A stretch of DNA of 64,000 bases, taken from contig JBAUWJ010000152.1 of assembly GCA_049583715.1 (NCBI GenBank), forward strand, positions 30 through 64,029, written 5' to 3'. The DNA comes from Arenicellales bacterium. GTDB lineage: Bacteria; Pseudomonadota; Gammaproteobacteria; Arenicellales; JAANXG01. Positions 1 through 64,000 of this stretch are shown here, piece by piece. How positions within the stretch are numbered: position 1 is the first letter of the stretch; the number at the start of each line of letters is the position of its first letter. Made by a program: the position numbers and the translations under genes. The notes beneath the pieces were generated by a model. It had not been told where the DNA came from, ran no database searches, and saw only the letters and a program-made list of their open reading frames with translations.

Positions 1-238
1 CATAGGTCATATCGGCAGGCATCTCGAAAGGCACGACATCCAGCGCGCCGAGCACCGCTTCGAGCTGCGCGGTCAGGCGCTGCGACCCCTTCTTCTCAGC
101 CCCGTAACGTAATTCAGCCGCGACGATGATGCTGGTGCAGACCTGCGCCTCGCCGACCCTGCGGATGTGCTCCACGACGCTGCCCTGCGGGTGGCGAACC
201 AGATCGGAGACGATGTTGGTATCGAGCAGGTACCGCAT
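1..238 (-). CDS. vapC: VapC-type PIN-domain toxin, N-terminal part only (gene runs off the left edge)
   Basis: Reverse translation from ATG 238-236 gives MRYLLDTNIVSDLVRHPQGSVVEHIRRVGEAQVCTSIIVAAELRYGAEKKGSQRL..., a typical VapC/FitB N-terminus. Its start overlaps the vapB stop (TGATG). It is absent from the ORF track because no stop lies in the window. Confidence 0.8.
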   Translation of the reverse strand, partial: MRYLLDTNIVSDLVRHPQGSVVEHIRRVGEAQVCTSIIVAAELRYGAEKKGSQRLTAQLEAVLGALDVVPFEMPADMTY

Positions 239-483
239 CAAAGCTCGACGGGCTCGGGATGCGGGTCCGGGATCGCTGGAAAATCTTCATCGAGCGGCGC
301 CAAGGTTGCCAGCAGCGCCAGCAGAGACTGGGGCGGGCTGGGCTCGATGATCAGCCTGTCCCCATCCTTGCGCATGATTGCGTCCTCACCCGGAAGCTCA
401 AACTCACGAGGAATACGGACGGCCTGGTTCCGGCCATTCTTGAAAAGCTTGACGTGTCGTTCGGGCACTGTGACTGGCCTCAT
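238..483 (-). CDS. vapB: VapB antitoxin, AbrB/SpoVT-type DNA-binding fold
   Basis: The 81-aa ORF MRPVTVPERHVKLFKNGRNQAVRIPREFELPG... matches the swapped-hairpin AbrB-like antitoxin pattern. It sits directly upstream of the PIN gene and overlaps it. Confidence 0.8.
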   Translation of the reverse strand: MRPVTVPERHVKLFKNGRNQAVRIPREFELPGEDAIMRKDGDRLIIEPSPPQSLLALLATLAPLDEDFPAIPDPHPEPVEL

Positions 484-486
484 GCG

Positions 487-506
487 GCATATGTCTAAGC
501 ATATGC
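487..506 (-). promoter_or_regulatory. Possible vapBC operator: tandem GCATATG / GCATATGC palindromes 12 bp apart, just upstream of the vapB ATG
   Basis: GCATATG at 487-493 and GCATATGC at 499-506, each containing the CATATG palindrome. Position fits an autoregulated TA promoter. No clear -35/-10 could be assigned. Confidence 0.3.
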
Positions 507-746
507 TAAATGAGATCCCCTGTCCACCGCTTCACTCAACAAGACTCTCGGTCGGCACGCGCCTGCCCTGCTTCACGTCTTACGCGCTTGAGGCGCCGAC
601 CCCCACCGCCGCACGGCCGCATCCTACGCAGTCGCCACCGCATCAAGCAGAGCGGATACGAGTTATCGTGTTGGCGCGCGGCGCCTCACCTGGGCCAATC
701 AAGTCCTTCTCGGTTTCCAGCATCCGCCACAACCGCGTAAAATCCA

Positions 747-3269
747 GTGCTATTCCCTGACCGGAGCCCTGACTTGGTGTGGCAGGGCGCCCTTCGAAAC
801 CGGCACCATACGATAGCCAACCCCGACGATATCCTTCGACAGATTGCAACCCTGAGGGGCCGGCTGTCTGCACTCGATCGGGAACGGACGATGATCGCCG
901 AGGAATTGGCCGCGCTTGAACGCAGGCAAACAGAGAGGATGAAACGTCGGGGCAATACCGTTGGGAGCGTCACCATGGCCTCCCCCACCGACGCGAAGAT
1001 CGCGCTTTACCGCAGCCTCTTTCGCGGACGTCAGGATGTAGTGCCCCGTCGGTGGGAAAACCCAAGAACTGGGAAGACAGGCTACGCGCCCATGTGCCGG
1101 AACGAATGGGTCGCGGGAGTCTGCCGAAAGCCCAAGGTGAAGTGCGGGGAGTGCCCAAACCAGGCGTTTATCCCTACCAGCGACGATGTTGTCCGGGCCC
1201 ATCTTGCAGGAAAGGCCTCCGGCAACACGGCCGATTTCACGCTTGGCGTCTACCCAATGCTGCCGGACGAGACATGCTGGTTTCTCGCCGTCGATTTCGA
1301 CAAGAAGTCGTGGATACAGGACGTCGCGGCATTCCGCGACACCGCGCGGGCCAAGGGTGTGCCCGTCGCCATCGAACGGTCACGCTCGGGCAATGGTGCT
1401 CATGTCTGGATCTTTTTCGCCGAGCCGGTACCGGCTACAGACGCAAGGCGCCTCGGTGCACTTCTTGTCACGGCAACGATGAATCGCTGCCCCGATATCG
1501 GCTTCGATTCGTATGATCGGTTCTTTCCGAGCCAGGACACACTGCCAGAGGGCGGTTTCGGCAATCTGATCGCTTTGCCGCTGCAAAGCCAACCTCGTGT
1601 CAATGGTAACAGCGTCTTCCTCGATGACGATTTCCTCCCCTATGAAGATCAGTGGGCGTATCTGTCAACGGTCGATCGGCTACCGTCTGCCGCGCTGACC
1701 TCCATCGTGGCCGAGGCTGCCGGTACCGGACAGATTGTGGCCGTTCGGATTCCCTCCACTGGAGAAGACGACCAGTCTTGGATGGGGCTGCCGTCCCGCC
1801 ACGGCAGGGAACCACCGCTCGATGGCGAGCTTCCCGGTTCGGTCGATGTCGTGCTGGGCAACCAGGTCTACATCGACCGAACGAAGCTACCGCCGGCCCT
1901 CGTGAACCGGATTGCACGGCTGGCCACCTTCCAGAACCCCGAGTTCTATGCGGCGCAGGCCATGCGCCTACCGACTTTCGGTAAGCCGCGCGTCATCTCC
2001 TGTGCCGAGTTGTATCCCAAACATGTCGCCCTGCCAAGGGGATGCATCGATGAGCTTCGGAATCTTCTCGGTGAGTGGGGCATTGCCGTCGAGCTGCGCG
2101 ACGAACGCCAACCTGGACTGCCCCTCGGCACACGTTTTCTCGGTAGTCTGACCCCGGAACAGAATGAAGCGGCGAATACCCTTCTCCAGTCTGAAACCGG
2201 GGTGCTCGCGGCGACCACGGCATTCGGCAAGACCGTTGTTGCCGCGAAACTGATTGCGGAGCGGGATCGAAATGTCCTGGTCCTCGTCCATCGCCGGCGC
2301 CTTCTCGATCAATGGTCGGCGCACTTACAGAACTTTCTGGATATTGCGCCGCATAGGCTTGGGGTCGTTCATGGCGGAAAGAGGAAGCCGAGCGGCCACG
2401 TCGACATTGCTCTCATGCAGAGTTTGATACGGAAAGGCGCCGTGGCCGACCTTGTCGCCGACTATGGGCACCTCATCGTCGATGAATGCCATCACGTGTC
2501 CGCCGTGAGCTTCGAAGCCATCGTCCGAGAGGCCAGGGCCCGATACGTGCTCGGCCTGTCTGCCACGGTGACGCGCAAGGACGGCCGCCATCCCATCATC
2601 TTCATGCAATGCGGCCCGATCCGCCATCGTGTCGACGCCAGGAAACAGGCAGCTCTTCGTCCCTTCGACCACAAGGTCGTGTTCCGGCGGACCGAGTTCC
2701 GGTACGTCCCGAACGATGACAATGAAAGGCCGCGGATCCAGGAGCTCTACGCAAAGCTCGCCCGAGATGGCGAACGGAACGATCTCATCTTCGATGACAT
2801 CCTGTCGGCCCTCGAAGAGGGTCGTTCGCCTGTGGTCATCACCGAACGCAAGGATCATCTCGATCAGCTGGCCGCACGTCTGTCGAAATTTGCAAAGAAC
2901 GTCATCGTTCTGCGGGGTGGAATGAGCACACGGCAGTCACGGATGGCAACCGAGGCTTTGGCCACAATCCCGGCCGGTGAAGAGCGCGTTCTGGTGGCGA
3001 CGGGTCGTTATCTCGGTGAGGGCTTCGATGATGCGCGGCTCGATACCCTGTTTTTGACCATGCCGATTTCCTGGCGCGGAATCCTTGCGCAGTATGCCGG
3101 CCGGCTGCACCGGTTGCACGCGACCAAACACGATGTCGTCATTTACGACTATGTGGATGAAAACGAGCCGATGCTGGCAAAGATGGCGGCCAAGAGAGAG
3201 GCCGGATATCGCAGCCTTGGGTACCGAACAGCATCGAAGGAGGAGTTTGGGAACCGCAAGAGCAAATAA
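747..3269 (+). CDS. Archaeo-eukaryotic primase (Prim-Pol)-like domain fused to an SF2 DEAD/DEAH-type helicase (840 aa)
   Basis: N-terminal coiled coil, then Cys cluster C117-x8-C126-x6-C133-x2-C136. AEP motifs: AVDFD (aa 181-185), SGNGAHVW (aa 214-221), GFGNLIALPLQ. Helicase motifs: I AFGKT (K495), II DECH (aa 579-582), III SAT, VI QYAGRLHR. The start is uncertain: M1 at 747, or M49 at 891. Confidence 0.85.
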   Translation: MLFPDRSPDLVWQGALRNRHHTIANPDDILRQIATLRGRLSALDRERTMIAEELAALERRQTERMKRRGNTVGSVTMASPTDAKIALYRSLFRGRQDVVPRRWENPRTGKTGYAPMCRNEWVAGVCRKPKVKCGECPNQAFIPTSDDVVRAHLAGKASGNTADFTLGVYPMLPDETCWFLAVDFDKKSWIQDVAAFRDTARAKGVPVAIERSRSGNGAHVWIFFAEPVPATDARRLGALLVTATMNRCPDIGFDSYDRFFPSQDTLPEGGFGNLIALPLQSQPRVNGNSVFLDDDFLPYEDQWAYLSTVDRLPSAALTSIVAEAAGTGQIVAVRIPSTGEDDQSWMGLPSRHGREPPLDGELPGSVDVVLGNQVYIDRTKLPPALVNRIARLATFQNPEFYAAQAMRLPTFGKPRVISCAELYPKHVALPRGCIDELRNLLGEWGIAVELRDERQPGLPLGTRFLGSLTPEQNEAANTLLQSETGVLAATTAFGKTVVAAKLIAERDRNVLVLVHRRRLLDQWSAHLQNFLDIAPHRLGVVHGGKRKPSGHVDIALMQSLIRKGAVADLVADYGHLIVDECHHVSAVSFEAIVREARARYVLGLSATVTRKDGRHPIIFMQCGPIRHRVDARKQAALRPFDHKVVFRRTEFRYVPNDDNERPRIQELYAKLARDGERNDLIFDDILSALEEGRSPVVITERKDHLDQLAARLSKFAKNVIVLRGGMSTRQSRMATEALATIPAGEERVLVATGRYLGEGFDDARLDTLFLTMPISWRGILAQYAGRLHRLHATKHDVVIYDYVDENEPMLAKMAAKREAGYRSLGYRTASKEEFGNRKSK

Positions 3270-3527
3270 TCCTTGAAGCACTCTTCCGCGTCGAAAGGCG
3301 TGTCAATTGAAGAACACCCCTAATCCGGAGCCAGCCCAAGCCGATCCTGGTAAACCGGAGCTTCGTGGTCCGAGCGTTGTGCCTATTCCGTTTGGGGTGC
3401 CGAGTCATTCTTTAAAAGCCGCCCCGAGCACGCCGACGCCGACGTCGAATGGTGTTTCGCCGCTTTCGCACATCCACCCGGGACGAAATGTGCTACACTT
3501 TGTGGGCACTTCATTTGGGTGAAGAGG

Positions 3528-3860
3528 ATGGAAGACTTCGATGTTTTTTCGGTACGGGATCTCAGAAACCGTTCTGGCGATCTGTTGCGGGATGCGGCAG
3601 CCGGCAAGGTCTCGTTGATCACCAAGCGCGGCACGCCTGCCATCCTGGCGTTACCGTTCGACGAGCACCTGCTCCGCCACGGCGTACATCGGGCGCTGGC
3701 GCTACATCTTTTCGAGTCCGGTCGGATGACCCTCACACAAGCAGCCAAGGTTGCCGACCTGTCCGTCGAGGAATTCGTAGCGCTGCTCGGTGAAGCCGGG
3801 ATACCCGCCGTCGACTATGCGCCCGAGGAGTTGAGGGAGGAGCTGGATACCGCTCGGTGA
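3528..3860 (+). CDS. Two-domain antitoxin: Phd/YefM-like N-terminus fused to a UPF0175-like C-terminus
   Basis: MEDFDVFSVRDLRNRSGDLLRDAAAGKVSLITKRGTPAILALP resembles Phd/YefM. LFESGRMTLTQAAKVADLSVEEFVALLGEAGIP resembles UPF0175. I prefer ATG 3528, which follows GAAGAGGA, over the track's GTG 3519. The stop overlaps the next gene's start (GTGATG). Confidence 0.7.
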   Translation: MEDFDVFSVRDLRNRSGDLLRDAAAGKVSLITKRGTPAILALPFDEHLLRHGVHRALALHLFESGRMTLTQAAKVADLSVEEFVALLGEAGIPAVDYAPEELREELDTAR

Positions 3861-4366
3861 TGGGTATCATTGTCGCCGATGCCAGCCCGCTGATCGGTCT
3901 GGCCAGAGCGGGCCGCCTCGAGCTCCTTCAAAGGCTCTATGGCTCGGTATGGATCCCTCCCGCTGTCCGTGATGAACTTCAAATCGGTTCACAACGCCCC
4001 GGCGCTTCGCGGCTCGAAAGCGCTTTGACGTCGGGTTGGCTCAAGGTCCACGGGCTTCCCGGATCGACTGACACCACCCTGACGCAACTCGCTCCTATCG
4101 TCGATGCCGGAGAAGCCGAGGCGATCGTGCTTGCGGAGCACATTGATTGTCGATTTCTACTGATCGACGACAGGCAAGGAAGAAGCATCGCGAAACGCCG
4201 GGGTGTGCCGGTTGTCGGTGTCGCGGGCATCTTGCTGGCGGCAAAGTATCACGGATTGATCGATGCCGTTTTACCGGTCATCCGTGAACTGGGGCAGGAA
4301 GGTTACCGATTGTCGTCCAGGCTCATGCGTGAGATCGCCAGACTAGCCGATGAAACGATGGAATGA
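3857..4366 (+). CDS. PIN-like nuclease, DUF3368-type (predicted toxin partner of UPF0175 antitoxins)
   Basis: IVADASPLIGLARAGRLELL..., DAGEAEAIVLA and LLIDDRQGR provide the conserved acidic residues of DUF3368/PIN proteins. The gene is translationally coupled to the upstream antitoxin. Confidence 0.75.
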   Translation: MMGIIVADASPLIGLARAGRLELLQRLYGSVWIPPAVRDELQIGSQRPGASRLESALTSGWLKVHGLPGSTDTTLTQLAPIVDAGEAEAIVLAEHIDCRFLLIDDRQGRSIAKRRGVPVVGVAGILLAAKYHGLIDAVLPVIRELGQEGYRLSSRLMREIARLADETME

Positions 4367-4710
4367 CCTCCACCAGGACTCGCTTCGGGAGGACGTTCGC
4401 CTCGAATAGATTACAACGGGAAGGAGTATTGTGCGATGAGAGCCTCGCGCTTCCGACGTGCGGTTCTACCGAGCCTTGCTGGACGCATCTGGGAAGACCT
4501 GTCATCTCTTTCCAGGTGGTGAGTCTCTATGCAACTGGAGCTGAACATGATCCCCCACCATATGCGCGAGCGTACCCGCGCGACTCTCATCAGGTCATTC
4601 GTGATCCGATCGCGCAAAGGATTTCTGATCGCGCTACCACGTACCAGACACCGGACTCAAGGACCGCATGCGATCAACACACATCACGCCCACTCGAACT
4701 GACATGATAA

Positions 4711-4731
4711 TGCCCGGGGCCGGACTCGAAC
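4711..4731. repeat. 21-nt exact direct repeat of the tRNA-Leu 3' end (att-like island junction)
   Basis: TGCCCGGGGCCGGACTCGAAC at 4711-4731 is identical to 6434-6454, the 3' acceptor/T-arm of tRNA-Leu read on the plus strand. Confidence 0.8.
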
Positions 4732-5180
4732 TCTGTTCTTCATCAACTACTTACATAGGCTTGGCGTAAAGTTGGCGTAAGTGATAGAACGTTGACAGAG
4801 AGGCACGCGCGCCACAGTCCTGGACCAGGGACGCACCGGTGACTACGTCAACATCTTCATTTCTACCCCAATCGTGGATCCAGTCCCTGCGCACTTCGCC
4901 CCTCCAGCGTGACGTTGGAACAACTGTCGGGCTGAAGCCCAACCTGTGCTCTCCGCCAAGGCGGCTTCGATCATCGCCTTCTGATCAGCGGCAAGCTTTC
5001 CGGAAAGCGACCGGGTTTGAGGGGACACTTCCACCGGCGGCATAGCGATGAACGAAGTACTCTTCACCCAGGAGTGGGACTGCCGGGCTCCAAGGCAACT
5101 GGTGGAGTGCCCGAAGAGGGGCCAGGGAGGCCGGGCGCTCCCGGCCGATGCCCCTTACGCTGGTTCCGGAGCCACCATAG

Positions 5181-5225
5181 ATGTCAATACAGATGTATTG
5201 ACATTCGCGAGAACCTGCTTAAGAT
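5181..5225 (+). promoter_or_regulatory. Sigma70-like promoter with an overlapping perfect inverted repeat (putative operator) for the RHH/NTase operon
   Basis: IR ATGTCAATAC-agat-GTATTGACAT at 5181-5204. TTGACA at 5198-5203, 16-nt spacer, TAAGAT at 5220-5225. The ATG at 5232 lies about 7 nt after the -10, which suggests a leaderless mRNA. Confidence 0.45.
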
Positions 5226-5231
5226 TGCGCC

Positions 5232-5729
5232 ATGGCCCGTGACCTGAAAACTACGCAGCTTCAGATCCGTCTGTCACCGCGTGAGAAGACCCGTATTGCC
5301 AGAGCCGCCAAATGCGCCGGTCTGGATGTGTCCGCCTATGTTCTGGGCCGGCTCCGGGAGCCCGCCGCGGAGAGATTTCAAGCATTGGTCAGCGAGCTGG
5401 CGACCGCCCCGGACCCAACTTTCGTCCTCGCCACCCTCAACGACTTCCTGGAGACTCTGGCGCCCGAAGACTTTCAAGCCGCCTGCGCACAGTCGCCGGC
5501 GCATTCACTGAACCCGCTCGCCGCCAATTATCTTGCCGCCATGGTCGAAACAGCCGCGCACCGCAAGCGCCGGCGCCCGCCCTCCTGGACCGCCCGCATC
5601 GAGCCTCTGGACGAGCCATGGTTTGCGTCTGGACTGCGGAGTCTCCGCCTCTGGCTGCTGGTGGTGTCGCCGCCGCCGTTCAAGCGGCGCAACCTATTCA
5701 TAGATGCCGGCCTGGGGGATCGGGTATGA
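5232..5729 (+). CDS. Ribbon-helix-helix (CopG/MobC-like) N-terminal domain protein with an uncharacterised C-terminal domain; putative antitoxin/regulator
   Basis: LQIRLSPREKTRIARAAKCAGLDVSAYVLGRL is a typical RHH segment. Its stop overlaps the next gene's ATG (ATGA at 5726-5729). Confidence 0.6.
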   Translation: MARDLKTTQLQIRLSPREKTRIARAAKCAGLDVSAYVLGRLREPAAERFQALVSELATAPDPTFVLATLNDFLETLAPEDFQAACAQSPAHSLNPLAANYLAAMVETAAHRKRRRPPSWTARIEPLDEPWFASGLRSLRLWLLVVSPPPFKRRNLFIDAGLGDRV

Positions 5730-6259
5730 CGGTTGCGCTGACCCGCGATAAAATCACAAAGCTTTTCCACGCGCTCAACGAGGAGCTCGCCCAGCAAGGG
5801 ATTTCGGGCGAAGTCTATGTGGTCGGTGGAGCTGTGATGTGCCTGGCAATGAAGGCACGGCAATCTACGCGTGATATCGACGCAGTCTTCGCCCCTGCCC
5901 CGGTAATCCGGGAAGCCGCCGCGCGCGTCGCGGAAGCGCTGCATGCCGACAAGGGCTGGTTGAACGATGCCGTAAAGGGATTTCTGAGCGATGCGGGACA
6001 GTTCCAAGACTATCTGGAACTGAGTCACCTGCGCGTGCTCGTCGCCCAGCCCGAGTACCTGCTGGCCATGAAGTGCCTCTCGATGCGCTTGGGCGCGGAA
6101 TTTCAGGATGAGCGGGACATTCAATTCCTGCTGCGTTACCTCAACATTGACGCCTACGACCAGGCAGTTGCCATCATCTCGAAGTACTACCCCCTCGAAC
6201 GCTTCCCTCAAAAGACACTGTACGCGTTGGAGGAGATGCTCACGCCAAAGGCACGATAA
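5726..6259 (+). CDS. Small nucleotidyltransferase-fold protein (MNT/AbiEii/DUF6036-like), putative toxin or effector
   Basis: The 177-aa protein starts MTVALTRDKITKLFHALNEEL and has the NTase signature YVVGGAVMCLAMKARQSTRDIDAVF (GG...[ST]xDxD). Only the 3' part of track ORF 5312-6259 is credible. Confidence 0.65.
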   Translation: MTVALTRDKITKLFHALNEELAQQGISGEVYVVGGAVMCLAMKARQSTRDIDAVFAPAPVIREAAARVAEALHADKGWLNDAVKGFLSDAGQFQDYLELSHLRVLVAQPEYLLAMKCLSMRLGAEFQDERDIQFLLRYLNIDAYDQAVAIISKYYPLERFPQKTLYALEEMLTPKAR

Positions 6260-6346
6260 CGGCACGACGGCTCCTCCCGCTTGCACATGAGCGTGCTCAA
6301 CCCGGCTGAATTCACGGCAGAAGTCTACATAAGACTCTCGGTCAAC

Positions 6347-6403
6347 ATCCTGTATTGCTTCGCTTCGCTCGCAACGACGGTGACACAATTAACCAGAGTT
6401 TCC
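6347..6403. repeat. Half copy of repeat family C
   Basis: ATCCTGTATTGCTTCGCTTCGCTCGCAACGACGGTGACACAATTAACCAGAGTTTCC matches the right arm of the full elements at 17425-17555 and 59876-59995. Confidence 0.7.
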
Positions 6404-6433
6404 CTAAAGTACGAGTCGCCGAATTTAGTAATT

Positions 6434-6766
6434 GTGCCCGGGGCCGGACTCGAACCGGCACGGCCTTACGGCCAGCGGATTTTACTTGCCCACTACAGCT
6501 TTTGCTGCCCGCCGGAGGACCGGCGGTTTGGGGTCTGGACTATCTCTTTGCCCTATGCGGGCTCGTCGCCGCGCACTTAGGCAGGGGCCGTCTAGTCTCT
6601 ACACTTTCCCCGATCGTGGACCACATCCCACGCATGAGGCTTAGCTCGGGATTGCCATCAGCTTGACCTGTTAAGGGTTCCCCGAATTTGACCCCTGACT
6701 CACCACGGGTTTCCCCGTGGCGGACCCGAACCGAGTCCGCTGCGTCTACCTGTTCCGCCACCCGGG
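6434..6766 (-). tRNA. tRNA-Leu(UAA), interrupted in the anticodon loop by a group I intron (exons 6766-6733 and 6483-6434)
   Basis: Joined exons give GCCCGGGTGGCGGAACAGGTAGACGCAGCGGACT + TAAAATCCGCTGGCCGTAAGGCCGTGCCGGTTCGAGTCCGGCCCCGGGCA, 84 nt. This is a class II tRNA with a long variable arm, acceptor GCCCGGG/CCCGGGC and anticodon loop CUUAAAA. CCA is not encoded. Confidence 0.9.
6484..6732 (-). ncRNA. Group I intron (IC3-like, tRNA-intron type), 249 nt, no internal ORF
   Basis: P1 pairs GCGGACU(CG) with (CG)GGUCCGC, with a U-G wobble at the 5' splice site. The last intron nucleotide is G (6484). R-like GUGUAGAGACUAGACGG (plus 6587-6603), S-like AAAGAGAUAGUCCAG (plus 6534-6548) and Q-like GGCAAUCCCGAGC are present. 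It resembles my recollection of the Anabaena tRNA-Leu intron. Confidence 0.85.
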
Positions 6767-6830
6767 CAGTCGCGAGGCAAGCTTAAGGTCTTTGGAGGGT
6801 GTTTGCAAAACAAGGGGGGAACAGGGAACC

Positions 6831-6904
6831 TGGAGGCTGGGCCCGGAATCGAACCGAGGTCCGCGGATTTGCAGTCCGCTGCATAACCACTCTGCCACCC
6901 AGCC
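6831..6904 (-). tRNA. tRNA-Cys(GCA)
   Basis: GGCTGGGTGGCAGAGTGGTTATGCAGCGGACTGCAAATCCGCGGACCTCGGTTCGATTCCGGGCCCAGCCTCCA folds as a cloverleaf. Anticodon loop CUGCAAA; CCA is encoded. Confidence 0.95.
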
Positions 6905-7266
6905 CGAGATGGACGATCGCGACCGCCGGCGGCTCTGCGGAAAATACTCGCTGGAGGCCGAGTTCCGCGGCAGGGGGCGAATCGTACAAAAAGCGTTGCT
7001 GCACCGCAAGCACTCGATCCCCGCCGCCGGGCGCACAAGCAGTCAAGCCGGAACAGCTCCGGGAGCTCTCCTCCCATCCCGGAAAGTCCGGCATAACCCG
7101 GCGACACTTCGCCCGTTAAGGAGTTGATTTCATTGGGACTTCACCCGGTGTCACAAGCACTTGTAGTACACTACGGAACTCAATCGCGTGCCGGGGCAGT
7201 CCGCCCAGTCGCCGGATCGTTGCACCGTTCGCTGCAACTTCATACACACCTTCGCTGGCCACGACC

Positions 7267-8238
7267 ATGATCCCGACAGAGCTGCGCGGCTCTCCCCCAT
7301 CGGATGATGCTCCGAAGAGCCCGAAGTGGCTCGTGATCACCAGGCGCGCTCTGCACATCGGATTCGTGCTCGCGATCTGCGGCTATCTGGTCTACCGACT
7401 CTCCGAGCTCGGTTGGTACGAAGTACTCGCCTCGTTGCCGGTGTCCCCCTGGTTCTATGTCCTGTTCGTGGTGCGGTTTCTCAGTTTGCCGCTGTTCGAA
7501 ATCGTCATCTATCGGCGTTTCTGGCGGTTCTCCATCCCACGCTCGATTCCCGTGTTCCTGCGCAAGCGCGTCTACAACCACGCGCTTCTGGACTACTCCG
7601 GAGAGGCCTATTTCTATCTCTGGGCCCAGAAGAACTCCCGCGACCCCGAGACGAGAACCTTCTCGATTATCAAGGATGTGAACATCGCGTCGGCCATCGT
7701 CTCCATTGCGGTCATGATCGCGCTGCTGCTGGCCTTTGCCAATTCGAGCTCGGTTCACCAGATCGACAGGTTCTTTCCGTCCGCCAATGTTTACCTCTGG
7801 GTCTTCTCGTCGTTCAGCTTCGTCTCGCTGTGCTTCCTTGTCGCTTTCCGGCGCCGCGTCGTGTTCCTGCCGGCCACCGACATGGCGGCTGTGTCGGCAA
7901 TTCATATCGTGCGCCTCGCCGTGGTGCTTCTCCTTCAGGCCCTGCAGTGGTGGGTCGCGATACCGGCGGTGCCGCTCATGGACTGGCTGTTCTTCCTCAC
8001 GCTGTACATGGTTGTGGGGCGCCTGCCCTTCGTCCCAAGCAAGGATCTGACCTTCCTCGCCGTCGCCGTCGCGTTCGCCGGCACCGTACCGGCCGAGGAA
8101 ACCGCCATCAGCGCCATGTTCCTCGCCAACCTGGCCTTGTATCAGATCGCCAACCTGTTCGTGTATACGGGAACGTCCTTCAAGGACCACGCAATGTTCA
8201 TAGGCAAGGCCGAAAGACGGCAGTCCCGCCATGCCTAG
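7267..8238 (+). CDS. Polytopic inner-membrane protein, possibly UPF0104 / lysyl-PG-synthase-TM (flippase-like) family
   Basis: Seven or more hydrophobic helices, e.g. HIGFVLAICGYLVYRL and WFYVLFVVRFLSLPLFEIVIY. The motif NHALLDYSGEAYFYLWA resembles the N..P..GE signature of that family. The antisense ORF 7240-8433 is R/E/D/G-rich shadow. Confidence 0.5.
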   Translation: MIPTELRGSPPSDDAPKSPKWLVITRRALHIGFVLAICGYLVYRLSELGWYEVLASLPVSPWFYVLFVVRFLSLPLFEIVIYRRFWRFSIPRSIPVFLRKRVYNHALLDYSGEAYFYLWAQKNSRDPETRTFSIIKDVNIASAIVSIAVMIALLLAFANSSSVHQIDRFFPSANVYLWVFSSFSFVSLCFLVAFRRRVVFLPATDMAAVSAIHIVRLAVVLLLQALQWWVAIPAVPLMDWLFFLTLYMVVGRLPFVPSKDLTFLAVAVAFAGTVPAEETAISAMFLANLALYQIANLFVYTGTSFKDHAMFIGKAERRQSRHA

Positions 8239-9052
8239 CGCCTCCGGTGACACCACGGGGGGGATGATCCGGTCGAAAGCCGGTGGACCACACGGCGTCT
8301 CGACGATCAGCGCCCACGCCCTGCGGCTGGTCAGGTACTGTTGGCGCCTGGCGACACAACCGGACAGGGTCGTGCTGGATTCCAGCCGGCTGCTGGTCCC
8401 GGACATCTGCTCGGGCCAGGTGCGCCGCAGCATCTACGCCGGGCTGTACGAAGGCAGCGAGGTCAAAGCCGTAAGGAAGTTCGTCGGCGAGGGAGAGGTC
8501 GTCATCGATGCGGGTGCTTCAATCGGGTACCTGAGCCTCCAGATCGCCAGGATCGTCGGCTCCGATAATCTCTACGCCGTGGAAGCAAACCGGGACCTCC
8601 TGTCCCATATCGAAGCGAATTTCCGGGAGAATGGAGTTCCCTGCCCCCATCTGATTCACGGCCTGGTGTCCGCGCCCGGCCATACGGAGCGGCCTTTCAA
8701 CATATCCAGAGAGATCTGGTCGTCCTCCGTGCTGGATCGGGGGAACACGGCCAAGGTCGACGTCGTGCCCTGTGTCGATCTGGACGAGATGCTGGAAGAG
8801 ACGGGCGCCACGGTGCTGGTCTGCGACATAGAGGGGGGCGAATGCGAGCTGATCCAGCAATGCCGGTTCCCGGGGTTGAAAACGATCATCATGGAGCTTC
8901 ATCCGGACCTGTTCACGGGGCTCGACGTCCCCGGGGCCCTCGCCTCGCTGGGCGGCCGGAGTTTCGGCCTTCGCGAGATCGTCGACGGGAAAGTCTACGT
9001 ATTCACCCGTCAGGACGACCAGGAGCGATCGCGCAGCACCAGCTCGTCCTGA
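8231..9052 (+). CDS. FkbM-family SAM-dependent methyltransferase
   Basis: VVIDAGASIGYLSLQIAR and LVCDIEGGECELI...IIMELHP are typical FkbM motifs. There is an 8-nt overlap with the upstream membrane-protein gene. Confidence 0.7.
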   Translation: MPSASGDTTGGMIRSKAGGPHGVSTISAHALRLVRYCWRLATQPDRVVLDSSRLLVPDICSGQVRRSIYAGLYEGSEVKAVRKFVGEGEVVIDAGASIGYLSLQIARIVGSDNLYAVEANRDLLSHIEANFRENGVPCPHLIHGLVSAPGHTERPFNISREIWSSSVLDRGNTAKVDVVPCVDLDEMLEETGATVLVCDIEGGECELIQQCRFPGLKTIIMELHPDLFTGLDVPGALASLGGRSFGLREIVDGKVYVFTRQDDQERSRSTSSS

Positions 9053-9822
9053 CGCCGGCGGCGCAGCCGCGGGCCGAGAAACCCGTAGAAGTACCACTCT
9101 TTCATGGCGAACGGTGTCAGGTGGTAGAGGATCCGCTCCAGGAGGTCCCAGCGAACCGCCTTTCTGTCCTGCCTGCGGTCCGAGGGCATACACCACAGAT
9201 CGTAGTTGTAGACCGTGCGACCCAGGCGCAGGACGCGATTGACGAGCTCGTGATCCTTAACGACATAAGGCCAGACACGCCGCGAATAGCCGCCGGCACG
9301 CTTCAGGATCTCGGTGTTGAAGCACATGCCGTAACCGCCGGTGTGGCACTGATTGCGGAACACGCGGGACATGATCTGACCCTTGAGCCTGGCCAGTTTC
9401 GCGATACCGCTGCGGGGATGGGTATAGATGTCCATCGCCATGACGGCCGCTGTCTCCTCGTCGGCCCGCTCGAATATCGAGTCCGCGAGCGACAGGTAGT
9501 GAGGCGGGTAATAGGTGTCGGCGTCGCAGATGGCGACGTAATCCGTGTCCACCCCGGCGATGCCCGCCTCCAGGGCGTAGACCTGGCCCGGCCGGCGCTC
9601 ATTGAGAAACAGCACCTCGATGTCCTGCACGGCGGCGACCGCGCGGCGACAGATCAGCTCTGACGAGTCCGTCGAGCCGTTGTTCACGAGAATCAGCTTG
9701 AAGCCGCCCAGAGTCTGATCGAGCAGCGATCTCAGGGTGCGCTCGATGAACCGCTCTTCATTGAAATAAGGTATGACTACCGACCATGAGCGCCTGCTTG
9801 TCTGAGTCGGTGTTTTCTTCAT
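9010..9822 (-). CDS. Glycosyltransferase family 2
   Basis: MKKTPTQTSRRSWSVVIPYFNEERFIERTLRSLLDQT...LILVNNGSTDSS...ICDADTYYP (GT-A fold, DxD). I prefer the start at M (9822) over the track's 9930. Confidence 0.8.
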   Translation of the reverse strand: MKKTPTQTSRRSWSVVIPYFNEERFIERTLRSLLDQTLGGFKLILVNNGSTDSSELICRRAVAAVQDIEVLFLNERRPGQVYALEAGIAGVDTDYVAICDADTYYPPHYLSLADSIFERADEETAAVMAMDIYTHPRSGIAKLARLKGQIMSRVFRNQCHTGGYGMCFNTEILKRAGGYSRRVWPYVVKDHELVNRVLRLGRTVYNYDLWCMPSDRRQDRKAVRWDLLERILYHLTPFAMKEWYFYGFLGPRLRRRRQDELVLRDRSWSS

Positions 9823-10107
9823 GGCGTACCGGTCTGTGTGTTCAGAGTCTTCCCGCCGCGAACGGCCGCTGCAAGGCGCTGCGCCGTTCGGCAAACGAAG
9901 ACCGGGCTCGAAAACAAGTTGTGGATCCAAGACGGAAAACGTAGAATCCCGCGCCGAAAGGGAGAGTTCCTATAAGCCCTCGGGAGGCGAGTTTATCGGG
10001 ATTTTCAGCCGTCTTGTGCCCTGAAACCAGATCATAGCCAACTGATTAAATACAAACGCGTATTCGTAGTCAACGGAAGCTATCTGTACGTTTCTGACGG
10101 CTCGATC

Positions 10108-11205
10108 GTGACGTTGCGGCGTTTAGTGGATTTCCTCAGGGCAGGGGGCGTCGAAGTGACCGTAGTCTGCGGCGCCCGGTCCACCTCCGACGGGAGCTCG
10201 CACCCTGATTATATCGCCCAGGTACCGTCCGTCCCACTCCCCTTCGAGCCCGAGTATCGTCTTCCAGGCGGCTTGACGCGCACCGTAAAGCGGACGCTTC
10301 TCGCGAACCCCGACACCCTGATCCACCTGGGTGCGCCGGATACGCTGGCGGTTTCCTGCCTGCGCTTCGCCCGTCGCCATGGACTGCCCGTCGTCTCCTC
10401 CTTTCACAGCAATATCGTGTCGTATTTCCGCTATCTGCGGCTCCCCAGAGTCCTGGAGAGCCTCGGCTGGGCGTACTTTCGCTGGTTCTACGGGCGCTGC
10501 GACCAGGTATACGTCCCCACCGAATCCATGCGGGTGGAACTCGAGCGCCATGGGGTCCGGGCCAATTATCTGCTGTGGCCGCGGGGCGTGGACCGGGAGC
10601 GCTTCTCACCGGCCCACCGCTGCGAGGAATGGCGCTCGACCCACGGGGCGGCCCCCGAGGACATCATCGTCCTGTTCGTAGCGCGATTGAAATGGGAGAA
10701 GAATCTGAAGATGCTGTGCAGGATTATCGAGCGGCTCCACGCGCGATCCCCGCACATCAGGACCGTTATCGTCGGTGAAGGGGTCGCTTACAAGCACCTG
10801 ACACAGCATCTCCCCGAAACGCGGTTCACCGGGCGGCTGGGCGGCACCGAGCTGGCCAAGGCCTACGCCTCCTCGGATGTCTTTCTCTACCCCAGCACCA
10901 CGGATACCTTCGGCAACGTGACCCTGGAAGCCATGGCCTCGGGCCTGCCGGCGGTTTGCGCCGATGCGCCGGGCTCGCGGAACCTGGTGCGCTCGGGACA
11001 AACCGGCTATCTCGCGGACCCGGATTCCGTCGAGCAGTTCAGCGACTGCGTCACCCGGCTGGCGGAGGATACGGCGCTGCGGCGGCGGATGTCGCGGGCG
11101 GCCGTGCAGGACAGCGCCCGCTACGACTGGGATTCGGTCATGCACGCCATCTGCGGCTATTACGACGATCTGTACCAGCACAGACACACTGGCCCCAAAC
11201 ATTGA
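10108..11205 (+). CDS. Glycosyltransferase family 4 (GT-B, GT1-type); the true N-terminus probably lies upstream near 10042
   Basis: The C-terminal GT-B signature is VFLYPSTTDTFGNVTLEAMASGLPAV. The in-frame upstream peptide IKYKRVFVVNGSYLYVSDGS supplies the expected first beta-strand but has no ATG/GTG/TTG start. Confidence 0.75.
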   Translation: MTLRRLVDFLRAGGVEVTVVCGARSTSDGSSHPDYIAQVPSVPLPFEPEYRLPGGLTRTVKRTLLANPDTLIHLGAPDTLAVSCLRFARRHGLPVVSSFHSNIVSYFRYLRLPRVLESLGWAYFRWFYGRCDQVYVPTESMRVELERHGVRANYLLWPRGVDRERFSPAHRCEEWRSTHGAAPEDIIVLFVARLKWEKNLKMLCRIIERLHARSPHIRTVIVGEGVAYKHLTQHLPETRFTGRLGGTELAKAYASSDVFLYPSTTDTFGNVTLEAMASGLPAVCADAPGSRNLVRSGQTGYLADPDSVEQFSDCVTRLAEDTALRRRMSRAAVQDSARYDWDSVMHAICGYYDDLYQHRHTGPKH

Positions 11206-11241
11206 GGCGACCCCGGGACGCCCGGACCGAACGCGCCGGGT

Positions 11242-12834
11242 TCAGGAGCTGCGGCCGTCGATGAAACGCAGCTTGACCAGATCGTTTCCGTACGAGCCGG
11301 CGAGTTGCTTCAGCTCTCCGGCATTGCCTTGGAGGTCGACGATCTGGATGGTCGGGTCGATGAAGCCCATCGCGGGGAGGACGCCGCTGATCTGCAGCCT
11401 GGGCTTGTCCAACAGGGTCCTGTAGTAGGCCGCCCACTCGTCGTGGCTGGGGTAATGGACCCACAAGCTACTCGAGAGCATGATTCTCTCGTACTGAAAG
11501 CTCGATATCGCGGCGTATCGATAATGGTGTCCGCGCACGACCCCGGGCCGCAGGAAGGCTACGGAGACCTGGTCCGGGCGCGTATCCGTGAGAGTTTCAC
11601 ATTGCACACCGAAGCAGTCGCGCGTGTAGTGCTCGATCACGATCGGACCGGGTAAACGGTCCAGTATCCGCCCGGCGACGTCGCGGGTATCCAGGGCCAG
11701 CGCCTGATTGTACTTGCAGCTCAGGGAATACGCCGGCAGAGACAACAGGCACAGGGCCACCAACGGCAGAGCGGACCCCGGCTTCGGTCCCGGCCACGAC
11801 GCGACCTTCTCGAGCATCATCCCCGTGGTGATCGCCAGCAGGGGCACGAGGGGCATCGCATACCGCATGAAGTCCGGGAACGGCTTCATCGGGGTCGATT
11901 CGATCATCATGTAGTAGCCGCCGAGGGCGACCAGCAAGGTGCGGGTCGTCGTCGGATGGTCTCGCCATCCCAGCACCAGCCACAATGAAGCCACCAGGGC
12001 CGGAATCAGCAGCCACGAGGTCATGCCCGGCTGCAGGCTCGCAAGCAGATGAAAGGTCCACAGGAATTGGAACGGCAGGATTTTCGCCTGGTGGCCCTCG
12101 ATGGGATGGATCAACTCGTTGCCGAGCCCGTGTAGAAAGTTCCCGGGATCGAGAAACAGCGGCGCATTGACGACCAGAAATACCACGCAGGCCGTCAACA
12201 GCGCGCGACGCGTGGCCCGGCGAAAAGCTTCCTCATCGAAACCGTCCCCGGCGAGCCGCGGCACCGACCAGGCGAGCAGCAGCACGGCGGCGCCGATGTA
12301 CTTCGATGACATCGCGAGGCCCGAGGCCACCCCGAAAACCACCCATCGAAGCCGGGAAGGCACCCGGATCATGGCCATCAACGCGGCGAGGCTCAAGGTA
12401 GTGAAGCAGACGAACCAGGCGTCCTCCTTGAGGTAGTGCATGTGGACCACCGTCAACGGCGCTACAGCGGTGGCCAGCGCGCAGCCCAGGGCGGTGGCGC
12501 GGCCGACGAACCAGCGGGCGAGGAGATAACTTGCGAGCACGAAACCGATCCCGAACAAGGCAGCCACTTGGCGCCCCAGCAACAGCACCTGCTCAGCGTC
12601 TGACACATGTCGCAGCCACGCCGCCGCTTTGATGGTCAACAGCATGAGGATCGGGTGAAAGAAATCCTCCGTGCCCCGCAGAACGAACAACACCTTCTTG
12701 GCGCTCTCCGGATTATGCCCCGGGGAGTAGTCGATGTTCTGGTTGAAAAGGTGGTAACAGAAAGCGGCCAGCAACACCAGGACGACCGGCACCAGCCAGG
12801 CGCCGATCTCCGGTCTGCGGCCGGAGCTCAACAC
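11242..12834 (-). CDS. Polytopic membrane glycosyltransferase, GT-C fold (GT39/ArnT/PMT-like), putative
   Basis: About 12 predicted TM helices plus a soluble C-terminal domain, a general ArnT-like layout. The track ORF start (12933) overlaps tRNA-Gly. GTG at 12834 or ATG at 12645 are more plausible starts. Confidence 0.5.
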   Translation of the reverse strand: MLSSGRRPEIGAWLVPVVLVLLAAFCYHLFNQNIDYSPGHNPESAKKVLFVLRGTEDFFHPILMLLTIKAAAWLRHVSDAEQVLLLGRQVAALFGIGFVLASYLLARWFVGRATALGCALATAVAPLTVVHMHYLKEDAWFVCFTTLSLAALMAMIRVPSRLRWVVFGVASGLAMSSKYIGAAVLLLAWSVPRLAGDGFDEEAFRRATRRALLTACVVFLVVNAPLFLDPGNFLHGLGNELIHPIEGHQAKILPFQFLWTFHLLASLQPGMTSWLLIPALVASLWLVLGWRDHPTTTRTLLVALGGYYMMIESTPMKPFPDFMRYAMPLVPLLAITTGMMLEKVASWPGPKPGSALPLVALCLLSLPAYSLSCKYNQALALDTRDVAGRILDRLPGPIVIEHYTRDCFGVQCETLTDTRPDQVSVAFLRPGVVRGHHYRYAAISSFQYERIMLSSSLWVHYPSHDEWAAYYRTLLDKPRLQISGVLPAMGFIDPTIQIVDLQGNAGELKQLAGSYGNDLVKLRFIDGRSS

Positions 12835-12888
12835 AGGAAGGGTGCACCCGGCGGACAGGCCGGGACGGTGTACGGCACAGGGAAATTC

Positions 12889-12964
12889 TGGAGCGGGAAA
12901 CGAGGTTCGAACTCGCGACCTTCGCCTTGGCAAGGCGACGCTCTACCAGCTGAGCTATTCCCGC
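12889..12964 (-). tRNA. tRNA-Gly(GCC)
   Basis: GCGGGAATAGCTCAGCTGGTAGAGCGTCGCCTTGCCAAGGCGAAGGTCGCGAGTTCGAACCTCGTTTCCCGCTCCA folds as a cloverleaf. Anticodon loop UUGCCAA. Confidence 0.95.
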
Positions 12965-13028
12965 TGCGTAGAAGGGCGAGTAATTTTCTAGTCACATCCA
13001 GGCCTTGTCAAGTGCCGGGCCTCGAGGA

Positions 13029-13616
13029 TCAGGACGGCTCCTGCCCGCTCAGCGCGGGCCACGCGGATCTCAAATAGGCGAACATCGACCACAGAGTGAG
13101 GGCGGCCGCGAGATACAGCAACCATTCGCCCACGATGATGGTCGGTATACCCATGAACTTGTACTTGTACACGAGCATGGTGATGGCGACCATCTGCAGC
13201 AGCGTCTTGGACTTCCCGACCAGGGACACCGCGACGCTCGCGCGCTTGCCGAGCTCGGCCATCCATTCCCGCAGCGCCGACACGGTGATCTCGCGACCGA
13301 TGATCACCGCGGCGGTGATGGCGAACAGTATGCTGCTGAAGACCGAAGCCTGGATCTTGTGGTCTCCCACCAGCAGGACGAGGGCCGTCGTGACGATCAG
13401 CTTGTCCGCCACCGGGTCCAGGAATGCTCCGAAGGAGGAGGACTGCTCGAGTCGTCTGGCCAGAAAGCCGTCCAGCCAGTCCGTGACCCCGGCAATGATG
13501 AATATCCAGGCGGCCCACACCGGCGACCACGCGTAGGGCAGCCAGTACACGACCACGAAGACCGGGACCAGAGCGATCCGCAGCAGCGTCAATATATTCG
13601 GAATGGTATACGTCAC
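13029..13616 (-). CDS. pgsA: CDP-diacylglycerol--glycerol-3-phosphate 3-phosphatidyltransferase
   Basis: MTYTIPNILTLLRIALVP...GVTDWLDGFLARRL...GAFLDPVADKL, the CDP-alcohol phosphatidyltransferase motif. Confidence 0.93.
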   Translation of the reverse strand: MTYTIPNILTLLRIALVPVFVVVYWLPYAWSPVWAAWIFIIAGVTDWLDGFLARRLEQSSSFGAFLDPVADKLIVTTALVLLVGDHKIQASVFSSILFAITAAVIIGREITVSALREWMAELGKRASVAVSLVGKSKTLLQMVAITMLVYKYKFMGIPTIIVGEWLLYLAAALTLWSMFAYLRSAWPALSGQEPS

Positions 13617-13633
13617 GGCGCCGCGATTGTCTC

Positions 13634-15445
13634 CTATTGATGGAAGTGTTTGTAGATCCTGCGCGCCAGGTCCGAACTGATGCCGGGCACCTTCGAGAGG
13701 TCGTCTATTCCCGCCCTCTGAATCTCCTGGAGGCCACCCAGGTGCCTGAGCAGAGACTGGCGGCGCTTCTGGCCCACGCCGGGGATTTCCTGCAGCGAAG
13801 ACGTGACCCGCGCCCTGGCCCGCCGCCGCCGGTGCCCGGTAATGGCGAAACGATGGGCTTCGTCCCGGATTTGTTGAATGAGATGCAGGCCCGTCGAGTG
13901 GGCGCGGGGGCGGATCGCGTGTCTCGTCCCGGACACGTACAGCTTCTCGAAACCCGGCTTGCGGGTGGGTCCCTTGGCCACGGCCATGATCGAGACGCCG
14001 TCTATCTGCAATTCCTCGAGAACCTCCTCGGCAACGGCGAGCTGCCCTTTGCCCCCGTCGATGATCAGGAGGTCGGGAACGCGCCCCTCCCCGTCCTTGA
14101 GCTTCTTGTACCGGCGTGAGAGGGCTTCCCTCAACGCCGCGTAGTCATCGCCCGGCGCCCCGGGCTTGACGTTGTATCGACGGTAGTCCGCGGTCTCCGG
14201 GCCGCCCTCGTCGAAGACGACACAGGAAACGACGGCGGCCTCTCCCTGCGTGTGGCTCACGTCCACGCATTCCATGCGCTGCGGCACCGCCTCGAGGCCC
14301 AGGATGCGCTGCAGCGATTCGCGCTTTTCCACCTGGCCGGCCTGCTCACAGAGGTGCCCCGCGAGGTGATGACGGGCATTCTCCGTGGCGCTGTCGAGCA
14401 GGCGCGCCCTGCGTCCGCGCGGCCTCGCCTGGAGACGAACCTTCCGGCCTTCTCGCTCCGAGAGCATGCCTTCGATGAGTGCGGCGCCCCGCGGCGCCGG
14501 ATGCACCAGGATCTGAGGCGGCACGGGCTTGTCCAGGTAGAACTGTCCCAGGAAGGCGCTCATCACCTCCTCCGCCCGGGTCTCCAGGTTGATCCTGGGG
14601 AAGAAAGCCTTGCTGCCACTGTGCCGGCCGGACCGTACGAAGGTCACGTCGATGCAGGCCGCGCCGGCCTCCATCGCCAGGGCCACGACGTCCCAGTCGC
14701 CGTCGCCGCTGCTGATGGACTGCGTCTCCTGGATGCGCGCGAGGGAGCGGATCCGGTCGCGATACATGGCGGCGGTCTCGAAATCCATCTCGGACGATGC
14801 CTTCTCCATGGTATCCGACAGGTAGTGATGCAGCCTGTCATTCCGGCCCTCGAGAAACAGCACCGCCTGCTCTACGTCCCGCCGGTATCGCTCAGCGTCG
14901 ACATAGCCGACGCAGGGCGCGGTGCAGCGCTCGATCTGGTACTGCAGGCAGGGGCGCGAGCGGGTACGGTAGAAGGTGTCCTCGCACTGCCGGACGGGAA
15001 AGATCTTCTGGAGCTGCGCCAGGATCTCTCGCACCGCACCGGCGTTCGCGTAGGGACCGAAGTAGCGGCCCGGCTGGGAGCGGTTGCCGCGGTAGAAGCC
15101 GAGGCGGGGAAACTCGGTGCTGTCATCGAGATGGATGTAGGGATAGCTCTTGTCGTCCCGCAGCACGACGTTGTAGCGCGGCCGGTGCTTCTTGATGAGA
15201 TTGTTCTCGAGCAGCAGGGCCTCGCTTTCCGTGTGGGTCCTGATGACCTCGATGTTTGCGACGTGACGCATCATGGCCTGGGTCTTGGGCGGCAGCCCGC
15301 TCGAGCGGAAGTAGCTCGCGACCCGCTTCTTCAGGCTTCTGGCCTTGCCGACATAGATGGGTTCCCCCGCCGCGCTCATCATCTGATAAACGCCGGGAGA
15401 GTCGTCGAGGGTCGCCAGGAACGCTTTGGAATCGAATTCGGGCAT
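13634..15445 (-). CDS. uvrC: Excinuclease ABC subunit C
   Basis: 603 aa. N-terminal GIY-YIG (GVYQM...IYVGKA...LKKR), UVR domain, C-terminal (HhH)2. Confidence 0.95.
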   Translation of the reverse strand: MPEFDSKAFLATLDDSPGVYQMMSAAGEPIYVGKARSLKKRVASYFRSSGLPPKTQAMMRHVANIEVIRTHTESEALLLENNLIKKHRPRYNVVLRDDKSYPYIHLDDSTEFPRLGFYRGNRSQPGRYFGPYANAGAVREILAQLQKIFPVRQCEDTFYRTRSRPCLQYQIERCTAPCVGYVDAERYRRDVEQAVLFLEGRNDRLHHYLSDTMEKASSEMDFETAAMYRDRIRSLARIQETQSISSGDGDWDVVALAMEAGAACIDVTFVRSGRHSGSKAFFPRINLETRAEEVMSAFLGQFYLDKPVPPQILVHPAPRGAALIEGMLSEREGRKVRLQARPRGRRARLLDSATENARHHLAGHLCEQAGQVEKRESLQRILGLEAVPQRMECVDVSHTQGEAAVVSCVVFDEGGPETADYRRYNVKPGAPGDDYAALREALSRRYKKLKDGEGRVPDLLIIDGGKGQLAVAEEVLEELQIDGVSIMAVAKGPTRKPGFEKLYVSGTRHAIRPRAHSTGLHLIQQIRDEAHRFAITGHRRRRARARVTSSLQEIPGVGQKRRQSLLRHLGGLQEIQRAGIDDLSKVPGISSDLARRIYKHFHQ

Positions 15446-15457
15446 GTATCCGCTTCG

Positions 15458-16090
15458 CTATGCAAGGAGCTGACGAACTCGATCGAACACCTGCGCGAAC
15501 ATGGCTTCCGTCAAACGTCCCGTTTGCGTGTTGTACCGGCTGCAGTGATAGCTGTCCACCAGGGTCCTTCCCGCGGGCAGCTCATGGCGCGCCGCGTGAG
15601 CGAACCTGAACCCGGACTGCCTGAGGTCGAGCGCTCTGAGCACGGCGCGATGGGCGAGGACTCCCAATGCCAGAATGACAAGATCCGCCCGGGATTGTTC
15701 AATCTCCGACCTCAGGAAGCGGTTGCAGTTGATGACTTCCGAGTTCAAGGGCTTGTTCTCAGGCGGCAGGCATTTCACGGCGTTGGTGATCCGGCAGTCT
15801 CGAAGCGCCAGCCCGTCGTCCGCCGAGTGGGATTCCGGCCGGGTGGCGAATCCGAACCGGTGCAGGGTCCTGTAGAGCAGGATTCCGGCATAATCCCCGG
15901 TAAACGGCCGCCCGCTGGCATTGGCCCCGTGCTTGCCGGGCGCCAGGCCGACGATGAGGAGCCGGGCATCGGGGTCACCGAACGGGGCCACCGGGGCACA
16001 ATGGTAAGTGGGATGCTCGTTCGCGACGGCGCGCAGGAACTCCGCCAACCTGGCGCATCTGCGGCATCCCGGATCAAAGCTCGCGTTCAC
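15458..16090 (-). CDS. Uracil-DNA glycosylase superfamily protein (family 4/5-like)
   Basis: CRRCARL..., LLIVGLAPGKHGANASGRPFTGDYAG and the C-terminal SYHCSRYN motif. Confidence 0.8.
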   Translation of the reverse strand: MNASFDPGCRRCARLAEFLRAVANEHPTYHCAPVAPFGDPDARLLIVGLAPGKHGANASGRPFTGDYAGILLYRTLHRFGFATRPESHSADDGLALRDCRITNAVKCLPPENKPLNSEVINCNRFLRSEIEQSRADLVILALGVLAHRAVLRALDLRQSGFRFAHAARHELPAGRTLVDSYHCSRYNTQTGRLTEAMFAQVFDRVRQLLA

Positions 16091-16121
16091 ACGGGTAGTA
16101 TGCCAGAGAGGCTTGGGGCTG

Positions 16122-16151
16122 TTGCCGTGGCGGGCGCGCTTCCCCTAGAAT
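16122..16151 (+). promoter_or_regulatory. Candidate sigma70 promoter of efp
   Basis: TTGCCG at 16122-16127, 18-nt spacer, TAGAAT at 16146-16151, about 35 nt upstream of the efp start. Confidence 0.3.
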
Positions 16152-16185
16152 CGCGCTTCTCTTTCAACTCGATTGTGACAGACTT

Positions 16186-16746
16186 TTGAAAATCTCTGCG
16201 TTCGAGATCCGCGTCGGCAATTTGATGGAATATCAGGGCAAGCTGTGGCGGGTGCTCAAGAAGAATCACGTGAAGCCCGGAAAGGGCGGGGCCTTCGTGC
16301 AGGTCGAGCTGAAGGACATCGTTGGGGGGACCAAGCTCAACGAGCGCTTCCGTTCGGTGGACACCGTGGAGAAGGCCCACGTGGAGCCGAGGCAGATGGT
16401 ATACCTCTACGCGGAGTCCGACGCCCTGGTGTTCATGGACAACGAGACCTTCGAGCAGATGCATATCCCCCGTGAGGACCTGGAGGACCAGCTCGGTTAT
16501 CTCCTGCCCAATACCGAGGTCCAGGTGAACTTCCACAACGACGTGCCGATCGGGGTCGACCTGCCGGCGAACGTGGTGCTGGAGGTGGTGGATACGGAGA
16601 GCGTGGTCAAGGGCCAGACGGCGACGGGCTCGGGCAAGCCGGCAGAGCTGGAGACGGGGCTCAAGGTCATCGTTCCGCCTTTCGTGGGCATCGGCGACAA
16701 GATCAAGGTGAATACCGATTCGGGGGAATACGTCGAGCGGGCGTAA
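16186..16746 (+). CDS. efp: Elongation factor P (TTG start)
   Basis: Contains KPGKGGAFVQVELKD, the loop carrying the modified lysine. 186 aa. Confidence 0.93.
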   Translation: MKISAFEIRVGNLMEYQGKLWRVLKKNHVKPGKGGAFVQVELKDIVGGTKLNERFRSVDTVEKAHVEPRQMVYLYAESDALVFMDNETFEQMHIPREDLEDQLGYLLPNTEVQVNFHNDVPIGVDLPANVVLEVVDTESVVKGQTATGSGKPAELETGLKVIVPPFVGIGDKIKVNTDSGEYVERA

Positions 16747-16829
16747 TGCGCCTCGTTGGTGCGTTCAGGACTTTGTGCGGTACAAAACACCGCTGTCCAG
16801 GCGTTCGCGAGCAGGCGGGCCGTGCCGGG

Positions 16830-16938
16830 CATGAACCAGGGAAGGGTCTTCGTCGGTACGCGGTAAATACATCCCTGTAGGCTCCGCTGCCGCTATCCCT
16901 GCGGCAGAGGCCCGACGAAAACCCTTCCCCGGTCCATG
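16830..16938. repeat. Repeat family A copy A1 (about 107-nt CATG-bounded hairpin element)
   Basis: CATGAACCAGGGAAGGGTCTTCGTCGG...CCCGACGAAAACCCTTCCCCGGTCCATG. The arms are complementary and the central core is ATCCCTGTAGGCTCC. Confidence 0.8.
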
Positions 16939-17076
16939 CTTCACGGAGGTGCGGACCTCCCTGGCTACGTCGCTCCTCGGCGTCGACGGAGCTTGCGCGA
17001 AGGGTCCCCTCCCCTGCTGGACGAGTTCGAGGAGGGTGGGGATAGGACGACGCCTGGAGGCCGAACCGAAAGCATG

Positions 17077-17427
17077 GTGACCCCAAACACCGCCCCCTCA
17101 CCCCAGCCCTCTGCCGAAAGGTCCCAAGGGAGAGGGAGCAACGTCCCCTCTCCCGCTGGCGCGAGAGGGTCAGGGTAAGGGTGGTTCCAAACACCGCCCC
17201 CTCGCCCCAGCCCTCTCGCGGTGGAAGAGGGAGCGATGTTCCCTCTCCCGCTGGCGGGACGACTCCAGGGACGGAGGAGGTAGAGCGAAGCACGGAGCCG
17301 GAGCCGAGAGGGTTAGGGTGAGGGTGGTTTCGAACACTGCCCCCTCGCTCCAGAGAGGGAGCAACGTCCTCCCCCGCGCTGGCGCAGGCACAGCGAAGCC
17401 TGAAGCTAGACTCGAGAGGGTCAGGGA
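17077..17427. repeat. Repeat family B: three imperfect tandem copies of a G/C-tract hairpin unit
   Basis: Sub-motifs recur near 17077, 17181 and 17323: GGTGGTTCCAAACACCGCCCCCTCGCCCCAGCCCTCT, AGAGGGAGCNANGTTCCCTCTCCCGCTGGCG and CGAGAGGGTCAGGGTAAGGGTGG. Neighbouring motifs are mutually complementary. Confidence 0.7.
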
Positions 17428-17555
17428 AGCTCTGATTTATCGTCTGAGTTGTCATTGCGAGCGCAGCGAAGCAATCCAGCATGCCTGCCATTCCACGCTT
17501 TCAGGATTGCTTCGTCGCGTCGCTCCTCGCAATGACAGCATTGATCAGAGCTTCC
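17425..17555. repeat. Repeat family C copy C1 (about 130-nt palindromic element)
   Basis: GGAAGCTCTGAT...GTCATTGCGAGCGCAGCGAAGCAATCC...GGATTGCTTCGTCGCGTCGCTCCTCGCAATGAC...ATTGATCAGAGCTTCC; long terminal inverted repeats. Confidence 0.8.
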
Positions 17556-17591
17556 TTAGGGGGATGAGGGCGGGTCCACAAGCACCGCCTC

Positions 17592-18611
17592 TCACCCCAT
17601 CGTCAAGGATGCCCGCTTCACCGACTTGCGAGCCGCCTCCAGGGCCCGTGGAGCCAGAGGCCTGTGGTCGACGTAAAGAGACCATATCTTGTCCTCCATG
17701 TCGTCCAGCGCCCATGTGTCCCGTCCTTCACTCATGAGCTTGTCCACCGCGGGAAGCTCGTGGCACACGATCAGGAGGTCACAGCTCGCGTCGAGGGCTC
17801 TTTGGCAGCGCTCCGGCAGCGGCTCGGCACCGGCGCCGGCCATGCTGAGGTCGTCGCTGAACACGGCGCCCTGAAATCCCAGCTCGTCCTTCAAGACGTT
17901 GCGTATCCAGAACGAGGAATAGCTCGGGATCTGCGGGCTGATCTTCGGATAGACGACGTGGGCGAGCATCACGCCTCCCAACTGACCGGCGAGTGAGGCG
18001 TAGGGTACGAGGTCGCAGGCGCGCAGGTCGTCCAGGGAACGCTGGTCCTCGGGAAGCTCGGTGTGGGAGTCGGCACCGATTCCGCCGTGGCCGGGGAAGT
18101 GCTTACCGACCGCGGCCATGCCGGCCTCGTTCATACCGCTGATGTACCCCGACGCAAGGGCATGTACCCCTTCGGGGTCGGAATGGAACGCCCGGTCGCC
18201 GATCACCTCGCTGTCACAGCTCAGGACGTCCAATACGGGAGCGAAGGAGAGGTCCACGCCGCAGTCGATCAGCTCACCGGCCATGACCAGGCCGATATCA
18301 CGGGCCAGCCGCCCGCCTTCGGCGGGGTTCGACTCGTAAAGCCGGCCACAGGCCGCGGCGGGCGGCAGGCGGGTGAATCCATCCCGGAAGCGCTGGACGC
18401 GGCCGCCTTCCTGGTCCACGGTCACCAGCAATGGAGGGGACCGCAGCCCCTTGATCTCCCGCACCAGCGAGCGGAGCTGGCTCTTGTGCTGGAAGTTGTG
18501 GCTGAAGAGGATGACCCCGCCTGCCAGGGGATGCCGCAGGCGTTTTCTGTCGTCCTCACTGAGAGACAGGCCGCCGGCCAGGTCGATGATGAGGGGTCCC
18601 AGGCTTGCCAC
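17592..18611 (-). CDS. nagZ: Beta-N-acetylhexosaminidase (peptidoglycan recycling)
   Basis: GH3 N-terminal domain: VTVDQEGGRVQRF and KHFPGHGG. Confidence 0.9.
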   Translation of the reverse strand: MASLGPLIIDLAGGLSLSEDDRKRLRHPLAGGVILFSHNFQHKSQLRSLVREIKGLRSPPLLVTVDQEGGRVQRFRDGFTRLPPAAACGRLYESNPAEGGRLARDIGLVMAGELIDCGVDLSFAPVLDVLSCDSEVIGDRAFHSDPEGVHALASGYISGMNEAGMAAVGKHFPGHGGIGADSHTELPEDQRSLDDLRACDLVPYASLAGQLGGVMLAHVVYPKISPQIPSYSSFWIRNVLKDELGFQGAVFSDDLSMAGAGAEPLPERCQRALDASCDLLIVCHELPAVDKLMSEGRDTWALDDMEDKIWSLYVDHRPLAPRALEAARKSVKRASLTMG

Positions 18612-18620
18612 GGCCGGCTC

Positions 18621-19100
18621 CTACTCCCGGATGGCGACGGGGGTGCCCGCCGGCACCCGGTCGAACAATTCCAGTATGTCGCGATTGCGCATCTTGATAC
18701 AGCCGTGGGACCCGGGCACGCCCATGGGGTCCTCGTCCGGCGCGCCGTGGATGTAGATGTAGCGGCGCATGGTGTCCACGCCGCCCAGGCGGTTGAACCC
18801 GGGCTCCAGGCCGCTCAGCCACAGGATTCGGGTGAGTATCCAATCGCGCTCGGGAAACCGGCGACGCAGCTCCGGGCTGTAGATCTCGCCGGTGGGTCGC
18901 CGGCCCCGGAAGACGGTGTTCACCGGACAGCCGGCACCGATCCGGGCGCGGATCCGGTGGGCGCCGCGTGGGGTACATTCGCTGCCGTCGCGCTCCCCGG
19001 GACCGTTGCGGGCGGTTGAGACCTCGTAGGTTTCGAGCACCTCCCCCCGTTCGTCCAGGAGCTGCATCCGCTGCCGCGACAAGGAGACGTCGAGCCTCAT
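18621..19100 (-). CDS. L,D-transpeptidase (YkuD) family protein
   Basis: YIHGAPDEDPMGVPGSHGCIKMRNRDILELF, the catalytic SHGC[IV][KR]M motif. Confidence 0.85.
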   Translation of the reverse strand: MRLDVSLSRQRMQLLDERGEVLETYEVSTARNGPGERDGSECTPRGAHRIRARIGAGCPVNTVFRGRRPTGEIYSPELRRRFPERDWILTRILWLSGLEPGFNRLGGVDTMRRYIYIHGAPDEDPMGVPGSHGCIKMRNRDILELFDRVPAGTPVAIRE

Positions 19101-19103
19101 GCT

Positions 19104-19589
19104 CTACAGCGAGTGGGCTCGCCGAAGCTCGTGCAGCAGGCCTTCGCACGCGTCCTCGATCATATCCAGGACCCGCTCGAAGCCGTTGGGGCCGCCGTAG
19201 TACGGATCGGGAACCTCGGTCTCGTCGAAGCCTGCCGAATACTCCATCAGCAGGCGGATCTTGTCATGCGGTCCGCCATTGATGAGGATCAGGTTCTGAA
19301 GGTTCTCCCGGTCCATAGCCAGCACGTAATCGTACGCGGCGATGTCCTCCGGGCCAGCCCGCCGGCCGCGCATCCAGGACAGATCCATACCACGCCGCCA
19401 CGCCGCCTCCTGGGCACGCTGGTCCGGCGGCGAGCCGATGTGGTAGGCGTGGGTCCCCGCCGAATCCACCTCCACCGCCGATTCCAGGTTCTCGCGCGCC
19501 AGGAGTCGGCGGAATACGCCCTCCGCCGTCGGAGATCGGCAGATATTGCCGAGACAGACGAACAAAACCTTGACCATGTGCTGGCTCAC
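19104..19589 (-). CDS. Low-molecular-weight protein-tyrosine phosphatase
   Basis: VLFVCLGNICRSPTAEGVF (CX5R P-loop) and the DPYYG motif. Confidence 0.9.
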   Translation of the reverse strand: MSQHMVKVLFVCLGNICRSPTAEGVFRRLLARENLESAVEVDSAGTHAYHIGSPPDQRAQEAAWRRGMDLSWMRGRRAGPEDIAAYDYVLAMDRENLQNLILINGGPHDKIRLLMEYSAGFDETEVPDPYYGGPNGFERVLDMIEDACEGLLHELRRAHSL

Positions 19590-20323
19590 CCCGTCTCCAC
19601 TTCGTGACGGAACCGCTCGAGGTCGCCGGGTGTATCTATGCCCGGCGGAACCGTGAGCGGCGTAATGTGGACGGCGATCCGGTCACCGTATTCGAGCGCC
19701 CGTAGCTGCTCCAGGCACTCCGTTCTCTCGAGCACCGTGGGCGGCCTGCTGGTGAACTGCCGGAGGTAAGCGTAACGGTACGCGTAGATCCCGAGGTGAC
19801 GATACACTGCGGCGTCCCCGGGAACCTGCCTCGGGTAGGGAATCCGGGAGCGGGAGAAATACAGGGCATCGCCGTTGCGGGCGCACACCACCTTCACGAC
19901 GTTGGGATTGTCCATGTCGGCCTCCTCGCGCAGGACGTGAGCTGCGGTGGCGATGCTCGCACCGGATGACTCCGCCAACGCCCGTGCCACGTCCGCGACC
20001 AGCTCGCCGGGCATGTGAGGCTCGTCGCCCTGAAGGTTGACGATCACGGTGCTCGGATCGAGCGCCAGAAGCGCAGCGGCTTCGCAGATGCGGTCCGTCC
20101 CGGAAGCGTGCCGGGGGCTGGTCATGCAGGCCTCGGCGCCAAACGATTCCGCCTTTGCCGCCACCCGTTCGTCGTCGGTGGCGATCACCACCCGCCGCGC
20201 GCCGCTGCGGCAGGCCGCCTCGTAGACCCACTGGATGAGGGGACGACCCGCGGCCTCGGCGAGAGGCTTGCCCGGCAGCCGGGTGGAATCGAACCGGGCC
20301 GGAATGAACACACTGAATTCCAT
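19586..20323 (-). CDS. kdsB: 3-deoxy-manno-octulosonate cytidylyltransferase
   Basis: IPARFDSTRLPGKPL...VNLQGDEP. Confidence 0.92.
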   Translation of the reverse strand: MEFSVFIPARFDSTRLPGKPLAEAAGRPLIQWVYEAACRSGARRVVIATDDERVAAKAESFGAEACMTSPRHASGTDRICEAAALLALDPSTVIVNLQGDEPHMPGELVADVARALAESSGASIATAAHVLREEADMDNPNVVKVVCARNGDALYFSRSRIPYPRQVPGDAAVYRHLGIYAYRYAYLRQFTSRPPTVLERTECLEQLRALEYGDRIAVHITPLTVPPGIDTPGDLERFRHEVETG

Positions 20324-20340
20324 CCAGGTGCGATGGCGGC

Positions 20341-20535
20341 CTATTTCCTCAGCCGCTGGACTTCTTCGTCCGTCAAGGGACGGGCCTCGTCCTCGAGCAT
20401 GATCGGGATGCCGTCCCGTATGGGATAGGCGAGACGGGCCGACTTGCTGATCAGCTCCTGGTGCTCCTTGTCGTAGATCAATGGGCCCTTGGTGACGGGG
20501 CAGACCAGAATGTCCAGCAGTTTCTTGTCGATCAT
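20341..20535 (-). CDS. Trm112/YcaR-family small protein
   Basis: [54 protein letters not shown]. The internal M at 20535 is the likely start, giving an ATGA overlap with lpxK. Confidence 0.85.
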
Positions 20536-21530
20536 GGTTTCAGCAGCTCGATCAGCTTGTCGTCGAATCCGGTATCCACATGGGTGGAAGTCGCCGCATA
20601 CCAGGCATCCTCCAGCTTCATATCCCGGCATTTTACCGCATCCTTCTCCGTCATCACGATGGGAGCGCCGTCGAGGCCGGAGAAGTCTTCCCGCCGGTAG
20701 CGGTGATGGTCCGGGAAGGGATGGGCTTGAACGTTCAGCCCCAGCCCGCGGAGCGCGTCGAAAAACCCATCGGGATTACCCGTTCCCGCCACCGCGTGCA
20801 CCCGCCGGCCCTCGAAATCGCCGGCCGGCCGCCGGCCGCCTCCGCCCAGATGAATGAATCCCTCGATACGAATCTCCATTCGATAAGCGCCCGGCTTCGT
20901 CCCTTCACGATCCGCCACACCGCCGTATACGACCAGGTCGACTTCCTTCAAACGGCTGCGAGGCTCGCGCAGCGGACCCGCCGGCAGGCAAAAGCCGTTC
21001 CCGAAGGGTGCGGCTCCGCCGACGACGGCGATCTCGACCTGCCGGTCCATCCGATAGTGCTGCAGGCCGTCGTCCGATACGACGATGTCGCAGCCGAGCG
21101 CCGAGATGAGCTCGTTTACCCCGCGTGGCCGGTTGGGGTCCACGACCACTGGAATGTCGAGGTTCGCCGCCATCATCGCCGGCTCGTCACCGCACTCCGA
21201 CGGCGGCGTATTCCGGTCGACGATCAGCGGCAGCCACCGCGGTCTGCCGCCGTAGCCCCGGCTGACGATGCCCGGCCTGCGGTCCCGCGCGGCGAGCAGC
21301 CGCACCACGTGCATCACCAGCGGGGTCTTGCCGCTTCCGCCGACGGTGATGCCGCCGACGACCACCACCGGTTTCGCAAAAGTGACAGCCCGGCACGGAC
21401 CGTGCGCGTAGCACATCCGCCGCAGGCGGATGATCGAGAGATAGACCCAGCTCAGCGGGACCAGCAGCCGGGTGGCGGGGCTGCGACCGCGCCACAGGTT
21501 CGACGCCGCGAGTCGAAACGGCCGGGCCAT
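20532..21530 (-). CDS. lpxK: Tetraacyldisaccharide 4'-kinase
   Basis: [19 protein letters not shown]-loop; position between msbA and kdsB. Confidence 0.92.
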
Positions 21531-21534
21531 GGCG

Positions 21535-23304
21535 TCACACCGCGATGCGATGTTCTTCCATCTGCTGGGTCCGATACAGGCGCGTGTACAGGCCGCCCCC
21601 TTCGATGAGATCCCGGTGACGCCCCTCCTCCACCACCCTGCCCTCGCTCAGTACGAAGATTCGGTCGGCGTTCTCGACCGTGAACAGCCGGTGGGCGATG
21701 ATGATGGTGGTGCGGTTGCGCGTCAGGTTCTCGGTAGCGTCGTGCACCAGCCGCTCTGACACTGAATCCAGGGATGACGTGGCCTCGTCCAGGATGAGAA
21801 TGGGCGCATCCTTGTACAGGGCCCGTGCGATCGCCACGCGCTGGCGCTGGCCGCCCGACAGCCGTGCTCCCCGCTCCCCTACCGGGGTGTCCAGGCCCTT
21901 GGGCATGCGCTCCAGGAATTCGGAGACGTGGGCCGCGTGTACGACCTCGTCCAGCCGGTCGTCCGACTGCGCGGGAGAGCCGTAAAGGATGTTCGATCGA
22001 ATGGTGCCCTCGAAGAGCATGGTCTCCTGGGTGACGAAGGCAAACTGCCTGCGCAGGCTCGCCAGGGTCAGCTCCCGGGTGTCGTGGCCGTCGAGACGCA
22101 CCACGCCCGACGAGGGCTGGTAAAAGCCCAGCAACAGTGAAACCAGGGTGGACTTGCCGCTGCCCGACAACCCCACCAGCGCCACCCGCTCCCCGGGGCG
22201 AATATGGATGTCGATATCCTTCACGGCCGGGAAGCGCGTCTTCTCGTAGGCGAATGTCACGTGATCCAGGTTCACCTCGCCCCGGGCGCGATCCACCTCG
22301 ACCGTCCCCTCGTCCAGCTCCGGCTCTTCGTCCATGACGCCGAACATGCTCTTGGCGGCGGCGACGCCCATCTGGATCTTTTCATTGACCTTGGCCAGCC
22401 GCTTCAGGGGCGCCGTCAGCATCATCACGGCCGTGACGTAGCTGACGAAGGTACCGGCGGTGACCGAATCGATGCCGCTGCGGTTGACCGAGATGGTGAT
22501 GACCAGGGCCAGTGCCGCCCCCATCACCACCACCACCATCGGCACCATGGCGGCGGCGACTGCTGCCTTGCGCATGGACTGGCGGCGGTTGTACTGGTTC
22601 GCCCGCTCGAAGGACGTCCTCTCCTGCTGCTGGGCGCCGAAGGTCTTGACCACCTGGTGACCATTGACCGTCTCCTTGGCGATCCTCGCGATGCCGGTCA
22701 TGGAATCCTGGATGGATTCGCTGCTCTTTCGAAAGCGCCGCGCCGCCTTGCCGATACCCAGAGCCGTGAACGGAGCGAACACCAGGAAGACCAGGGTCAA
22801 CAGCCAGTCCAGGTACAACATCCAGCCGATCAGCGCCACCGAGGTCAGGAAATCCTTCACCGCCAGGGTCAGCGCATCCGTGGTGGCGGTGGCGGACTGC
22901 TCGACGTCGTAGATCAGTTTGGACACCAGGCCGGATGAGGAATGCCTGTCGTAGAAGTGAGAGGGGAGCTCGAGCATGCGGTCGAAGACCGCCTTGCGAA
23001 GGTCGAATACCACCTGCCTGCCCACCCAGGCCATGGTGTAGTCCGCCACGAATCCGGCCGCGGCGCGCATGAGCACCACCGCCATGATGAGCCAGGGAAT
23101 CCAGGCGATGAAGGTCTTGTCCGGCTTCACGAAGCCGCTGTCCATGATGGGCTTGAACAGCGCGGCGAACCCGGTCTCCGACAGCGCCGTCAGCGCCATG
23201 GCGATCACCGACACCGTAAACACACCCTTGTAGGGACGGATACGAGCCAGCAGGCGCCGATACAACACGCCGCCGTCGCTGTAGGCTTGGCTCTTACGAG
23301 TCAC
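21535..23304 (-). CDS. msbA: Lipid A export ABC transporter (permease/ATPase)
   Basis: 589 aa with a 6-TM domain plus NBD: [26 protein letters not shown]. Confidence 0.92.
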   Translation of the reverse strand: MTRKSQAYSDGGVLYRRLLARIRPYKGVFTVSVIAMALTALSETGFAALFKPIMDSGFVKPDKTFIAWIPWLIMAVVLMRAAAGFVADYTMAWVGRQVVFDLRKAVFDRMLELPSHFYDRHSSSGLVSKLIYDVEQSATATTDALTLAVKDFLTSVALIGWMLYLDWLLTLVFLVFAPFTALGIGKAARRFRKSSESIQDSMTGIARIAKETVNGHQVVKTFGAQQQERTSFERANQYNRRQSMRKAAVAAAMVPMVVVVMGAALALVITISVNRSGIDSVTAGTFVSYVTAVMMLTAPLKRLAKVNEKIQMGVAAAKSMFGVMDEEPELDEGTVEVDRARGEVNLDHVTFAYEKTRFPAVKDIDIHIRPGERVALVGLSGSGKSTLVSLLLGFYQPSSGVVRLDGHDTRELTLASLRRQFAFVTQETMLFEGTIRSNILYGSPAQSDDRLDEVVHAAHVSEFLERMPKGLDTPVGERGARLSGGQRQRVAIARALYKDAPILILDEATSSLDSVSERLVHDATENLTRNRTTIIIAHRLFTVENADRIFVLSEGRVVEEGRHRDLIEGGGLYTRLYRTQQMEEHRIAV

Positions 23305-23759
23305 TTTGGCAGATCTTCGTCCGATATCTTCTGTGTCGCGAAAGTGATGTTCGTGTAGCCCAGGCGACGGGCGATGTCCATGGCGCGTATGACGGATTCA
23401 TGGGGCGTCTTGCGGTCCGCACGGATCACGGCCACCAGGTCCGTACGGTTGCCGCTCGCGGCCGCCAGCGCCCGATAAAGCGTCTTGCGGTCGGTGCCCA
23501 GCAGCTCCTTCGCGGAGGCGTCACCGGGACCCTTGACGGCGTAGACGCCCCCGGCGGTGATGTCTATCTCCAGGGTCTGGTTCTGCTTGTGCTCCACGGG
23601 CCGGTCAGTGGACTGCGGCAGTCGAATACGCAGCTCCGACTCCTTGGAAAACGTGGTGGATACCATGAAGAAGATCAGCAGCAGGAACACCACGTCGATC
23701 AGCGGCGCGAGATTGATCTCCACGTCGTCGCTCTGCTTGTCGCGGTCGGAAAACTTCAT
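23301..23759 (-). CDS. exbD: ExbD/TolR-family biopolymer transport protein
   Basis: INLAPLIDVVFLLLIFFMV signature. Confidence 0.88.
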   Translation of the reverse strand: MKFSDRDKQSDDVEINLAPLIDVVFLLLIFFMVSTTFSKESELRIRLPQSTDRPVEHKQNQTLEIDITAGGVYAVKGPGDASAKELLGTDRKTLYRALAAASGNRTDLVAVIRADRKTPHESVIRAMDIARRLGYTNITFATQKISDEDLPK

Positions 23760-23774
23760 CGTCGCCGCCCTCCG

Positions 23775-24464
23775 TCAGTTCTTGATGTTGAGCGCGGCAG
23801 CGGGGCTCGCTGCCCGGTCGCCGTGAATGATCTCCACCAGGCGCAGCGCCTCCTGCTCCAGGCTGACCGTCAGCTCGTTCACCTTGCCCCGGAAGTAGCG
23901 GTAGAACATCAGGGCCGGAATGCCCACCGTCAGGCCCGCCGCCGTGGTGATCAGCGCCTGGGAGATGCCATCGGCGAGCACGGTCGGATCACCCACGCCG
24001 TAGGTGGTAATGGCCGCGAATACCTTGATCATGCCGATGACGGTGCCGAGCAGCCCCAGCAGGGGTGTGATCGCGGCGATGGTGCCCAGGGAGTTCAGGA
24101 AACGCTCGAGCTCGTGGACGACGTGTCGTCCCGCCTCCTCGATGGCGTCTTTCATCACATAACGCCCGCTGCCGAGGTTTTCCAGCCCGGCGGCGAGTAT
24201 CCGACCCAGCGGAGAGTTCTCTCGAATCGCCTGGATACGCGCGGGATTCAGATCCCGGCGCTCAATGAGCTGCTGCACTTCCGCGGTCAGGTCGGAAGGC
24301 GTGACAGCGCGGCGGTTCAAGGTCCAGAACCGTTCGCATACGATGGCTACGGCGATTATGGAGCAGGCCAGGATCGGCCACATCAACAAGCCGCCGGATC
24401 GGAAAAGCTCGAGCACCTTGAATATGTTCCTGGGTGTGGGAATCTGGGCGGCAAAGTGTATCAA
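23775..24464 (-). CDS. exbB: MotA/TolQ/ExbB proton-channel protein
   Basis: The C-terminal motif TAAGLTVGIPALMFY is typical of ExbB/TolQ. Confidence 0.88.
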   Translation of the reverse strand: MIHFAAQIPTPRNIFKVLELFRSGGLLMWPILACSIIAVAIVCERFWTLNRRAVTPSDLTAEVQQLIERRDLNPARIQAIRENSPLGRILAAGLENLGSGRYVMKDAIEEAGRHVVHELERFLNSLGTIAAITPLLGLLGTVIGMIKVFAAITTYGVGDPTVLADGISQALITTAAGLTVGIPALMFYRYFRGKVNELTVSLEQEALRLVEIIHGDRAASPAAALNIKN

Positions 24465-24488
24465 ATTGCGCCCGTTGTATGCGCAGGT

Positions 24489-26825
24489 TCACCGCCGGGT
24501 CAGCCAGTACCGGGGGCGCCGCGCCCGCCAACCCTGAACTCGGATGCCGTCGCGCGACAGATCGACGATAACCGCTCCCGCAAAACCCGTGGTGATCGTC
24601 CGGATACCGTGCGTCCGATACCGGGACATGACTTCCGGGCGAGGATGACCATATCGATTCAGGTAGCCCGCCGAAACGATGGCCCAGCTTGGCGCCACCC
24701 GGGTGATGAAAGGCAGCGTCGAGGCACCCGTGCCGCCATGGTGGGGCACCAACAGGACGTCGCTGTGCAGCGCACCGCTCCACCGCCGCTGCAGGGCACG
24801 CTCCTCAGCCGCCTGGATGTCGCCGGTGAGCAGCAGCGAGCCATAGCGGCCGGTGACTTTGAGAACACACCCGCCGTCGCCGGAACCGGGGGACAGATCC
24901 AGGATGCGAAAAGTCACGCCGTCCCAGCGCCAGTGCCGACCGCCGCAGGACAGAACCCCGGGCAGCCTCCGGATGTGGCCGGCCAGGACACGCCGCAGCC
25001 GGAATGCCGTGCGCAGATCGTCCATTCCGTTTCGCCGCCGTCCATCGGGAACGATGAGCGTGTCGATCGTCCTCACGGACCGCGAGCGCAGGTACGGAAT
25101 GACCACGGCCCGGGAGAGACTGAACCCGCCCGGATAGCTGGGGCCGGTGCCGTAGAGCAGCGTGTGATGCCGGGTGCGCACGACGACCGCCAGTCCCTCG
25201 CCTACGTCGAGCACCGCGAGCCTGACCTCACCGCGAGCCGGGCCCGCCGGCGCGGGCGCCAGCAGGGCCACCAGGCATACCGCGCCCCATGCGCGCCTGC
25301 GCGGCCTGACGAGCACTATCCAGGCGGCTCCGGCCATGAGGACGAATGCCTGCCAGAGCTCGAGATGCAACGGGAGGCTCGAGTAGTGCAGTTGGCCGAG
25401 CCAGGTCAGCGCCGCCCACAGGAGATCCGCCACCCGATCCGCGATGCGAAGGCACAGCGAAGCGACGCCCTCCCAGCCGAAGGTCACCGCCACGGTGCCG
25501 AGCAGGCACGGAGGCACGATGCAGAACATCACCACGGGTACGGCCAGCATGTTGGCGGGTGCGGACACCGTCGATACCCTGCCGAAGAACAGCGCCACCA
25601 GGGGTAGAAGCGCCAGGCTCAGCATCCATTGAAGCTTCACCGTCTCCGCGGCCCGGTCGCGCCACGTCAGGGGCTCCGCGGATCGAACATCCGGGATCCG
25701 GGCGGCCTGTTGCCGTCGATTCGCTCGTGCGATCCAGGCGAGGATGAATGCCACCGCGCAGAAGGAAAGCCAGAACCCGGCGTCGTGCACCGAGGCCGGG
25801 TTGATGACCAGCACGGCGATCAGGGCCAGGCACAGGCCGCGCATGTTCCAACTGTGTCGCCGGCACAGCACCCCGAACAGGAACACCAGCGCCATCACCA
25901 GTGCGCGCTGGGCCGGGACGTTGAACCCCGACAGCGCGGCATAGGCAGTCGCGAAACACAGGCCGCCGAGCGCACCGATGCGCGGCGCCGCCACGCCGCG
26001 GGCGAAGAGGCCCGCGAACCGTCCGAGCCACACCCCGAGAAAGACCCCGATACCGGCCGCGAACCCGATGTGCAGCCCGGATATGGAAATGAGATGGCTG
26101 GTCCCGGTGGCGCGCAGCGTATGCCATTCCGCCTCCGAGATCGTCGAGCGGTCCCCGATCGCCAGCGCTCGAAGGAGACCGGCATGACGAAGGCCGGTCA
26201 AGCCGAGGTCCAGGCGATCCTTCAGCGCCTGGCGCAGTGATCCGAGCGACAGTCCGGCCGGTGACAGGCGCGAGTCGACGCCGGATCGCCTGACGTATCC
26301 GGTGGCCCGTATACCGCGCCTGAACAGATAGCCTTCGTAGTCGAAGCCGCCGGGGTTGTAATAGCCGTGCGGCCGTTTGAGACGCACCACGAGGCGCCAC
26401 CTCGTGCCCGCCTTCACCTGCGCCACTGCGTACCAGGGCGGGCTGTACCACCGCAGTCGTATACGACCGTCGAACGACACGACCCGCCCTCCGCGCTCGG
26501 CGTGCTCGACGTCCAGATCGAACTTCAGGTAGTGTCGGCCGCGCTGCGGCAGCCCTGCGATTTTCCCGACGATGGTGACGTCCCGTCCCTCCAGCGCCCG
26601 CGGCCATTGGACGGCCAGGACCAGATCTGCGCGAAATAATGCCCAAGCGACGCCGGCCAGGCAGACCACGGCCGGCCGCAGCGGGCGGACCAGGGCACAC
26701 GGAACGAGAACGAGGCCACCCGATATCGTGAGCCAGGCGGGGACGGAAACGGGGGAAAGTTGCGCGCATGCCGTCCCGAGGGCGAACAGGACGGTATAGA
26801 TGTAAAATGCACGATTCCCTGTCAC
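24489..26825 (-). CDS. comEC: DNA internalisation-related competence protein ComEC/Rec2
   Basis: 778 aa. Central polytopic competence domain with SGLHIGF, plus a C-terminal metallo-beta-lactamase-like domain (LLVPHHG). Confidence 0.88.
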   Translation of the reverse strand: MTGNRAFYIYTVLFALGTACAQLSPVSVPAWLTISGGLVLVPCALVRPLRPAVVCLAGVAWALFRADLVLAVQWPRALEGRDVTIVGKIAGLPQRGRHYLKFDLDVEHAERGGRVVSFDGRIRLRWYSPPWYAVAQVKAGTRWRLVVRLKRPHGYYNPGGFDYEGYLFRRGIRATGYVRRSGVDSRLSPAGLSLGSLRQALKDRLDLGLTGLRHAGLLRALAIGDRSTISEAEWHTLRATGTSHLISISGLHIGFAAGIGVFLGVWLGRFAGLFARGVAAPRIGALGGLCFATAYAALSGFNVPAQRALVMALVFLFGVLCRRHSWNMRGLCLALIAVLVINPASVHDAGFWLSFCAVAFILAWIARANRRQQAARIPDVRSAEPLTWRDRAAETVKLQWMLSLALLPLVALFFGRVSTVSAPANMLAVPVVMFCIVPPCLLGTVAVTFGWEGVASLCLRIADRVADLLWAALTWLGQLHYSSLPLHLELWQAFVLMAGAAWIVLVRPRRRAWGAVCLVALLAPAPAGPARGEVRLAVLDVGEGLAVVVRTRHHTLLYGTGPSYPGGFSLSRAVVIPYLRSRSVRTIDTLIVPDGRRRNGMDDLRTAFRLRRVLAGHIRRLPGVLSCGGRHWRWDGVTFRILDLSPGSGDGGCVLKVTGRYGSLLLTGDIQAAEERALQRRWSGALHSDVLLVPHHGGTGASTLPFITRVAPSWAIVSAGYLNRYGHPRPEVMSRYRTHGIRTITTGFAGAVIVDLSRDGIRVQGWRARRPRYWLTRR

Positions 26826-26976
26826 AATTTCGTTCCATCGAAGGCGGGGCCCGGCCCGAATCGTCCCCTGGTGGGGATCGATGCGTCCGGTCCGAGGCGA
26901 GATCCTCCGCGTGTTGCGTCCGGCAAACCGGGTCGCGCGAGACGCTCTGCCGGTTCGGCGTTTAAGTTATCAATCT

Positions 26977-27492
26977 ATGCCCTGGAAGACAAGGCGGCCA
27001 CGCTGGCTGCTCACCAAGAACGATGTGGTCGAACACCGCTACCTGAAGGTATTCGGTGAGCACCTTCACAGCCCGAACCTCTGGCATTTCAATCGCCGCT
27101 CCGTCGTCAACGCAACCGCCGTGGGACTGTTCTGCGCCTTCCTGCCCATGCCTTTCGAGATGGTGGTCGCGGCACTGGGCGCCATATGGTTCGGCGGCAA
27201 CCTGCCCCTGGCAGTAGCCTGGGTCTGGATTTCCAACCCCTTGACCTGGCTTCCGCTCTACACACCCGCCTACCTGCTCGGCTCGTGGATACTGAACGAG
27301 CCCGCCGTGGACACCCACCACATCACGATGCACGTGCTGCTCGAGTCGATGGCCGCCTTGTGGGTCGGCTGCGTCATCGTCGGCATCTTTGCGGGCGCCT
27401 GCGGCTATTTCGTCATCAACACCCTGTGGCGTCTCAACGTACGTGCCCATCGCGCGGAACGGGCACGGCGTTACAACCTGAAGAAGAACTAG
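26977..27492 (+). CDS. DUF2062-family membrane protein
   Basis: MPWKTRRPRWLL...HLHSPNLWHFNRRSVVNATAVGLFCAFLPMPFEMVVAAL. I prefer the start at ATG 26977. Confidence 0.75.
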   Translation: MPWKTRRPRWLLTKNDVVEHRYLKVFGEHLHSPNLWHFNRRSVVNATAVGLFCAFLPMPFEMVVAALGAIWFGGNLPLAVAWVWISNPLTWLPLYTPAYLLGSWILNEPAVDTHHITMHVLLESMAALWVGCVIVGIFAGACGYFVINTLWRLNVRAHRAERARRYNLKKN

Positions 27493-27660
27493 TGGGTCGT
27501 GCCGCCGGCTCCGCGTCGTTCCGGTCCGAAATCCTGGGGGAGACCGTTGAGGTAAGAGCCGTCAAGCAACAATCGAACGACTGCGCCGATCCATCCACCT
27601 TCCCGCCTTGCCGGAGCGGCCCCACGACGATCACCGTCGGACTTTCGTTGCTCGTGTGCC

Positions 27661-28401
27661 TCACGACCACCCCTCCCGCCTGCTGACGAACCAGACGTTC
27701 ATCGGATCATGCGCCAGCGTTTGGCGGCGCACGGATTCGAAGCCGGCCTCCCGCAGCAGGCGTTCGGCCGTTTCCCAGCCCCACATCGTACCGAGTCCGG
27801 CACCACCCTGGCCGATCGAGACCGGTGTGCAGTGAAAGCAGGAAATGGCGTACAACAGGGATGCCATCGGGAAGTCCATGTTGTTCTCCAGAGAGGCGGA
27901 GCCGCCGATGTCCTGCATCAAGTGCACACCGCCGGGCTTCAAGGAACGGTACAGACCGCCCAACAGCGCCCCCGGGTCTTTCTGGTCATGGATGCCGTCG
28001 AACGACATCACCAGATCGTACCGGCTTGTCTCCTCGAAGCCGCTCAGGTCGCGAACCTCGAAACCAATATTACACAGACCTCGGTTGCGGACTTCCCGGC
28101 TCGCGTATTGGATCGCATCCGGACACAGATCGTATCCGGTGAACCGACTGGCCGGGAAACGTTCGGCCATCGCGATCAAGGCCCGCCCGCGACCGCAGCC
28201 GGCGTCCAGTACGTCGATACCGGCACGCAGTCGCTCGTCGATGCCTTCGATCAACGGTAGTATCAGCTCGAACAGCGGTTTGACAACGGTCTGGCCGCTG
28301 TCTTCGGCCATGAATTGGTGAAAGTGCGGATAGTCCGAGTACTCGGTCCCGTCTCCGGTCTCGAAACACGCCAGGATCCGATCCTGCACGGCGCCCATCA
28401 C
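27661..28401 (-). CDS. Class I SAM-dependent methyltransferase
   Basis: Motif I VLDAGCGRGRALIAMAE and post-I YDLVMSFDGIHD. Confidence 0.8.
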   Translation of the reverse strand: MMGAVQDRILACFETGDGTEYSDYPHFHQFMAEDSGQTVVKPLFELILPLIEGIDERLRAGIDVLDAGCGRGRALIAMAERFPASRFTGYDLCPDAIQYASREVRNRGLCNIGFEVRDLSGFEETSRYDLVMSFDGIHDQKDPGALLGGLYRSLKPGGVHLMQDIGGSASLENNMDFPMASLLYAISCFHCTPVSIGQGGAGLGTMWGWETAERLLREAGFESVRRQTLAHDPMNVWFVSRREGWS

Positions 28402-28406
28402 GGGAA

Positions 28407-28733
28407 TTGGGGTCCCAGCTCTGGGTCTCCGATCACTACACCGCTTCGGACTGTGTCGAGCGCATGGCGGCGATCTCGGGCCTGCCGGAGAGGACCTTCA
28501 AACGCCGCTTCAGAAAGGCAACGGGGTTCACGCCGATCGAGTACGTCCAAACGCTGCGAATCGAGGAAGCAAAACAGATCCTGGAAACGACCGACGAGGC
28601 CATCGACATCATCGTCGACGCCGTCGGCTACGACGACCCCGCCTCCTTTCGCAGACTGTTCAAGCGTCTCGCGGGTGTGACCCCCGGCAGGTACCGGCAA
28701 CGCTACCAGCACCTCAGACGACTCGTGAAGTAG
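28407..28733 (+). pseudogene. AraC/XylS-family HTH domain only (GlxA-like C-terminus), probably a truncated remnant
   Basis: ERMAAISGLPERTFKRRFRKATGFTPIEYVQTLRIEEAKQILETTDEAIDIIVDAVGYDDPASFRRLFKRLAGVTPGRYR is a complete double-HTH. No sensor domain is present. The ORF starts 5 nt from the divergent methyltransferase start. Confidence 0.55.
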
Positions 28734-28740
28734 CACACCC

Positions 28741-28772
28741 GCGGTGTTTGTCGGAATGAATTCCGACCCACA
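28741..28772. repeat. Repeat family D copy 1 (REP-like, GGAATGAATTCC palindrome)
   Basis: GCGGTGTTTGTCGGAATGAATTCCGACCCACA, flanked by direct GTAGCACACCCGCGG at 28731-28745 and 28774-28788. Confidence 0.75.
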
Positions 28773-28840
28773 AGTAGCACACCCGCGGTCGCACGGCGCG
28801 CTGCCCAAGGTCGCAGGTCCCGATAGCGGCGCGGCATCAG

Positions 28841-28872
28841 GCGGTGTTTGTCGGAATGAATTCCGACCCACA
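28841..28872. repeat. Repeat family D copy 2
   Basis: An identical 32-mer exactly 100 bp downstream of copy 1. Confidence 0.75.
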
Positions 28873-28951
28873 GGGGGAAGTGCCGGAGATCTCCGGGAGC
28901 GACATTCCTGCCGACCCACGGGTGTGGTGGATCGGGAAATGGGACAGCAGG

Positions 28952-29644
28952 CTATTCGGGCTGCAAGGGCCCGAGGAAGCCGTCCTTGAGCTCCAGGACG
29001 CGGTCCATACGGCCGGCCAGATCACGGTCGTGCGTAACGACCACCAGGCTGGTGCCGAGCTCTCGGTTCAGCCCCACCATCAGGGAATAGACCTTTTCGG
29101 CGGTCTTTCTGTCCAGGTTTCCGGTCGGCTCGTCCGCGAGGATGCACGCGGGCCGGGTCACCAGGGCCCGGGCCACCGCCGCACGCTGGCGTTCGCCGCC
29201 GGAGAGCTCCCCGGGCTTGTGCTGCAGCCGCTGGCCGAGGCCCACTTCCTCCAGGCAGGCCCGGGCGCGTTCGACGCAGGTGCCGCGCGCCTCGCCCCGC
29301 ACCAGCAGAGGCATCATCACGTTCTCGAGGGCCGTGAATTCCGGCAGCAGATGGTGGAACTGGTACACGAAGCCGAGATAGCGATTGCGCATGTCTCCCC
29401 GTTCGGAGTCGGACAACGCAAAGAAGTCCGTGCCCTCGATCTGAACGCTGCCGCCGGTAGGTATATCCAGACCGCCGAGCAAGTGCAGCAGCGTGCTCTT
29501 GCCGGATCCGGAAGCACCCACTATGGCGAGCTGCTCTCCGGCGAACACCTCGAGGTCGAGCCCCATCAGAACGTCGACGTTGAGACCGCCCTGGTCGAAG
29601 CGCTTGACCAGGCCCCGGCACGCCAGCACGACTTTCCCGCTCAT
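28952..29644 (-). CDS. lolD: Lipoprotein-releasing system ATP-binding protein
   Basis: [19 protein letters not shown] and [10 protein letters not shown], immediately downstream of the Lol permease gene. Confidence 0.9.
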
Positions 29645-30879
29645 TCGTATCTCAATGCCTCCGCCGGCTGGGTCCTGGAGGCGCGGAAGGCAGGATAGAG
29701 CGTCGCGACGGCGCTCATGCCGAGGGAAGACAGCGTCACGACCAGCACGTCCCGCCAGTGCATGTCAGCAGGGAAATCACTGATGACGTAGACGTCCGCC
29801 GGAAAGAACTGCACATGGAAGATGTGCTCGAGGAACGGGACGATGGTCTGGATATTGAGGGACGTGATCACCCCGGTGAGCCCCCCCAACAGCGTGCCGA
29901 TCACCCCGATGAGCATGCCCTGTACGATGAAGATCCCCATCACGCCGCTCGGCCGCATGCCCAGCGTCCTCAGGATGGCAATGTCCGCCTGCTTGTCGGT
30001 GACCACCATCACCAGGGTGGAGACGATGTTGAATGCCGCCACCGCCACGATGAGGAACAGGATGATGAACATGACGCGCTTCTCGATTCCGAGAGCACGA
30101 AAGAAATTGCGGTGGTCACGGGTCCAGTCGCTGATGTAGAAGCCCGGTCCGAGGGAATTGGCCAGGCCGTTGCGGACCAGCGGGGCCTTGAAGATGTCGT
30201 GCAGCTTCAGGCGCAGCCCGGTCACCTCGTTGCCGGACTCGTACAGCTTCTCCGCGTCGCCGAGATCGATCAGCACCAGGCCGCTGTCGTAGTCGTACAT
30301 CCCGATCTTGAAGATGCCGCTGACCGTGAACCGCCGCAGCCGCGGCAGCATACCGGCCGGCGTCACCTGGCCTTCCGGAACGACGATGGTCACCTTGGAC
30401 CCGACGTCCAGCCCCAGGGTGCGCGCCAGCACGCTGCCCACGACCACTTTGAACTTGCCGGGCTCGAGGGAATCGAGGCTGCCCTCCTCCATATGCTTGC
30501 CGATATCGGAAACGTTCGGCTCCTGGCTGGGCATGATCCCTCGCACGATGGCACCCGTGGCATTGCCTCCCTTGGTGAGCATTCCTTGTCCGAGCACATA
30601 AGGGGCCACTCCGGCGACCTCGGGAATCTTCTTCACGGCATCCTCGAGATGCTGCCAGCCCTGAAGGCCGCCCTGATCGGCCGTAATGGTGACGTGGGCC
30701 GCGACGCCCAGGATGCGGTCGCGGAGCTCGCCCTCGAAGCCGTTCATGATGGACAGGACGGTGATGAGCGCCCACACGCCGAGGGTGATCCCCATCATCG
30801 CGATCAGTGTGATGAACGAGATGAAGTGATTGCGGCGCTTGGCGCGTGTGTAGCGCAGGCCGATGAAGACGGGAAGCAC
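29641..30879 (-). CDS. Lipoprotein-releasing system permease (LolC/LolE/LolF family); only one permease gene is present
   Basis: 412 aa with MacB-like FtsX topology. [23 protein letters not shown] is a typical Lol permease N-terminus. Confidence 0.88.
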
Positions 30880-30905
30880 GGGGCAGCGAGCTCGATCGAC
30901 CGGGG

Positions 30906-32399
30906 CTAGGAGACGCCCGTCTCCGGACGCATGTGCGGGAACAGCAGGACATCGCGGATCGAAGCACAGTCCGCCAGCAGCATCACCAGGCGATCGATAC
31001 CGATACCTTCGCCCGCGGTAGGCGGAAGACCGAACTCCAGGGCGCGGATGTAGTCGTGGTCGAAGTGCATGGCCTCCTCGTCCCCGGCCTGCTTCTCGGC
31101 CACCTGCCGGTGGAAGCGGCGGGCCTGGTCTTCCGAATCGTTCAGCTCCGAGAAACCGTTGGCGATCTCCCGCCCCGCGATGAACAGCTCGAAACGATCC
31201 GTCACCGACGGATCGTTGTCATTGATGCGCGACAGGGGGGATACCTCCACCGGGAAAAGGGTCACGAATGTCGGTTGAATCAGCTTGTCCTCGACGGTCT
31301 GGTCGAATATCTCCATCAGCCACTTCCCTTCGCCCCAGTGCTCCCTGGGCTCGATCCCGAGCGAACGGCCGTACTCGGACAATCGTTGACGATCGGCAAT
31401 GTCGGCGGGGGTCAGCTCGTCATTGCGCTCGAGAACGGCGTCCTTGACGCTGAGTCGCTTGAAGGGCGCCTCGAAGCTGATCCCCTGCCCCTGGTAGTCG
31501 AACGACTCGCTGCCGAGCACCTCGTTCGCCAGCTCCCGGAACAGGGTCTCCGTGAGATCCATGAGATCCGTGTAGTCCGCGTAGGCCTGGTAGAACTCCA
31601 GCATGGTGAACTCGGGATTGTGCTGGGTGCTCACCCCCTCGTTCCGGAAGTTGCGGTTGATCTCGAAAACGCGGTCGAAGCCCCCCACCACCAGCCTCTT
31701 CAGGAAGAGCTCCGGTGCGACCCGCAGGTACAGGTCCATGCCCAGTGCGTTGTGATGGGTCACGAACGGCCGGGCCACGGCGCCGCCCGGTATCGCCTGC
31801 ATCATCGGGGTCTCCACTTCGAGAAAATCCCGTGCCGCGAAGAACTGCCGGATGACCTGGATGATCCTGGCCCGGATCCGGAAGACGCGCTGTGCCTCGG
31901 GATTCATGATCAGGTCCACGTAGCGCTGGCGGTAGCGGAGCTCGTGGTCGCTGAGTCCATGGAACTTCTCCGGGAGCGGGCGAAGGGACTTGGTGAGCAG
32001 ACGGATGTCATCCGCCCGCACGCTGAGCTCGCCGGTCCGGGTGCGAAACAGCTCGCCTCGCACCCCGACGATGTCACCGATGTCCCACTTCTTGAACTGC
32101 TCGTTGTACCGACCTTCGGGAAGGCTGTCGCGCTGCACGAAGATCTGAATCCGCCCGCTGCGGTCCTGAATGTGCGCGAACGATGCCTTGCCCATGATCC
32201 GGCGGCTCATCATCCGTCCCGCAATGCTGACCGGAATCGCCGACTGGGCAAGCTTTTCGGCGTCCCAATCGCCGTACTCCGCCGCGATCTCCGACGCCAG
32301 GTGAGTCGGCCTGAAGTCGTTGGGAAACGCGAACCCGCCCTGCCGCAGCGCTTCCAGCTTCTCGCGACGCTGCCTGATTTGCTCGTTGTCGTCGTTCAT
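30906..32399 (-). CDS. lysS: Lysine--tRNA ligase (class II)
   Basis: 497 aa. OB-fold N-domain and class II motifs ([15 protein letters not shown]-type [10 protein letters not shown]). Confidence 0.95.
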
Positions 32400-32507
32400 T
32401 TTCCGATGTTTGACTCATGGGTCGCGGACCGCCGGTAACGGTCCGCCGCCAAGGGGTGTCCATCTCCCACTCGCGGACTAGACACGATCCTTGCCTGATC
32501 GGTCCCG

Positions 32508-33603
32508 CTACAGCCCGGCCTTCAGACTCGCCTCGATGAACGGGTCCAGGCTGCCGTCCAGCACGCCCTGGGTGTCCCCGACCTCGACGGAGGTCCTGAG
32601 GTCCTTGATGCGGGACTGGTCCAGCACGTAGGAACGGATCTGCTGCCCCCAACCGATGTCGGCCTTGCTGTCTTCCACGGCCTGCTGCTCCGCCCGCCGC
32701 TTCTGCATCTCGGCCTCGTAGAGCCGGGCCTTGAGCATCTGCATGGCCGTCGCCTTGTTGCGATGCTGCGAACGGTCGTTCTGGCACTGGACCACGATAC
32801 CCGTGGGCAGGTGCGTGATGCGCACCGCGGAGTCGGTACGGTTGACATGCTGACCGCCCGCCCCGCTCGCCCGGTAAGTATCGATCCGCAGGTCCACGGG
32901 ATTGATCTCCACTTCCACCTTGTCGTCGATCTCGGGGTAGACATAGACGGAAGCGAAAGAGGTATGCCGCCGGTGTCCGGAATCGAAGGGCGACTTACGC
33001 ACTAATCTGTGAATCCCCGTCTCCGTCCGCAGGTAACCGAAGGCATACTCCCCGGAGACCTTGATGGTCGCGCTCTTGATCCCCGCCACCTCGCCCTCGG
33101 AGATCTCGACCACCTCGCTCTCGAACTCCTTGTACTCGCAATAGCGAAGGTACATGCGCAGCAGCATCTCCGCCCAGTCCTGCGCTTCGGTACCGCCGGA
33201 GCCGGCCTGGATGTCCACGAACGCATTGTTGGCGTCCATGGGGCCGGCAAACATCCGCTGGAATTCCAGCTCCGCCAGCTTCGCGTCGAGACCGCTCAGG
33301 TCGGATTCCACCGAGCCGAGCAGCTCCGGATCGGCCTCATCATGGGCCAGCTCGATCAGCTCTGCCGCCTCGGCGATCGCGCGATGAATCTGCTCCAGGT
33401 TGCCCACCACCCGAGCCAACCGCGAGCGGCTCTGACCCAGCTCCTGGGCCCGCTCCGGATTATCCCATATACCGGGCTGCTCCAACTGCCGGTCTATCTC
33501 CTCGAGCGCCTCCTTCTTGCTGTCGAAGTCAAAGATACCTCCTGAGAGCGGCTTCCCGCCCCTTCAGTTCCTTCACGGCTTCAACCAGGGACGTAAATTC
33601 CAT
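32508..33603 (-). CDS. prfB: Peptide chain release factor 2, requiring a programmed +1 frameshift
   Basis: Frame 0: ATG 33603 [24 protein letters not shown] then TGA at 33531-33529. Frame +1 continues [29 protein letters not shown]... through SPF and GGQ (SGAGGQHVN). Confidence 0.95.
33528..33543 (-). promoter_or_regulatory. prfB +1 frameshift site
   Basis: AGGAGG TAT CTT TGA C: a Shine-Dalgarno-like element 3 nt upstream of the slippery CUU-UGA-C, the same architecture as in E. coli prfB. Confidence 0.9.
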
Positions 33604-33739
33604 CGCGATCAATCTCAACTGTGGATTTCAAGGAGCGCGAGCATACCGGAATATCACCGCCGCGCGAAAGTTGCTTGGCGCACCAAGGCGCCCCCGGCTT
33701 TCGTTTCGCCGGTATCGTATCCCGCAAGAAGCCTGTAGG

Positions 33740-33845
33740 CATGGCTTGCGGAAGGTCTTCGGGGGACCTATGCCGCAGGGTGCGGCATCGGAGCCTACAT
33801 GGACGTATCTACGGCGTGCCCCCGAAGACCCTCCCCAGGCCCATG
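33740..33845. repeat. Repeat family A copy A2 (inverted orientation, more diverged)
   Basis: CATGGCTTGCGGAAGGTCTTCGGGGG...CCCCCGAAGACCCTCCCCAGGCCCATG, with core GGAGCCTACATGGACGTAT. Confidence 0.7.
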
Positions 33846-33901
33846 CACGGCACCTCACTCGGCGGCGTCGTGTCGTGCCGATCCTAAACGAAGGTGCCCA
33901 G

Positions 33902-34008
33902 CATGAACCGGGGAAGGGTCTTGGCGGGACGCCGCAAGTACCTCCCTGTAGGCTCGCCTCCGGCATCCCTGCCTCCAGACGCCCGCCAAGACCCTTCCCC
34001 GCTTCATG
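33902..34008. repeat. Repeat family A copy A3
   Basis: CATGAACCGGGGAAGGGTCTTGGCGGG...CCCGCCAAGACCCTTCCCCGCTTCATG, with core CCCTGTAGGCTCGCCTCCGGCATCCCTGCCTCCAGACG. Confidence 0.8.
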
Positions 34009-34310
34009 CCCTGACGCCCCTTCCTCCGGCCTGATCCAGGAGACCTGTCAAGGTCCCCGTCGTGCAGATCCTGCTTTCCCTTGCGCAGTATCAAGACGGA
34101 GCCGGTTGGAGTCTGCTAAAGAAGATGATTCCAAAAGATACCAAGGTACCTGCACATCCGGATTCCATCCTGACAAGTGGTACACTTCCGGCCAGGTGAA
34201 TAAGAACACGTCGCAGCAGTGGGGTTCGGTCCTCTCGGCATTCCCATCGATTCGTGCGCACCGGGACCACGGCCCTGCTGCCGGCAGGACTTCCTGAGAG
34301 AAACGTAGAC

Positions 34311-35867
34311 ATGCGAATCGGCATACCCCGAGAGACCTATCCCGGCGAAAAGCGGGTCGCCACCACTCCCGCGGTTGTCCCCGAGCTTTTGAAGCTGGGC
34401 TACGAGGTCGTCGTTGAGCAAGGCGCCGGCGCCGGCGCGAGCTTCCACGACGACGACTACCGCCGCGCGGGCGCAACGGTGGAGGCGGATACCCGCAAGC
34501 TGTGGAGCGAATCCGACATCATCCTCAAGGTCAACAAGCCCGACCGTCACCCGGACCTGGACGTCGACGAGACCGAGCTGCTCTCCCCCGGAAGTCTCCT
34601 CGTCTGCTTCGTCTGGCCGGCCCAGAATGAAGACCTGATGAAGCGGCTGGCCGCGCGGGGCGTGACGGTCTGCGCCATGGACTCGGTGCCGCGGGTCTCC
34701 CGGGCGCAGAAGCTGGACGCCCTCTCGTCCATGGCCAACGTCGCCGGCTATCGCGCCGTGATCGAGGCCGCCCACCACTTCGGCCGGTTCTTCACCGGCC
34801 AGGTCACCGCCGCCGGCAAGGTCCCGCCGGCCAAGGTCCTGGTCATCGGCGCCGGCGTCGCGGGCCTGTCCGCCATCGGAGCCGCCGGGTCCCTGGGCGC
34901 CATCGTCCGCGCCTTCGACACCCGCCCGGAGGTCAAGGAGCAGGTGGAGAGCATGGATGCCGAATTCCTCGAGGTCGACCTGAAGGAGGAAGGCTCGGGC
35001 ACCGGGGGATACGCCAAGGAAATGAGCGAGGAGTTCATCAAGGCCGAGATGGCGCTGTTCCAGCAGCAGGCCGAGGAGGTGGATATCATCATCACCACCG
35101 CCTTGATCCCCGGGAAGCCGGCGCCGAAGCTGATCACGGCGCCCATGGTGGAGAGCATGAAGGCCGGCAGCGTCATTGTCGACCTGGCCGCCGAGCAGGG
35201 AGGCAACTGCGAGCTCACCGAGCCCGGCGAGGCCGTCGTCAAGCACGGCGTGACCATCATCGGCTACACCGACCTCGCCAGCCGGCTTGCCGCCCAGTCC
35301 AGCCAGCTCTATGCCACCAACCTGCGGCAGCTCCTGGTCGAGCTCACGCCGGAGAAGGACGGACGGCCGGTCGTCGACATGGAGGACGAGGTCATCCGGG
35401 GCCTCACCGTGATCAAGGATGGGAACATCACCTGGCCACCCCCGGCACCGAAGATCAGCGCGGCCCCTCCGGGTCCGGCGAAACCGGCGCACGAGGCGCT
35501 TCCGGCCGAAGCCGCCAGGCGGCGCCGGCCCTGGGTGTCGCTACTGCTGCTGGCCGTGGGAGCGCTGGTGATACTGGGGATGGGTTCGTCGGCCCCACCC
35601 GACTTCATGAACCACTTTACCGTCTTCATCCTGGCGATCTTCGTCGGCTACCAGGTGGTCTGGGCGGTCACGCCCGCCCTGCACACTCCCCTGATGAGCG
35701 TCACCAACGCCATCAGCGGGATCATCATCCTCGGCGCATTGCTTCAGATCGGCTCCCCCGCCCATCTCGTCGCGGTCCTTGCGGGGATCGCCGTGCTGAT
35801 CGCCTCCATCAACGTCGTGGGCGGGTTCCTGGTCACCCAGAGAATGCTCAGGATGTTTCGGAGATAG
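34311..35867 (+). CDS. pntA: NAD(P) transhydrogenase subunit alpha (full-length, with TM tail)
   Basis: [23 protein letters not shown]..., [12 protein letters not shown]-terminal TM helices. Start at ATG 34311. Confidence 0.93.
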
Positions 35868-35876
35868 GGCTGGCAC

Positions 35877-37265
35877 ATGGGACACGGCATCATTACAGCG
35901 GCGTACATACTCGCAGCCATACTGTTCATATTCAGCCTGGGCGGCCTGAGCAACCAGGAGACCGCGCGCAGGGGCAACCTCTACGGTATTGTCGGCATGG
36001 CAATCGCCATCGCCGCCACCATAGCCGGCGACCGGGTTCACGACTACGGCCTGGTCGTCACTTTGATGGTGCTGGGGGCCGCCGCCGGCACCTTCGTGGC
36101 GATGAAGGTGCAGATGACCCAGATGCCGCAGCTCGTGGCCATGATGCACAGCTTCGTCGGACTCGCGGCGGTACTCATCGGCTTCGGCAACTATGCCGAT
36201 CCGAGCCTGCATTTCACCGGCGCGGAAAGGACCATCCACGACGTGGAGATTTATGTCGGCGTCCTGATCGGCGCTGTCACCTTCACGGGATCGGTAGTGG
36301 CTTTCGGGAAGCTCCAGGAGCTGCTGCCCTCGGCTCCCCTGCTCCTGCCCGCCCGACACGTCCTGAACCTGGTCGCCGCGTTGGTCTGCGTGTATCTGGG
36401 CTACCTGTTTCTCGGCGCCCCGGACGCCGCGCAGGGTGCGATTCCGTTGATTATCATGACGATGATCGCGCTGCTGTTCGGCATCCACATGGTCATGGCG
36501 ATTGGCGGCGCGGACATGCCGGTGGTGATCTCCATGCTGAACAGCTACTCGGGTTGGGCCGCCGCCGCGGCGGGCTTCATGCTCTCCAACGATCTCCTGA
36601 TCGTCACGGGAGCGCTGGTGGGGTCCAGCGGCGCTATTCTGAGCTACATCATGTGCCGCGCCATGAACCGCAACTTCGTGCGCGTGATCCTGGGGGGATT
36701 CGGGGGCGGCACCGCAGCTTCCGGTGCCGCTGCCGCCGGCGAGGTCCAATCCACCACGGCGGAGGAAGTGGCCGCTCTCCTGGAAGACGCATCCGAGGTC
36801 GTGATTACGCCGGGATACGGCATGGCCGTCGCGCACGCCCAGCATGCCGTCTCGGACATCACTAGCCTGCTGCGTAGCAAGGGCGTGCAGGTACGCTTCG
36901 GGATTCATCCCGTGGCCGGGCGCATGCCGGGCCACATGAACGTGCTGCTGGCCGAAGCCAAGGTGCCCTACGATATCGTGCTGGAGATGGACGAGATCAA
37001 CGACGACTTCGAGCACACCGACGTGGTGCTGGTGATCGGCGCCAACGACACCGTGAATCCCGCGGCCGAAGAAGAACCGGACAGCCCCATCGCCGGCATG
37101 CCCATCCTCGAGGTGTACAAGGCCAGAAACGTCATCGTCCTCAAGCGCTCAATGGCCTCCGGCTACGCGGGAGTCGACAATCCGCTGTTCTACCGCGAGA
37201 ACACCCGAATGCTCTTCGGCGACGCCCGGGCCAGCGTGGAAGCGATTCTGGCGGCCTTGAAGTAG
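35877..37265 (+). CDS. pntB: NAD(P) transhydrogenase subunit beta
   Basis: 462 aa. N-terminal TM domain and C-terminal NADP(H)-binding dIII ([11 protein letters not shown]..., [10 protein letters not shown]). Confidence 0.95.
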
Positions 37266-37348
37266 GGTCGTCACCAAGCCGAAGTTTTTCGGCTCGATGC
37301 CCTCGCTGCATGGTCAGGATGTGCGGGTGATTGGCGAAAGTGCCCTGG

Positions 37349-37455
37349 CATGAAGCGGGGAGGGGTTTCGGCGGGACGCCGCGAGTACGTCCTTGTAGGC
37401 TCGCCTCCGGCGTCCCTGCCTCCAGACGCCCGCCGAAACCCCTCCCCGCTTCATG
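37349..37455. repeat. Repeat family A copy A4
   Basis: The arms CATGAAGCGGGGAGGGGTTTCGGCGGG / CCCGCCGAAACCCCTCCCCGCTTCATG are perfectly complementary over 27 nt. Confidence 0.8.
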
Positions 37456-37691
37456 CTCTTGCGCCCATCCCTTCGATAGGCGCTGGCACCTGTGAGACGA
37501 ATTCGTTCAGCTATCGGACATCGGCGAGACGTGGCGAGCACCTTCCCTGTAGAAGTCCATCTCCGGGGTTCTGTGCCTGCCCTTGGACGCCGGTTGAAAC
37601 GCGTTCCCCTATTCCAAGCGTCGGTCCCCTCGATTGAAGGCAGCGTCCGCAGGCGGGATTGACTACCCGGCGAAGGGGGCCGCCGTGTAGG

Positions 37692-37798
37692 CATGGTTTG
37701 GGGGAGGCTTTCGCCGACCGTCTGGAGGCAGGGATGCCGGAAGCGAGCGTACAGGGAAGTATTCACAGCGTGTCGGCGAAAGCCTCCCCCAAACCATG
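37692..37798. repeat. Repeat family A copy A5 (inverted orientation)
   Basis: The arms CATGGTTTGGGGGAGGCTTTCGCCGAC / GTCGGCGAAAGCCTCCCCCAAACCATG are perfectly complementary over 27 nt. The core matches A3/A4 in reverse complement. Confidence 0.8.
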
Positions 37799-37925
37799 CT
37801 TTCCGTGCTCCCATCAACCAGCGAACAAGCACAATCCCGCACATCTCTTCAAGGGTTACATCCCTTATCTGTACGAATTTACCGCGAGCGGAAAGCAAAC
37901 TCAGTCGAGGTAAGGGAGAGCGCTA

Positions 37926-38804
37926 TCAGCCCAGGGCGTTCTTCATCAGCTTGCCGATCTCGGCGGGGTTGCGGGTGACGCCGATACCGGCGTCTTCCAT
38001 GGCGGCGATCTTTTCGGCGGCGGTGCCCTTGCCGCCGGATATGATCGCGCCGGCATGTCCCATGCGCTTGCCCGGAGGGGCGGTGACGCCGGCAATGAAG
38101 CCTACCACCGGTTTTTTCATGTTGTCTTTCACCCAGGCGGCACAGTCCTCTTCGTCGGTGCCGCCGATCTCTCCACACATGACGACGCCCTCGGTGGCGG
38201 GATCGTCGTTGAACATCTTCATGACATCCAGGTGTTTCAAGCCGTTGACGGGATCTCCGCCGATGCCTACGCAGGTCGACTGGCCGAGGCCCAGCTCGGT
38301 GAGCTGCGCCACGACCTCGTAGGTGAGGGTCCCGGAGCGCGACACGACACCGATGGGCCCCTTCTTGTGGATGTAGCCGGGCATGATCCCGATCTTCAGC
38401 TCATCCGGAGTGATGACTCCGGGACAATTGGGGCCCACCAGCAAGGTCGGCCCGTCCTTCATACTGTATCGCGTCAGGATCATGTCCTTCACCGGAATGC
38501 CTTCCGTGATGCAGATCACCACCCGCATCCCGGCTTCGACAGCCTCGTCTATGGCCGCGGAAGCGAACTTCGGCGGCACGTAGATCACCGACACGTCGCA
38601 TCCCGTTTGCTCTTTTGCTTCGCGCACCGTCTCGAACACCGGCACGCCTTCCACCGACTGGCCGGCCTTGCCCGGGGTAACGCCGGCGACGTAGCACTGC
38701 TTGCCGAACGCATATTCGATCGAGTGCTTGGTATGGAACGCGCCGGTCTTGCCGGTGATCCCCTGGGTGACGACCTTCGAATTCTTGTCGATCAGAATAG
38801 ACAT
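37926..38804 (-). CDS. sucD: Succinate--CoA ligase subunit alpha
   Basis: [26 protein letters not shown]..., GHAGAII. Start at the internal ATG 38804, next to the sucC stop. Confidence 0.95.
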
Positions 38805-38805
38805 A

Positions 38806-39969
38806 TCAGCTCCTCGCCGCCGCCACCGCCTTCTCGGCGGCGTCCGCCATCGTGGTGGCGGAGATGACATTGATTCCGGAATTGGCGATGATCTCCCGGC
38901 CCTGTTTCACGTTCGTGCCCTCCAGCCGCACCACCAGGGGCACGCCGAGCTCCACGACCTTCGCTGCGTTGACGAGGCCTTCGGCAATGACGTCGCAGCG
39001 CATGATGCCGCCGAATATGTTGACCAGGATCGCCTTGAGATGGGGATTGCGCATCATGATCTTGAACGCCTCGGTGACCTGCTCGGTCGTCGCGCCCCCG
39101 CCGACATCGAGGAAGTTGGCCGGAGACGAGCCGTACAGCTTGATGATATCCATGGTCGCCATGGCCAGTCCCGCACCGTTCACGAGGCAGCCGATGTCGC
39201 CGTCCAGGGCGATGTAGTTGAGGTCGAACTGGGAAGCGTCGATCTCGTTCGGGTCCTCTTCGTCGAGGTCGCGCAGCTCCTTCCATTCCGGATGCCGGAA
39301 GGCGGCGTTGTCGTCGAAGTTGATCTTGGCATCCAGCGCCAGCACGCGCCCGTCCCGGGTGACGATCAGGGGATTGATCTCTGCCAGCGAAGCATCCGAA
39401 TCCCAGTACGCCTTGTAGAGAGCGGTAAAGAACTCGACCGCACGGTCGCGGCAGGATTCGGGAATGCCGATCTTCTTTGCCAGGTCGGCGGCCTGATCCG
39501 GGTCCAGACCATCGATGGGGTGAATCGCCACCCTATGGATCTTCTCAGGCGTCTCGCTCGCCACCTGCTCGATCTCGGTGCCGCCCTCGGAGCTGGCCAT
39601 CATGGTCACCCGCTGGGTGGCGCGATCGACCACCAGGCCGACATAAAGCTCGGACTCGATATCGGCTCCCTCCTCCACCAGCAGCCGCTTGACTTCCTTG
39701 CCTTCCGGTCCCGTCTGGTGGGTAACGAGCTGCATGCCGAGGATCTCGGCGGCCGCTGTCCTGACCTCTTCGATGGACCGTGCGACCTTGACGCCGCCTC
39801 CCTTGCCGCGTCCCCCGGCGTGGATCTGGGCCTTGACAACCCACACCTTTCCACCCAGCTTTTCGGCCGCCGCGACGGCTTCGTCGACGGAGAAACAAGC
39901 GACACCGGCGGGTGTTGCGACGCCGTATTTCCTCAACAACTCTTTTCCCTGGTATTCATGAATCTTCAT
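38806..39969 (-). CDS. sucC: Succinate--CoA ligase subunit beta
   Basis: [17 protein letters not shown]..., ATP-grasp fold, 387 aa. Confidence 0.95.
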
Positions 39970-39999
39970 GGAAAACCCCTAACTGATAATCAATTGTCT

Positions 40000-41211
40000 T
40001 CAATCCGGTTTCTGCATTCGTCCCACCTCGGCCACCCTTCTCGGAATTCGTTCAATCAACCTCGGATCGAATTGCTTGGGCAGGATGTAGTCGGTGCCGA
40101 ACTCCATGCTGTCGACACCGTAGGCCTCGAGCACTTCCTGTGGCACGGGCTCCTTCGCGACGTCTGCCAGCGCGTGAACCACGGCGGTGAGGATATTCTG
40201 GTCGATACGCCTGATTCTCGCATCCAATGCGCCGCGAAACAAAAATGGGAAGCACAATGCGTTGTTGACCTGGTTCGGGTAGTCGGACCGTCCCGTAGCC
40301 ATGATGATGTCCGAACGGACGGACTTCGCCACTTCCGGCATGATCTCGGGCACGGGATTGGACAAGGCAAACACGATCGCCCTGTCGGACATCACGGTCA
40401 GCATCTCCGGCGTGACCAGGTTGGCGCCGGATACGCCGATGAAGACGTCCGCATCCACCATCGCTTCCGCCAGGGTGCGCTTCCGCGTGTCGTTCGCGTA
40501 GGCCTGCTTGTAGATGTTGATGTCCATGCGGCCCGTGTGCACCACGCCTTTCCGGTCGACCAGCGTGATCTGTTCCCTCCCGGCGCCGAGGGCGATCAGC
40601 ACGCGGGTCGTCGAGATGCCGGCAGCGCCGGCGCCGAGGATGACGATCTGCACGTCCTGCAGGCGCTTGCCCTGAAGCTCCAGGGCGTTGAGCAGCCCGG
40701 CGCAGGCGATGACCGCGGTGCCGTGCTGGTCGTCGTGAAAGACCGGGATGTTCAGGCGCTCCTTCAGCCGTTCCTCGACGACGAAGCATCGCGGGGCGGC
40801 GATATCCTCCAGATTGATGCCACCGAAGGTCGGCGCGATGTTCACGACGGTCTCGATGAAGGCCTCGGTGCTCGGAGCGCATATCTCCAGGTCGAAGACG
40901 TCGATGTTGGCAAAACGCTTGAAGAGGATGGCTTTGCCCTCCATGACCGGCTTGCCCGCCAAGGCACCCACGTTGCCGAGTCCCAGCACCGCGCTGCCGT
41001 CGGTGACCACGGCAACGAGATTGCCTTTGTTGGTGTACAGATAAGCGTTCTCTTCGTCCCTGGCGATCTCCTCCACCGGAGCCGCCACGCCTGGCGTGTA
41101 TGCGAGAGACAGGTCCTGTGAGGTGACAAACGGCTTCGTGGGCTGAATCGAAACCTTCCCGGGCTTGGGGTTCGCATGATATTCGAGGGCTCTTGCCCTA
41201 TCGTCCGCCAT
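40000..41211 (-). CDS. NAD(P)-dependent malic enzyme (short form, no PTA-like domain)
   Basis: LSLAYTPGVAAPVEEI, VVTDGSAVLGLGNVGALAGKPVMEGKAILFK, ILGAGAAG. Confidence 0.9.
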   Translation of the reverse strand: MADDRARALEYHANPKPGKVSIQPTKPFVTSQDLSLAYTPGVAAPVEEIARDEENAYLYTNKGNLVAVVTDGSAVLGLGNVGALAGKPVMEGKAILFKRFANIDVFDLEICAPSTEAFIETVVNIAPTFGGINLEDIAAPRCFVVEERLKERLNIPVFHDDQHGTAVIACAGLLNALELQGKRLQDVQIVILGAGAAGISTTRVLIALGAGREQITLVDRKGVVHTGRMDINIYKQAYANDTRKRTLAEAMVDADVFIGVSGANLVTPEMLTVMSDRAIVFALSNPVPEIMPEVAKSVRSDIIMATGRSDYPNQVNNALCFPFLFRGALDARIRRIDQNILTAVVHALADVAKEPVPQEVLEAYGVDSMEFGTDYILPKQFDPRLIERIPRRVAEVGRMQKPD

Positions 41212-41569
41212 GCACGGTTCCCGCTGCTTTCATTTCTTTTCGGCCGGTGGGACTCCCTCGGGGATTCTACAGGGCGGACCCGTATAATTCATCCGGGAAA
41301 TAGAAGTCGCTCTTGTCGCTCCCTGACGCTTCCCCGGGTGCCAAATGAACGGGGAGCGATCCTCGTGCACCGCTTGATCAATCCGGCTCCCGAAAGGGAA
41401 GCCTCATGCTGATTGTTCCTGCGTTCTCGTCAAGCACGCCAGGGAAAGTCAATCAGCGCGATCCGATCCCCCTTGGCGTGCTTGGCGTCTTGGCGAGAGC
41501 CTATCCGTACCATGCACCCACCAATTCTGCCGGTGGCCGACCAGTTCAAACACAGGGGGGATCGCCCTC

Positions 41570-41672
41570 CCTGAGCCTCGCCCCTGCGGGGCCGCGCTGA
41601 AGCGCGTCCAATTTCGCTCCCGGCGAAATTGTCGAACCCGAGTGGGTTCGTCCACGCGCCCGCTCAACCAAG
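41570..41672. repeat. Repeat family E copy E1 (103 nt)
   Basis: It differs from 41735-41837 at a single position (41641 A vs 41806 G). Internal hairpins include CAATTTCGC-ccggg-GCGAAATTG and GCCCC-tgc-GGGGC. Confidence 0.85.
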
Positions 41673-41705
41673 TTGTAAGCGGTCCGGTGGACCGCTTGAT
41701 TGTCC

Positions 41706-41724
41706 TGTGGAGAGGGTGGGATTG
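41706..41724 (-). pseudogene. Fragment duplicating the 3' end of tRNA-Ser
   Basis: TGTGGAGAGGGTGGGATT here versus TGGCGGAGAGGGTGGGATT at 41871-41889. It lies between E1 and E2 at the position equivalent to the real tRNA. Confidence 0.6.
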
Positions 41725-41734
41725 CTCGGCTCTT

Positions 41735-41837
41735 CCTGAGCCTCGCCCCTGCGGGGCCGCGCTGAAGCGCGTCCAATTTCGCTCCCGGCGAAATTGTCGA
41801 ACCCGGGTGGGTTCGTCCACGCGCCCGCTCAACCAAG
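41735..41837. repeat. Repeat family E copy E2
   Basis: See E1. The two copies are offset by exactly 165 bp. Confidence 0.85.
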
Positions 41838-41870
41838 CCTTACGGTGGCCCGCTGGGCCACCGTAAGGCT
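41836..41870 (-). terminator. 15-bp perfect hairpin immediately after the tRNA-Ser 3' end
   Basis: AGCCTTACGGTGGCC-cgctg-GGCCACCGTAAGGCT, followed on the minus strand by TTGGTT. An analogous hairpin (AAGCGGTCC-ggt-GGACCGCTT) follows the pseudo-fragment. Confidence 0.45.
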
Positions 41871-41958
41871 TGGCGGAGAGGGTGGGATTCGAACCCACGG
41901 ACCCTTTCGGGTCAACGGTTTTCAAGACCGCCGCCTTCGACCGCTCGGCCACCTCTCC
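41871..41958 (-). tRNA. tRNA-Ser(UGA)
   Basis: GGAGAGGTGGCCGAGCGGTCGAAGGCGGCGGTCTTGAAAACCGTTGACCCGAAAGGGTCCGTGGGTTCGAATCCCACCCTCTCCGCCA: class II tRNA, anticodon loop CUUGAAA, CCA encoded. Confidence 0.95.
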
Positions 41959-41968
41959 GGCGGGGTGG

Positions 41969-41998
41969 ATGATACCGGTTTAGGTCCCTTGGGACCAA
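41969..41998 (-). promoter_or_regulatory. Candidate tRNA-Ser promoter with a GC-rich discriminator
   Basis: On the minus strand: TTGGTC (41998-41993), 18-nt spacer, TATCAT (41974-41969), then CCACCCCGCC directly before the mature 5' end. Confidence 0.35.
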
Positions 41999-42129
41999 GA
42001 GAGAAGGCTTGAAATTCATGGAGTTAGACCCTATCTCGAAAGCACTTGAAGTTTCGAATGAGGTCGGTATCCTTGGAACTCGGCCGTTAGCAGACCCTCT
42101 AACGGGTACTTATATTCAGCGGAGGCAGA

Positions 42130-42804
42130 ATGAATCCGAATCAGCTCAATCAAGCCGTTGCCCGGCCGCAGGTCGCCGGTATCGAAGTCAACAAGGTCCT
42201 CAGGAACACCTACATGTTGTTGTCGCTGACCTTGCTGTTCTGTGCAGCGACGGCGGCCATGTCCATGGCCTACCACTGGCCTTATCCTGGACTGATCCTG
42301 ACCCTGGTAGGATTCTATGGCTTGTCCTTCCTCACGACCAAGTTCCGGAACTCCGCCCTGGGGCTGGTGTTCGTGTTCGCCCTGACCGGTTTCATGGGCC
42401 TGACGCTGGGACCCATAATCAGTGCGTACATCAAGTTCCTCCCGAATGGTACCCAGCTCGTCATGACGGCAATGGGCGCAACGGGAATTATCTTCCTGGG
42501 CCTCTCCGGCTATGTGCTGGTGACCCGTAAGGATTTCAGCTTCATGGCCGGGTTGCTGTTCTCGGGCATACTGATCGCGATGCTCGCCGGGATCGGCGCC
42601 GCGATCTTCCACATGCCCGCCCTGTCGCTGGCAGTCTCAGCCATGTTCGTCCTGTTGATGTCCGGGTTGATCCTTTTCGAGACCAGCCAGATCATTCATG
42701 GCGGCGAGACCAATTACATCATGGCCACCATTACCCTGTTCGTCGCGATCTACAATCTGTTCCTGGCCCTTCTCCAGCTCATGGCGGGCTTCGGCCGCGA
42801 CTGA
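42130..42804 (+). CDS. Bax inhibitor-1/YccA-family membrane protein
   Basis: 224 aa, 7 TM helices, NKVLRNTYMLLSLTLLF start region, GGAGG Shine-Dalgarno sequence upstream. Confidence 0.85.
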   Translation: MNPNQLNQAVARPQVAGIEVNKVLRNTYMLLSLTLLFCAATAAMSMAYHWPYPGLILTLVGFYGLSFLTTKFRNSALGLVFVFALTGFMGLTLGPIISAYIKFLPNGTQLVMTAMGATGIIFLGLSGYVLVTRKDFSFMAGLLFSGILIAMLAGIGAAIFHMPALSLAVSAMFVLLMSGLILFETSQIIHGGETNYIMATITLFVAIYNLFLALLQLMAGFGRD

Positions 42805-42845
42805 CGGCATTCTCCTCCTGACGGCACTTTTGGTGCCCGGATAAG

Positions 42846-42876
42846 AAAAAGCCCCGTCCTTCGACGGGGCTTTTTC
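42846..42876. terminator. Bidirectional rho-independent terminator
   Basis: AAAAAGCCCCGTC-cttc-GACGGGGCTTTTT, between two convergent genes. Confidence 0.85.
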
Positions 42877-42951
42877 TGCATTTCCTTAACTCTCCATGGC
42901 CTCGGTTCGCATCCGCGACCTCCACCGGCAGCACGCCGGTGACCGGGCCGG

Positions 42952-43989
42952 TCAGCTGTGCTGCTCGCGGGCTTGAGCGATTCGCTCGATGTTGAAGTCG
43001 AGGTAAATCATCAACAGCAGATACAGCGCGAACAGACCCAGGAACCCGAAGAACATCATCTGCTCAGAGACGCCTTTGAAATCCGCGAGCAACCCGAGCG
43101 ACGCGATGATACTCGCCGCCGCAACGGATATCAGGAGGCTCTGGTTCACCGTCCAGCCGTATTCCTGCAGGTAGTGATGATAGTGGGTCCGATCCGCGTG
43201 GAAGGGCGATCGTCCCTGTATCGGACGGCGCAGCAATGACGCCACCGCGTCGAACAAAGGCAAGGCAAACACCCACAATGCGGTAACCGGCTTCATCACC
43301 CTGTCGTCTCCCTGGGTCATCGCGATCAGGAACCATGCGAGCATGAACCCGACCAGCAGGCTGCCGGCGTCGCCGAGATACAGCCTCGCAGTCTTGAAGC
43401 CGGGGATCCTGGCGTTGTAGAGCATGAAGGCCAGCAGAGCAGCCATCATTACGCCCACGAACGGGGCATAGGCGAGGTGGTGCGTCATGTACGAGGCAAC
43501 GATCAGGGCGAGACAGGTGACCAGGGACAAGGCGCCGGCCAAGCCATCAAGCCCGTCGGACATGTTCACAGCGTTGATCACCCCGACCGCCGAGAATATC
43601 GTGAGGGCAACGCCCCAGCGCCCCAGACCCGTGGCATAGGCCGAGTGAAATATGTGCCCGAGATCACGTAGCGAAACACCGGCAACCCAGGCCAGCACAC
43701 CTACGGCCAGCGCCTGCGCCGCGAAACGCACGGCGAAGGAGGTTTCCCTGGCATCATCCCAGACCCCCATTACGACCAGAATGGTGCCGCAGAAGATTAC
43801 GGCGGTCCGTATGTCCTGCGATAAGGGAAGCAGCCACGCGCCCAGCAGTATGCCGACGAATACGCCCAGGCCACCCACGAGCGGCGTCGGCTCCGTGTGC
43901 CGTCTGTGGGCGCCGGGGTAGGAAAGCAGTCCCAGCTTCCGCGCGTTCTGACGCAGTACCTCCAGCGCAACGACGGTAACCAGGAACAC
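42952..43989 (-). CDS. Polyprenyl-phosphate N-acetylhexosamine-1-phosphate transferase (MraY/WecA family, GT4 of the PNPT superfamily)
   Basis: PTPLVGGLGVF, NAVNMSDGLDGLAG, and 10-11 TM helices. The start codon is uncertain (GTG 43989). Confidence 0.85.
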   Translation of the reverse strand: MFLVTVVALEVLRQNARKLGLLSYPGAHRRHTEPTPLVGGLGVFVGILLGAWLLPLSQDIRTAVIFCGTILVVMGVWDDARETSFAVRFAAQALAVGVLAWVAGVSLRDLGHIFHSAYATGLGRWGVALTIFSAVGVINAVNMSDGLDGLAGALSLVTCLALIVASYMTHHLAYAPFVGVMMAALLAFMLYNARIPGFKTARLYLGDAGSLLVGFMLAWFLIAMTQGDDRVMKPVTALWVFALPLFDAVASLLRRPIQGRSPFHADRTHYHHYLQEYGWTVNQSLLISVAAASIIASLGLLADFKGVSEQMMFFGFLGLFALYLLLMIYLDFNIERIAQAREQHS

Positions 43990-44254
43990 GGCGGCAAGTA
44001 CGAGAGAATATTTGATGACTACGCCCTCTTAATTCTACAGAAGTCTAGACTATTATCGTCGCCATTGCGGGGAGACTTGAATCCGTCGACTCGAGACGCC
44101 CCTGGCAGGTTGTTGCAAAGCAGCCTGTTAGTGCAAGGAAATGGCGAGTGTTCGCTCCCGTAACATCTGTTCGTGCCTTCCACGGCGGTCCGATATCTTC
44201 GCGTTGAACCGGTACATTCAACGGAGGGCAGGAAAGCCCTCTTTCAATACCCTG

Positions 44255-45283
44255 CTAGTCCAGGGACACTCCTGAGCACTCCCATCGCCACGCCGTCCCG
44301 AGTATCTCGCCCAAGCTCGAATAATTGCGCACCCAACCGAGCTCTCGCTCCGCCCGAGACGAATCCGCCACCAATACCGGCGGGTCGCCGAGCCTGCGCT
44401 GCTCCACCGTGAACGGAACCGGTCGCCCAATTTCGGACTCGGCCGCCTTGATCACCTCCATCACCGAGTACCCCTCGCCGGACCCCAGATTGAAGGCGTG
44501 ATATCCGCGGTTCTCGATGAGATATTGCAAGGCGAGACAATGCGCCTCGGCGAGGTCCGCAACATGAACAAAGTCACGAACGCAGGTTCCGTCCCGTGTG
44601 GGATAGTCGCCTCCAAACACCTTCACGCTGCCGTTCCCGCCGCGACCCACCCGCAGGACACTCGGAATGAGATGCGGCTCCGGATCGTGGCGCTCCCCGA
44701 TCTCTCCATCCGGGTCCGCCCCGGCCGCGTTGAAATACCGGAGACTGCATGCGCCGATGCCGTAGGCTGCGGAATAATCCGTAAGGATACGTTCAATCAT
44801 CAACTTCGATCGGCCATACGGACTGACGGGATCCTGGGACGCCTGCTCGGAAATCGGCGTGGACTCGGGAACTCCATAGGTCGCGCAGCTACTGGAGAAT
44901 ACGATGTGCCCGGGGCCGCTTTCCCTCATCGCGTCAAGCAGGTTGATGGTACCCCCGACGTTGTTGCGGTAGTACTTTGCAGGGTCGCTCACCGACTCCG
45001 CCACGTAGGCGCTGGCCGCGAAGTGCAGGACCGCGACGACGCGATGGTGCTCCATGGTCCTAAGCAGGTGCTCCTTGTCTCGCAGGCTGCCCCGGACCAG
45101 GCAACCCCACTTCACCGCCCCCCGGTGGCCGGTCTCCAGGCTGTCGAACACCACGGGGTCATAACCTTGGGCTGCCAGGGCCTTGCAGGTGTGGCTGCCC
45201 ACGTATCCCGCCCCGCCCGTTACAAGGATCTTTCCACGGCCTGCCGCCGCGTCACCCCTCTTGGACGCGGTACCGGGGTGCAT
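44255..45283 (-). CDS. galE: UDP-glucose 4-epimerase
   Basis: [18 protein letters not shown], short-chain dehydrogenase fold. The start may be internal to the 342-aa ORF. Confidence 0.85.
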   Translation of the reverse strand: MHPGTASKRGDAAAGRGKILVTGGAGYVGSHTCKALAAQGYDPVVFDSLETGHRGAVKWGCLVRGSLRDKEHLLRTMEHHRVVAVLHFAASAYVAESVSDPAKYYRNNVGGTINLLDAMRESGPGHIVFSSSCATYGVPESTPISEQASQDPVSPYGRSKLMIERILTDYSAAYGIGACSLRYFNAAGADPDGEIGERHDPEPHLIPSVLRVGRGGNGSVKVFGGDYPTRDGTCVRDFVHVADLAEAHCLALQYLIENRGYHAFNLGSGEGYSVMEVIKAAESEIGRPVPFTVEQRRLGDPPVLVADSSRAERELGWVRNYSSLGEILGTAWRWECSGVSLD

Positions 45284-46245
45284 TATGCCCTTCTCTCTCC
45301 ATTGCTCAGCAAGGCGTCAAAGTATCCCACGGTCTTCACCAAACCCTCCTTGAGGGCGGTCCTGGGCTCCCAGTCGAATTTCTCCCTCGCGAGCTGTATG
45401 TCGGGACAACGCTGCGTAGGATCGTCAAACGGAAGGTCCCGATACACCAGCTTGGAAGCGGAGCCCGTGATGCCGATGATCTGCTCCGCGAGCTGTCTGA
45501 TGGAGTACTCTCCGGGGTTGCCCGCGTTGAGGGGCCCGGGGAAATCGTCGGGGCCGTCCATGAAACGGGCCATGATCTCGATCATATCGTCGACGTAGCA
45601 GAACGAGCGGGTCTGGGTGCCGTCGCCGTAGATGGTGATCGGCTCGTTCTTCAAGGCCTGCACGATGAAGTTGGAGACGACCCGACCGTCGTAGAGATCC
45701 ATCTTCGGCCCATAGGTATTGAAGATGCGCAGTACCCGTATGTTCAAGCCGTGCTGACGCCGATAGTCGAAAAACAAGGTCTCTGCACAACGTTTTCCCT
45801 CATCGTAGCAGGCCCGTATCCCCACGGGATTCACGCTTCCCCAGTATGACTCGGTCTGCGGATGCTCATCGGGATCTCCGTAGACTTCGCTGGTGGACGC
45901 CTGGAGAATCTTCCCTCCCACCCTCTTCGCCAGGCCCAGCATGTTGATCGCACCGTGCACGCTGGTCTTGGTGGTCTGTACCGGGTCCCGTTGATAATGA
46001 ATTGGCGAGGCCGGACAGGCCAGGTTGTAGATTTCGTCCACCTCTACGTAGAGCGGAAACGTGACGTCGTGCCTGATCAGCTCGAAATACGGGCTGTCCA
46101 TCAGATGCGCGACGTTCGACTTGCTGCCGGTGTAGTAGTTGTCCACGCACAGGACGTCGTGCCCCCCCCTCAACAGGCGCTCGCACAGGTGTGATCCCAG
46201 GAAGCCCGCCCCGCCCGTCACCAGGATCCGCTTTCTCTTACTCAT
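45283..46245 (-). CDS. UDP-glucuronate decarboxylase (UDP-xylose synthase-like)
   Basis: [35 protein letters not shown]...[14 protein letters not shown]...TSEVYGDP, characteristic of UXS/ArnA-decarboxylase-type SDRs. Confidence 0.85.
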
Positions 46246-47680
46246 TCTGTACTCCTCCGCTTCCGCCGCTCGTCGCCACGGCCCGTTTGCCCTGGTCGAT
46301 TCGACACGCGCACAACCCCATCCCGGCGATGACGAAGAAATACACTGAGTTGGCAGGTATCTGAAAACTGAACCCGATCGTTGCGTCCAGGAGCATGAAC
46401 ACCAGGCTCACCAGGGACCCCAATATTACTCCGCGCATGAGCGGGTTTCGCCGGTTCTTATAGCCCTTGCAGAGCTGCCGCAATATCAGCAATACGGCGA
46501 GCCCAAGGATCATCGCCGTCGGAATACCCTGTCCGATGGCAGCCTCCAGATAGTCGTTGTGGGCGTGATCGTAGGTCACGAATCTCAGGTCGGCGCTCCG
46601 GAACATGGGAAATACCCAGCGATAGTTGCCCGCGCCAACCCCGGTCGCCCACACGGATCCGAGAAGCCTCAGCCCCGATACGTCCTGGAGAAGACGCTCA
46701 CTTCCAACCAGGTCCCAATGAGTGAACCACGCAAGGCCACGGTGAAGACCAATCAATATTGTAGCCGCCAACGCCGCCAGAACGACGAGGGGTGCGGGGA
46801 CGAGGTCTGCGGCGGTGACACACTTGAGCGGCCAGCCCACGAGCAGCACGACTCCGAAGGCAATCCCGAAAAAGACCACTGGCGCCGGTGCGCCGGCCAC
46901 CAGGACCCCGGAGATGAGGGTCAACGCAACTACCGCCAGCGCCGACAGTCCCCAAAGGGGCACCTTCCCGCACTTTTCGAGCTTCCAAATATTGCCCGCC
47001 TTCACTGAATTGGCCACCGATGCCATCAAGCCACACACCAGCCCCAGGACCATCATCAGCAGGTTGGCGTAGTGGTGCGGGTTCACGAAGGTTCCAGCTC
47101 GCATCTCGCTGTCGGTGCTCGCCTCCGGAAAGAGAACGAAACCAGTGGCCTTGCAGTACAGCCCGAAGGCCACCTCGATGGTCGCCACGAGGACGATTAC
47201 GCCGGCCATCCGGAGCAGCCGATCCCTTGTATTGACGGTGGTCAAGGTCAGATAGAACACCGCAGCGTAGCAGCCGAACTTCAAGAACTCGTCGTAGGTG
47301 CTTCCCGGGTCTACGCTCAGCGTATTCTCCGCACGAATACTGATCAAAGCCAGGTTCTGCTGAAGCTTGTAAACGAGCGGGTTCAGGGCATGCACCACGA
47401 CCCGGGGGACAGACAGTGTCTGCAGAAAGACAAAGCCCAGCCATACCACGAGAACAACGAGAATCGTCGCGGTGCGGCGAGGAAGGATCCGGTGTCCCGC
47501 AAAGACCATTGCACCCATAGCTTGGATGGCGAGCAGCCCATAGACGAAGATAGCCAGCGCGTACCAGGCATACGGTCTGTTCGAGCCGAGCGGTATCGGA
47601 ACGAAGGCGACAGCCATCAGGAGACCCAGGAATACTGCGACATCGTGGTACTTCCTCACCGTCCCCAAATTGAGCTTCAC
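46238..47680 (-). CDS. O-antigen ligase/polymerase (Wzy_C domain) family membrane protein
   Basis: About 12 TM helices and the periplasmic-loop motif [18 protein letters not shown]. Confidence 0.75.
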
Positions 47681-48390
47681 AGCGACTTGCTTCGTTCCTC
47701 CAGATACAGGTTCATCAAGCCTGTCAGCTTAGCTTCGGATTCAAGCTTGTGCTTGAACAGGTGGATCTTGCCCGTCATCACGATCTGCTCCACGACGAAC
47801 TTGTTGACATGAGGATTGTCGAGGCCAATCTTGAGCGTATCGACCACGCTCTTCTGTAATTGTGGTCCCAGTTGGCCCCAGACTCTGAGAGCGACGTACG
47901 ATAAGCCATGGTGGACCGTCGTCTCGCAGGCCCCCGTTTCAATTGACTTCTCGAGTGCCACCTTCAATTCGTGATCCACCTCCCCCGCCTGGTACTTCAC
48001 CAACGCGAGCAGGATCCATGGCTCGAACCAGGACGGTCTGCGAACCAGGGCCGCCTTCAGGCTCTCGATGATCTTCTTGTTTTCGGCTGCCTCCTGCCGG
48101 GGCCAGAGTCGAAGGCCCCGCTCCCGCCAGGCGTGCAAGCTCGCCAGCATGTATCGATAATCGGAGTTGTCCAGCTCGTCCACGGATGCCCTGTAGCCCA
48201 GGATAAAAGCCCTGTTGAGCTCCCTGTCGTGGGGAATGCCGGATTCCTTCTGCCAGCGCGCCTTTATACTCCGGAGCTCCAGGTAGCTCAGGCTGCCCTC
48301 CAGGCGCTCCCAAGCCTGCTGCGCGAGCAAAACGGCTGTGGCGAGGACCGCGCACAGAAGCAGTCTGTGTCGCAGGCTACGGAGTTTCAA
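47677..48390 (-). CDS. Hypothetical protein with an N-terminal signal/anchor and a helical-repeat body
   Basis: MKLRSLRHRLLLCAVLATAVLLA... followed by amphipathic helical content. It overlaps the downstream ligase-like gene by 4 nt. I cannot assign a family. Confidence 0.5.
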   Translation of the reverse strand: MKLRSLRHRLLLCAVLATAVLLAQQAWERLEGSLSYLELRSIKARWQKESGIPHDRELNRAFILGYRASVDELDNSDYRYMLASLHAWRERGLRLWPRQEAAENKKIIESLKAALVRRPSWFEPWILLALVKYQAGEVDHELKVALEKSIETGACETTVHHGLSYVALRVWGQLGPQLQKSVVDTLKIGLDNPHVNKFVVEQIVMTGKIHLFKHKLESEAKLTGLMNLYLEERSKSL

Positions 48391-48407
48391 GAAATGGAAG
48401 GATACTC

Positions 48408-50531
48408 TCAGGCGGCCGGGTCATCGGCACTCCGGTAATACCCGCCGTAGTAGTACTGGTATTTGCCGTCGTAGTAGTACGCGGACCGACGAACCTGCAC
48501 CTGGGTCAAAACCACACCCATGGTGCGTATCCCCGCATTCCCGAGCCTCTTGAGCGCGTCACGGGTCATCTTGGTCGTCGTTCTTTCCGCCTGCACGACC
48601 AGCAGTAAGGCGTCAGTGATGTGACCCAGGACGATGGCGTCACTCACCGGCAGAATCGGTGCGGTGTCTATGATTATGTGGGAAAACTTGCTCCTCAACT
48701 CGACGAGCGTCTTGGCCAGGGTCTGCGATGAGAGCAATTCCAGAGGATTCGGAGGCACGACGCCGCCCTTGAGAATATAAAGGGACGGGCACTCCGGGTC
48801 CTGAACCACGCATTCCTGAAGGGACCTCAGACCGGCCACGTATTCCACCAACCCTCCCTTGGAGGATGCGGTGGTGAGATATTCCACCCGTGGCTTGCGC
48901 AGGTCGGCGTCGATCAGCAGGGTGCGACCGAGATTCGCGAAGGACAGTGCGAGATTCGATGCCAGGGTAGTCTTGCCTTCTCCCTGCACCGAGGACGTTA
49001 TCAGGATCGTCTGAGGTGGATTGTCGACATCCGAGTAGGCGATGCCGGTGCGCACATGGTTAATGGACTCGGAGAATGCCGATTTCGAGTCTTCGAGGAA
49101 ATATCTTTCGGGGGCGGGGCCCTCCTCCGCTTTCCTGAGCATCTTCCGCCGGCGGGCCTGGTCGACACGCTTGCCTTTCTTGCCCAGCAGCGGAACGACT
49201 CCCAACACCGGTAGAGCGAGCTTCTGCTCGATATCTTCGTTTGTTCGATAGGTATTGTGGAGCTGCTCCCGGAACAGGGCCAGCAGAATGCCTACGAACA
49301 GACCCATCATGCTCCACTGGAACACGAACTTGTTCTTGTCCGGCCTGATAGGCGACTTCGGTACACGTGCCTTGTCGACGATCTGCGCGTTGGTGAGGTT
49401 GTACTGCGACGATAGGTTGGTTTCCTGGAACTTCGACAGGAATGCCTGATAGAGCTGCCGGTCCGAGGCCACTTCCCGTTCCAGCTTGCTGAGCTCGAAC
49501 TGCTTGTTCTTGTCGTCAACGATCTTCTTGGACGCCTCTTCGAGTCGCTGTCTCGCTGATGCCAACTCGGCCTTTGCGTTGATCATCCTGGGATGCTTCG
49601 GACCGTACCGTTCGGAGAGCTCCGAGACTGCCTTCTGGGTCCGGATGACCTCATCGTTCAGGAACTTCAACTTGTCCGCCGATATCTGGTCCATGCTCTG
49701 GGAATCGAGGAGGCCGGAGCTCTTTTGAAATGCCTGCAGCTTGTCTTCGGCATTGGCGACCTTCTTACGCAGATCGCCAAGGCGCTCCGTCAACCACGCA
49801 CTGGTGCGCTTGGTGCGGTCCAGACGTGCCTCGAGGCCAAGTTCGATGTAGGCATCCACAATCGCATTCGTGACCTCGGCCGCAAACTGCGGATTCGGCG
49901 AATCGAATCTCACGCGTGCGATCTGGCTCTGGTCACTGCCGTCGACCGATACGCCGCTGCGGATCATGTTCGCCAGGGCCTCCCTGCGTTTCGTGAGCTG
50001 GCCGGGGGATTGCATCTCCAGGGCCAGCTGCGTATCGGTATCCTTCGGCTTCGCGGCCGTATTCAACCCGAGTGCCTTCTCGGCCAGATCGATCAGGCTC
50101 GGCGTCGCTTTGAGCGGTTTATTCAGGTCCTTGCGAGTCACCAGGCCGAGCTTGTCCACGACACGTTCGGCGACCGCGCGGCTGTGGATCAGCTCATATT
50201 GAGTCTGGTAGTAGCGCCACGATTCCGCATAGTAGAGATTCAGGTTCTGCCCCGGCACGACATTGCTCGAATCCGGTCCGATCGCAACTGTCGCTTCGGC
50301 TTCGTAGATGGGGACCGCGGTGGCCGACTGGAGCGCCCCGGCGATAAACCCCACCACGGCGAAGGACAGAATGCTCCATTTGTACCTCAGGCCGACACGA
50401 AGGTACTTTAATATTGTGGCCCCGGTATCGCTTTCCGACTCCGGCGCCGCCCGCTGACGGCCCTCCAGCGGCAACGACCGGACGTTGGAAGGGGCCGGGG
50501 AACGATCACCGTGGTCAACCACGGTGCTCAA
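48408..50531 (-). CDS. wzc: Polysaccharide co-polymerase / tyrosine autokinase (Wzc/GumC/EpsG type)
   Basis: Wzz-like N-terminal domain, long coiled-coil periplasmic region, second TM helix, P-loop ITSSVQGEGKTTLASNLA and a C-terminal Tyr-rich tail YYYDGKYQYYYGGYY. Confidence 0.88.
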   Translation of the reverse strand: MSTVVDHGDRSPAPSNVRSLPLEGRQRAAPESESDTGATILKYLRVGLRYKWSILSFAVVGFIAGALQSATAVPIYEAEATVAIGPDSSNVVPGQNLNLYYAESWRYYQTQYELIHSRAVAERVVDKLGLVTRKDLNKPLKATPSLIDLAEKALGLNTAAKPKDTDTQLALEMQSPGQLTKRREALANMIRSGVSVDGSDQSQIARVRFDSPNPQFAAEVTNAIVDAYIELGLEARLDRTKRTSAWLTERLGDLRKKVANAEDKLQAFQKSSGLLDSQSMDQISADKLKFLNDEVIRTQKAVSELSERYGPKHPRMINAKAELASARQRLEEASKKIVDDKNKQFELSKLEREVASDRQLYQAFLSKFQETNLSSQYNLTNAQIVDKARVPKSPIRPDKNKFVFQWSMMGLFVGILLALFREQLHNTYRTNEDIEQKLALPVLGVVPLLGKKGKRVDQARRRKMLRKAEEGPAPERYFLEDSKSAFSESINHVRTGIAYSDVDNPPQTILITSSVQGEGKTTLASNLALSFANLGRTLLIDADLRKPRVEYLTTASSKGGLVEYVAGLRSLQECVVQDPECPSLYILKGGVVPPNPLELLSSQTLAKTLVELRSKFSHIIIDTAPILPVSDAIVLGHITDALLLVVQAERTTTKMTRDALKRLGNAGIRTMGVVLTQVQVRRSAYYYDGKYQYYYGGYYRSADDPAA

Positions 50532-51340
50532 AACCAGCTTTCCCCCACTGTAATCACGTCACCGGGCATGATGGGCGTCGTCAGCTTCACATGCTCCAGG
50601 GTATGGGGACCGTCGCCCTGCGTGTAACGCGAGATATCAATCTTGTGCTTCGACGCGCGGGGAGTGAATCCGCCTGCGATCGCAACGGCCTTCTCCACAG
50701 TGAGACCGCTGCGAAATGTATAGCCGCCGGGCTTGCTGACCTGGCCATAAAGATATATGTAATCCGTGGCCTTTTCGGCCGTATCCACCACGTCGCGCTT
50801 GACGGTGATCACGTCGCCGGGCCTGATGGGAAAGTTGACCTCATTGACCTGGAAGGTCTCTCCGTCTATGCGGCTTACGGAAACGTGGGTACCTTTGCCG
50901 AGCTGTATTGAGCTTCCGGAAATCGTGAGGGCCTGCTCGAGCGTCATACCCTCGGTGAATGGATGCTCGCCGGGCTCCTGAACGTCCCCCTGGACGAAGA
51001 AAGGACGATACTCAGAGACCGTCACCGTCACCTTCGGCTTCTTCAGATAGCCGTTCAGAAGCATGGCGGTCAACTGCTTCTCAAGCGTATCCACGGATTG
51101 ATTGCTGGTATCGATCCGCCCGAGAAGTGGATAGGAGATCACACCGTCGCCGGGGATACGAAGGTTTTCGACGCTCAGCTCCGGCTCGTTGAAGACCGTA
51201 ATATTTATTACGTCACCGGGCGCGAGAATGTAGTCCACCCCCTTCCCCGTCGACGAAGGGGCCTGAGTGGCGTAGCAGGTGCTTGCAACGCCCACCATGG
51301 TGAGCAGAGCGACGAAGGACAACGACTTCAGAAGTGTCAT
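50528..51340 (-). CDS. wza: Polysaccharide export protein (Wza-family, Poly_export + SLBB domains)
   Basis: Signal peptide, YILAPGDVINITV..., repeated PGDVITV motifs. Confidence 0.82.
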   Translation of the reverse strand: MTLLKSLSFVALLTMVGVASTCYATQAPSSTGKGVDYILAPGDVINITVFNEPELSVENLRIPGDGVISYPLLGRIDTSNQSVDTLEKQLTAMLLNGYLKKPKVTVTVSEYRPFFVQGDVQEPGEHPFTEGMTLEQALTISGSSIQLGKGTHVSVSRIDGETFQVNEVNFPIRPGDVITVKRDVVDTAEKATDYIYLYGQVSKPGGYTFRSGLTVEKAVAIAGGFTPRASKHKIDISRYTQGDGPHTLEHVKLTTPIMPGDVITVGESWF

Positions 51341-51397
51341 CAGGACTTTCAGTATTTCAAAGGACCCGCTTCAACACCGATTGATCGACAGAGCCGG

Positions 51398-52705
51398 CTA
51401 CCGGGCCCCGACCGACAGGCTGCCGTTCAGATACAGGCTGATGACCTGGTCGTTGTAGTTCTCGCCGGCCAAATTCGAATCCCTGGTGATTCTGCTGTAC
51501 TGGGCACCAATGGAAAGCCACCTGCGGAGCGAGTAGTCCAGCCCAACGCCGTAGTCCCACAGCTCGTCCCGCCTGCCGCTGTCGTAGTGGTCCTTGGTGT
51601 TGTTGGCATAGACAAACGCACCCAGGCGGTCCCCGATCGACTCACGGACCGTGGCGCCTATCAATTCACTGATATAGAAATCTCCGGCCGTCGCCGTAGA
51701 CTCCTCGAAGTCTCTGGAACCGTAAATGTCGACGGTCGTGCGCTGTCGAGGCGTCCAACTCAATCTGCCGGCGACGGTGGTCGTCGTGGGATCCGTCAGT
51801 GTCGGGTCGTCGAAATCCTTCTTCGTCTGCCCCGCACTCACTTCTCCCGTGGTCTTTGCGGTGATATCCCATCGTCCACCCACATCGTAGCCGAGCTCCT
51901 GACTGTTCAGATCGAGCCCGGACTGGCGATAATCGACGTTCATGAGGTGCGCGCCGACGAACACCGAGGTCCGCGGGCTGATGTTGTAATAGACGCGTCC
52001 GTGGAAGCGATCGTCGTCGCGGTCCCTGTATTGCTGCCCGTTGTTCTGGTATCGCCATTGCGAGCGGTCGGCCCCCGCTTCGATCTGTATACGGCTCGAG
52101 CGCTGGCCGATCGTGAACACACCGCCGTAGCCGGTGATGTCCACCTCATCCGGGGTGAGGCTCTGCACGAGCCGCGTCCCGGAGCCGCCACGCGGCTCCG
52201 CCGTGTGGGTAAAGGTACCGAACAGATCCAGGCCGAGCTTCCGGCTGATATCCAGGTTGGTCAAGGCATGAGCGGTGTAGTTGCTCGAGTTTTCATCGGT
52301 CAGGTCCTTGAACCGCGTGAACTGGGAGCTGATCCCGACCTCGGCCGTATGCCGCCCAAGGTATGTCTTGTAGCCCGCCTGCGGCGTGATCACGACAGCA
52401 GAGTCTCCCTGGCTGCTTGCCCCCGCAACGGAATCTCTGCGCACATTGCTCCTGTGCAGGTACGCGACTCCCACCGCCGCGTACAGACCTTCCTGCTTCT
52501 GGGTCGGTTTGGTGGGAGAACTGCTGAGCGCGCGCTGGGTGTTGGCGGCAGGTGCAATTCCAAACTCCGGCCCTTCGGCAAGGGTCACACCCGAGTAACT
52601 CACGGTCAGCAGGACGGTCAAAAGGCCCGCGAAACGCGCGCCGGTGTTCCACCCGCGGCGGGACGGTTCACGCCCACCCTCGATTCTCATTCTATGTCTC
52701 ATCAT
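51398..52705 (-). CDS. Putative outer-membrane beta-barrel protein of the EPS locus
   Basis: Signal peptide ...SGVTLAEG, then alternating hydrophobic/polar beta-strand periodicity rich in Y/G/R/D/T throughout. Family unassigned. Confidence 0.55.
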   Translation of the reverse strand: MMRHRMRIEGGREPSRRGWNTGARFAGLLTVLLTVSYSGVTLAEGPEFGIAPAANTQRALSSSPTKPTQKQEGLYAAVGVAYLHRSNVRRDSVAGASSQGDSAVVITPQAGYKTYLGRHTAEVGISSQFTRFKDLTDENSSNYTAHALTNLDISRKLGLDLFGTFTHTAEPRGGSGTRLVQSLTPDEVDITGYGGVFTIGQRSSRIQIEAGADRSQWRYQNNGQQYRDRDDDRFHGRVYYNISPRTSVFVGAHLMNVDYRQSGLDLNSQELGYDVGGRWDITAKTTGEVSAGQTKKDFDDPTLTDPTTTTVAGRLSWTPRQRTTVDIYGSRDFEESTATAGDFYISELIGATVRESIGDRLGAFVYANNTKDHYDSGRRDELWDYGVGLDYSLRRWLSIGAQYSRITRDSNLAGENYNDQVISLYLNGSLSVGAR

Positions 52706-52724
52706 ATAGTGATCCTTCCCGCTG

Positions 52725-54062
52725 CTATGACGTGCACTGGCTCTGCGTGTACCTCAGCCCATTGTAAAGGTGAGGGTCTATCCCCATCCCGAGGGAGCCG
52801 TTGCTGCTCGTGCCCCCTGCTTTGGACGGTGCTCCGGCCGCCGTGTTCTGCGGCTGTTTCGAGCTCGACTCGCAGACTTTTTCGGGTGCTCCCGCGGCAG
52901 TCGCCGCTCGACAGAGCATATCCTGACAATTCGAGGGCTCTCCACACGGGGTCCGGTTGATGCTGTGATAAAAGAGCACAATGGGGAGTTGCTTCACACC
53001 GAGGTTGGAGGCTACCGCCACCGCTGCGGGGTCGTTGATCCAGGCGTGTCCCCGCCCGGACCTGACGAGCGTCAGCAGCAGGGGGCGGCTCAGGGTCATG
53101 TTGTTGTTCTCGAATTCCTGGACGGCGGCGTCCCAGTCAGCCTGCGAAATGTCTTTTCGATCCGGAATCTTCACCACCGCCCGAATCTCGTCGGGAGTGG
53201 CCATCTTGTGATAGTCGCCCACCTCCCACTCGGGAACGGCGGTCAGCTCGACCCCATTGGTGTAGAAATCCTGTGCGAGATCCGCGAGCGTCACGTTCGA
53301 GGAAAAGCTGCTGATGGGGCGCTGCTTGACATTGTTGTATACCAACACCACCGGCAGAAGCTTGGTGCCCTGTTCCTGGGCCCGCCGTATACGCTCCCTG
53401 CCGCCGCTGCCAACGACGATCTCCTTGTTGCTCTTGTACAAAGAGACGAACACCGGCCGGTTCGGCGCGCTCAACGGCGTCCCGTTGTCCTTGCCGGCCA
53501 CATACCACTTATTGTCGCCGATCAGACCGGACAGCTCGCTCACCGAGGCATCCATGTGAACCCGGCCGTCTTCCCAGTCCGGGAACGGGACCAGCCTGAG
53601 GTCTTTGTCGAAGAACAGGTTCGCCGCCTCATGAATAGTCGGATTGCTCCCAAGCGTGGACTTGCTCGCCGCCTTGATGTACCTGGCCGCGTTCGACTTC
53701 TCCTGGCAGACCCATCCAGGGAGGACGCTCGTCAGGGACTTGGCCGTATCGTAGTACTCCTGCGCGCGCTCGACATTGGAGGTGATCGCGATGTACAGGA
53801 TGTCGTTGAGCGACATGCCCGTGGTGACGGCATGCATCATCACGGTCGCCGGCGGGTAACCCAGGCGAAACAGGTGCGAGTACACTTTGAACGCCTCCCT
53901 GTCGACGTCAATACGGACCTCGCCCGCTTCCTGAATATGAATGTCCTTCCCAAGATCGGCATATGTGACAGTGGGAACCGCAAGGAAGGTCGCGAACAGG
54001 CCGCTCGCAAACAAAGTGACGGCCTGAATCCTGCTTCTTAACGTCATTGTCGGTGCTCGCAT
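52725..54062 (-). CDS. Secreted hypothetical protein (445 aa) with an internal ~48-aa duplication and a Cys-containing low-complexity tail
   Basis: Signal peptide MTLRSRIQAVTLFASGLFATFLAVPTVTYA. It is the first gene of the minus-strand EPS operon. No recognisable family. Confidence 0.6.
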   Translation of the reverse strand: MRAPTMTLRSRIQAVTLFASGLFATFLAVPTVTYADLGKDIHIQEAGEVRIDVDREAFKVYSHLFRLGYPPATVMMHAVTTGMSLNDILYIAITSNVERAQEYYDTAKSLTSVLPGWVCQEKSNAARYIKAASKSTLGSNPTIHEAANLFFDKDLRLVPFPDWEDGRVHMDASVSELSGLIGDNKWYVAGKDNGTPLSAPNRPVFVSLYKSNKEIVVGSGGRERIRRAQEQGTKLLPVVLVYNNVKQRPISSFSSNVTLADLAQDFYTNGVELTAVPEWEVGDYHKMATPDEIRAVVKIPDRKDISQADWDAAVQEFENNNMTLSRPLLLTLVRSGRGHAWINDPAAVAVASNLGVKQLPIVLFYHSINRTPCGEPSNCQDMLCRAATAAGAPEKVCESSSKQPQNTAAGAPSKAGGTSSNGSLGMGIDPHLYNGLRYTQSQCTS

Positions 54063-54333
54063 GTTGGTGACGGGCGCGTTTCAACAGCTCAAGCAAAGGC
54101 CCGGACCGCCAGAATCCGGTCTTTGCAACGGCGCTCCCCGCGACCGGCGGGGAGTATTACACACTCTTCGAGTTCTATGTTATAGCGACAGGTCATCGTG
54201 GCTTCTTTAAACTTTGCCGCCCTCAATCCACGCTCTCATAATAGTCCAGAATGTGCTTTTACATCAATAAATTAACAAGACAATGTCAGGTCGAATCTCC
54301 ACGTTTGAAAGCACCGCGCGCGCCCGGCCCGCG

Positions 54334-55692
<1,359 letters not shown>

Positions 55693-55696
55693 TCAT

Positions 55697-56332
55697 CTAC
55701 TGCCCCGTATCGTCAATGACATCCGCGCCCTTGGGCGGCGTGAACTCGAACTGGGAGTCGGCAATGGTCTTGTTCTCCTGGCCGTCGGTCATGGTGATGC
55801 GGGTCGTCTGCCCCAGCCCGTCCACCAGTTCCATGACGCGCAGGCGGCCGTCCTGAAAGCCGATCCGGATGTCCTTGAACCCGACGTCATCGCCCTTGGG
55901 CACCAGGCGAACCCAGTGCAGGGGTCCGTTTACCTGGCCGAGATCGGTGACTTTGAAGTCCTTGTCGAGGTCGACGCCCCCGGCCAGGAGTGCCGCCGGG
56001 GTCTTGCCCAGCGCCTTCTTCAGGGAGCGCACCGTGACCTGCTCCAGCTCGACATCGTAGGTCCAGACCTTATCCCCGTCGCTGATGATCTCGTGCTGAT
56101 TGGGTGGATCGTAGTCCCAGCGAAACCGGCCGGGGCGTTTGATCAGGACCCGGCCGGAGGATTCCTGGATGGGATTGAATCCCTCGTCCAGCACCACCTG
56201 CTGGAACCTCGCGGAATAGGTGTGGACGTCGTTGAAGAAGTGATTCAGGCTCTTGCCGACGGCGGCGATTGCGGCCGGGCAGGCCATACAGGCCGCCAGG
56301 AGCACGATGATGTTCAGGAAAATTCTGATCAT
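55697..56332 (-). CDS. lolA: Outer-membrane lipoprotein chaperone
   Basis: Signal peptide MIRIFLNIIVLLAACMACPAAIA and FQQVVLDE...RFRWDY. Position between ftsK and serS. Confidence 0.88.
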   Translation of the reverse strand: MIRIFLNIIVLLAACMACPAAIAAVGKSLNHFFNDVHTYSARFQQVVLDEGFNPIQESSGRVLIKRPGRFRWDYDPPNQHEIISDGDKVWTYDVELEQVTVRSLKKALGKTPAALLAGGVDLDKDFKVTDLGQVNGPLHWVRLVPKGDDVGFKDIRIGFQDGRLRVMELVDGLGQTTRITMTDGQENKTIADSQFEFTPPKGADVIDDTGQ

Positions 56333-56411
56333 TGGGTACTGTTTGCCGTCCGACGCCGGCTCGGATACACGACCCGGACCGCCCGCCGGGACCACCGCAC
56401 TGCCTTGATCG

Positions 56412-58721
56412 TTACTCGGGGGGCGGAGGTGCGAGCACTTCCCTCTTCCCGTTCGACTGCAGCGGACCGACGACGCCCGCCTGCTCCATCGCTTCGATCA
56501 TTCGCGCGGCACGATTGTACCCGACTCTGAGCTGTCGCTGCACCGCCGATACCGAGGCCCGTCGCGACTCGGTCACGATACGCAGGGCCTGGTCGTAGAG
56601 AGGGTCGTCCTCGGGCGACTCGCCCCCCGACGCCGTCGTCGTCTCGCCGGTCACCGCCTCGACGACCCGCGGACTGCCCGCCAGGATCTCGTCGTCGTAC
56701 GCGGGCTCTCCGGCATGCTTCAAGTGTTTGACAACGCTGTGCACCTCCTGATCGGTGACGAAGCTGCCGTGGACGCGCTCCGGCGTGCTGGTACCGGGAG
56801 GTAGATACAGCATGTCGCCGTGCCCCAGCAGGTGCTCTGCGCCGATCTGGTCCAGGACCGTGCGCGAATCGACTTTCGACGACACCTGGAAGGCAATGCG
56901 GCACGGGATATTCGCCTTGATCAGGCCCGTGATCACGTCCACGGAGGGGCGCTGAGTCGCGAGTATGAGGTGTATGCCCGCCGCCCTGCCCTTCTGGGCC
57001 AGGCGGGTAATCAGCTCCTCGACCTTCTTGCCGACCACGATCATGAGGTCCGCGAGCTCGTCGATGATGATGACCACATACGGCAGGCTCGCCAGCGGCT
57101 CGGCGGCTTCCGGGTCCTGGGCCAGGGGATCGGGGATCGGCTGCCCGCTCTCCTCGGCGCCGGCGACCTTCCTGTTGTATCCCGAGATATTGCGAACGCC
57201 GAGAGACGCCATCACCCTGTAGCGCCTCTCCATCTCGAAGATACACCACCTGAGGGCGTTGGCGGCCTCGCTCATCTCCGTCACCACCGGCGCCAGCAGA
57301 TGCGGGATGCCATCGTAGATGGACAGCTCCAGCATCTTCGGATCGATCATGATCATGCGCACATCCTTGGGCGAGGACTTGAACACGATGCTCATGATCA
57401 GGGCGTTGAGGCAGACCGACTTCCCGGAGCCGGTCGTACCCGCCACCAGCAGATGCGGCATCCGGCACAGATCGGCGATCACCGGCACGCCACTGATGTC
57501 CTTGCCCAGCATCAGGGCCAGGGGCGTATTCGCCTCTTCGTAGGCGGTGGACGACAGGCCCTCCACCAGGTGCACGACTTCGCGTGCCTCGTTGGGAACC
57601 TCCAGCCCGATGACCGTCTTGCCCGGGATATTGTCCACCACCCGCACGCTGACCGTGGACAGGGCCCGGGCCAGGTCGCGGGAGAGATTCTGAATCTGGC
57701 TCGCCTTGATGCCCGGCGCGGGATCGATCTCGAAGCGCGTAATGACCGGCCCCGGATGGACCGCCACCACCTGAACGTCGATATTGAAGTCCGCGAGCTT
57801 CTTCTCCACCAGGCGTGACATGGCCTGCAGGGTGTCCTTGGAGAAGCCGGGGTCGTGTTGCCCCGGGGGATCGAGCAGCGTCAGGGGCGGGATCACCGAC
57901 GAGGTCGTCACCTTGGCTTCGAACAGGGTCGACTGCTTGTCGCGCTCGAGGCGGCCGCTGTCCGCCCTTGCCTGTATCTTCGGCTCTATCCGTGGGGGCC
58001 GCTTGCCCTCGGAATCCAGCCGCTCGCGAATGGCTTTCACGCTGACCATCCGCTCCCGCTTGGCTTTGATGCCCACCGCCTTGTCCACCGACTGCCCGAG
58101 CCGGCCGTGAACCACGCCGATGGCCGCGAACACCTGCTCCCCGATCCGGTCCATCAACCAGAACCAGGACAGCTTGATGAACAGCGTCACGCCCGTGAGA
58201 AACATCGCCAGCAGGAACACCGTCGAGCCGGCGAAGCCGAAGACGCCGCGCAGGCTCGAGCTGGCGATCGATCCCAGCACACCCCCGGCAACGAACGGCA
58301 GGCCGCTCGCGGAACCGTAGAAATGCTGGCTCTCCAGCCCGCAGCCGCCGACGATGGTGAGGACAAACCCCAGGGCGCTCACCAGCCGGCCGGACAGCTC
58401 ATGGGGATACATCGTCAGCCTGCCCCGGTAGATGCGCCAGCCCAGCATCAGGACCATCACCGGCAACAGGTAGGCGACGCGCCCGAACGCCTGGAAGAGG
58501 AGATCCGAAATCCAGGCACCGAACCGCCCGCCCCAGTTCTGCACCCCGCTGGTGATCCCGGTGCTCGACCACCCGGGGTCGCTGGCGGAATAGGTCGACA
58601 AGGCGAGCAGGAAATACAAGGCAAGCGCCGAGCACACGATCAGCAGCGCCTCGCCGGTGTGCCGGCTTCCGCTCACGGACTCGGTGTTGCTGTTTACGGG
58701 TTTTCTTCGGGCCTGCTGCAT
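56412..58721 (-). CDS. ftsK: DNA translocase FtsK
   Basis: N-terminal TM helices, motor domain HLLVAGTTGSGKSV, C-terminal gamma (winged-helix) domain. Start taken at MQQARRK (58721). Confidence 0.93.
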   Translation of the reverse strand: MQQARRKPVNSNTESVSGSRHTGEALLIVCSALALYFLLALSTYSASDPGWSSTGITSGVQNWGGRFGAWISDLLFQAFGRVAYLLPVMVLMLGWRIYRGRLTMYPHELSGRLVSALGFVLTIVGGCGLESQHFYGSASGLPFVAGGVLGSIASSSLRGVFGFAGSTVFLLAMFLTGVTLFIKLSWFWLMDRIGEQVFAAIGVVHGRLGQSVDKAVGIKAKRERMVSVKAIRERLDSEGKRPPRIEPKIQARADSGRLERDKQSTLFEAKVTTSSVIPPLTLLDPPGQHDPGFSKDTLQAMSRLVEKKLADFNIDVQVVAVHPGPVITRFEIDPAPGIKASQIQNLSRDLARALSTVSVRVVDNIPGKTVIGLEVPNEAREVVHLVEGLSSTAYEEANTPLALMLGKDISGVPVIADLCRMPHLLVAGTTGSGKSVCLNALIMSIVFKSSPKDVRMIMIDPKMLELSIYDGIPHLLAPVVTEMSEAANALRWCIFEMERRYRVMASLGVRNISGYNRKVAGAEESGQPIPDPLAQDPEAAEPLASLPYVVIIIDELADLMIVVGKKVEELITRLAQKGRAAGIHLILATQRPSVDVITGLIKANIPCRIAFQVSSKVDSRTVLDQIGAEHLLGHGDMLYLPPGTSTPERVHGSFVTDQEVHSVVKHLKHAGEPAYDDEILAGSPRVVEAVTGETTTASGGESPEDDPLYDQALRIVTESRRASVSAVQRQLRVGYNRAARMIEAMEQAGVVGPLQSNGKREVLAPPPPE

Positions 58722-58830
58722 CAATCCACGCCTTTCGACAAGTCTTATTCTAAATGACAATGACGGCTTTTCGCATGAACCCCCGCCGGGCGGCTTTTGC
58801 TTGAATTCAGCGGCCGCGCGTACCATATAG

Positions 58831-59995
<1,165 letters not shown>

Positions 59996-60008
59996 GCGCG
60001 GTGTTCCG

Positions 60009-60536
60009 ATGTCCGGCGACGACGAACGGGAGCTGTTTCGAAAGCAGATGTCCGACGTGATCCGGCATCGCACCGACGTGGTCCCACCCGGCCGGCCTCG
60101 ACCCGATCCCATACCGCACCAGACTCGCCGGGAAGAGCGTGCCGTATTGGATGATCTGGCCCGGGAGGACGTCGACTGGACCGAGCACGAGACCGGAGAC
60201 GAGCTGTTCTTCCACCAGCCCGGTGTCCAGAGGCGCACCATCAAGAAGCTGCGCCGCGGCGGCTACGCCGTCGCCGCCGAGCTCGACCTGCACGGCTGCA
60301 CCGTCGAGCAGGCGCGCGCACGCCTCGGCGACTTTCTCGCGGCGCTCGACCGGCGGCGCCAGACCTGCGTTCGCATCGTCCATGGCAAGGGTCTCGGTTC
60401 GCCGGGCCGCCGGCCCGTCCTCCGCAGCAAGGTGGCCTTGTGGCTGGCTCGCCGCCGGGACGTTCTCGGGTATTGCTCCGCGCCGGCGCATGACGGCGGC
60501 CTCGGGGCGCTCTACGTGTTGCTGCGCAAGCTCTGA
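60009..60536 (+). CDS. Smr/MutS2-type small endonuclease-domain protein
   Basis: Smr domain ELDLHGCTVEQARARLGDFL...RIVHGKGLGS. Confidence 0.82.
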   Translation: MSGDDERELFRKQMSDVIRHRTDVVPPGRPRPDPIPHQTRREERAVLDDLAREDVDWTEHETGDELFFHQPGVQRRTIKKLRRGGYAVAAELDLHGCTVEQARARLGDFLAALDRRRQTCVRIVHGKGLGSPGRRPVLRSKVALWLARRRDVLGYCSAPAHDGGLGALYVLLRKL

Positions 60537-60652
60537 ATGGGGGCCAGTGTCCGGTCGGAGTCCCGCCTGCATTACCGGACCGCGACGGCCCTCGCCGTCG
60601 CAGCGAGAGCGGCCGCGACGCCCACGACAACCCGGGCTGCGGTATCGATCAC

Positions 60653-63600
60653 ATGAGCGCCCCCGCTGCGAGTACAATTCGCCGCCGTCCCGAGTCACCA
60701 GCCGCGCCCCGCTTGTCTGAATCCACATCCAGCATTTTCGAGCCTCGAACACCGGGCGCCGGCGAGCATCTTCGTTGGCGGGGCCTGTTCGGCAGCGGCC
60801 CGGGCCTGGCAGTCGCGGCGCTGGCGGCGAGCGGCAGGACCATCGTGGTGGCCACCGACGATATGCGCGCCGCCGCGCGGCTCCAAACCCAGCTTCGCTT
60901 CTTTCTCGACGCGCGCCGCACGTCGCTGCAGTCGTTTCCCGACTGGGAGTGCCTGCCCTATGACAATTTCTCCCCGCACCCGGACCTCGTTTCGCAGCGC
61001 CTGCTGACGCTGCATCGCCTGCCGCGCATGCGCGGCGGCGTGGTGGTGCTGCCGGTATCGAACCTGATGCAGCGCCTGCCCCCGGTCGAATACGTTCACA
61101 GCCGCACCTTCGACCTCGCGGTCGGCGATACAGTCGACGCGGCCGAGCTGGCGGGCCGGCTGCAGCGGGCCGCTTACCACAACGTCGGCCAGGTGCTGGC
61201 ACCCGGTGAGTTCAGCCTGCGCGGCGGCGTCATCGACGTCTTTCCCATGGGCAGCAACCAGCCGTTTCGGATCGACCTCTTCGGCGACGAGATCGAATCC
61301 ATCCGTCATTTCGATCCGGACAGCCAGCGCTCGGTGGACCGGGTGGACCGGCTGCGCCTGCTGCCGGCCACGGAGTTTCCTCTCGACGAGGACGCCGTGA
61401 GGGCCTTCCGGCAGCGGTTCCGGAGCCGTTTCGAGGGCGATCCCCAGAAATCGTCCATCTATCGCGATGTGTCCCGCGGCCTCGCTCCCGCCGGCATCGA
61501 GTTCTACCTGCCGCTGTTCTTCGACGGCACGGCGACGATATTCGACTACTTGCCGGAGGGAACCATCCTGGTCCACGACGACGGGCTGGAGAAAGCCTGT
61601 GAGCTCAACCACGCCGCGATCCGGGATCGCTACGAGCTGGTGCGTCTCAACGGCGAGAATCCCGTGCTGTCTCCGGAAGCGCTCTATCTCGGCCCCGAAG
61701 AGGTCATTGCCGAAGTGGGCCGGCGCGCGCGCATCGAGAACACCGTTTACAGCGATGGCGACGGAGTCTCCTTCGGCACCTCGGCGCCGCCGAGCTTCGC
61801 CGCCGCGGCCCATTCGCCCGAGCCGTTCGAGCCCTTGACGCGCTTCCTGAACGGCTATGACGGGCGGGTCCTTCTGGTCGCGGAGAGCCCCGGCCGGCGC
61901 GAGGTCCTGAGCGGCCTGCTGCGGGACCGGGGCCTGCCGGCCACCGAGGTCCCCGGGTGGACTGAGTTCCTCGATGGGCTGCCGCGCCTTGCCATCACCG
62001 TGGACCGCATGGAGGACGGTCTGATGCTCCAGGAACCGGCGATCGCGGTCGTCACCGAGGCCCAGATCTTCGGCGAACGGGTCGCGCAGCGGCGCCGCCG
62101 CGCGCCGGCCCGGCGTGACCCGGATGCCATCATCCGCTCCCTGGCCGAGCTGCAGGTCGACGACCCCGTCGTGCACGAGGACCATGGCGTCGGCCGTTAC
62201 CGGGGACTCGCGACCCTGGACATAGACGGCAACCCGACCGAGTTCCTGACCATCGAGTACTACGGCGGCGACAAGCTCTACATTCCGATCCTGTCCCTGC
62301 ACGCCGTGTCCCGCTATGTCGGAGCCAGCCCGGAGACCGCGCCCCTGCACAAGCTCGGCAGCGAGCAATGGCTTCGAGCCCGAAAGAAGGCGCAGGAGCG
62401 GGCCTACGACGTGGCGGCGGAGCTGCTCGAGACCCAGGCGCTGCGCAACTCGCGCTCGGGCTTCGCCTGCCGGCCGCCGGACGACGCCTACCGCAGCTTC
62501 TGCGAGGGCTTCGTGTTCGAGGAAACGCCGGACCAGGCCCAGGTGATCGACGACGTTATCGCCGACATGGAATCCGGGGACCCCATGGATCGCCTGGTGT
62601 GCGGCGACGTCGGCTTCGGCAAGACCGAGATTGCCATGCGGGCGGCGTTCCTGGCGGTCACGAGCGGCAAGCAGGTGGCGGTGCTGGTGCCGACGACGCT
62701 GCTGGCCCAGCAGCATTTCGACAACTTCAACGACCGCTTCGCGGACTTTCCCGTGGAGGTCGAGCTGCTTTCCCGTTTCCGCTCCCGCAAGGAAGCGGAA
62801 GCCATACTCACGAGAGTGAACGAGGGCAAGGTCGACATCCTGATCGGCACCCACCGGGTCCTGCAGAAGGACGTCCGGATACCGAATCTCGGCCTCGTGA
62901 TCATCGACGAGGAGCACCGCTTCGGCGTGCGCCAGAAGGAGCGCCTCAAGCAGCTTCGCGCCGAGGTGGACGTGCTGACCTTGACCGCCACGCCCATCCC
63001 GCGGACCCTGAATACCGCGCTGTCCGGGCTGCGGGACATCTCCATCATCGGCACGCCGCCCAAGGACCGCCTGTCGGTCAGGACCTTCGTCCGGGAATGG
63101 AACAATGCCGCGATCCGGGAAGCCTGCCTGCGCGAGATCCGGCGCGGCGGACAGGTCTACTTTCTCCACAATGAAGTCCGCACCATCGACAAGTACTACG
63201 AGCAGCTTGCCGCCCTGGTGCCGGAGGCCGATATCCGCGTTGCCCACGGGCAGCTTCCGGAAAGACGGCTGGAGCGGATCATGAGCGACTTCTACCACCA
63301 GCGCTTCAATCTGCTCCTTTGCTCCACCATCATCGAGAGCGGGATCGACGTGCCGTCCGCCAACACCATCATCATCAACCGTGCGGACCGTTTCGGCCTT
63401 GCCCAGCTCCATCAGCTCCGCGGCCGCGTCGGCCGCTCCCACCACCAGGCCTATGCCTACCTGCTGACCCCGCCCAGAAGAGCTCTGACCGGCGACGCCC
63501 TGAAACGCCTGCACGCGATCGAATCCCTCGAAGACCTCGGGGCCGGCTTCGCCCTCGCCTCCCACGACCTCGAGATCCGCGGCGCCGGCGAGATCCTCGG

Positions 63601-64000
63601 CGAGTCGCAGAGCGGAACCATCGACGAGGTGGGCTTCACCATGTACACCGAGTTCCTCAACCGCGCCATCGAGACGCTGAACACCGAAGGCTCGGTGTCG
63701 GAAGCCTCGCGCCATGCCGCCCTGAACGATGCCAGGCGCCCGGAGATCAATCTCAATCTGCCGGCCCTGCTGCCCGAGTCCTATCTGAACGACGTCCACC
63801 AGAGGCTGGTGATCTACAAGAGAATCTCCAGTGCCGGGGACATCGAGGAACTCGATGAGCTGCAGGCCGAGACCATCGACCGTTTCGGCCTCCTGCCCGA
63901 CGCCGCCAAGACCCTGTTCCGGACGGCAGAGCGCGCCCTGGCGCTCCGCGGCCGAGGTATCGAGCGCGTCAACCTCGGCCCCGCCGGGGGACGCGTCGAG
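60653..64000 (+). CDS. mfd: Transcription-repair coupling factor (3' end beyond the window)
   Basis: The frame stays open from 60653 to the window end. It contains FPDWECLPYDNFSPHPDLVSQRL, EFSLRGGVIDVFP, the CarD-like VVHEDHGVGRY, helicase GDVGFGKTE / DEEHRFG, and the TRG motif region. Start is ATG 60653 or TTG 60713. It is not in the ORF track because it has no stop. Confidence 0.93.
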   Translation, partial: MSAPAASTIRRRPESPAAPRLSESTSSIFEPRTPGAGEHLRWRGLFGSGPGLAVAALAASGRTIVVATDDMRAAARLQTQLRFFLDARRTSLQSFPDWECLPYDNFSPHPDLVSQRLLTLHRLPRMRGGVVVLPVSNLMQRLPPVEYVHSRTFDLAVGDTVDAAELAGRLQRAAYHNVGQVLAPGEFSLRGGVIDVFPMGSNQPFRIDLFGDEIESIRHFDPDSQRSVDRVDRLRLLPATEFPLDEDAVRAFRQRFRSRFEGDPQKSSIYRDVSRGLAPAGIEFYLPLFFDGTATIFDYLPEGTILVHDDGLEKACELNHAAIRDRYELVRLNGENPVLSPEALYLGPEEVIAEVGRRARIENTVYSDGDGVSFGTSAPPSFAAAAHSPEPFEPLTRFLNGYDGRVLLVAESPGRREVLSGLLRDRGLPATEVPGWTEFLDGLPRLAITVDRMEDGLMLQEPAIAVVTEAQIFGERVAQRRRRAPARRDPDAIIRSLAELQVDDPVVHEDHGVGRYRGLATLDIDGNPTEFLTIEYYGGDKLYIPILSLHAVSRYVGASPETAPLHKLGSEQWLRARKKAQERAYDVAAELLETQALRNSRSGFACRPPDDAYRSFCEGFVFEETPDQAQVIDDVIADMESGDPMDRLVCGDVGFGKTEIAMRAAFLAVTSGKQVAVLVPTTLLAQQHFDNFNDRFADFPVEVELLSRFRSRKEAEAILTRVNEGKVDILIGTHRVLQKDVRIPNLGLVIIDEEHRFGVRQKERLKQLRAEVDVLTLTATPIPRTLNTALSGLRDISIIGTPPKDRLSVRTFVREWNNAAIREACLREIRRGGQVYFLHNEVRTIDKYYEQLAALVPEADIRVAHGQLPERRLERIMSDFYHQRFNLLLCSTIIESGIDVPSANTIIINRADRFGLAQLHQLRGRVGRSHHQAYAYLLTPPRRALTGDALKRLHAIESLEDLGAGFALASHDLEIRGAGEILGESQSGTIDEVGFTMYTEFLNRAIETLNTEGSVSEASRHAALNDARRPEINLNLPALLPESYLNDVHQRLVIYKRISSAGDIEELDELQAETIDRFGLLPDAAKTLFRTAERALALRGRGIERVNLGPAGGRVE

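Follow-up and report, generated by a model that had tools for sequence, protein, structure and literature searches.

The question raised by this locus is what a single protein joining a primase-polymerase to a helicase does between two toxin-antitoxin modules, and in particular whether it acts against foreign DNA or serves the replication of the elements that carry it. The window analysed is a stretch of 64,000 nucleotides from a contig of an Arenicellales bacterium. An ORF of 840 aa at 747..3269 (+) had been read there from the letters alone, and the ORF list of the window bears out these coordinates and a GTG start; its product is a 100% match to the Arenicellales MAG protein P0001, and the ORF is a genuine, intact gene. 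The protein begins with a probable coiled coil, continues with a CAPP-type AEP domain into which a conserved Cys4 module is inserted, and ends, after a partly folded connector, with an SF2 helicase that resembles XPB and UvsW. The motifs quoted in the earlier note were all found in it, and most of their residues are invariant or nearly so in a conservation alignment of 55 sequences from two clades. The catalytic residues of both enzymes are invariant across clades sharing only 41-44% identity.

The NCBI annotation starts the gene at ATG891, which is codon 49 and gives a product of 792 aa. Residues L36 and L40, upstream of this codon, are invariant in the alignment, so that the NCBI start would cut a conserved N-terminal helix and translation should begin further upstream. 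The true start is probably GTG747, TTG774 or GTG777, ATG891 being too far downstream. The helix itself (aa 26-67; 822..947, +; pLDDT about 80) is probably a coiled-coil oligomerisation element; AlphaFold gives one long helix where a coiled coil had been proposed. This helix is specific to the clade of the window protein and is lacking in the E. coli homologue Z1568, which has about 18 residues ahead of the aligned region, the alignment starting at query aa 51. The AlphaFold model as a whole is of moderate quality, with a mean pLDDT of 67 and poorly modelled AEP loops.

The AEP (Prim-Pol clade) catalytic domain occupies aa 84-318 (996..1700, +), identified by PF22548, by the PADLOC model PDLC01465 and by alignment to the structures 7nqd/7nqf. 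The match to PF22548 (AEP-TOTE; E 2.5e-94) reached 315.6 bits vs a cut-off of 27 and covered positions 2-228 of 230, i.e., the whole profile, with the gathering score passed; the TOTE label given in the earlier note was correct. PDLC01465 ('CAS-associated PrimPol'), a model with no curated cut-off, matched at 8.8e-88. The AEP motif set (I, hhhDhD; II, sxH; acidic III) is present in the protein and aligns with the CAPP core: motif I comprises D183 and D185 (AVDFD), invariant in the alignment, motif II comprises the conserved S214, G215 and G217 and the invariant H219 (SGNGAH), and the motif III region holds the invariant acids D257 and D264 as well as GFGNLIALPLQ. The latter stretch was indeed where it had been placed, with G272-N273-L274-I275-A276, P278 and Q280 conserved, but it is a family signature common to CAPP and not the classical acidic motif III.

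The AEP domain is by sequence closest to the CRISPR-associated Prim-Pols (CAPP), for which primase, polymerase and strand-displacement activities have been reported (PMC8211822, PMC10345425), the biochemistry of CAPP being characterised only for the TPR-type (PMC8211822). Residue-level alignment to the Marinitoga CAPP core (class A; 7nqd/7nqf/7p9j) gave an E-value of 2.6e-10 for 7nqd/7nqf, and the two share the same catalytic core, with motifs Ia, I and II and the FPxQ...GGxGNLIxxPL block aligned. They differ in that CAPP carries a C-terminal PriCT-like domain, whereas in the window protein a Cys4 module is inserted towards the N-terminus of the AEP domain, and the NCBIfam model for CAPP type A1 (NF040561) scored 85.3 bits, below its cut-off of 200. 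The Cys4 cluster (C117, C126, C133 and C136; 1095..1154, +) is part of an inserted stretch, about 37 aa long and located at roughly aa 106-163, that was deduced from the alignment to the solved CAPP core, where nothing comparable is present at this position. C117, C133 and C136 are invariant and C126 is present in at least 90% of the 55 aligned sequences, and the region, poorly modelled by AlphaFold (pLDDT below 50), is a putative zinc-binding module.

The connector between the two enzymes (aa 320-465; 1704..2141, +) had been described as a linker of about 200 aa; it measures about 145 aa and is partly folded. According to AlphaFold, it is disordered at 328-354 and 395-418, with strands at 365-377 and helices at 383-404 and 431-443, and it contains many invariant residues, e.g., N397-P398, F400, P430-R431 and C433. 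Foldseek alignments to XPB and UvsW span about 500-520 columns, longer than the motor (aa 467-840, roughly 370 residues), and hence apparently include part of the connector, which by its modelled structure is probably the counterpart of the N-terminal accessory domain of XPB/UvsW-type helicases.

The SF2 helicase/translocase core (aa 467-805; 2145..3161, +) was identified by Pfam (ResIII at aa 467-609, 7e-21; DEAD, 6e-12; Helicase_C at aa 685-790, 2.6e-5), by phmmer and by Foldseek, and Pfam and Foldseek alike uphold the earlier view that it is no helicase of the SF3/DnaB type. Walker A is represented by G494-K495-T496, motif II (DECH) by D579-E580-C581-H582, motif III by SAT at 605-607 with A606-T607 conserved, and motif VI by the conserved Q782...R786...R789. 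By our own reading of the alignment, R610-x-D612 follows SAT at the position of the XPB RED motif, as R-K-D instead of R-E-D. The phmmer matches were XPBII (6p4f, 1.9e-14) and Rad25 (2fwr), and the best Foldseek match was XPB (9pd3_A; E 1.4e-19 at a probability of 1.0), followed by T4 UvsW (2oca, 2.9e-17), with target-normalised TM-scores of 0.47-0.59 in this comparison. The motor is of the XPB/Rad25 type, in that it has two RecA lobes with the SF2 motifs I, II, III and VI and that XPB comes first among its structural matches. The NCBIfam XPB model NF045503 gave 53 bits vs a cut-off of 610, below equivalog level, and the helicase is, as judged from sequence, XPB-like but not an XPB orthologue. 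The C-terminal ~500 residues match XPB/Rad25 (of TFIIH and of archaeal XPB-Bax1) and T4 UvsW best, in structure as well as in sequence, and have the same motif set, yet identity is only 15-20%. Archaeal Bax1 is a separate partner of XPB, whereas in a sister clade of the fusion a PLD or Vsr-like nuclease is fused to the protein. We know of no XPB that is itself fused to a primase.

By sequence, the window gene is an ordinary member of a large and already catalogued Z1568-like/AEP-TOTE Prim-Pol family. Its full-length homologue WP_000233452.1 of E. coli O157:H7, 46% identical across 778 aa and equal in Pfam architecture, is mapped to Z1568, the gene that gave the family its name, by position and not by locus tag. 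The E. coli Z1568-like family is a Prim-Pol clade family of the classification of Iyer et al. 2005, according to the listing in PMC5862659. Zabrady et al. 2021 (PMC8211822) noted, besides the 'CAPP-Helicase' type of CAPP, helicase-fused relatives outside CRISPR loci, a description that fits the window protein. In RefSeq, such proteins bear the name 'TOTE conflict system AEP (archaeo-eukaryotic primase) domain-containing protein'. The locus had been put forward as the most plausible undescribed system of the window, which does not hold for a family present in Pfam, in the PADLOC models, in RefSeq and in these two papers. The literature searched contained no experimental study of any family member, as the earlier note had supposed, and PADLOC 2.0 does not list the fusion as a named system, though it is common in E. 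coli: the gene occurs in 684 of 5,426 complete genomes (12.6%), O157:H7 included, some copies being IS-disrupted. The AEP-TOTE domain is found in 8,198 50%-identity clusters, and identity among the best 120 matches to the window protein is 72-82%.

The earlier note had also asked whether homologues lie mainly in plasmid or phage replication modules. They do not: no full-length homologue was detected in 50,697 phage records, only 7 loci appeared in 2.9 million IMG/VR contigs, and in the plasmid loci examined the gene has accessory genes around it and does not belong to a replication or origin module. An assignment to the replicative primase-helicase type (pRN1 ORF904, P4 alpha, D5-like), in which the primase is joined to a hexameric helicase of the SF3, DnaB or MCM kind, was rejected on the same distribution and on the SF2 nature of the helicase.

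In the window, the gene is flanked by non-coding regions of 263 bp (484..746) and 249 bp (3270..3518), close to the ~250 bp estimated before. The upstream region is shared with a divergent vapBC-type operon (2..483, -) that encodes a PIN/VapC toxin (2-241, cut by the window edge; PIN, 6.7e-8) and a VapB/MazE-fold antitoxin (238-483; MazE_antitoxin and VapB models), and within it a promoter-like site at 714-743 (+), recognised by consensus match only, abuts GTG747. Downstream, a UPF0175/Phd-like antitoxin (3519-3860) and a PIN-DUF3368 toxin (3857-4366) were identified by profile matches on the same strand (3519..4366, +), the pair corresponding to the PADLOC candidate PDC-S70. The placement of the gene between vapBC and a PIN toxin module was therefore right, and the statement that it has no same-strand partner stood in part: the PIN pair lies on the same strand 249 bp away, but no partner is conserved across 80 loci. 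When the upstream flank was compared with those of 89 other loci, nothing similar emerged, and the downstream region (3270-3518) contained neither a conserved element nor a remnant of the nuclease domain of the sister clade.

Across about 80 loci the gene always stands alone, the orientation of its neighbours is random, and no neighbour family is common to more than 13 of 82 loci. Toxin-antitoxin/Abi genes make up 22 of 140 immediate neighbours vs 2 of 140 genes 7-10 kb away (p = 1.7e-5), and the immediate neighbours match 130 PADLOC families as compared with 41 for the control genes. The TOTE conflict system consists of TPR, OB, TBP and Effector components (Aravind et al. 2022, as relayed in bioRxiv 10.1101/2025.09.15.676423). 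Among the neighbours in the window there was no TPR-OB/cold-shock-domain gene, no TPR or CSD family was matched by at least 2 of the 140 immediate neighbours (about 75 loci), and no TBP-domain gene was detected among the window neighbours, in about 80 homologous loci or in annotated contexts. With neither a TPR-OB nor a TBP partner found, the TOTE system itself appears to be absent, although the protein carries the domain that Pfam names after it. CAPP is associated with cas genes and CRISPR, whereas no cas genes were found in the window island, and a crude scan of about 100 loci detected no CRISPR array; Cas1/Cas4 matches occurred only 7-10 kb from the gene, in one or two loci.

Furthermore, our comparison of loci revealed a mobile-element link at least as strong as the defence link, the carriers of the gene being islands, plasmids and transposon-like units. 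Within 6 kb of the gene, families of tyrosine or serine recombinases are repeatedly present, in 12, 8 and 7 of 82 loci (overlapping sets), and DUF736, an ICE/plasmid marker, is a direct neighbour 11 times. In E. coli the gene always follows DUF3987 (YfjI, 1e-76) and a weakly Rep-like 'Gp2', next to an integrase, in two different islands; this integrase-YfjI-Gp2 backbone differs from the setting in the window, where toxin-antitoxin modules lie near an intron-bearing tRNA-Leu. Long terminal inverted repeats surround the gene, with or without three tyrosine recombinases, in 13 loci, the window excluded. In form A (L035, L071, L075, L084 and L085), the gene and three tyrosine recombinases are the sole genes inside inverted repeats of 119-179 nt and 98-100% identity, and related repeats enclose the gene alone in L027 and L068. 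Such units occur in rhizobial and rhodobacterial elements, with the AEP-helicase as the sole non-recombinase gene inside, and in some alphaproteobacteria the recombinase/AEP-helicase unit is a clean insertion that splits a plasmid gene. The three overlapping tyrosine-recombinase genes of RIT elements, known from alphaproteobacterial plasmids and chromosomes (Van Houdt et al. 2012, PMC3414803), are the same in these units; that paper does not mention a helicase or primase as cargo, whereas the AEP-helicase shares the inverted repeats in about a dozen loci. The flanks of the window copy do not pair as an inverted repeat (their local alignment scored 19, shuffled sequences 17.5 +/- 2.3; z = -0.5), do not match any repeat arm of the repeat-bounded loci and contain no recombinases.

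The reading that we tentatively favour, with somewhat less than even confidence, is that of a single-gene accessory enzyme for conflicts over foreign or competing DNA, not for replication of its carrier. The N-terminal coiled coil might oligomerise the protein, and the XPB/UvsW-like motor, whose fold and motifs are intact, would bind duplex or branched DNA and open it by ATP-driven translocation, as XPB, XPB-Bax1 and UvsW suggest. The CAPP-type AEP domain, with its intact active site, may then, by homology to CAPP and aided by the Cys4 module, prime de novo and extend with strand displacement. Unscheduled priming and synthesis on the target would lead to branched or blocked intermediates and stop its replication or establishment, and in the sister clades a PLD or Vsr-like nuclease fused to the same core could cut the DNA outright. 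C-terminal extensions are present in 18 of ~45 full-length 50%-identity representatives, a nuclease domain, either PLDc_2 or DUF559/Vsr-like, was present in 4 of 10 extensions scanned, and a sister-clade fusion retains an intact PLD motif, HxKxxxxD...GSxN; these architectures fit a conflict role, as far as sequence can tell. The window copy has no nuclease domain, and its damaging step is consequently purely hypothetical. Anti-plasmid, anti-phage and inter-element modes of interference are envisaged. This reading is favoured further by the solitary state of the gene, its toxin-antitoxin/Abi neighbours, its patchy distribution and dispensability, its absence from phages and from plasmid replication modules, the intact copies at loci that have lost any mobile-element backbone, and the Thermus precedent described below. 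The YfjI-'Gp2' setting in E. coli, the repeat-bounded units in which the fusion is the sole non-recombinase gene, the lack of a system name in PADLOC 2.0 and the moderate AlphaFold model count against it. The conservation of the protein (72-82% among the best 120 matches, 46% to E. coli) is very high for a defence gene and argues against an arms race with a phage protein.

It is also possible, if on balance unlikely, that the protein is a helper of mobile-element replication, transposition or establishment that makes primers on the DNA of the element carrying it and unwinds that DNA, whether this is an island circle after excision, an intermediate of a recombinase-in-trio element or single-stranded DNA arriving by conjugation, in parallel to the primase-helicase of satellite phage P4 and to PrimPol-plus-helicase replication modules. 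The form A units, their clean insertion into a plasmid gene, the recurrent recombinases and DUF736, and the vicinity of YfjI, 'Gp2' and integrase in the two E. coli islands all speak for such a role, as does the precedent of a DUF3987 protein with 5'-3' helicase activity working alongside a PrimPol from a mobile element (PMC11724360). The majority of bacterial AEPs are regarded as replicases of mobile elements (PMC5862659), and high conservation suits an enzyme whose substrate is DNA. On the other hand, the nuclease-fused sister clades are hard to reconcile with a replicase, phages lack the gene, and many loci keep an intact copy with no integrase, Rep or other mobile-element backbone (e.g., L001, L086 and L102). 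In the window, as in most loci, the gene is not accompanied by any conserved cis element or origin-like flank, and the plasmids that carry it look, by organism and size, like large alphaproteobacterial plasmids that presumably replicate themselves. In Thermus thermophilus, the Ppol of ICETh2, encoded beside Hel, is dispensable for replication of the element, and its loss raises foreign-DNA uptake 100-1000-fold (PMC7693054); this mobile-element PrimPol with a helicase restricts environmental DNA, but its two proteins are separate and not fused. AgaPP with its DUF3987 helicase, a pAgo-associated replication/repair module (PMC11724360), likewise consists of separate proteins, and its helicase is not XPB-like. 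The two modules, likened to the window protein by function and context and not by relatedness of their AEP domains to PF22548, serve by analogy as experimental precedents for the conflict and the helper readings.

We give a small chance to a combination of both roles, in which one polypeptide would be an engine of interference by DNA synthesis, the motor prying open invading or competing DNA and the primase writing unscheduled primers or strands that block replication or establishment, and would double as the replication/transposition module of new 'self-priming' RIT elements inserting site-specifically into a methyltransferase-helicase gene of conjugative plasmids. A horizontally spread factor of DNA damage tolerance or repair, which would reprime past lesions and remodel stalled forks to the benefit of the host, by analogy to eukaryotic PrimPol with an XPB/UvsW-type motor, seems improbable. 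Among helicases, the nearest to its motor are XPB, RadD and UvsW, which act in repair and fork remodelling, translesion synthesis and repriming are common activities of Prim-Pols, repair in E. coli is promoted by AgaPP, a protein of mobile-element origin (PMC11724360), and both the high conservation and the copies found among housekeeping genes are in line with it; yet the patchy distribution in islands and plasmids and the toxin-antitoxin/Abi neighbours are untypical of a repair gene, no repair genes recur nearby in 82 loci, nuclease-fused relatives exist, and in Thermus the mutation of Ppol did not apparently change how sensitive the cells were to agents that damage DNA (PMC7693054). The name of the Pfam family, the PADLOC match and the distant Cas1/Cas4 genes would suit a protein that, with partners encoded elsewhere, is either the effector in a canonical TOTE system of several genes or a CAPP accessory of CRISPR adaptation. 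Given the missing TPR, OB/CSD and TBP families, the lack of CRISPR arrays and the low NF040561 score, this reading is very improbable and, for this locus, already largely refuted.

AEP-TOTE is among the largest bacterial primase-polymerase families whose function is still unassigned, and the tractable E. coli orthologue (mapped to Z1568), defined catalytic residues (D183/D185 and K495) and natural variants with and without a fused nuclease make the choice between two competing predictions, foreign-DNA interference and element replication, a testable question. Interference by priming and synthesis, if true, would constitute a new effector logic beside defence-associated reverse transcriptases, and service to the recombinase-in-trio unit would offer the first functional handle on elements of experimentally undemonstrated mobility.

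The position of the gene downstream of a tRNA integration site, as previously described, was upheld in part. A type II tRNA gene that reads as tRNA-Leu (6435..6767, -; Rfam and reading of the exons) and an exact 21-nt copy of its 3' end (4711..4731, -), an att-like direct repeat (family D1) revealed by the repeat search, are real, but the 1.7-kb segment between the two copies of this repeat does not include the AEP-helicase gene. The tRNA-Leu gene, followed by tRNA-Cys (6831-6904, -), is interrupted by a group I intron, matched over the full length of the model RF00028 at 6524-6743 with 47.8 bits (gathering score 50; E 5.3e-10).

The AEP-helicase gene is an ORF of 840 codons with a GTG start at 747..3269 on the plus strand, exactly as the earlier note had described it, and every cysteine, AEP and helicase motif quoted there is present in its product. 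The Pfam search proposed in that note returned AEP-TOTE (PF22548, aa 84-318, E 2.5e-94), ResIII (aa 467-609, 7e-21), DEAD (6e-12) and Helicase_C (aa 685-790, 2.6e-5). In an alignment of 55 sequences, which joins the window clade to a clade only 41-44% identical to it, three members of the cysteine cluster (C117, C133 and C136) were invariant and C126 was conserved in at least 90%. Likewise invariant were D183, D185, S214-G215, G217, H219, D257 and D264 of the AEP domain and G494-K495-T496, D579-E580-C581-H582, A606-T607, Q782, R786 and R789 of the helicase. Since the catalytic residues are invariant across both clades, the AEP and the helicase are both under selection to stay active. The start annotated by NCBI at codon 49 (792-aa product) would truncate a single long helix at aa 26-67 of the AlphaFold model; as L36 and L40 are invariant, translation starts upstream of that codon, at GTG747 (which directly adjoins a promoter-like site at 714-743), TTG774 or GTG777.

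For the AEP half, the closest solved structure by sequence is the Prim-Pol core of the Marinitoga CRISPR-associated Prim-Pol, CAPP (7nqd/7nqf/7p9j, E 2.6e-10; entries identified in PMC10345425), and the cas-associated 'PrimPol' model of PADLOC matched the window protein at 8.8e-88. The correspondence with CAPP extends over the N-terminal strand (LFRGRQDV in the window protein, LFSGREDV in CAPP), Motif I (AVDFD and AYDID), Motif II (SGNGAHVWIFF and TGNRGYHIWIFF) and the Motif III region (FPSQD..GGFGNLIALPL and FPKQT..GGLGNLIKVPL), whereas an extra insertion of ~37 residues containing the Cys4 cluster sets the window protein apart. A 'CAPP-Helicase' type has been defined by Zabrady et al. 2021 (PMC8211822). 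The helicase half is nearest to archaeal XPB by sequence (6p4f, 1.9e-14; also 2fwr) and resembles XPB in TFIIH, archaeal XPB-Bax1 and T4 UvsW by fold (E 1e-19 to 1e-17, probability 1.0). The fold alignments to XPB and UvsW cover ~500-520 columns, so that the region between the halves (aa 320-465), previously read as a linker, seems to consist in part of a folded accessory domain. A first AlphaFold model, built from 46 sequences all >70% identical, reached pLDDT 59 and was discarded; the model used here, based on the two-clade alignment, reached pLDDT 67, with good confidence for the helicase (pLDDT 80-90), moderate confidence for the AEP core and poor confidence for the Cys4 loop and the AEP loops. 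The cluster is a putative zinc or metal site, for which we make no structural claim given the poorly modelled loop.

The same architecture recurs at 72-82% identity in the best 120 of at least 8,000 database matches, and one Bradyrhizobium homologue already bears the name 'TOTE conflict system archaeo-eukaryotic primase domain-containing protein'. When only the AEP domain served as the query, an exhaustive search recovered 8,198 50%-identity clusters at a threshold of E <= 1e-3 and 1,450 at the stricter E <= 1e-30. A full-length homologue with the RefSeq TOTE product name is carried by 684 of 5,426 complete E. coli genomes, nearly always on the chromosome, and some copies are IS-disrupted. The O157:H7 copy sits in the urease/tellurite island (locus L093). 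On the map of O-island 48, integrase Z1559 lies ~7 kb from Z1566 and ~8 kb from Z1567 (PMC3064760); projected onto L093, this map identifies the AEP-helicase gene as Z1568 by position. Z1568 gives its name to the 'E. coli Z1568-like family', which PMC5862659 lists in the Prim-Pol clade after the AEP classification of 2005. The window protein shares 46% identity over 778 residues and the same domains with the E. coli protein so mapped. The bll5242-like family is a candidate alternative name. The 'TOTE' label given in the earlier note was thus right for both the Pfam family and the RefSeq product name, while the expectation of an undescribed system did not hold: the window gene is a new member, and an ordinary representative, of a catalogued, uncharacterised family, on no member of which did our literature searches find experimental work.

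At least 583 relatives were found in species-representative genomes, and 98 plasmid records, mostly of large alphaproteobacterial plasmids, carry a full-length copy; plasmids of E. coli, Klebsiella, Pantoea, Acinetobacter, Burkholderia, Bacillus, Lacticaseibacillus and Aliarcobacter encode the AEP domain as well. The possibility that homologues reside in phage or plasmid replication modules was checked: none of 50,697 phage records contained a full-length homologue, phage matches being limited to the helicase half (at most 27% identity to phage helicases, the top matches including Vibrio phages), and only 7 loci were found in 2.9 million IMG/VR viral contigs. In the plasmid contexts read, the gene lay amid accessory genes, namely IS elements, mer, HipA, antirestriction, toprim, DUF2493 and toxin-antitoxin pairs. 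Comparison of 140 immediate neighbours with 140 more distant genes of the same loci (7-10 kb off), using counts that are approximate because they are drawn from top-25 family tables, revealed enrichment of toxin-antitoxin/Abi families (AbiEii, Fic, GNAT-TacA, RES, Gp49, MazE; 22 against 2, p 1.7e-5) and of DUF736, the commonest immediate neighbour (11 against at most 1, p 0.005). Recombinases and transposases numbered 13 against 5 (p 0.09), and the neighbours matched 130 PADLOC families, the controls 41.

The earlier note described no same-strand partner gene, and no partner is conserved across the family. TOTE stands for TPR, OB, TBP and Effector, as cited in bioRxiv 10.1101/2025.09.15.676423; the window neighbours included no TPR, OB or TBP domain, and no TPR, CSD or TBP family recurred among the 140 immediate neighbours. 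Clustering of six-frame ORFs within 6 kb across 82 loci ruled out a conserved partner, the commonest ORF family reaching at most 13 of them. The AEP-helicase was solitary in every annotated context read, with random neighbour orientation (upstream, 41 on the same and 29 on the opposite strand; downstream, 37 and 38) and median gaps of 231 bp upstream and 111 bp downstream. Membership in the TOTE domain family therefore holds, but membership in a TOTE system does not. In a handful of Hyphomicrobiales elements that are close relatives of one another, the gene is part of a compact string on one strand, AbiEi - AbiEii - AEP-helicase - SNF2/SWIM helicase (L078, 8047-14943; L080, 8043-15095; L065, 8076-15092), and in L078 AbiEii and the AEP-helicase overlap by 4 bp. 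This string was rejected as a general four-gene system, since it is confined to these three loci (~85% mutual identity) and truncated relatives; it may represent a multi-gene variant peculiar to one lineage. Suspected cas genes in L065 and in a further locus, L028, proved to be housekeeping genes, and all loci came out negative in a crude scan for CRISPR arrays. Among the control genes 7-10 kb away, Cas1 and Cas4 matches occurred in one or two of loci L001-L089; these distant matches are anecdotal and may bear on the relationship to CAPP.

A subset of the family travels in discrete units together with a recombinase-in-trio (RIT). On plasmids pAMI8 (L084, 7727-14066) and Pukyongiella p2 (L085, 7756-14044), an inverted repeat of 177-179 nt, 98-99% identical, brackets exactly the AEP-helicase and a trio of tyrosine recombinases in a 6.3-kb unit. 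Repeat-bounded units of 6.2-6.3 kb were also found in L035, L071 and L075, and two whole contigs span such a unit from repeat to repeat; L031, L033, L048 and L063 carry a ~7.5-kb form, and the ~2.7-kb units of L027 and L068 consist of the AEP-helicase alone between related repeats. Across these units the inverted repeats measure 65-179 nt, are up to 100% identical and have ATTATGC-type repeats at their termini. In L048 the recombinase trio of the 7.5-kb form is flanked by an identical, inverted DUF736 pair (12479-12778, minus strand, and 16856-17155, plus strand). The p2 unit splits a methyltransferase/Strawberry-notch-type helicase gene into two minus-strand halves, 5970-7820 and 14039-16675, with MTS and AAA_34 on one side and Helicase_C_4 on the other, and its removal in silico restored a single ORF of ~1,470 aa. 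The target flanks in L084, L085 and L075 are homologous to one another (TTATCC..GGATAA palindrome) and are found in either orientation, which suggests site-specific insertion or inversion. The published account of RIT elements makes no mention of such cargo and notes that experiments have yet to show their mobility (Van Houdt 2012, PMC3414803). In contrast to the RIT-linked loci, the window copy is not flanked by inverted repeats (z = -0.5).

Other relatives have gained additional domains. A C-terminal extension of ~150 aa was present in 18 of ~45 full-length representatives; among the ten extensions scanned, three contained PLDc_2 (P0235, P0155, P0216) and one a DUF559/Vsr-like domain (P0126), and several had no Pfam match. 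N-terminal fusions to a GNAT acetyltransferase (P0216) and an FMN_red flavoreductase (P0245) were found as well. The AEP-helicase-PLD clade is very large and conserved, occurs in Acidobacteriota and Desulfobacterota, and retains the HxKxxxxD...GSxN motif; in the one context read its gene was solitary too, beside a HigB/HigA-type pair. No nuclease remnant lies downstream of the window gene, and the window copy is natively nuclease-free.

The enzyme thus has two intact catalytic sites and homology to CAPP and XPB/UvsW, and its gene is solitary, accessory and horizontally mobile, with nuclease-fused relatives. It would act as an oligomer, in which the SF2 motor would open duplex or branched DNA and feed the single-stranded template to the primase-polymerase for synthesis. 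We tentatively favour, at somewhat short of an even chance, a role in conflict over foreign or competing DNA, because nuclease-fused clades exist, the neighbourhood is rich in toxin-antitoxin/Abi genes, intact copies persist without any mobile-element backbone, and phages lack the gene. The precedent of Thermus ICETh2, whose PrimPol (its gene lies next to that of a helicase) restricts environmental DNA yet is not needed for replication of the element (PMC7693054), argues in the same direction.

The main rival, possible but the more doubtful of the two, is that the protein serves its carrier as a replication or transposition helper. The RIT unit speaks for it, and the very high conservation of the family suits a helper better than an arms race. 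Also in favour of a helper is the position of the gene in two different E. coli islands, the O157:H7 urease/tellurite island (L093, 3820-14361) and a tRNA-Thr island with cdiBAI (L094, 6190-12367), in both of which the AEP-helicase directly follows YfjI (DUF3987) and a weakly Rep-like 'inovirus-type Gp2' gene; this shared position indicates that the gene may be island backbone and not cargo. Another mobile-element PrimPol has a DUF3987 protein as its helicase partner (PMC11724360). A role in repair or damage tolerance is improbable, and a cryptic TOTE or CRISPR role, with neither partner genes nor arrays in the loci, is very improbable; a small share of the probability is assigned to none of these readings. 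The favoured conflict role and its rivals can easily be put to the test in E. coli, and the interest of the gene is moderate.

In the window, the gene has non-coding flanks of 263 bp upstream and 249 bp downstream, and is placed beside vapB and a PIN/VapC gene cut by the window edge (both minus strand) and a UPF0175/Phd-type antitoxin with a PIN-DUF3368 toxin (plus strand), in agreement with the surroundings described earlier. A conserved cis element or non-coding RNA in these flanks was ruled out for the window copy, as they matched none of the 89 loci compared and Rfam gave no hit beside the gene. Third-position GC was 0.62-0.71 in genes of the first ~7 kb (1-7100, with the AEP-helicase and the toxin-antitoxin genes), against 0.79-0.87 in genes from 7267 onward; the first ~7 kb is compositionally foreign, which fits horizontal acquisition. 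An exact 21-nt direct repeat of a tRNA-Leu 3' end (GTTCGAGTCCGGCCCCGGGCA on the minus strand) at 4711-4731 and 6435-6455 brackets a 1.7-kb segment with a NikA/TacA-like gene (5232-5729) and a DUF6036 nucleotidyltransferase gene (5738-6259), in a region (5.2-6.3 kb) where the codon-usage gene caller, validated against RefSeq annotation, was still wrong. The repeats resemble the att scars that a decayed integrated element would leave. The segment between them does not include the AEP-helicase, and the end of the contig is ~275 bp past the window. The tRNA gene itself (6435-6767, minus strand), missed by ARAGORN, is a type II tRNA with a long variable arm and discriminator A that reads as tRNA-Leu(CAA) when its exons are joined. 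It is interrupted at ~6524-6743 by a group I intron (Rfam RF00028, full model matched, 47.8 bits against a gathering score of 50, E 5.3e-10) and adjoins tRNA-Cys (6831-6904) in this gammaproteobacterial (Arenicellales) MAG.

Follow-up and report, generated by a model that had tools for sequence, protein, structure and literature searches.

An IC3-like group I intron interrupts a gammaproteobacterial tRNA-Leu(UAA) gene between U33 and U34

The tRNA-Ile(CAU) intron of Azoarcus serves as the structural model for IC3 ribozymes. A deep-subsurface gamma-proteobacterial isolate reportedly carries a tRNA-Leu(UAA) gene with an IC3-type intron, an observation attributed to Vepritskiy et al. in J Bacteriol, 2002. 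Reviews up to 2014 listed bacterial tRNA group I introns only in cyanobacteria and a few alpha- and beta-proteobacteria. Williams (bioRxiv 2020, doi 10.1101/2020.01.27.920355) catalogued 5,292 bacterial tRNA genes split by group I introns in 21 settings, which include Leu.2Ug and comprise four classical and 17 new ones. The settings are named by numbered anticodon-loop positions, the classical cyanobacterial case being Leu.3Ug (CUU/a...g/AAAA), and, according to Williams, the four classical bacterial types are labeled IC3 by the GISSD database. In the same source, the seed alignment includes one Leu.2Ug sequence, 'Eba21.Leu.2Ug', and the 12 seeds of the Rfam model employed there are described as containing no bacterial sequence. 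The literature searched contained no work on gammaproteobacterial tRNA introns later than that of Williams.

This study examines a split tRNA-Leu(UAA) gene in a 64,000-nucleotide stretch of gammaproteobacterial DNA, referred to here as the window. An earlier note on this DNA had proposed that the gene is interrupted by a 249-nt group I intron, and the covariance-model match together with tRNA detection on the spliced exons bears this out; the split gene with its intron is confirmed as genuine. The best explanation, which we consider highly probable, is a functional tRNA-Leu(UAA) gene whose ORF-less IC3-type intron, inserted at U33/U34, is an old and mainly vertically inherited resident of its locus. 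The observed part of this explanation comprises sequence anatomy, homology, conservation and covariation.

Anatomy of the split gene and its intron

The whole split gene occupies positions 6435-6767 on the minus strand; the interval given in the earlier note, 6434-6766, had the right length and was shifted by one base. When the exons, GCCCGGGUGGCGGAACAGGUAGACGCAGCGGACU and UAAAAUCCGCUGGCCGUAAGGCCGUGCCGGUUCGAGUCCGGCCCCGGGCA, are joined in silico, ARAGORN reports an 84-nt class II tRNA-Leu(UAA) with a complete cloverleaf, a long variable arm and the anticodon loop CUUAAAA, in agreement with the 34- and 50-nt exons and canonical class II product that had been proposed. In the unspliced window, default ARAGORN calls no tRNA-Leu. 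The insertion lies between U33 and U34 (CU/...G/UAAAA): exon 1 ends in GGACU and the intron starts with C, whereas the intron ends in CAAG and exon 2 starts with UAAAAUCC. The predicted spliced junction therefore reads GCGGACU joined to UAAAAUCCGC or, in a wider version, ...GCAGCGGACU joined to UAAAAUCCGCUGG.... The 3' CCA of the tRNA is not encoded, CAA being the next triplet, and a simple consensus scan of 6200-7300 detected neither a sigma-70 promoter nor a terminator. Coordinates of the gene, its structural elements and its neighbors are collected in Table 1.

Table 1. Positions and composition of the split gene, the structural elements of its intron and the flanking features in the window
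Feature	Position	Strand	Composition	Basis or remark
tRNA-Leu(UAA) exon 1	6734..6767	-	34 nt; acceptor, D arm, 5' anticodon stem; 3' end C32 U33	In-silico splice, ARAGORN
Group I (IC3-like) intron	6485..6733	-	249 nt; starts C6733, terminal omega G6485; no ORF	RF00028, covariation, MFE
tRNA-Leu(UAA) exon 2	6435..6484	-	50 nt; U34 A35 A36, 3' anticodon stem, long variable arm, T arm, acceptor, discriminator A	ARAGORN on joined exons
P1	6722..6738	-	Exon GGACU plus intron C (6738-6733) with internal guide GGGUCC (6727-6722)	
P2 hairpin	6703..6720	-	CCACGGG/CCCGUGG; GAAA tetraloop L2 (6713-6710)	5/7 pairs compensatory
P3 5' strand, J3/4, P4, P5/P5a	6645..6695	-	P3 5' strand 6695-6690; J3/4 AAA; P4 6686-6680 with 6651-6645; P5/P5a 6676-6655	RF00028, covariation, MFE
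P6/P6a/P6b	6604..6644	-	Variable hairpin; no ORF	P6a 3/4 pairs compensatory
J6/7, P7 5' strand, P3 3' strand	6584..6602	-	J6/7 and P7 5' strand GUAGAGACUA (6602-6593); GAC; P3 3' strand GGCCCC (6589-6584)	'R' element of the earlier note
P8/P8a, J8/7, P7 3' strand	6537..6583	-	P8/P8a hairpin 6583-6549; J8/7 AAGAGA; P7 3' strand UAGUCC (6542-6537)	'S' element of the earlier note; compensatory pairs in P8 and P8a
P9 three-way domain	6488..6534	-	P9 6534-6531 with 6491-6488; P9a hairpin 6525-6510; P9b hairpin 6507-6496	Covariation, relatives comparison
tRNA-Cys(GCA)	6831..6904	-	Immediately upstream of split tRNA-Leu	Member of Gly-Cys-Leu cluster
tRNA-Gly(GCC)	12889..12964	-	Ancestral cluster partner	Displaced by ~6-kb insertion
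pgsA	13029-13616			High-confidence identification
uvrC	13634-15445			High-confidence identification
Direct repeat of tRNA-Leu 3' end	4711..4732	+	21/22 nt, att-like	1.7 kb downstream of gene

The earlier note had proposed a search with the Rfam group I model RF00028. The intron matches this model over its full length (6524-6743 on the minus strand, model positions 1-253 of 253) with 47.8 bits, 2.2 bits short of the curated gathering score of 50, and the match is far beyond chance, with E-values of 4.4e-11 in a 601-nt search and 4.7e-9 in the whole window. The lack of a significant RF00028 match, which the earlier note had listed as a refuting outcome, is therefore not what was observed. Run in E-value mode, RF00028 gave no further group I signal in the 64-kb window. 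Folded without constraints, the intron has a minimum free energy of -112.3 kcal/mol (z = -3.96), and the resulting structure includes P2, P3, P4, P5/P5a, P6a/b, P9a and P9b. The U-G wobble at the 5' splice site and the last intron nucleotide G, both anticipated in the earlier note, are present in the sequence, as are its three conserved core strings GUGUAGAGACUAGACGG, AAAGAGAUAGUCCAG and GGCAAUCCCGAGC. Its IC3-type reading also held up. The intron can be described as IC3-like on the basis of hallmark features, namely a small core without P5abc, IC3-type J6/7-P7 and J8/7, homology to the Azoarcus and Anabaena introns, and GNRA tetraloops (L2 GAAA; L9b GAAA in 19 relatives, AAAA in the window), together with 73-91% identity to 14 seed sequences.

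Relatives were sought with the pattern GGACTC-N2-8-GGGTCC-N15-45-TCAAATTCGGGG, which specifies 24 bases and for which about one chance match is expected. Among 185,579 species-representative genomes, 23 loci matched, and the same pattern retrieved the same split gene from 19 metagenome contigs. All 42 relatives splice in silico at the same site to give tRNA-Leu(UAA), with U(-1) and the terminal G, which corresponds to G6485 in the window. Intron lengths in this set range from 222 to 696 nt.

For covariation analysis, 20 compact introns with eight exon nucleotides on each side were aligned, and canonical helices were drawn by hand. Across P1-P9, including the P3/P7 pseudoknot, 98.8% of 1,154 pair cells in these 20 sequences are standard pairs, and both partners have changed in 14 of 59 pairs (belonging to P2, P3, P6a, P8, P8a and P9b), which supports the P3-P8 core and its pseudoknot by covariation. 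None of 500 shuffles equaled any observed measure, and sliding the 3' partners by one to three columns lowered pairing to 34-47%. P4, P5, P6 and P7 are invariant or almost so and thus uninformative on covariation. P1 comprises 6 bp, all paired in 20/20 sequences, including the U33.G6726 wobble; however, the search pattern preselected P1 in the relatives and fixes its sequence as well as that of J3/4-P4, so that invariance there is not independent evidence. In the window, P1 can be extended to 8 bp through two G-C pairs (6740-6739 with 6721-6720). The guide is extended to GGGUCCGC in the window and in two relatives (L003 and L022), where it duplicates the sequence of the anticodon stem's 3' strand. 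Since P1 takes up exon nucleotides G29-U33, it would compete with the anticodon stem. By eye, no conserved P10 is evident in the alignment of 20 introns: the guide-loop sequences vary (CGUCA, CGCCG, CUUUU, CGGUUC and others) without a consistent complement to UAAAA, and no P10 is therefore claimed.

From this architecture we infer both the splicing chemistry and activity in vivo. The split gene would be transcribed from the minus strand, probably together with tRNA-Cys. In the transcript, the internal guide GGGUCC(GC) is predicted to pair with exon (GC)GGACU to form P1, placing U33 in the U.G wobble, and an exogenous guanosine bound in P7 would attack after U33. The terminal G6485 would then take the same P7 site, allowing the freed 3'-OH of U33 to attack before U34. 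Joining of the exons would create the loop CUUAAAA. The anticodon stem, in competition with P1 for G29-A31, could then re-form. Across 43 sequences, the exons are conserved and the fold evolves by compensatory change, which speaks for a gene in use and for working splicing.

State of the window copy and demand for its tRNA

The catalytic core is intact in the window, where every core position conserved in the relatives is kept. Where 18 or more of 19 relatives agree, the window departs meaningfully at only two sites, both of them private changes in the peripheral P9 domain. At A6503, the L9b loop reads AAAA instead of GAAA, so that the GNRA tetraloop is lost, and at C6488 the outermost P9 pair, nearest the 3' splice site, becomes A x C in place of A-U. 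These changes may be real, mild lesions or assembly errors. If real, they could weaken tertiary folding. In IC3 ribozymes, as established for that of Azoarcus, losing a peripheral tetraloop contact usually makes splicing more dependent on Mg2+ and does not abolish it, and by analogy the two changes would raise the Mg2+ requirement of the window intron rather than abolish its splicing.

A decaying copy that splices inefficiently, a pseudogene or nearly so, with UUA and UUG decoded by another tRNA-Leu gene elsewhere, is an alternative that we regard as unlikely. Both private changes weaken the P9 peripheral domain, the gene abuts the probable remnant of an integrated element, and an uninterrupted tRNA-Leu(UAA) gene could sit in the genome beyond the 64 kb in view; selection on the tRNA may also be weak, given how rare its codon is. 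Against decay, the exons form a perfect cloverleaf, the window copy combines an intact core with complete pairing in P1, P3, P4, P7 and P8, and the 42 relatives keep exons and fold under purifying selection with compensatory changes. The Mg2+ effect known from the Azoarcus ribozyme likewise tells against a loss of splicing.

Codon demand was assessed in 28 long ORFs of the window. Of their roughly 15,000 codons, 11 are UUA (0.73 per 1000), the rarest leucine codon. Among the genes checked, TTA occurs only in accessory or defence ORFs (GT4, TOTE and PIN), and neither uvrC nor pgsA contains it. Since standard wobble rules allow UUA to be read by no other anticodon, the cell probably still needs this tRNA. 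Given the low demand, however, the tRNA may be less essential than the earlier description of an essential-type tRNA dependent on splicing implied.

Low UUA demand leaves room, speculatively, for a weakly selected or regulatory role, and the distribution of TTA codons is reminiscent of the bldA situation in Streptomyces. A bldA-like gate, in which splicing-dependent supply of the sole UUA decoder controls UUA-containing, largely acquired genes, is a distant prospect that we consider distinctly improbable. If it were true, expression of UUA genes would depend on conditions for ribozyme folding (Mg2+, GTP and temperature), and the gate would account for the vertical persistence of the intron, in place of its loss, throughout a deep gammaproteobacterial lineage.

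Downstream of the tRNA-Leu gene, a 1.7-kb integrase-less segment (4733-6434) extends to the att-like repeat. It contains genes for an antitoxin-like protein (5232-5729; NikA-like/TacA1) and for a DUF6036 nucleotidyltransferase (5729-6259), and was probably left behind by an element that had integrated at the 3' end of the tRNA gene. The region past the repeat (747-4366), which flanks the tRNA-Leu gene with defence-island-like content, encodes a TOTE-system AEP primase with a fused ResIII/DEAD helicase (747-3269; PF22548, E 2.5e-94) as well as a PIN/DUF3368 protein (3857-4366).

Inheritance, locus and annotation across relatives

All 23 matching genomic loci belong to Gammaproteobacteria, a taxonomic range that is a lower bound because the pattern is specific to P1. 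They derive from metagenome-assembled genomes (MAGs) labeled Gammaproteobacteria, Thiotrichales or Ectothiorhodospiraceae, and from the isolate Thioalkalivibrio sp. HK1 (L023), the one carrier in culture; neither these loci nor the metagenome contigs include the species of the window. No viral contig matched the split-gene pattern. Among the matches, the closest intron (83.5% identity) is that of L003, a Red Sea brine MAG, and the nearest relative by protein is L022, a MAG from Salar de Ascotan soil (UvrC 82%, PgsA 84%). In some relatives UvrC is only about 50% identical, with uvrC-pgsA still linked upstream of the tRNA cluster. Across 17 genomes, pairwise intron identity follows pairwise UvrC identity (Spearman 0.77, Mantel r 0.87, 0/5000 permutations). 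This parallel divergence suggests vertical inheritance at a conserved locus and fits a long residence of the intron, passed on mainly by descent, in a gammaproteobacterial lineage most of whose members are uncultured.

A tight cluster of tRNA-Gly, tRNA-Cys and split tRNA-Leu is present at 20 of the 23 loci, and tRNA-Gly and tRNA-Cys are adjacent in all 20 relatives holding both, with a gap of 130 nt in L022. Because the uvrC-pgsA-tRNA order is conserved among the relatives, uvrC-pgsA-tRNA-Gly-tRNA-Cys-tRNA-Leu, which resembles uvrC-pgsA-glyW-cysT-leuZ of E. coli, is on this comparison the ancestral order here. The synteny described in the earlier note is thus correct as an ancestral order, whereas in the window it is not contiguous, about 6 kb separating tRNA-Gly from tRNA-Cys. 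The intervening segment (6905-12888) contains a GT2 glycosyltransferase (9010-9930, minus strand), a GT4 glycosyltransferase (10108-11205, plus strand), a methyltransferase-like ORF (8231-9052, plus strand) and unannotated ORFs, and its GC content is unremarkable. A search for att-like repeats bounding this insertion returned only short chance repeats.

Open reading frames occur within the introns of two relatives. In L010 (5421-6132, minus strand), an ORF of 158 aa, antisense to the Leu.2Ug intron and located in the P6 loop, encodes a clear HNH endonuclease (PHROG 10822, E 6.9e-37; Pfam HNH 21.0 bits, cutoff 21.4). In L030, whose intron measures 632 nt, an antisense ORF, likewise in the P6 loop, is 77% identical to that of L010 over 110 aa, with a frame-disrupted HNH part. 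The two ORFs look like a homing-endonuclease gene carried in antisense orientation and captured at two different points of its decay. The long introns of five further relatives (L008, L018, L023, L035 and L038; 342-468 nt) contain extra P6, P8 or P9 sequence without a convincing ORF, which may represent eroded insertions.

These ORFs, and the many different tRNA anticodon loops that host the same intron family, could be read as signs of an intron that is currently mobile, homing among gammaproteobacteria and present here through recent invasion. Such a history is very improbable: the 249-nt window copy has no ORF, the ORF of L030 is already disrupted, the correlation with UvrC is strong, and locus and insertion site are identical throughout. 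Old, mainly vertical residence accordingly remains the preferred reading of the locus.

Default annotation overlooks this class of intron. With the Rfam gathering threshold, the window yields three tRNAs only, the RF00028 score being 2.2 bits too low for the intron to be included, and none of 18 relatives' introns (L001-L018) is reported. ARAGORN finds tRNA-Leu in 0 of 23 relatives' loci. The apparent absence of intron and tRNA-Leu is a matter of threshold and algorithm, overturned by E-value mode and in-silico splicing. Carrier genomes consequently appear to lack a tRNA-Leu(UAA) gene, as the earlier note had foreseen for gene callers in general, and the three spurious ORFs that it named, 6281-6580 (+), 6355-6666 (+) and 6540-6761 (-), all exist. 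Other carriers may likewise receive spurious ORF calls across the split gene, and the missed tRNA can distort inferences on tRNA complement, codon capacity and MAG completeness. The group affected comprises widespread uncultured gammaproteobacteria from marine, brine and soil samples.

Relation to known tRNA introns

The window intron was aligned pairwise to 14 of the seeds of Williams. The best seed is Eba21.Leu.2Ug (90.7% identity over 246 aligned nt), whereas seeds of 13 other settings reach 73-84%, including the non-cyanobacterial Ncf2.Leu.3Ug (84.4%), the Azoarcus Ile2.5Ug (82.6% over 178 aligned nt) and the cyanobacterial Sel1.Leu.3Ug (73.7%). The split falls between loop nucleotides 2 and 3, with U(-1) and omega G (CU/c...g/UAAAA), and not at U34/A35 as in Leu.3Ug (CUU/.../AAAA). 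By site and similarity, the intron is a member of the already catalogued Leu.2Ug setting. The view that tRNA introns are merely sporadic in proteobacteria is countered by the 5,292 genes of Williams and by the 42 further Leu.2Ug examples found here.

A parallel with the tRNA-Leu(UAA) introns typical of cyanobacteria and plastids had also been drawn. Recent horizontal acquisition of such an intron, which the shared host tRNA, the IC3-like architecture and a length equal to the ~249 nt of the Anabaena intron might suggest, is effectively refuted, as the site is one nucleotide off, identity to the cyanobacterial Leu.3Ug seed is far below that to Leu.2Ug and to several proteobacterial introns in other tRNAs (82-84%), intron divergence mirrors host divergence, and the viral contigs scanned hold no copies. 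A cyanobacterial origin was rejected because of site and similarity. Because the insertion lies one nucleotide upstream and the sequence is closer to proteobacterial tRNA introns, the resemblance is one of analogy rather than orthology. The window intron leaves the understanding of group I introns unchanged; it provides a well-supported, vertically inherited case in which group I introns have invaded tRNA-Leu(UAA) independently, a single nucleotide from the cyanobacterial and plastid site.

Among the introns compared, the Leu.2Ug seed Eba21 is the closest. It shares with the window the tRNA, the insertion point, U(-1), the terminal G and P1 (GGACUC/GGGUCC), and its P3, P4, P7, J8/7 and P9b are near-identical. 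As reconstructed, Eba21.Leu.2Ug is 366 nt long (including five exon nucleotides) with insertions in P6, P8 and P9, whereas the window intron is compact and has AAAA instead of GAAA in L9b. The Azoarcus tRNA-Ile(CAU) intron (Ile2.5Ug) shares near-identical core strings, GUCAAAUUCGG, GGUGUAGAGACUAGACGGC and AUAGUCCAG, and the GAAA tetraloop in L2; it resides in another tRNA, after loop nucleotide 5, and has a simple P9 hairpin in contrast to the three-way P9/P9a/P9b domain of the window. The cyanobacterial tRNA-fMet intron (fMet.2Ug) has the same loop position (nucleotides 2/3, U33/N34), IC3 type and an occasional homing endonuclease gene. It differs in its tRNA, and I-Ssp6803I, encoded by some fMet.2Ug introns, is a sense-strand PD-(D/E)XK enzyme, whereas the endonuclease ORF in relatives of the window intron is antisense HNH and the window has none. 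Finally, the Leu.3Ug intron of Anabaena/Nostoc and plastids has in common the isoacceptor, the anticodon loop, a small IC3-type core and the lack of an ORF; it lies one nucleotide downstream (U34/A35), and its short P1 leaves the anticodon stem intact, whereas P1 of the window intron takes in G29-A31 of the stem.

Follow-up and report, generated by a model that had tools for sequence, protein, structure and literature searches.

Covarying hairpin repeats of the YPAL/RU-2 family with a candidate dual CsrA/RsmA site in an uncultured gammaproteobacterial lineage

The five related sequences found in the window, i.e. the whole stretch of 64,000 nt of Arenicellales DNA that was analysed, are copies of a dispersed, non-coding and mobile hairpin repeat of the YPAL/RU-2 family. 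The repeat unit is built of four parts, namely the 5′ strand of an outer stem, a conserved single-stranded segment, a short inner hairpin and the return strand of the outer stem. It is not a new kind of element, as the family has already been described as YPAL/RU-2 of Yersinia. The overall explanation that we favour, with confidence slightly better than even, is a YPAL/RU-2-type hairpin repeat whose stem is under selection and whose centre resembles CsrA sites. A previous reading of this DNA from its letters alone (the sequence-only reading) had noticed the hairpins, while the YPAL/RU-2 identity and the arrangement of copies in inverted doublets had escaped it.

Positions 16000-39000 of the window were scanned with the structure model with filters off (cmsearch), which returned exactly five full-length units, the same five that the sequence-only reading had placed in both orientations (Table 1). 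They scored 92-111 bits on the assigned strand, compared to 26-44 bits on the other strand. A scan against Rfam gave only tRNAs at the gathering score and, at E up to 10, just generic microRNA-hairpin models far under their thresholds.

Table 1. Repeat units detected in the window and dissection of unit A4
Feature	Coordinates	Strand	Length (nt)	cmsearch (bits)	Description
A1	16830..16938	+	109	95.4	Conserved-centre ('top') strand ACGC.G..TAC.TCC.TGTAGGCTC on +; efp (16186-16746, +) ends 84 nt upstream of the unit; on the other side, convergent glycosyl hydrolase family 3 (GH3) gene (17592-18611, -; Pfam on neighbours)
A2	33740..33845	- (top strand)	106	92	Left half of a back-to-back (<- ->) pair in the prfB / pntA divergent intergenic region
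A3	33902..34008	+ (top strand)	107	105.9	Right half of the back-to-back pair with A2; A2-A3 gap 56 nt
A4	37349..37455	+	107	108.1	Subtype I (ACGCCG..GTAGGC); left half of a face-to-face (-> <-) doublet sitting between convergent pntB (end 37265) and sucD (37926-38870, -)
A5	37692..37798	- (top strand)	107	111.5	Subtype II (ACGCTG..GTACGC); right half of the face-to-face doublet with A4
A4 outer stem P1, 5′ strand	37349..37375	+	27		Perfect pairing with 37429-37455
A4 conserved asymmetric segment	37376..37402	+			ACGCCGCGAGTACGTCCTTGTAGGCTC; from invariant columns and per-position information
A4 small hairpin Pa	37386-37397				UAC-AAGGAC-GUA on the reverse strand, A-N-GGA-N loop
A4 inner hairpin P2	37403..37428	+			Loop GTCCCT at 37412-37417 (AGGGAC on the reverse strand); segment terminates in the GACG junction
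A4 outer stem P1, 3′ strand	37429..37455	+
A4 conserved 3′ tail	37456..37475	+			CTCTTGCGCCCATCCCTTCG; common to A3 (34009-34028) and the copies of sister species G001

The outer stem, at least 27 bp long, is arbitrary in sequence while its sides remain complementary, and it encloses a conserved asymmetric centre of ~50 nt. In this centre, the conserved segment had the consensus ACGC(C/T)GTRAATAC-N-TCC-N-TGTA(G/C)GCTC and was followed by the inner hairpin, of which the stem is variable and the loop conserved. The units had a mean MFE of -61 to -66 kcal/mol and a GC content of 0.6-0.7. Just before the inner hairpin, GTAGGCTC appeared in most copies and GTACGC in subtype II; the tetranucleotide GT(A/G)G that is expected at the foot of the short hairpin in REP and REPIN-RAYT systems was present. 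Subfamilies were separated by indels of 1-2 nt, so the units are not coding. The sequence-only reading had taken the element for a 107-nt hairpin bounded by CATG, which holds for the hairpin in this genus only: in other genera the hairpin ends are GCTG..CAGC, TGCG..CGCA and others, and the conserved unit exceeds the hairpin, with conservation running past its left end by ~10 nt and past its right end by 20-30 nt. In the window, this extension is seen in a 128-nt repeat (33901-34028 and 37348-37475) that is 87% identical.

Complementarity between the arms reached 28/28 in both A4 and A5, in which it had been described as perfect, and 96% in A3. Within the genome, for 22 of the 28 predicted pairs one or more copies had changes on both sides that preserved the pairing. 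Between genera, a set of 47 diverse copies from three genera was considered, in which 87.5% of the cells were paired, compared to 64.2% when shuffled (0/500 shuffles as high), and double changes were found in 33 of 36 pairs, while only 35-47% were paired in controls whose 3′ partner had been shifted by 1-3 columns. The inner-hairpin pairs (58-67 / 76-86) covary as well. Covariation is thus strong among the copies of the genome and, from genus to genus, complete, and in other genera and across the class the arms were unrelated in sequence with their complementarity kept. With covariation far above both the shuffled and the shifted controls, the earlier claim is borne out: changes in one arm are compensated in the other so that the hairpin is kept, unlike in a classical MITE, whose terminal repeats are conserved. 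In the main subfamily, the diversity of the inner-hairpin stem was zero in 20 copies, as opposed to 12-15% in the arms, a uniformity that would be unexpected if only pairing mattered there. As a mechanism, the sequence of the stem would be free and its pairing in a folded single strand would be selected, so that a substitution in one arm would become fixed along with a compensating one in the other, by way of G.U intermediates in the complement of the strand that the sequence-only reading had aligned.

The comparison of orthologous spacers that had been proposed earlier was carried out with three sister species (G001, G002 and G003). A2 and A3 were missing from the orthologous spacer of all three of them, while the A4/A5 doublet was present in G001 (A4 at C21:22997-23103 and A5 at C21:23185-23292) and absent in G003. 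The divergence of A4 and A5 from these orthologs was 0.10-0.12, compared to 0.43 at the fourfold-degenerate sites of pntB and sucD, that is, the orthologous doublet evolved ~4 times slower than such sites of the flanking genes. The arm changes were compensated or G.U on the reverse strand, extending the compensation to a sister species whose neutral sites are 43% diverged; in the centre, the only positions to have changed were ones variable throughout the family, and the surrounding intergenic DNA of the orthologs was unalignable. Therefore, existing copies, and not just newly made ones, are under constraint where they lie, although gene conversion from active copies could mimic this. The flanks of the units had no obvious direct repeats, and the sister species are too diverged for a base-by-base alignment of empty sites.

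A total of 70 loci were found in the 330-contig draft genome by the genome-wide nhmmer search that the sequence-only reading had suggested, 51 of which were full length (105-109 nt). Moreover, full-length 106-nt units were detected with the structure model in 85 of the 400 sampled genomes of the class, with the 27-bp geometry and the 106-nt length constant class-wide. The copies lie in intergenic DNA, as had been noted for the window, and mostly face gene 3′ ends: convergent gene pairs held 26 of 43 copies in this genome, and in the relatives 73 gene 3′ ends faced an element, compared to 23 gene 5′ ends. Several subfamilies and inverted heterodimers were found within the host genome, and G001 had 27 face-to-face inverted pairs with a period of ~188 nt. 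Furthermore, one copy of this genome (C190:21745) had its centre flipped relative to the flanks, two inverted divergent copies on contig C3 flanked ordinary-looking genes, and isolated plasmid copies occurred in E. coli, Yersinia and Pantoea.

YPAL was reportedly described in Yersinia by De Gregorio et al. 2006 (J Bacteriol 188:7876). In the YPAL literature, De Gregorio et al. 2006 aside, neither a class-wide distribution, nor an account of a covarying stem around an invariant core, nor the A-N-GGA-N loops were found described. The Y. pestis RU-2, as printed, reads CGTC-CGCGCC-AAGGAT-GGCGCGG-CTCGAGCCTAC-ATGGAT-GTATTTACGGCGT between complementary arms. Our model R2 recognized a Yersinia similis copy, by eye a close match to this printed sequence, with 70.8 bits and an E-value of 1.8e-13, and the alignment of the Yersinia and window copies had ACGC.G...TAC.TCC.TGTA.GCTC invariant. 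The YPAL, or RU-2, elements (Yersinia palindromic sequences) have been treated by Delihas (2007, PMC2759123; 2008, PMC2229807), and according to the latter paper their target sites lie across or beside regions of dyad symmetry, the target duplications measuring 3-26 bp.

The conserved centre proved informative, and so did the complement of the strand that had been aligned previously. In the outer stem, 121 A.C and 28 G.T mismatches were counted on the aligned strand of 112 unique copies, and the RNA fold of the reverse strand was stabler in 111 of 131 copies, by 5.2 kcal/mol on average, both statistics counting related copies as independent. On the reverse strand, the centre has two small hairpins with A-N-GGA-N loops, mostly 22-24 nt apart. 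One of them, Pa, is UAC-ANGGAN-GUA, while the loop of the inner hairpin is (C)ANGGAN(G), with GGA in the loop, in 121 of 131 unique copies. The two N positions of the loops carried 0.1-0.2 bits, compared to ~2 bits at their neighbours, and TCC and TG were invariant or almost so in the MAFFT alignments. One reverse-strand hairpin, UACANGGANGUA, matches the CsrA SELEX consensus RUACARGGAUGU, and the spacing of 22-24 nt falls inside the 10-63 nt over which one dimer bridges two sites (PMC7652899). With one of the two A-N-GGA-N hairpins fitting this consensus, the centre is proposed as a candidate dual CsrA/RsmA binding site on the reverse strand, a reading for which, judging from sequence, the chances are somewhat below even. 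A reverse-strand transcript would then present the dual site on a rigid stem, which could stabilise or regulate the transcripts carrying it, or titrate CsrA.

The csrA gene is present in this genome, and CsrA was found in 348 of the 400 class genomes and in 79 of the 85 element-bearing genomes (hand cross-check), a co-occurrence that is uninformative. The near-complete genome G313 had the element and no CsrA match. Moreover, the orientation relative to genes does not support the CsrA reading: of 13 cases with tandem genes in this genome, 9 had the aligned strand and not the GGA strand as the sense strand, and in the relatives a hand count showed the aligned strand to be sense with respect to the nearest upstream gene 24 times, compared to 13 times for the other strand. 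In face-to-face doublets, each convergent transcript would meet the GGA-form unit second.

Covarying arms could also be expected if the unit were a substrate of single-stranded DNA transposition by an HUH/Y1 enzyme (RAYT- or IS200-like), as the long stem would need only to fold in ssDNA; GTAG plus hairpin and the conserved loops would be the recognition site of the enzyme, and the likeness to CsrA sites would be coincidental. Such a substrate agrees with the position of GTAG before the inner hairpin and of CGTC behind it, on the opposite strand, an arrangement known from tagged REP families (PMC3733652), with inverted doublets like those of REPINs (the face-to-face pairs of G001), with a presence that varies between species, with an orientation not biased towards gene sense and with an inner stem invariant inside a subfamily; the mismatch asymmetry fits too, G.T being tolerated in ssDNA hairpins. 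However, it is another REP (GGGGTCTGACCCC / AAATGGGGGAC) that flanks the RAYT-like genes in this bacterial family, only 1 of 11 RAYT loci had a unit nearby, RAYT genes were also found in genomes without the element, and the inspected isolated plasmid copies from E. coli, Yersinia and Pantoea had no such gene nearby. Furthermore, a purely selfish substrate would not be predicted to retain orthologs that, despite a long divergence, are 4-fold better conserved than neutral sites, and we regard this origin of the pattern as unlikely. An account that we consider quite improbable dispenses with functional selection, the complementarity being kept by copying at the DNA level (template switching or hairpin-templated repair within the palindrome), which would mirror any change since one arm is copied from the other. 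The perfect 28-bp arms of A4 and A5, the flipped centre of C190:21745, which shows that arms interact, and arms more diverse than the inner stem speak for it. Yet copying predicts perfect pairs and no strand asymmetry, while 8% of the pairs were mismatched, with A.C over G.T 4:1, and it leaves unexplained both the class-wide conservation of the centre at exactly the non-N positions and the 4 times slower evolution of whole units compared to synonymous sites. Such copying may nevertheless act alongside selection.

The arms might, on the other hand, not belong to the mobile unit at all, the centre having inserted into pre-existing palindromes of the host, such as terminator stems, so that each copy would inherit different complementary arms. 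YPAL targets at dyad symmetry with duplications of 3-26 bp (PMC2229807), as well as complementarity that goes beyond 27 bp to a variable extent in several class-level copies (19 more bp in L186), are in line with this. It is nevertheless made very improbable by arms that are clearly related within a genome and only point changes apart, by the constant 27-bp geometry and 106-nt length across the class, by the substitutions that arose in place in the arms of the orthologs and by the rarity of host palindromes of 27 bp; moreover, short orthologous spacers suggest empty sites without arms and centre, although they are too diverged for exact alignment. Finally, we find it hardly credible that the repeat is a common MITE, descended from an IS of the DDE-transposase type, whose several subfamilies would each have their own terminal inverted repeats. 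Its size, its spread between genes, the inverted repeats at its termini and its division into subfamilies agree with that. But conservation is lowest at the termini and highest in the interior, whereas a DDE MITE has the opposite pattern; no parent IS and no longer element enclosed by these arms were seen, the inverted pair on C3 flanking ordinary-looking genes; and the reported target duplications are variable in length.

Returning to the YPAL/RU-2 reading with a selected stem, elements of this type may, as they move, carry along a preassembled dual CsrA/RsmA binding module (two A-N-GGA-N hairpins on a long sequence-free stem), whose spread to intergenic sites throughout Gammaproteobacteria would rewire or buffer the post-transcriptional Csr/Rsm network, a conjecture drawn from sequence features that we hold to be rather doubtful. 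If true, the tens of copies per genome would be 3′-UTR stabilisers or regulators, or, taken together, a dispersed CsrA sponge. It would also provide a mechanism for the higher levels of YPAL-positive transcripts reported in Yersinia, for which no explanation was found in the YPAL literature, De Gregorio et al. 2006 aside.

Among the known systems, the REP, BIME and REPIN sequences resemble the window family in the GTAG tag beside a short GC-rich hairpin (Bertels & Rainey 2011, PMC3116915; Di Nocera et al. 2013, PMC3733652), the inverted doublets, the compensatory hairpin changes reported for REPINs and an intergenic location with a preference for gene 3′ ends. In contrast, REPs are 20-40 nt long and the unit is 106 nt, REPINs have conserved ends and a variable spacer while here the ends are variable and the centre conserved, and the RAYT genes here are flanked by another REP. 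The ERIC/IRU and Correia/NEMIS elements are likewise small intergenic mobile repeats (~100-160 bp), but they have no sequence relationship to the window family, and their terminal repeats are conserved, with TA target duplications; we know of no protein-binding loop pair in them. Being co-transcribed, they form long RNA hairpins affecting mRNA processing or stability (PMC2229807). The ‘CGTC-1 dimers inside 41-bp palindromes’ of Halothiobacillus neapolitanus have two small hairpins set between complementary arms, followed by ‘attcacg’, and their consensus, GGGaaGCTT-GAAAaACC--attcacgGGTaTTTCgAAGC-gCCC (Di Nocera et al. 2013, PMC3733652), resembles the reverse strand of the window family, ..GUAUUCACGG..; a pattern made from this consensus gave chance matches only and no Halothiobacillus record, and the link is unconfirmed. 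With the CsrA sponge RNAs CsrB and RsmY/Z, the family shares GGA in hexaloops of short hairpins (PMC7652899); the known sponges come from single-copy sRNA genes, each with numerous GGA repeats and with a promoter and a terminator of its own, whereas here one pair of sites, candidates by sequence, lies on a mobile hairpin in tens of copies. The closest likeness is to YPAL/RU-2, whose Y. pestis unit has its core (..GACGCCGTAAATACATCCATGTAGGCTCG, hairpin and GACG..) flanked by long arms complementary to each other and aligns collinearly with the copies of the window, and which shares a long stable stem-loop with internal inverted repeats that is GC-rich and not AT-rich, an intergenic location mostly after gene 3′ ends, conserved sequence that is internal and not terminal, and filled and empty sites between related genomes. 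However, the known unit of ~168 bp has uniform arms and was described only in Yersinia and Erwinia/Pectobacterium, while the family found here, in an uncultured gammaproteobacterial lineage, has arms unrelated in sequence, CATG ends, coexisting subfamilies and inverted heterodimers.

The five hairpin units described by the sequence-only reading (A1-A5) were recovered as full-length matches, with coordinates and orientations that proved exact, when the structure model was run over positions 16000-39000 of the window with filters off. Scores ranged from 92 to 111 bits on the expected strand versus 26 to 44 bits on the opposite strand, so that about 60 bits are owed to the asymmetric centre and not to the hairpin alone. 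Moreover, the complementarity of the arms within each copy was borne out, reaching 28/28 positions in A4 and A5. The genome-wide collection of copies that had been proposed was carried out by iterated nhmmer on the source genome (a 4.72-Mb draft of 330 contigs with 64% GC), giving a total of 70 loci, 51 of them full length at 105-109 nt, which split into several subfamilies with the centre as their defining part. Many contigs of this draft terminate within units, which thus break assemblies, and the real copy number is therefore probably above 70. Annotation would benefit from a covariance model of the family, through which many false ORFs would disappear and units would be flagged in genomes as well as in metagenome-assembled genomes.

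Hairpin units and other repeats located in the window
Feature	Positions	Strand	Remarks
Hairpin unit A1	16830-16938	+	
Hairpin unit A2	33740-33845	-	
Hairpin unit A3	33902-34008	+	
Hairpin unit A4	37349-37455	+	
Hairpin unit A5	37692-37798	-	
GTGGGTCGGAATTCATTCCGAC REP	28741-28772, 28841-28872		
86-nt palindromic repeat	17451-17536, 59901-59986		another hairpin family; partial matches at 6346-6426
Composite repeat	17058-17387		3' of A1; three tandem-like copies, GGGAGAGGGAGCAACGTCCCCTCTCCCGCTGGCG plus ..GGTGGTTCCAAACACCGCCCCCTCGCCCCAG
Hairpin-only match	17128-17249		weak structure-model match inside the composite repeat
Stretch between A4 and A5	37540-37610		..ACCTTCCCTGTAGAAGTCCATCTCCGGGG..GGACGCCGG..
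109-nt direct repeat	41564-41672, 41729-41837		97% identical; spacing 165 nt
tRNA	41874-41958	-	immediately adjoined by the 109-nt repeat
Inverted repeat	41824-41882		overlaps the tRNA end

Within the source genome, 28 pairs were predicted by RNAalifold, 22 of which were preserved despite changes at both partners in one copy or more. A more diverse set comprised 47 copies from three genera, those of the relatives having been gathered with a covariance model, and its pairing structure was specified by the analyst. Here, standard pairs were found in 87.5% of the cells compared to 64.2% in shuffles, none of the 500 shuffles attaining the observed value, and double changes affected 33 out of 36 pairs, the shuffle mean being 26.8. 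When the 3' partner was displaced by 1-3 columns as a control, 35-47% of the cells were paired. Furthermore, the 27-bp arms shared no common sequence between genera and kept their complementarity, and the CATG ends were restricted to the source genus. The covariation of the arms was accordingly stronger than had been claimed from the sequence, and the inference that the hairpin structure is kept by selection was right.

Regarding the strand on which the structure is kept, 91.8% of the outer-stem pairs were Watson-Crick in 112 unique copies. As trends and not independent tests, because the copies share ancestry, the mismatches of these related copies on the aligned strand comprised 121 A.C versus 28 G.T, an excess equivalent to G.U wobbles when the reverse strand is read, and 85 pyrimidine-pyrimidine versus 14 purine-purine combinations, and the RNA fold of the reverse strand was the more stable one in 111 out of 131 copies, with a mean difference of 5.2 kcal/mol. 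Structural selection probably acts on the reverse strand. The junction helix CGUC/GGCG, with its conserved G.U, had also been considered as strand evidence and was dropped, as subtype II breaks this helix.

The orthologous intergenic regions of relatives, whose comparison had likewise been suggested, were informative for the A4/A5 doublet, located between pntB and sucD. An orthologous doublet was found at the same position in the sister-species genome G001, and none was present in a second sister species (G003). Compared with G001, fourfold-degenerate sites of the flanking genes differed by 43% versus 12% and 10% for the two units, and the intergenic DNA around the units was unalignable. In the alignment, which was read by eye, four of the arm differences were double changes that compensate each other, one of them a switch from G:C to C:G, and four were single changes, each of which makes a G.U pair on the reverse strand. 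A 1-nt insertion with two G.G mismatches was also present in one arm of the G001 copy. Almost all the differences in the centre fell at positions that are variable family-wide, mainly the loop N, the sole exception being in unit 2, whose inner stem carries an A/G change. Such slow and compensated divergence is hard to reconcile with merely young or selfish copies, and is taken as an argument for purifying selection on the resident copies, or for their persistent conversion. Divergence about four times slower than that of synonymous sites, with compensated stems, would not usually be expected of 'junk' repeats and speaks in favour of a function.

Sequence conservation within the genus extended beyond the unit by about 10 nt on the left (..AGTGCCC.G) and by 20-30 nt on the right (CC...CGCC..TCCCTTCG), and the inner stem was invariant within a subfamily. 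In the main subfamily of the source genome the unit is part of a larger mosaic, 3' of the GTGGGTCGGAATTCATTCCGAC REP. This REP is a separate, abundant family of 239 copies genome-wide, only 23 of which are followed by the hairpin unit; it consists of a GTGG tag and a perfect 8-bp hairpin, and often forms inverted, REPIN-like doublets. The units of G001 appeared almost always as face-to-face inverted heterodimers of the ACGCCG..GTAGGC and ACGCTG..GTACGC subtypes with a period of about 188 nt (27 pairs, counted by hand from the listing). In the window, A4/A5 form a face-to-face heterodimer and A2/A3 are arranged back-to-back. The A4-A5 spacer measures 236 nt versus about 82 nt in the orthologous G001 doublet, and it holds a stretch resembling a decayed unit centre, which was undetected by the structure model.

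Other arrangements were observed in the source genome. In one main-subfamily copy (contig C190, 21745-21849), the hairpin unit points the opposite way to the conserved module upstream and to the tail. Contig C3 carries a pair of divergent units with GGGTGAAGGGAGGGTCTTTCAGGGC arms (1-260 and 3100-3400), inverted and 3 kb apart, each within a larger palindrome terminating in TCAACTCATGCAATGCACTGTGGGAG, with ordinary-looking genes between them. The 86-nt palindromic repeat of the window reads GTCATTGCGAGCG.AGCGAAGCAATCCAG...CTGGATT.CTTCGTCGC.TCGCTCCTCGCAATGAC, its two copies being 86% identical.

Several identities for the unit were considered. No family in Rfam was matched by it. A classical MITE, from which the sequence-only reading had already set the unit apart, was ruled out because the termini are the least conserved part. 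A small protein gene on the reverse strand was suggested by a Shine-Dalgarno-like GAAGGGAG about 12 nt 5' of the ATG in the CATG end; coding was rejected, since indels of 1-2 nt in the centre between subfamilies, and of 1 nt inside the main subfamily, leave no frame kept. Mobilisation by RAYT, the Y1 transposase of REP elements, was rejected as well, given that the RAYT-like genes of the lineage are bordered by other REP, that the unit was near only 1 out of 11 such loci, and that RAYT genes also occur in genomes without the unit. At one of these loci (L001, on the 3.35-kb contig C137), a RAYT-like Y1 transposase gene lies between repeats of the AAATGGGGGACGGACCACGGTT type in inverted orientation; REP of this kind (GGGGTCTGACCCC) also border the RAYT genes of a related genus and occupy the prfB-pntA spacer in the sister species G002. 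Finally, a link to Halothiobacillus was discarded, as the pattern derived from the published consensus gave chance matches only.

With gene contexts obtained by weighted-interval gene calling and cross-checked with homology-supported flanks, 26 out of 43 classifiable copies in the source genome were found between convergent genes, 13 in tandem contexts and 4 between divergent genes. In the relatives, the ends of homology-supported genes facing a unit within 300 nt were 73 3' ends versus 23 5' ends.

On the reverse strand, the first small hairpin of the centre reads UAC-A-N-GGA-N-GUA, the two N positions holding 0.1-0.2 bits versus about 2 bits at their neighbours, and those neighbouring columns were invariant or nearly so in unbiased MAFFT alignments. 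GGA, in the form A[NGGA]U or C[AGGA]G, was present in the loop of the inner hairpin in 121 out of 131 copies, and the two GGA motifs were spaced 22-24 nt apart. The SELEX consensus of the RNA-binding regulator CsrA is RUACARGGAUGU, where ACA, GGA and GU are conserved, with six-base loops on short stems, and one CsrA dimer is able to bridge sites 10-63 nt apart (PMC7652899). Judged from its sequence, the centre fits the CsrA recognition rules closely, and it is tentatively proposed as a putative dual CsrA site. The csrA gene is present in the source genome; its co-occurrence with the unit was uninformative, as it appeared in 348 out of 400 genomes of the class (87%) and in 79 of the 85 unit carriers, the latter cross-checked by hand. 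Support for the CsrA proposal did not come from orientation either, as the GGA strand was not favoured as gene sense, with 4 cases versus 9 for the other strand in tandem contexts of the source genome, and 13 versus 24 for the nearest gene in relatives (hand count). In face-to-face doublets, each convergent transcript would run through the non-GGA form before reaching the GGA form. CsrA is a master regulator that governs carbon metabolism, motility, biofilm and virulence; if the match is real, a mobile element would be spreading binding sites for a global regulator, which is directly testable in cultivable carriers.

With the covariance model, the unit was detected in each of the five genomes of the genus, the near-complete ones having dozens of copies. 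A second genus carried 8-32 copies per genome and a third had the unit sparsely, and 21 genomes from other families of the order were all negative. A second model, derived from the alignment of the three genera, matched 106-nt units in full length, at about 100 bits, in 85 out of 400 sampled genomes of the class, representing 76 out of 321 genera. The arms were completely different in all these matches, and the centre read (G)ACACGC(C/T)GTRAATAC-N-TCC-N-TGTA(G/C)GCTCG, followed by a variable stem, a CATCCCTG loop, the stem again and ACGGTC. In a phylum-wide sample of 300 genomes, the 10 positives all belonged to the same class. An exact-pattern scan located the core in Stenotrophomonas, Marinobacter, Shewanella, Idiomarina, Lysobacter, Methylotuvimicrobium, Yersinia and others; the exact pattern of the main-subfamily core had no matches outside the source genome, and that of subtype I matched only G001. 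Moreover, BLAST found the unit on plasmids of Yersinia, Pantoea, Klebsiella, Citrobacter and a few E. coli; on the three inspected (E. coli, Yersinia and Pantoea), it was placed between convergent genes, with no associated transposase beside it.

A full-text literature search led to a known family, YPAL/RU-2, a Yersinia palindromic repeat of which a 168-nt sequence of Y. pestis has been printed (Delihas 2007, PMC2759123). The centre of this RU-2 is the reverse strand of the unit (..CGTC-CGCGCC-AAGGAT-GGCGCGG-CTCGAGCCTAC-ATGGAT-GTATTTACGGCGT..), flanked by complementary arms, and the invariant core was kept when YPAL was aligned with the window copies. A Y. similis copy scored 70.8 bits by the model and was, by eye, a near-match to the printed RU-2. 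YPAL/RU-2 has been described in Yersinia and Erwinia as a mobile repeat of intergenic DNA that contains internal inverted repeats; its target duplications are variable and lie at dyad-symmetric targets, and it is co-transcribed with upstream genes, which it may stabilise (PMC2229807). The units in the window are thus very likely a distant new member of this family and not a new kind of element. In the literature searched, the class-wide 106-nt geometry with a sequence-free covarying stem and an invariant centre appears to be novel, as do the constraint on resident copies and the match of the centre to a putative dual CsrA site. A repeat regarded as a Yersinia curiosity is one of the small mobile elements with the widest conservation encountered here: with its 106-nt geometry constant, it is present in about one fifth of the class genomes sampled and also on enterobacterial plasmids.
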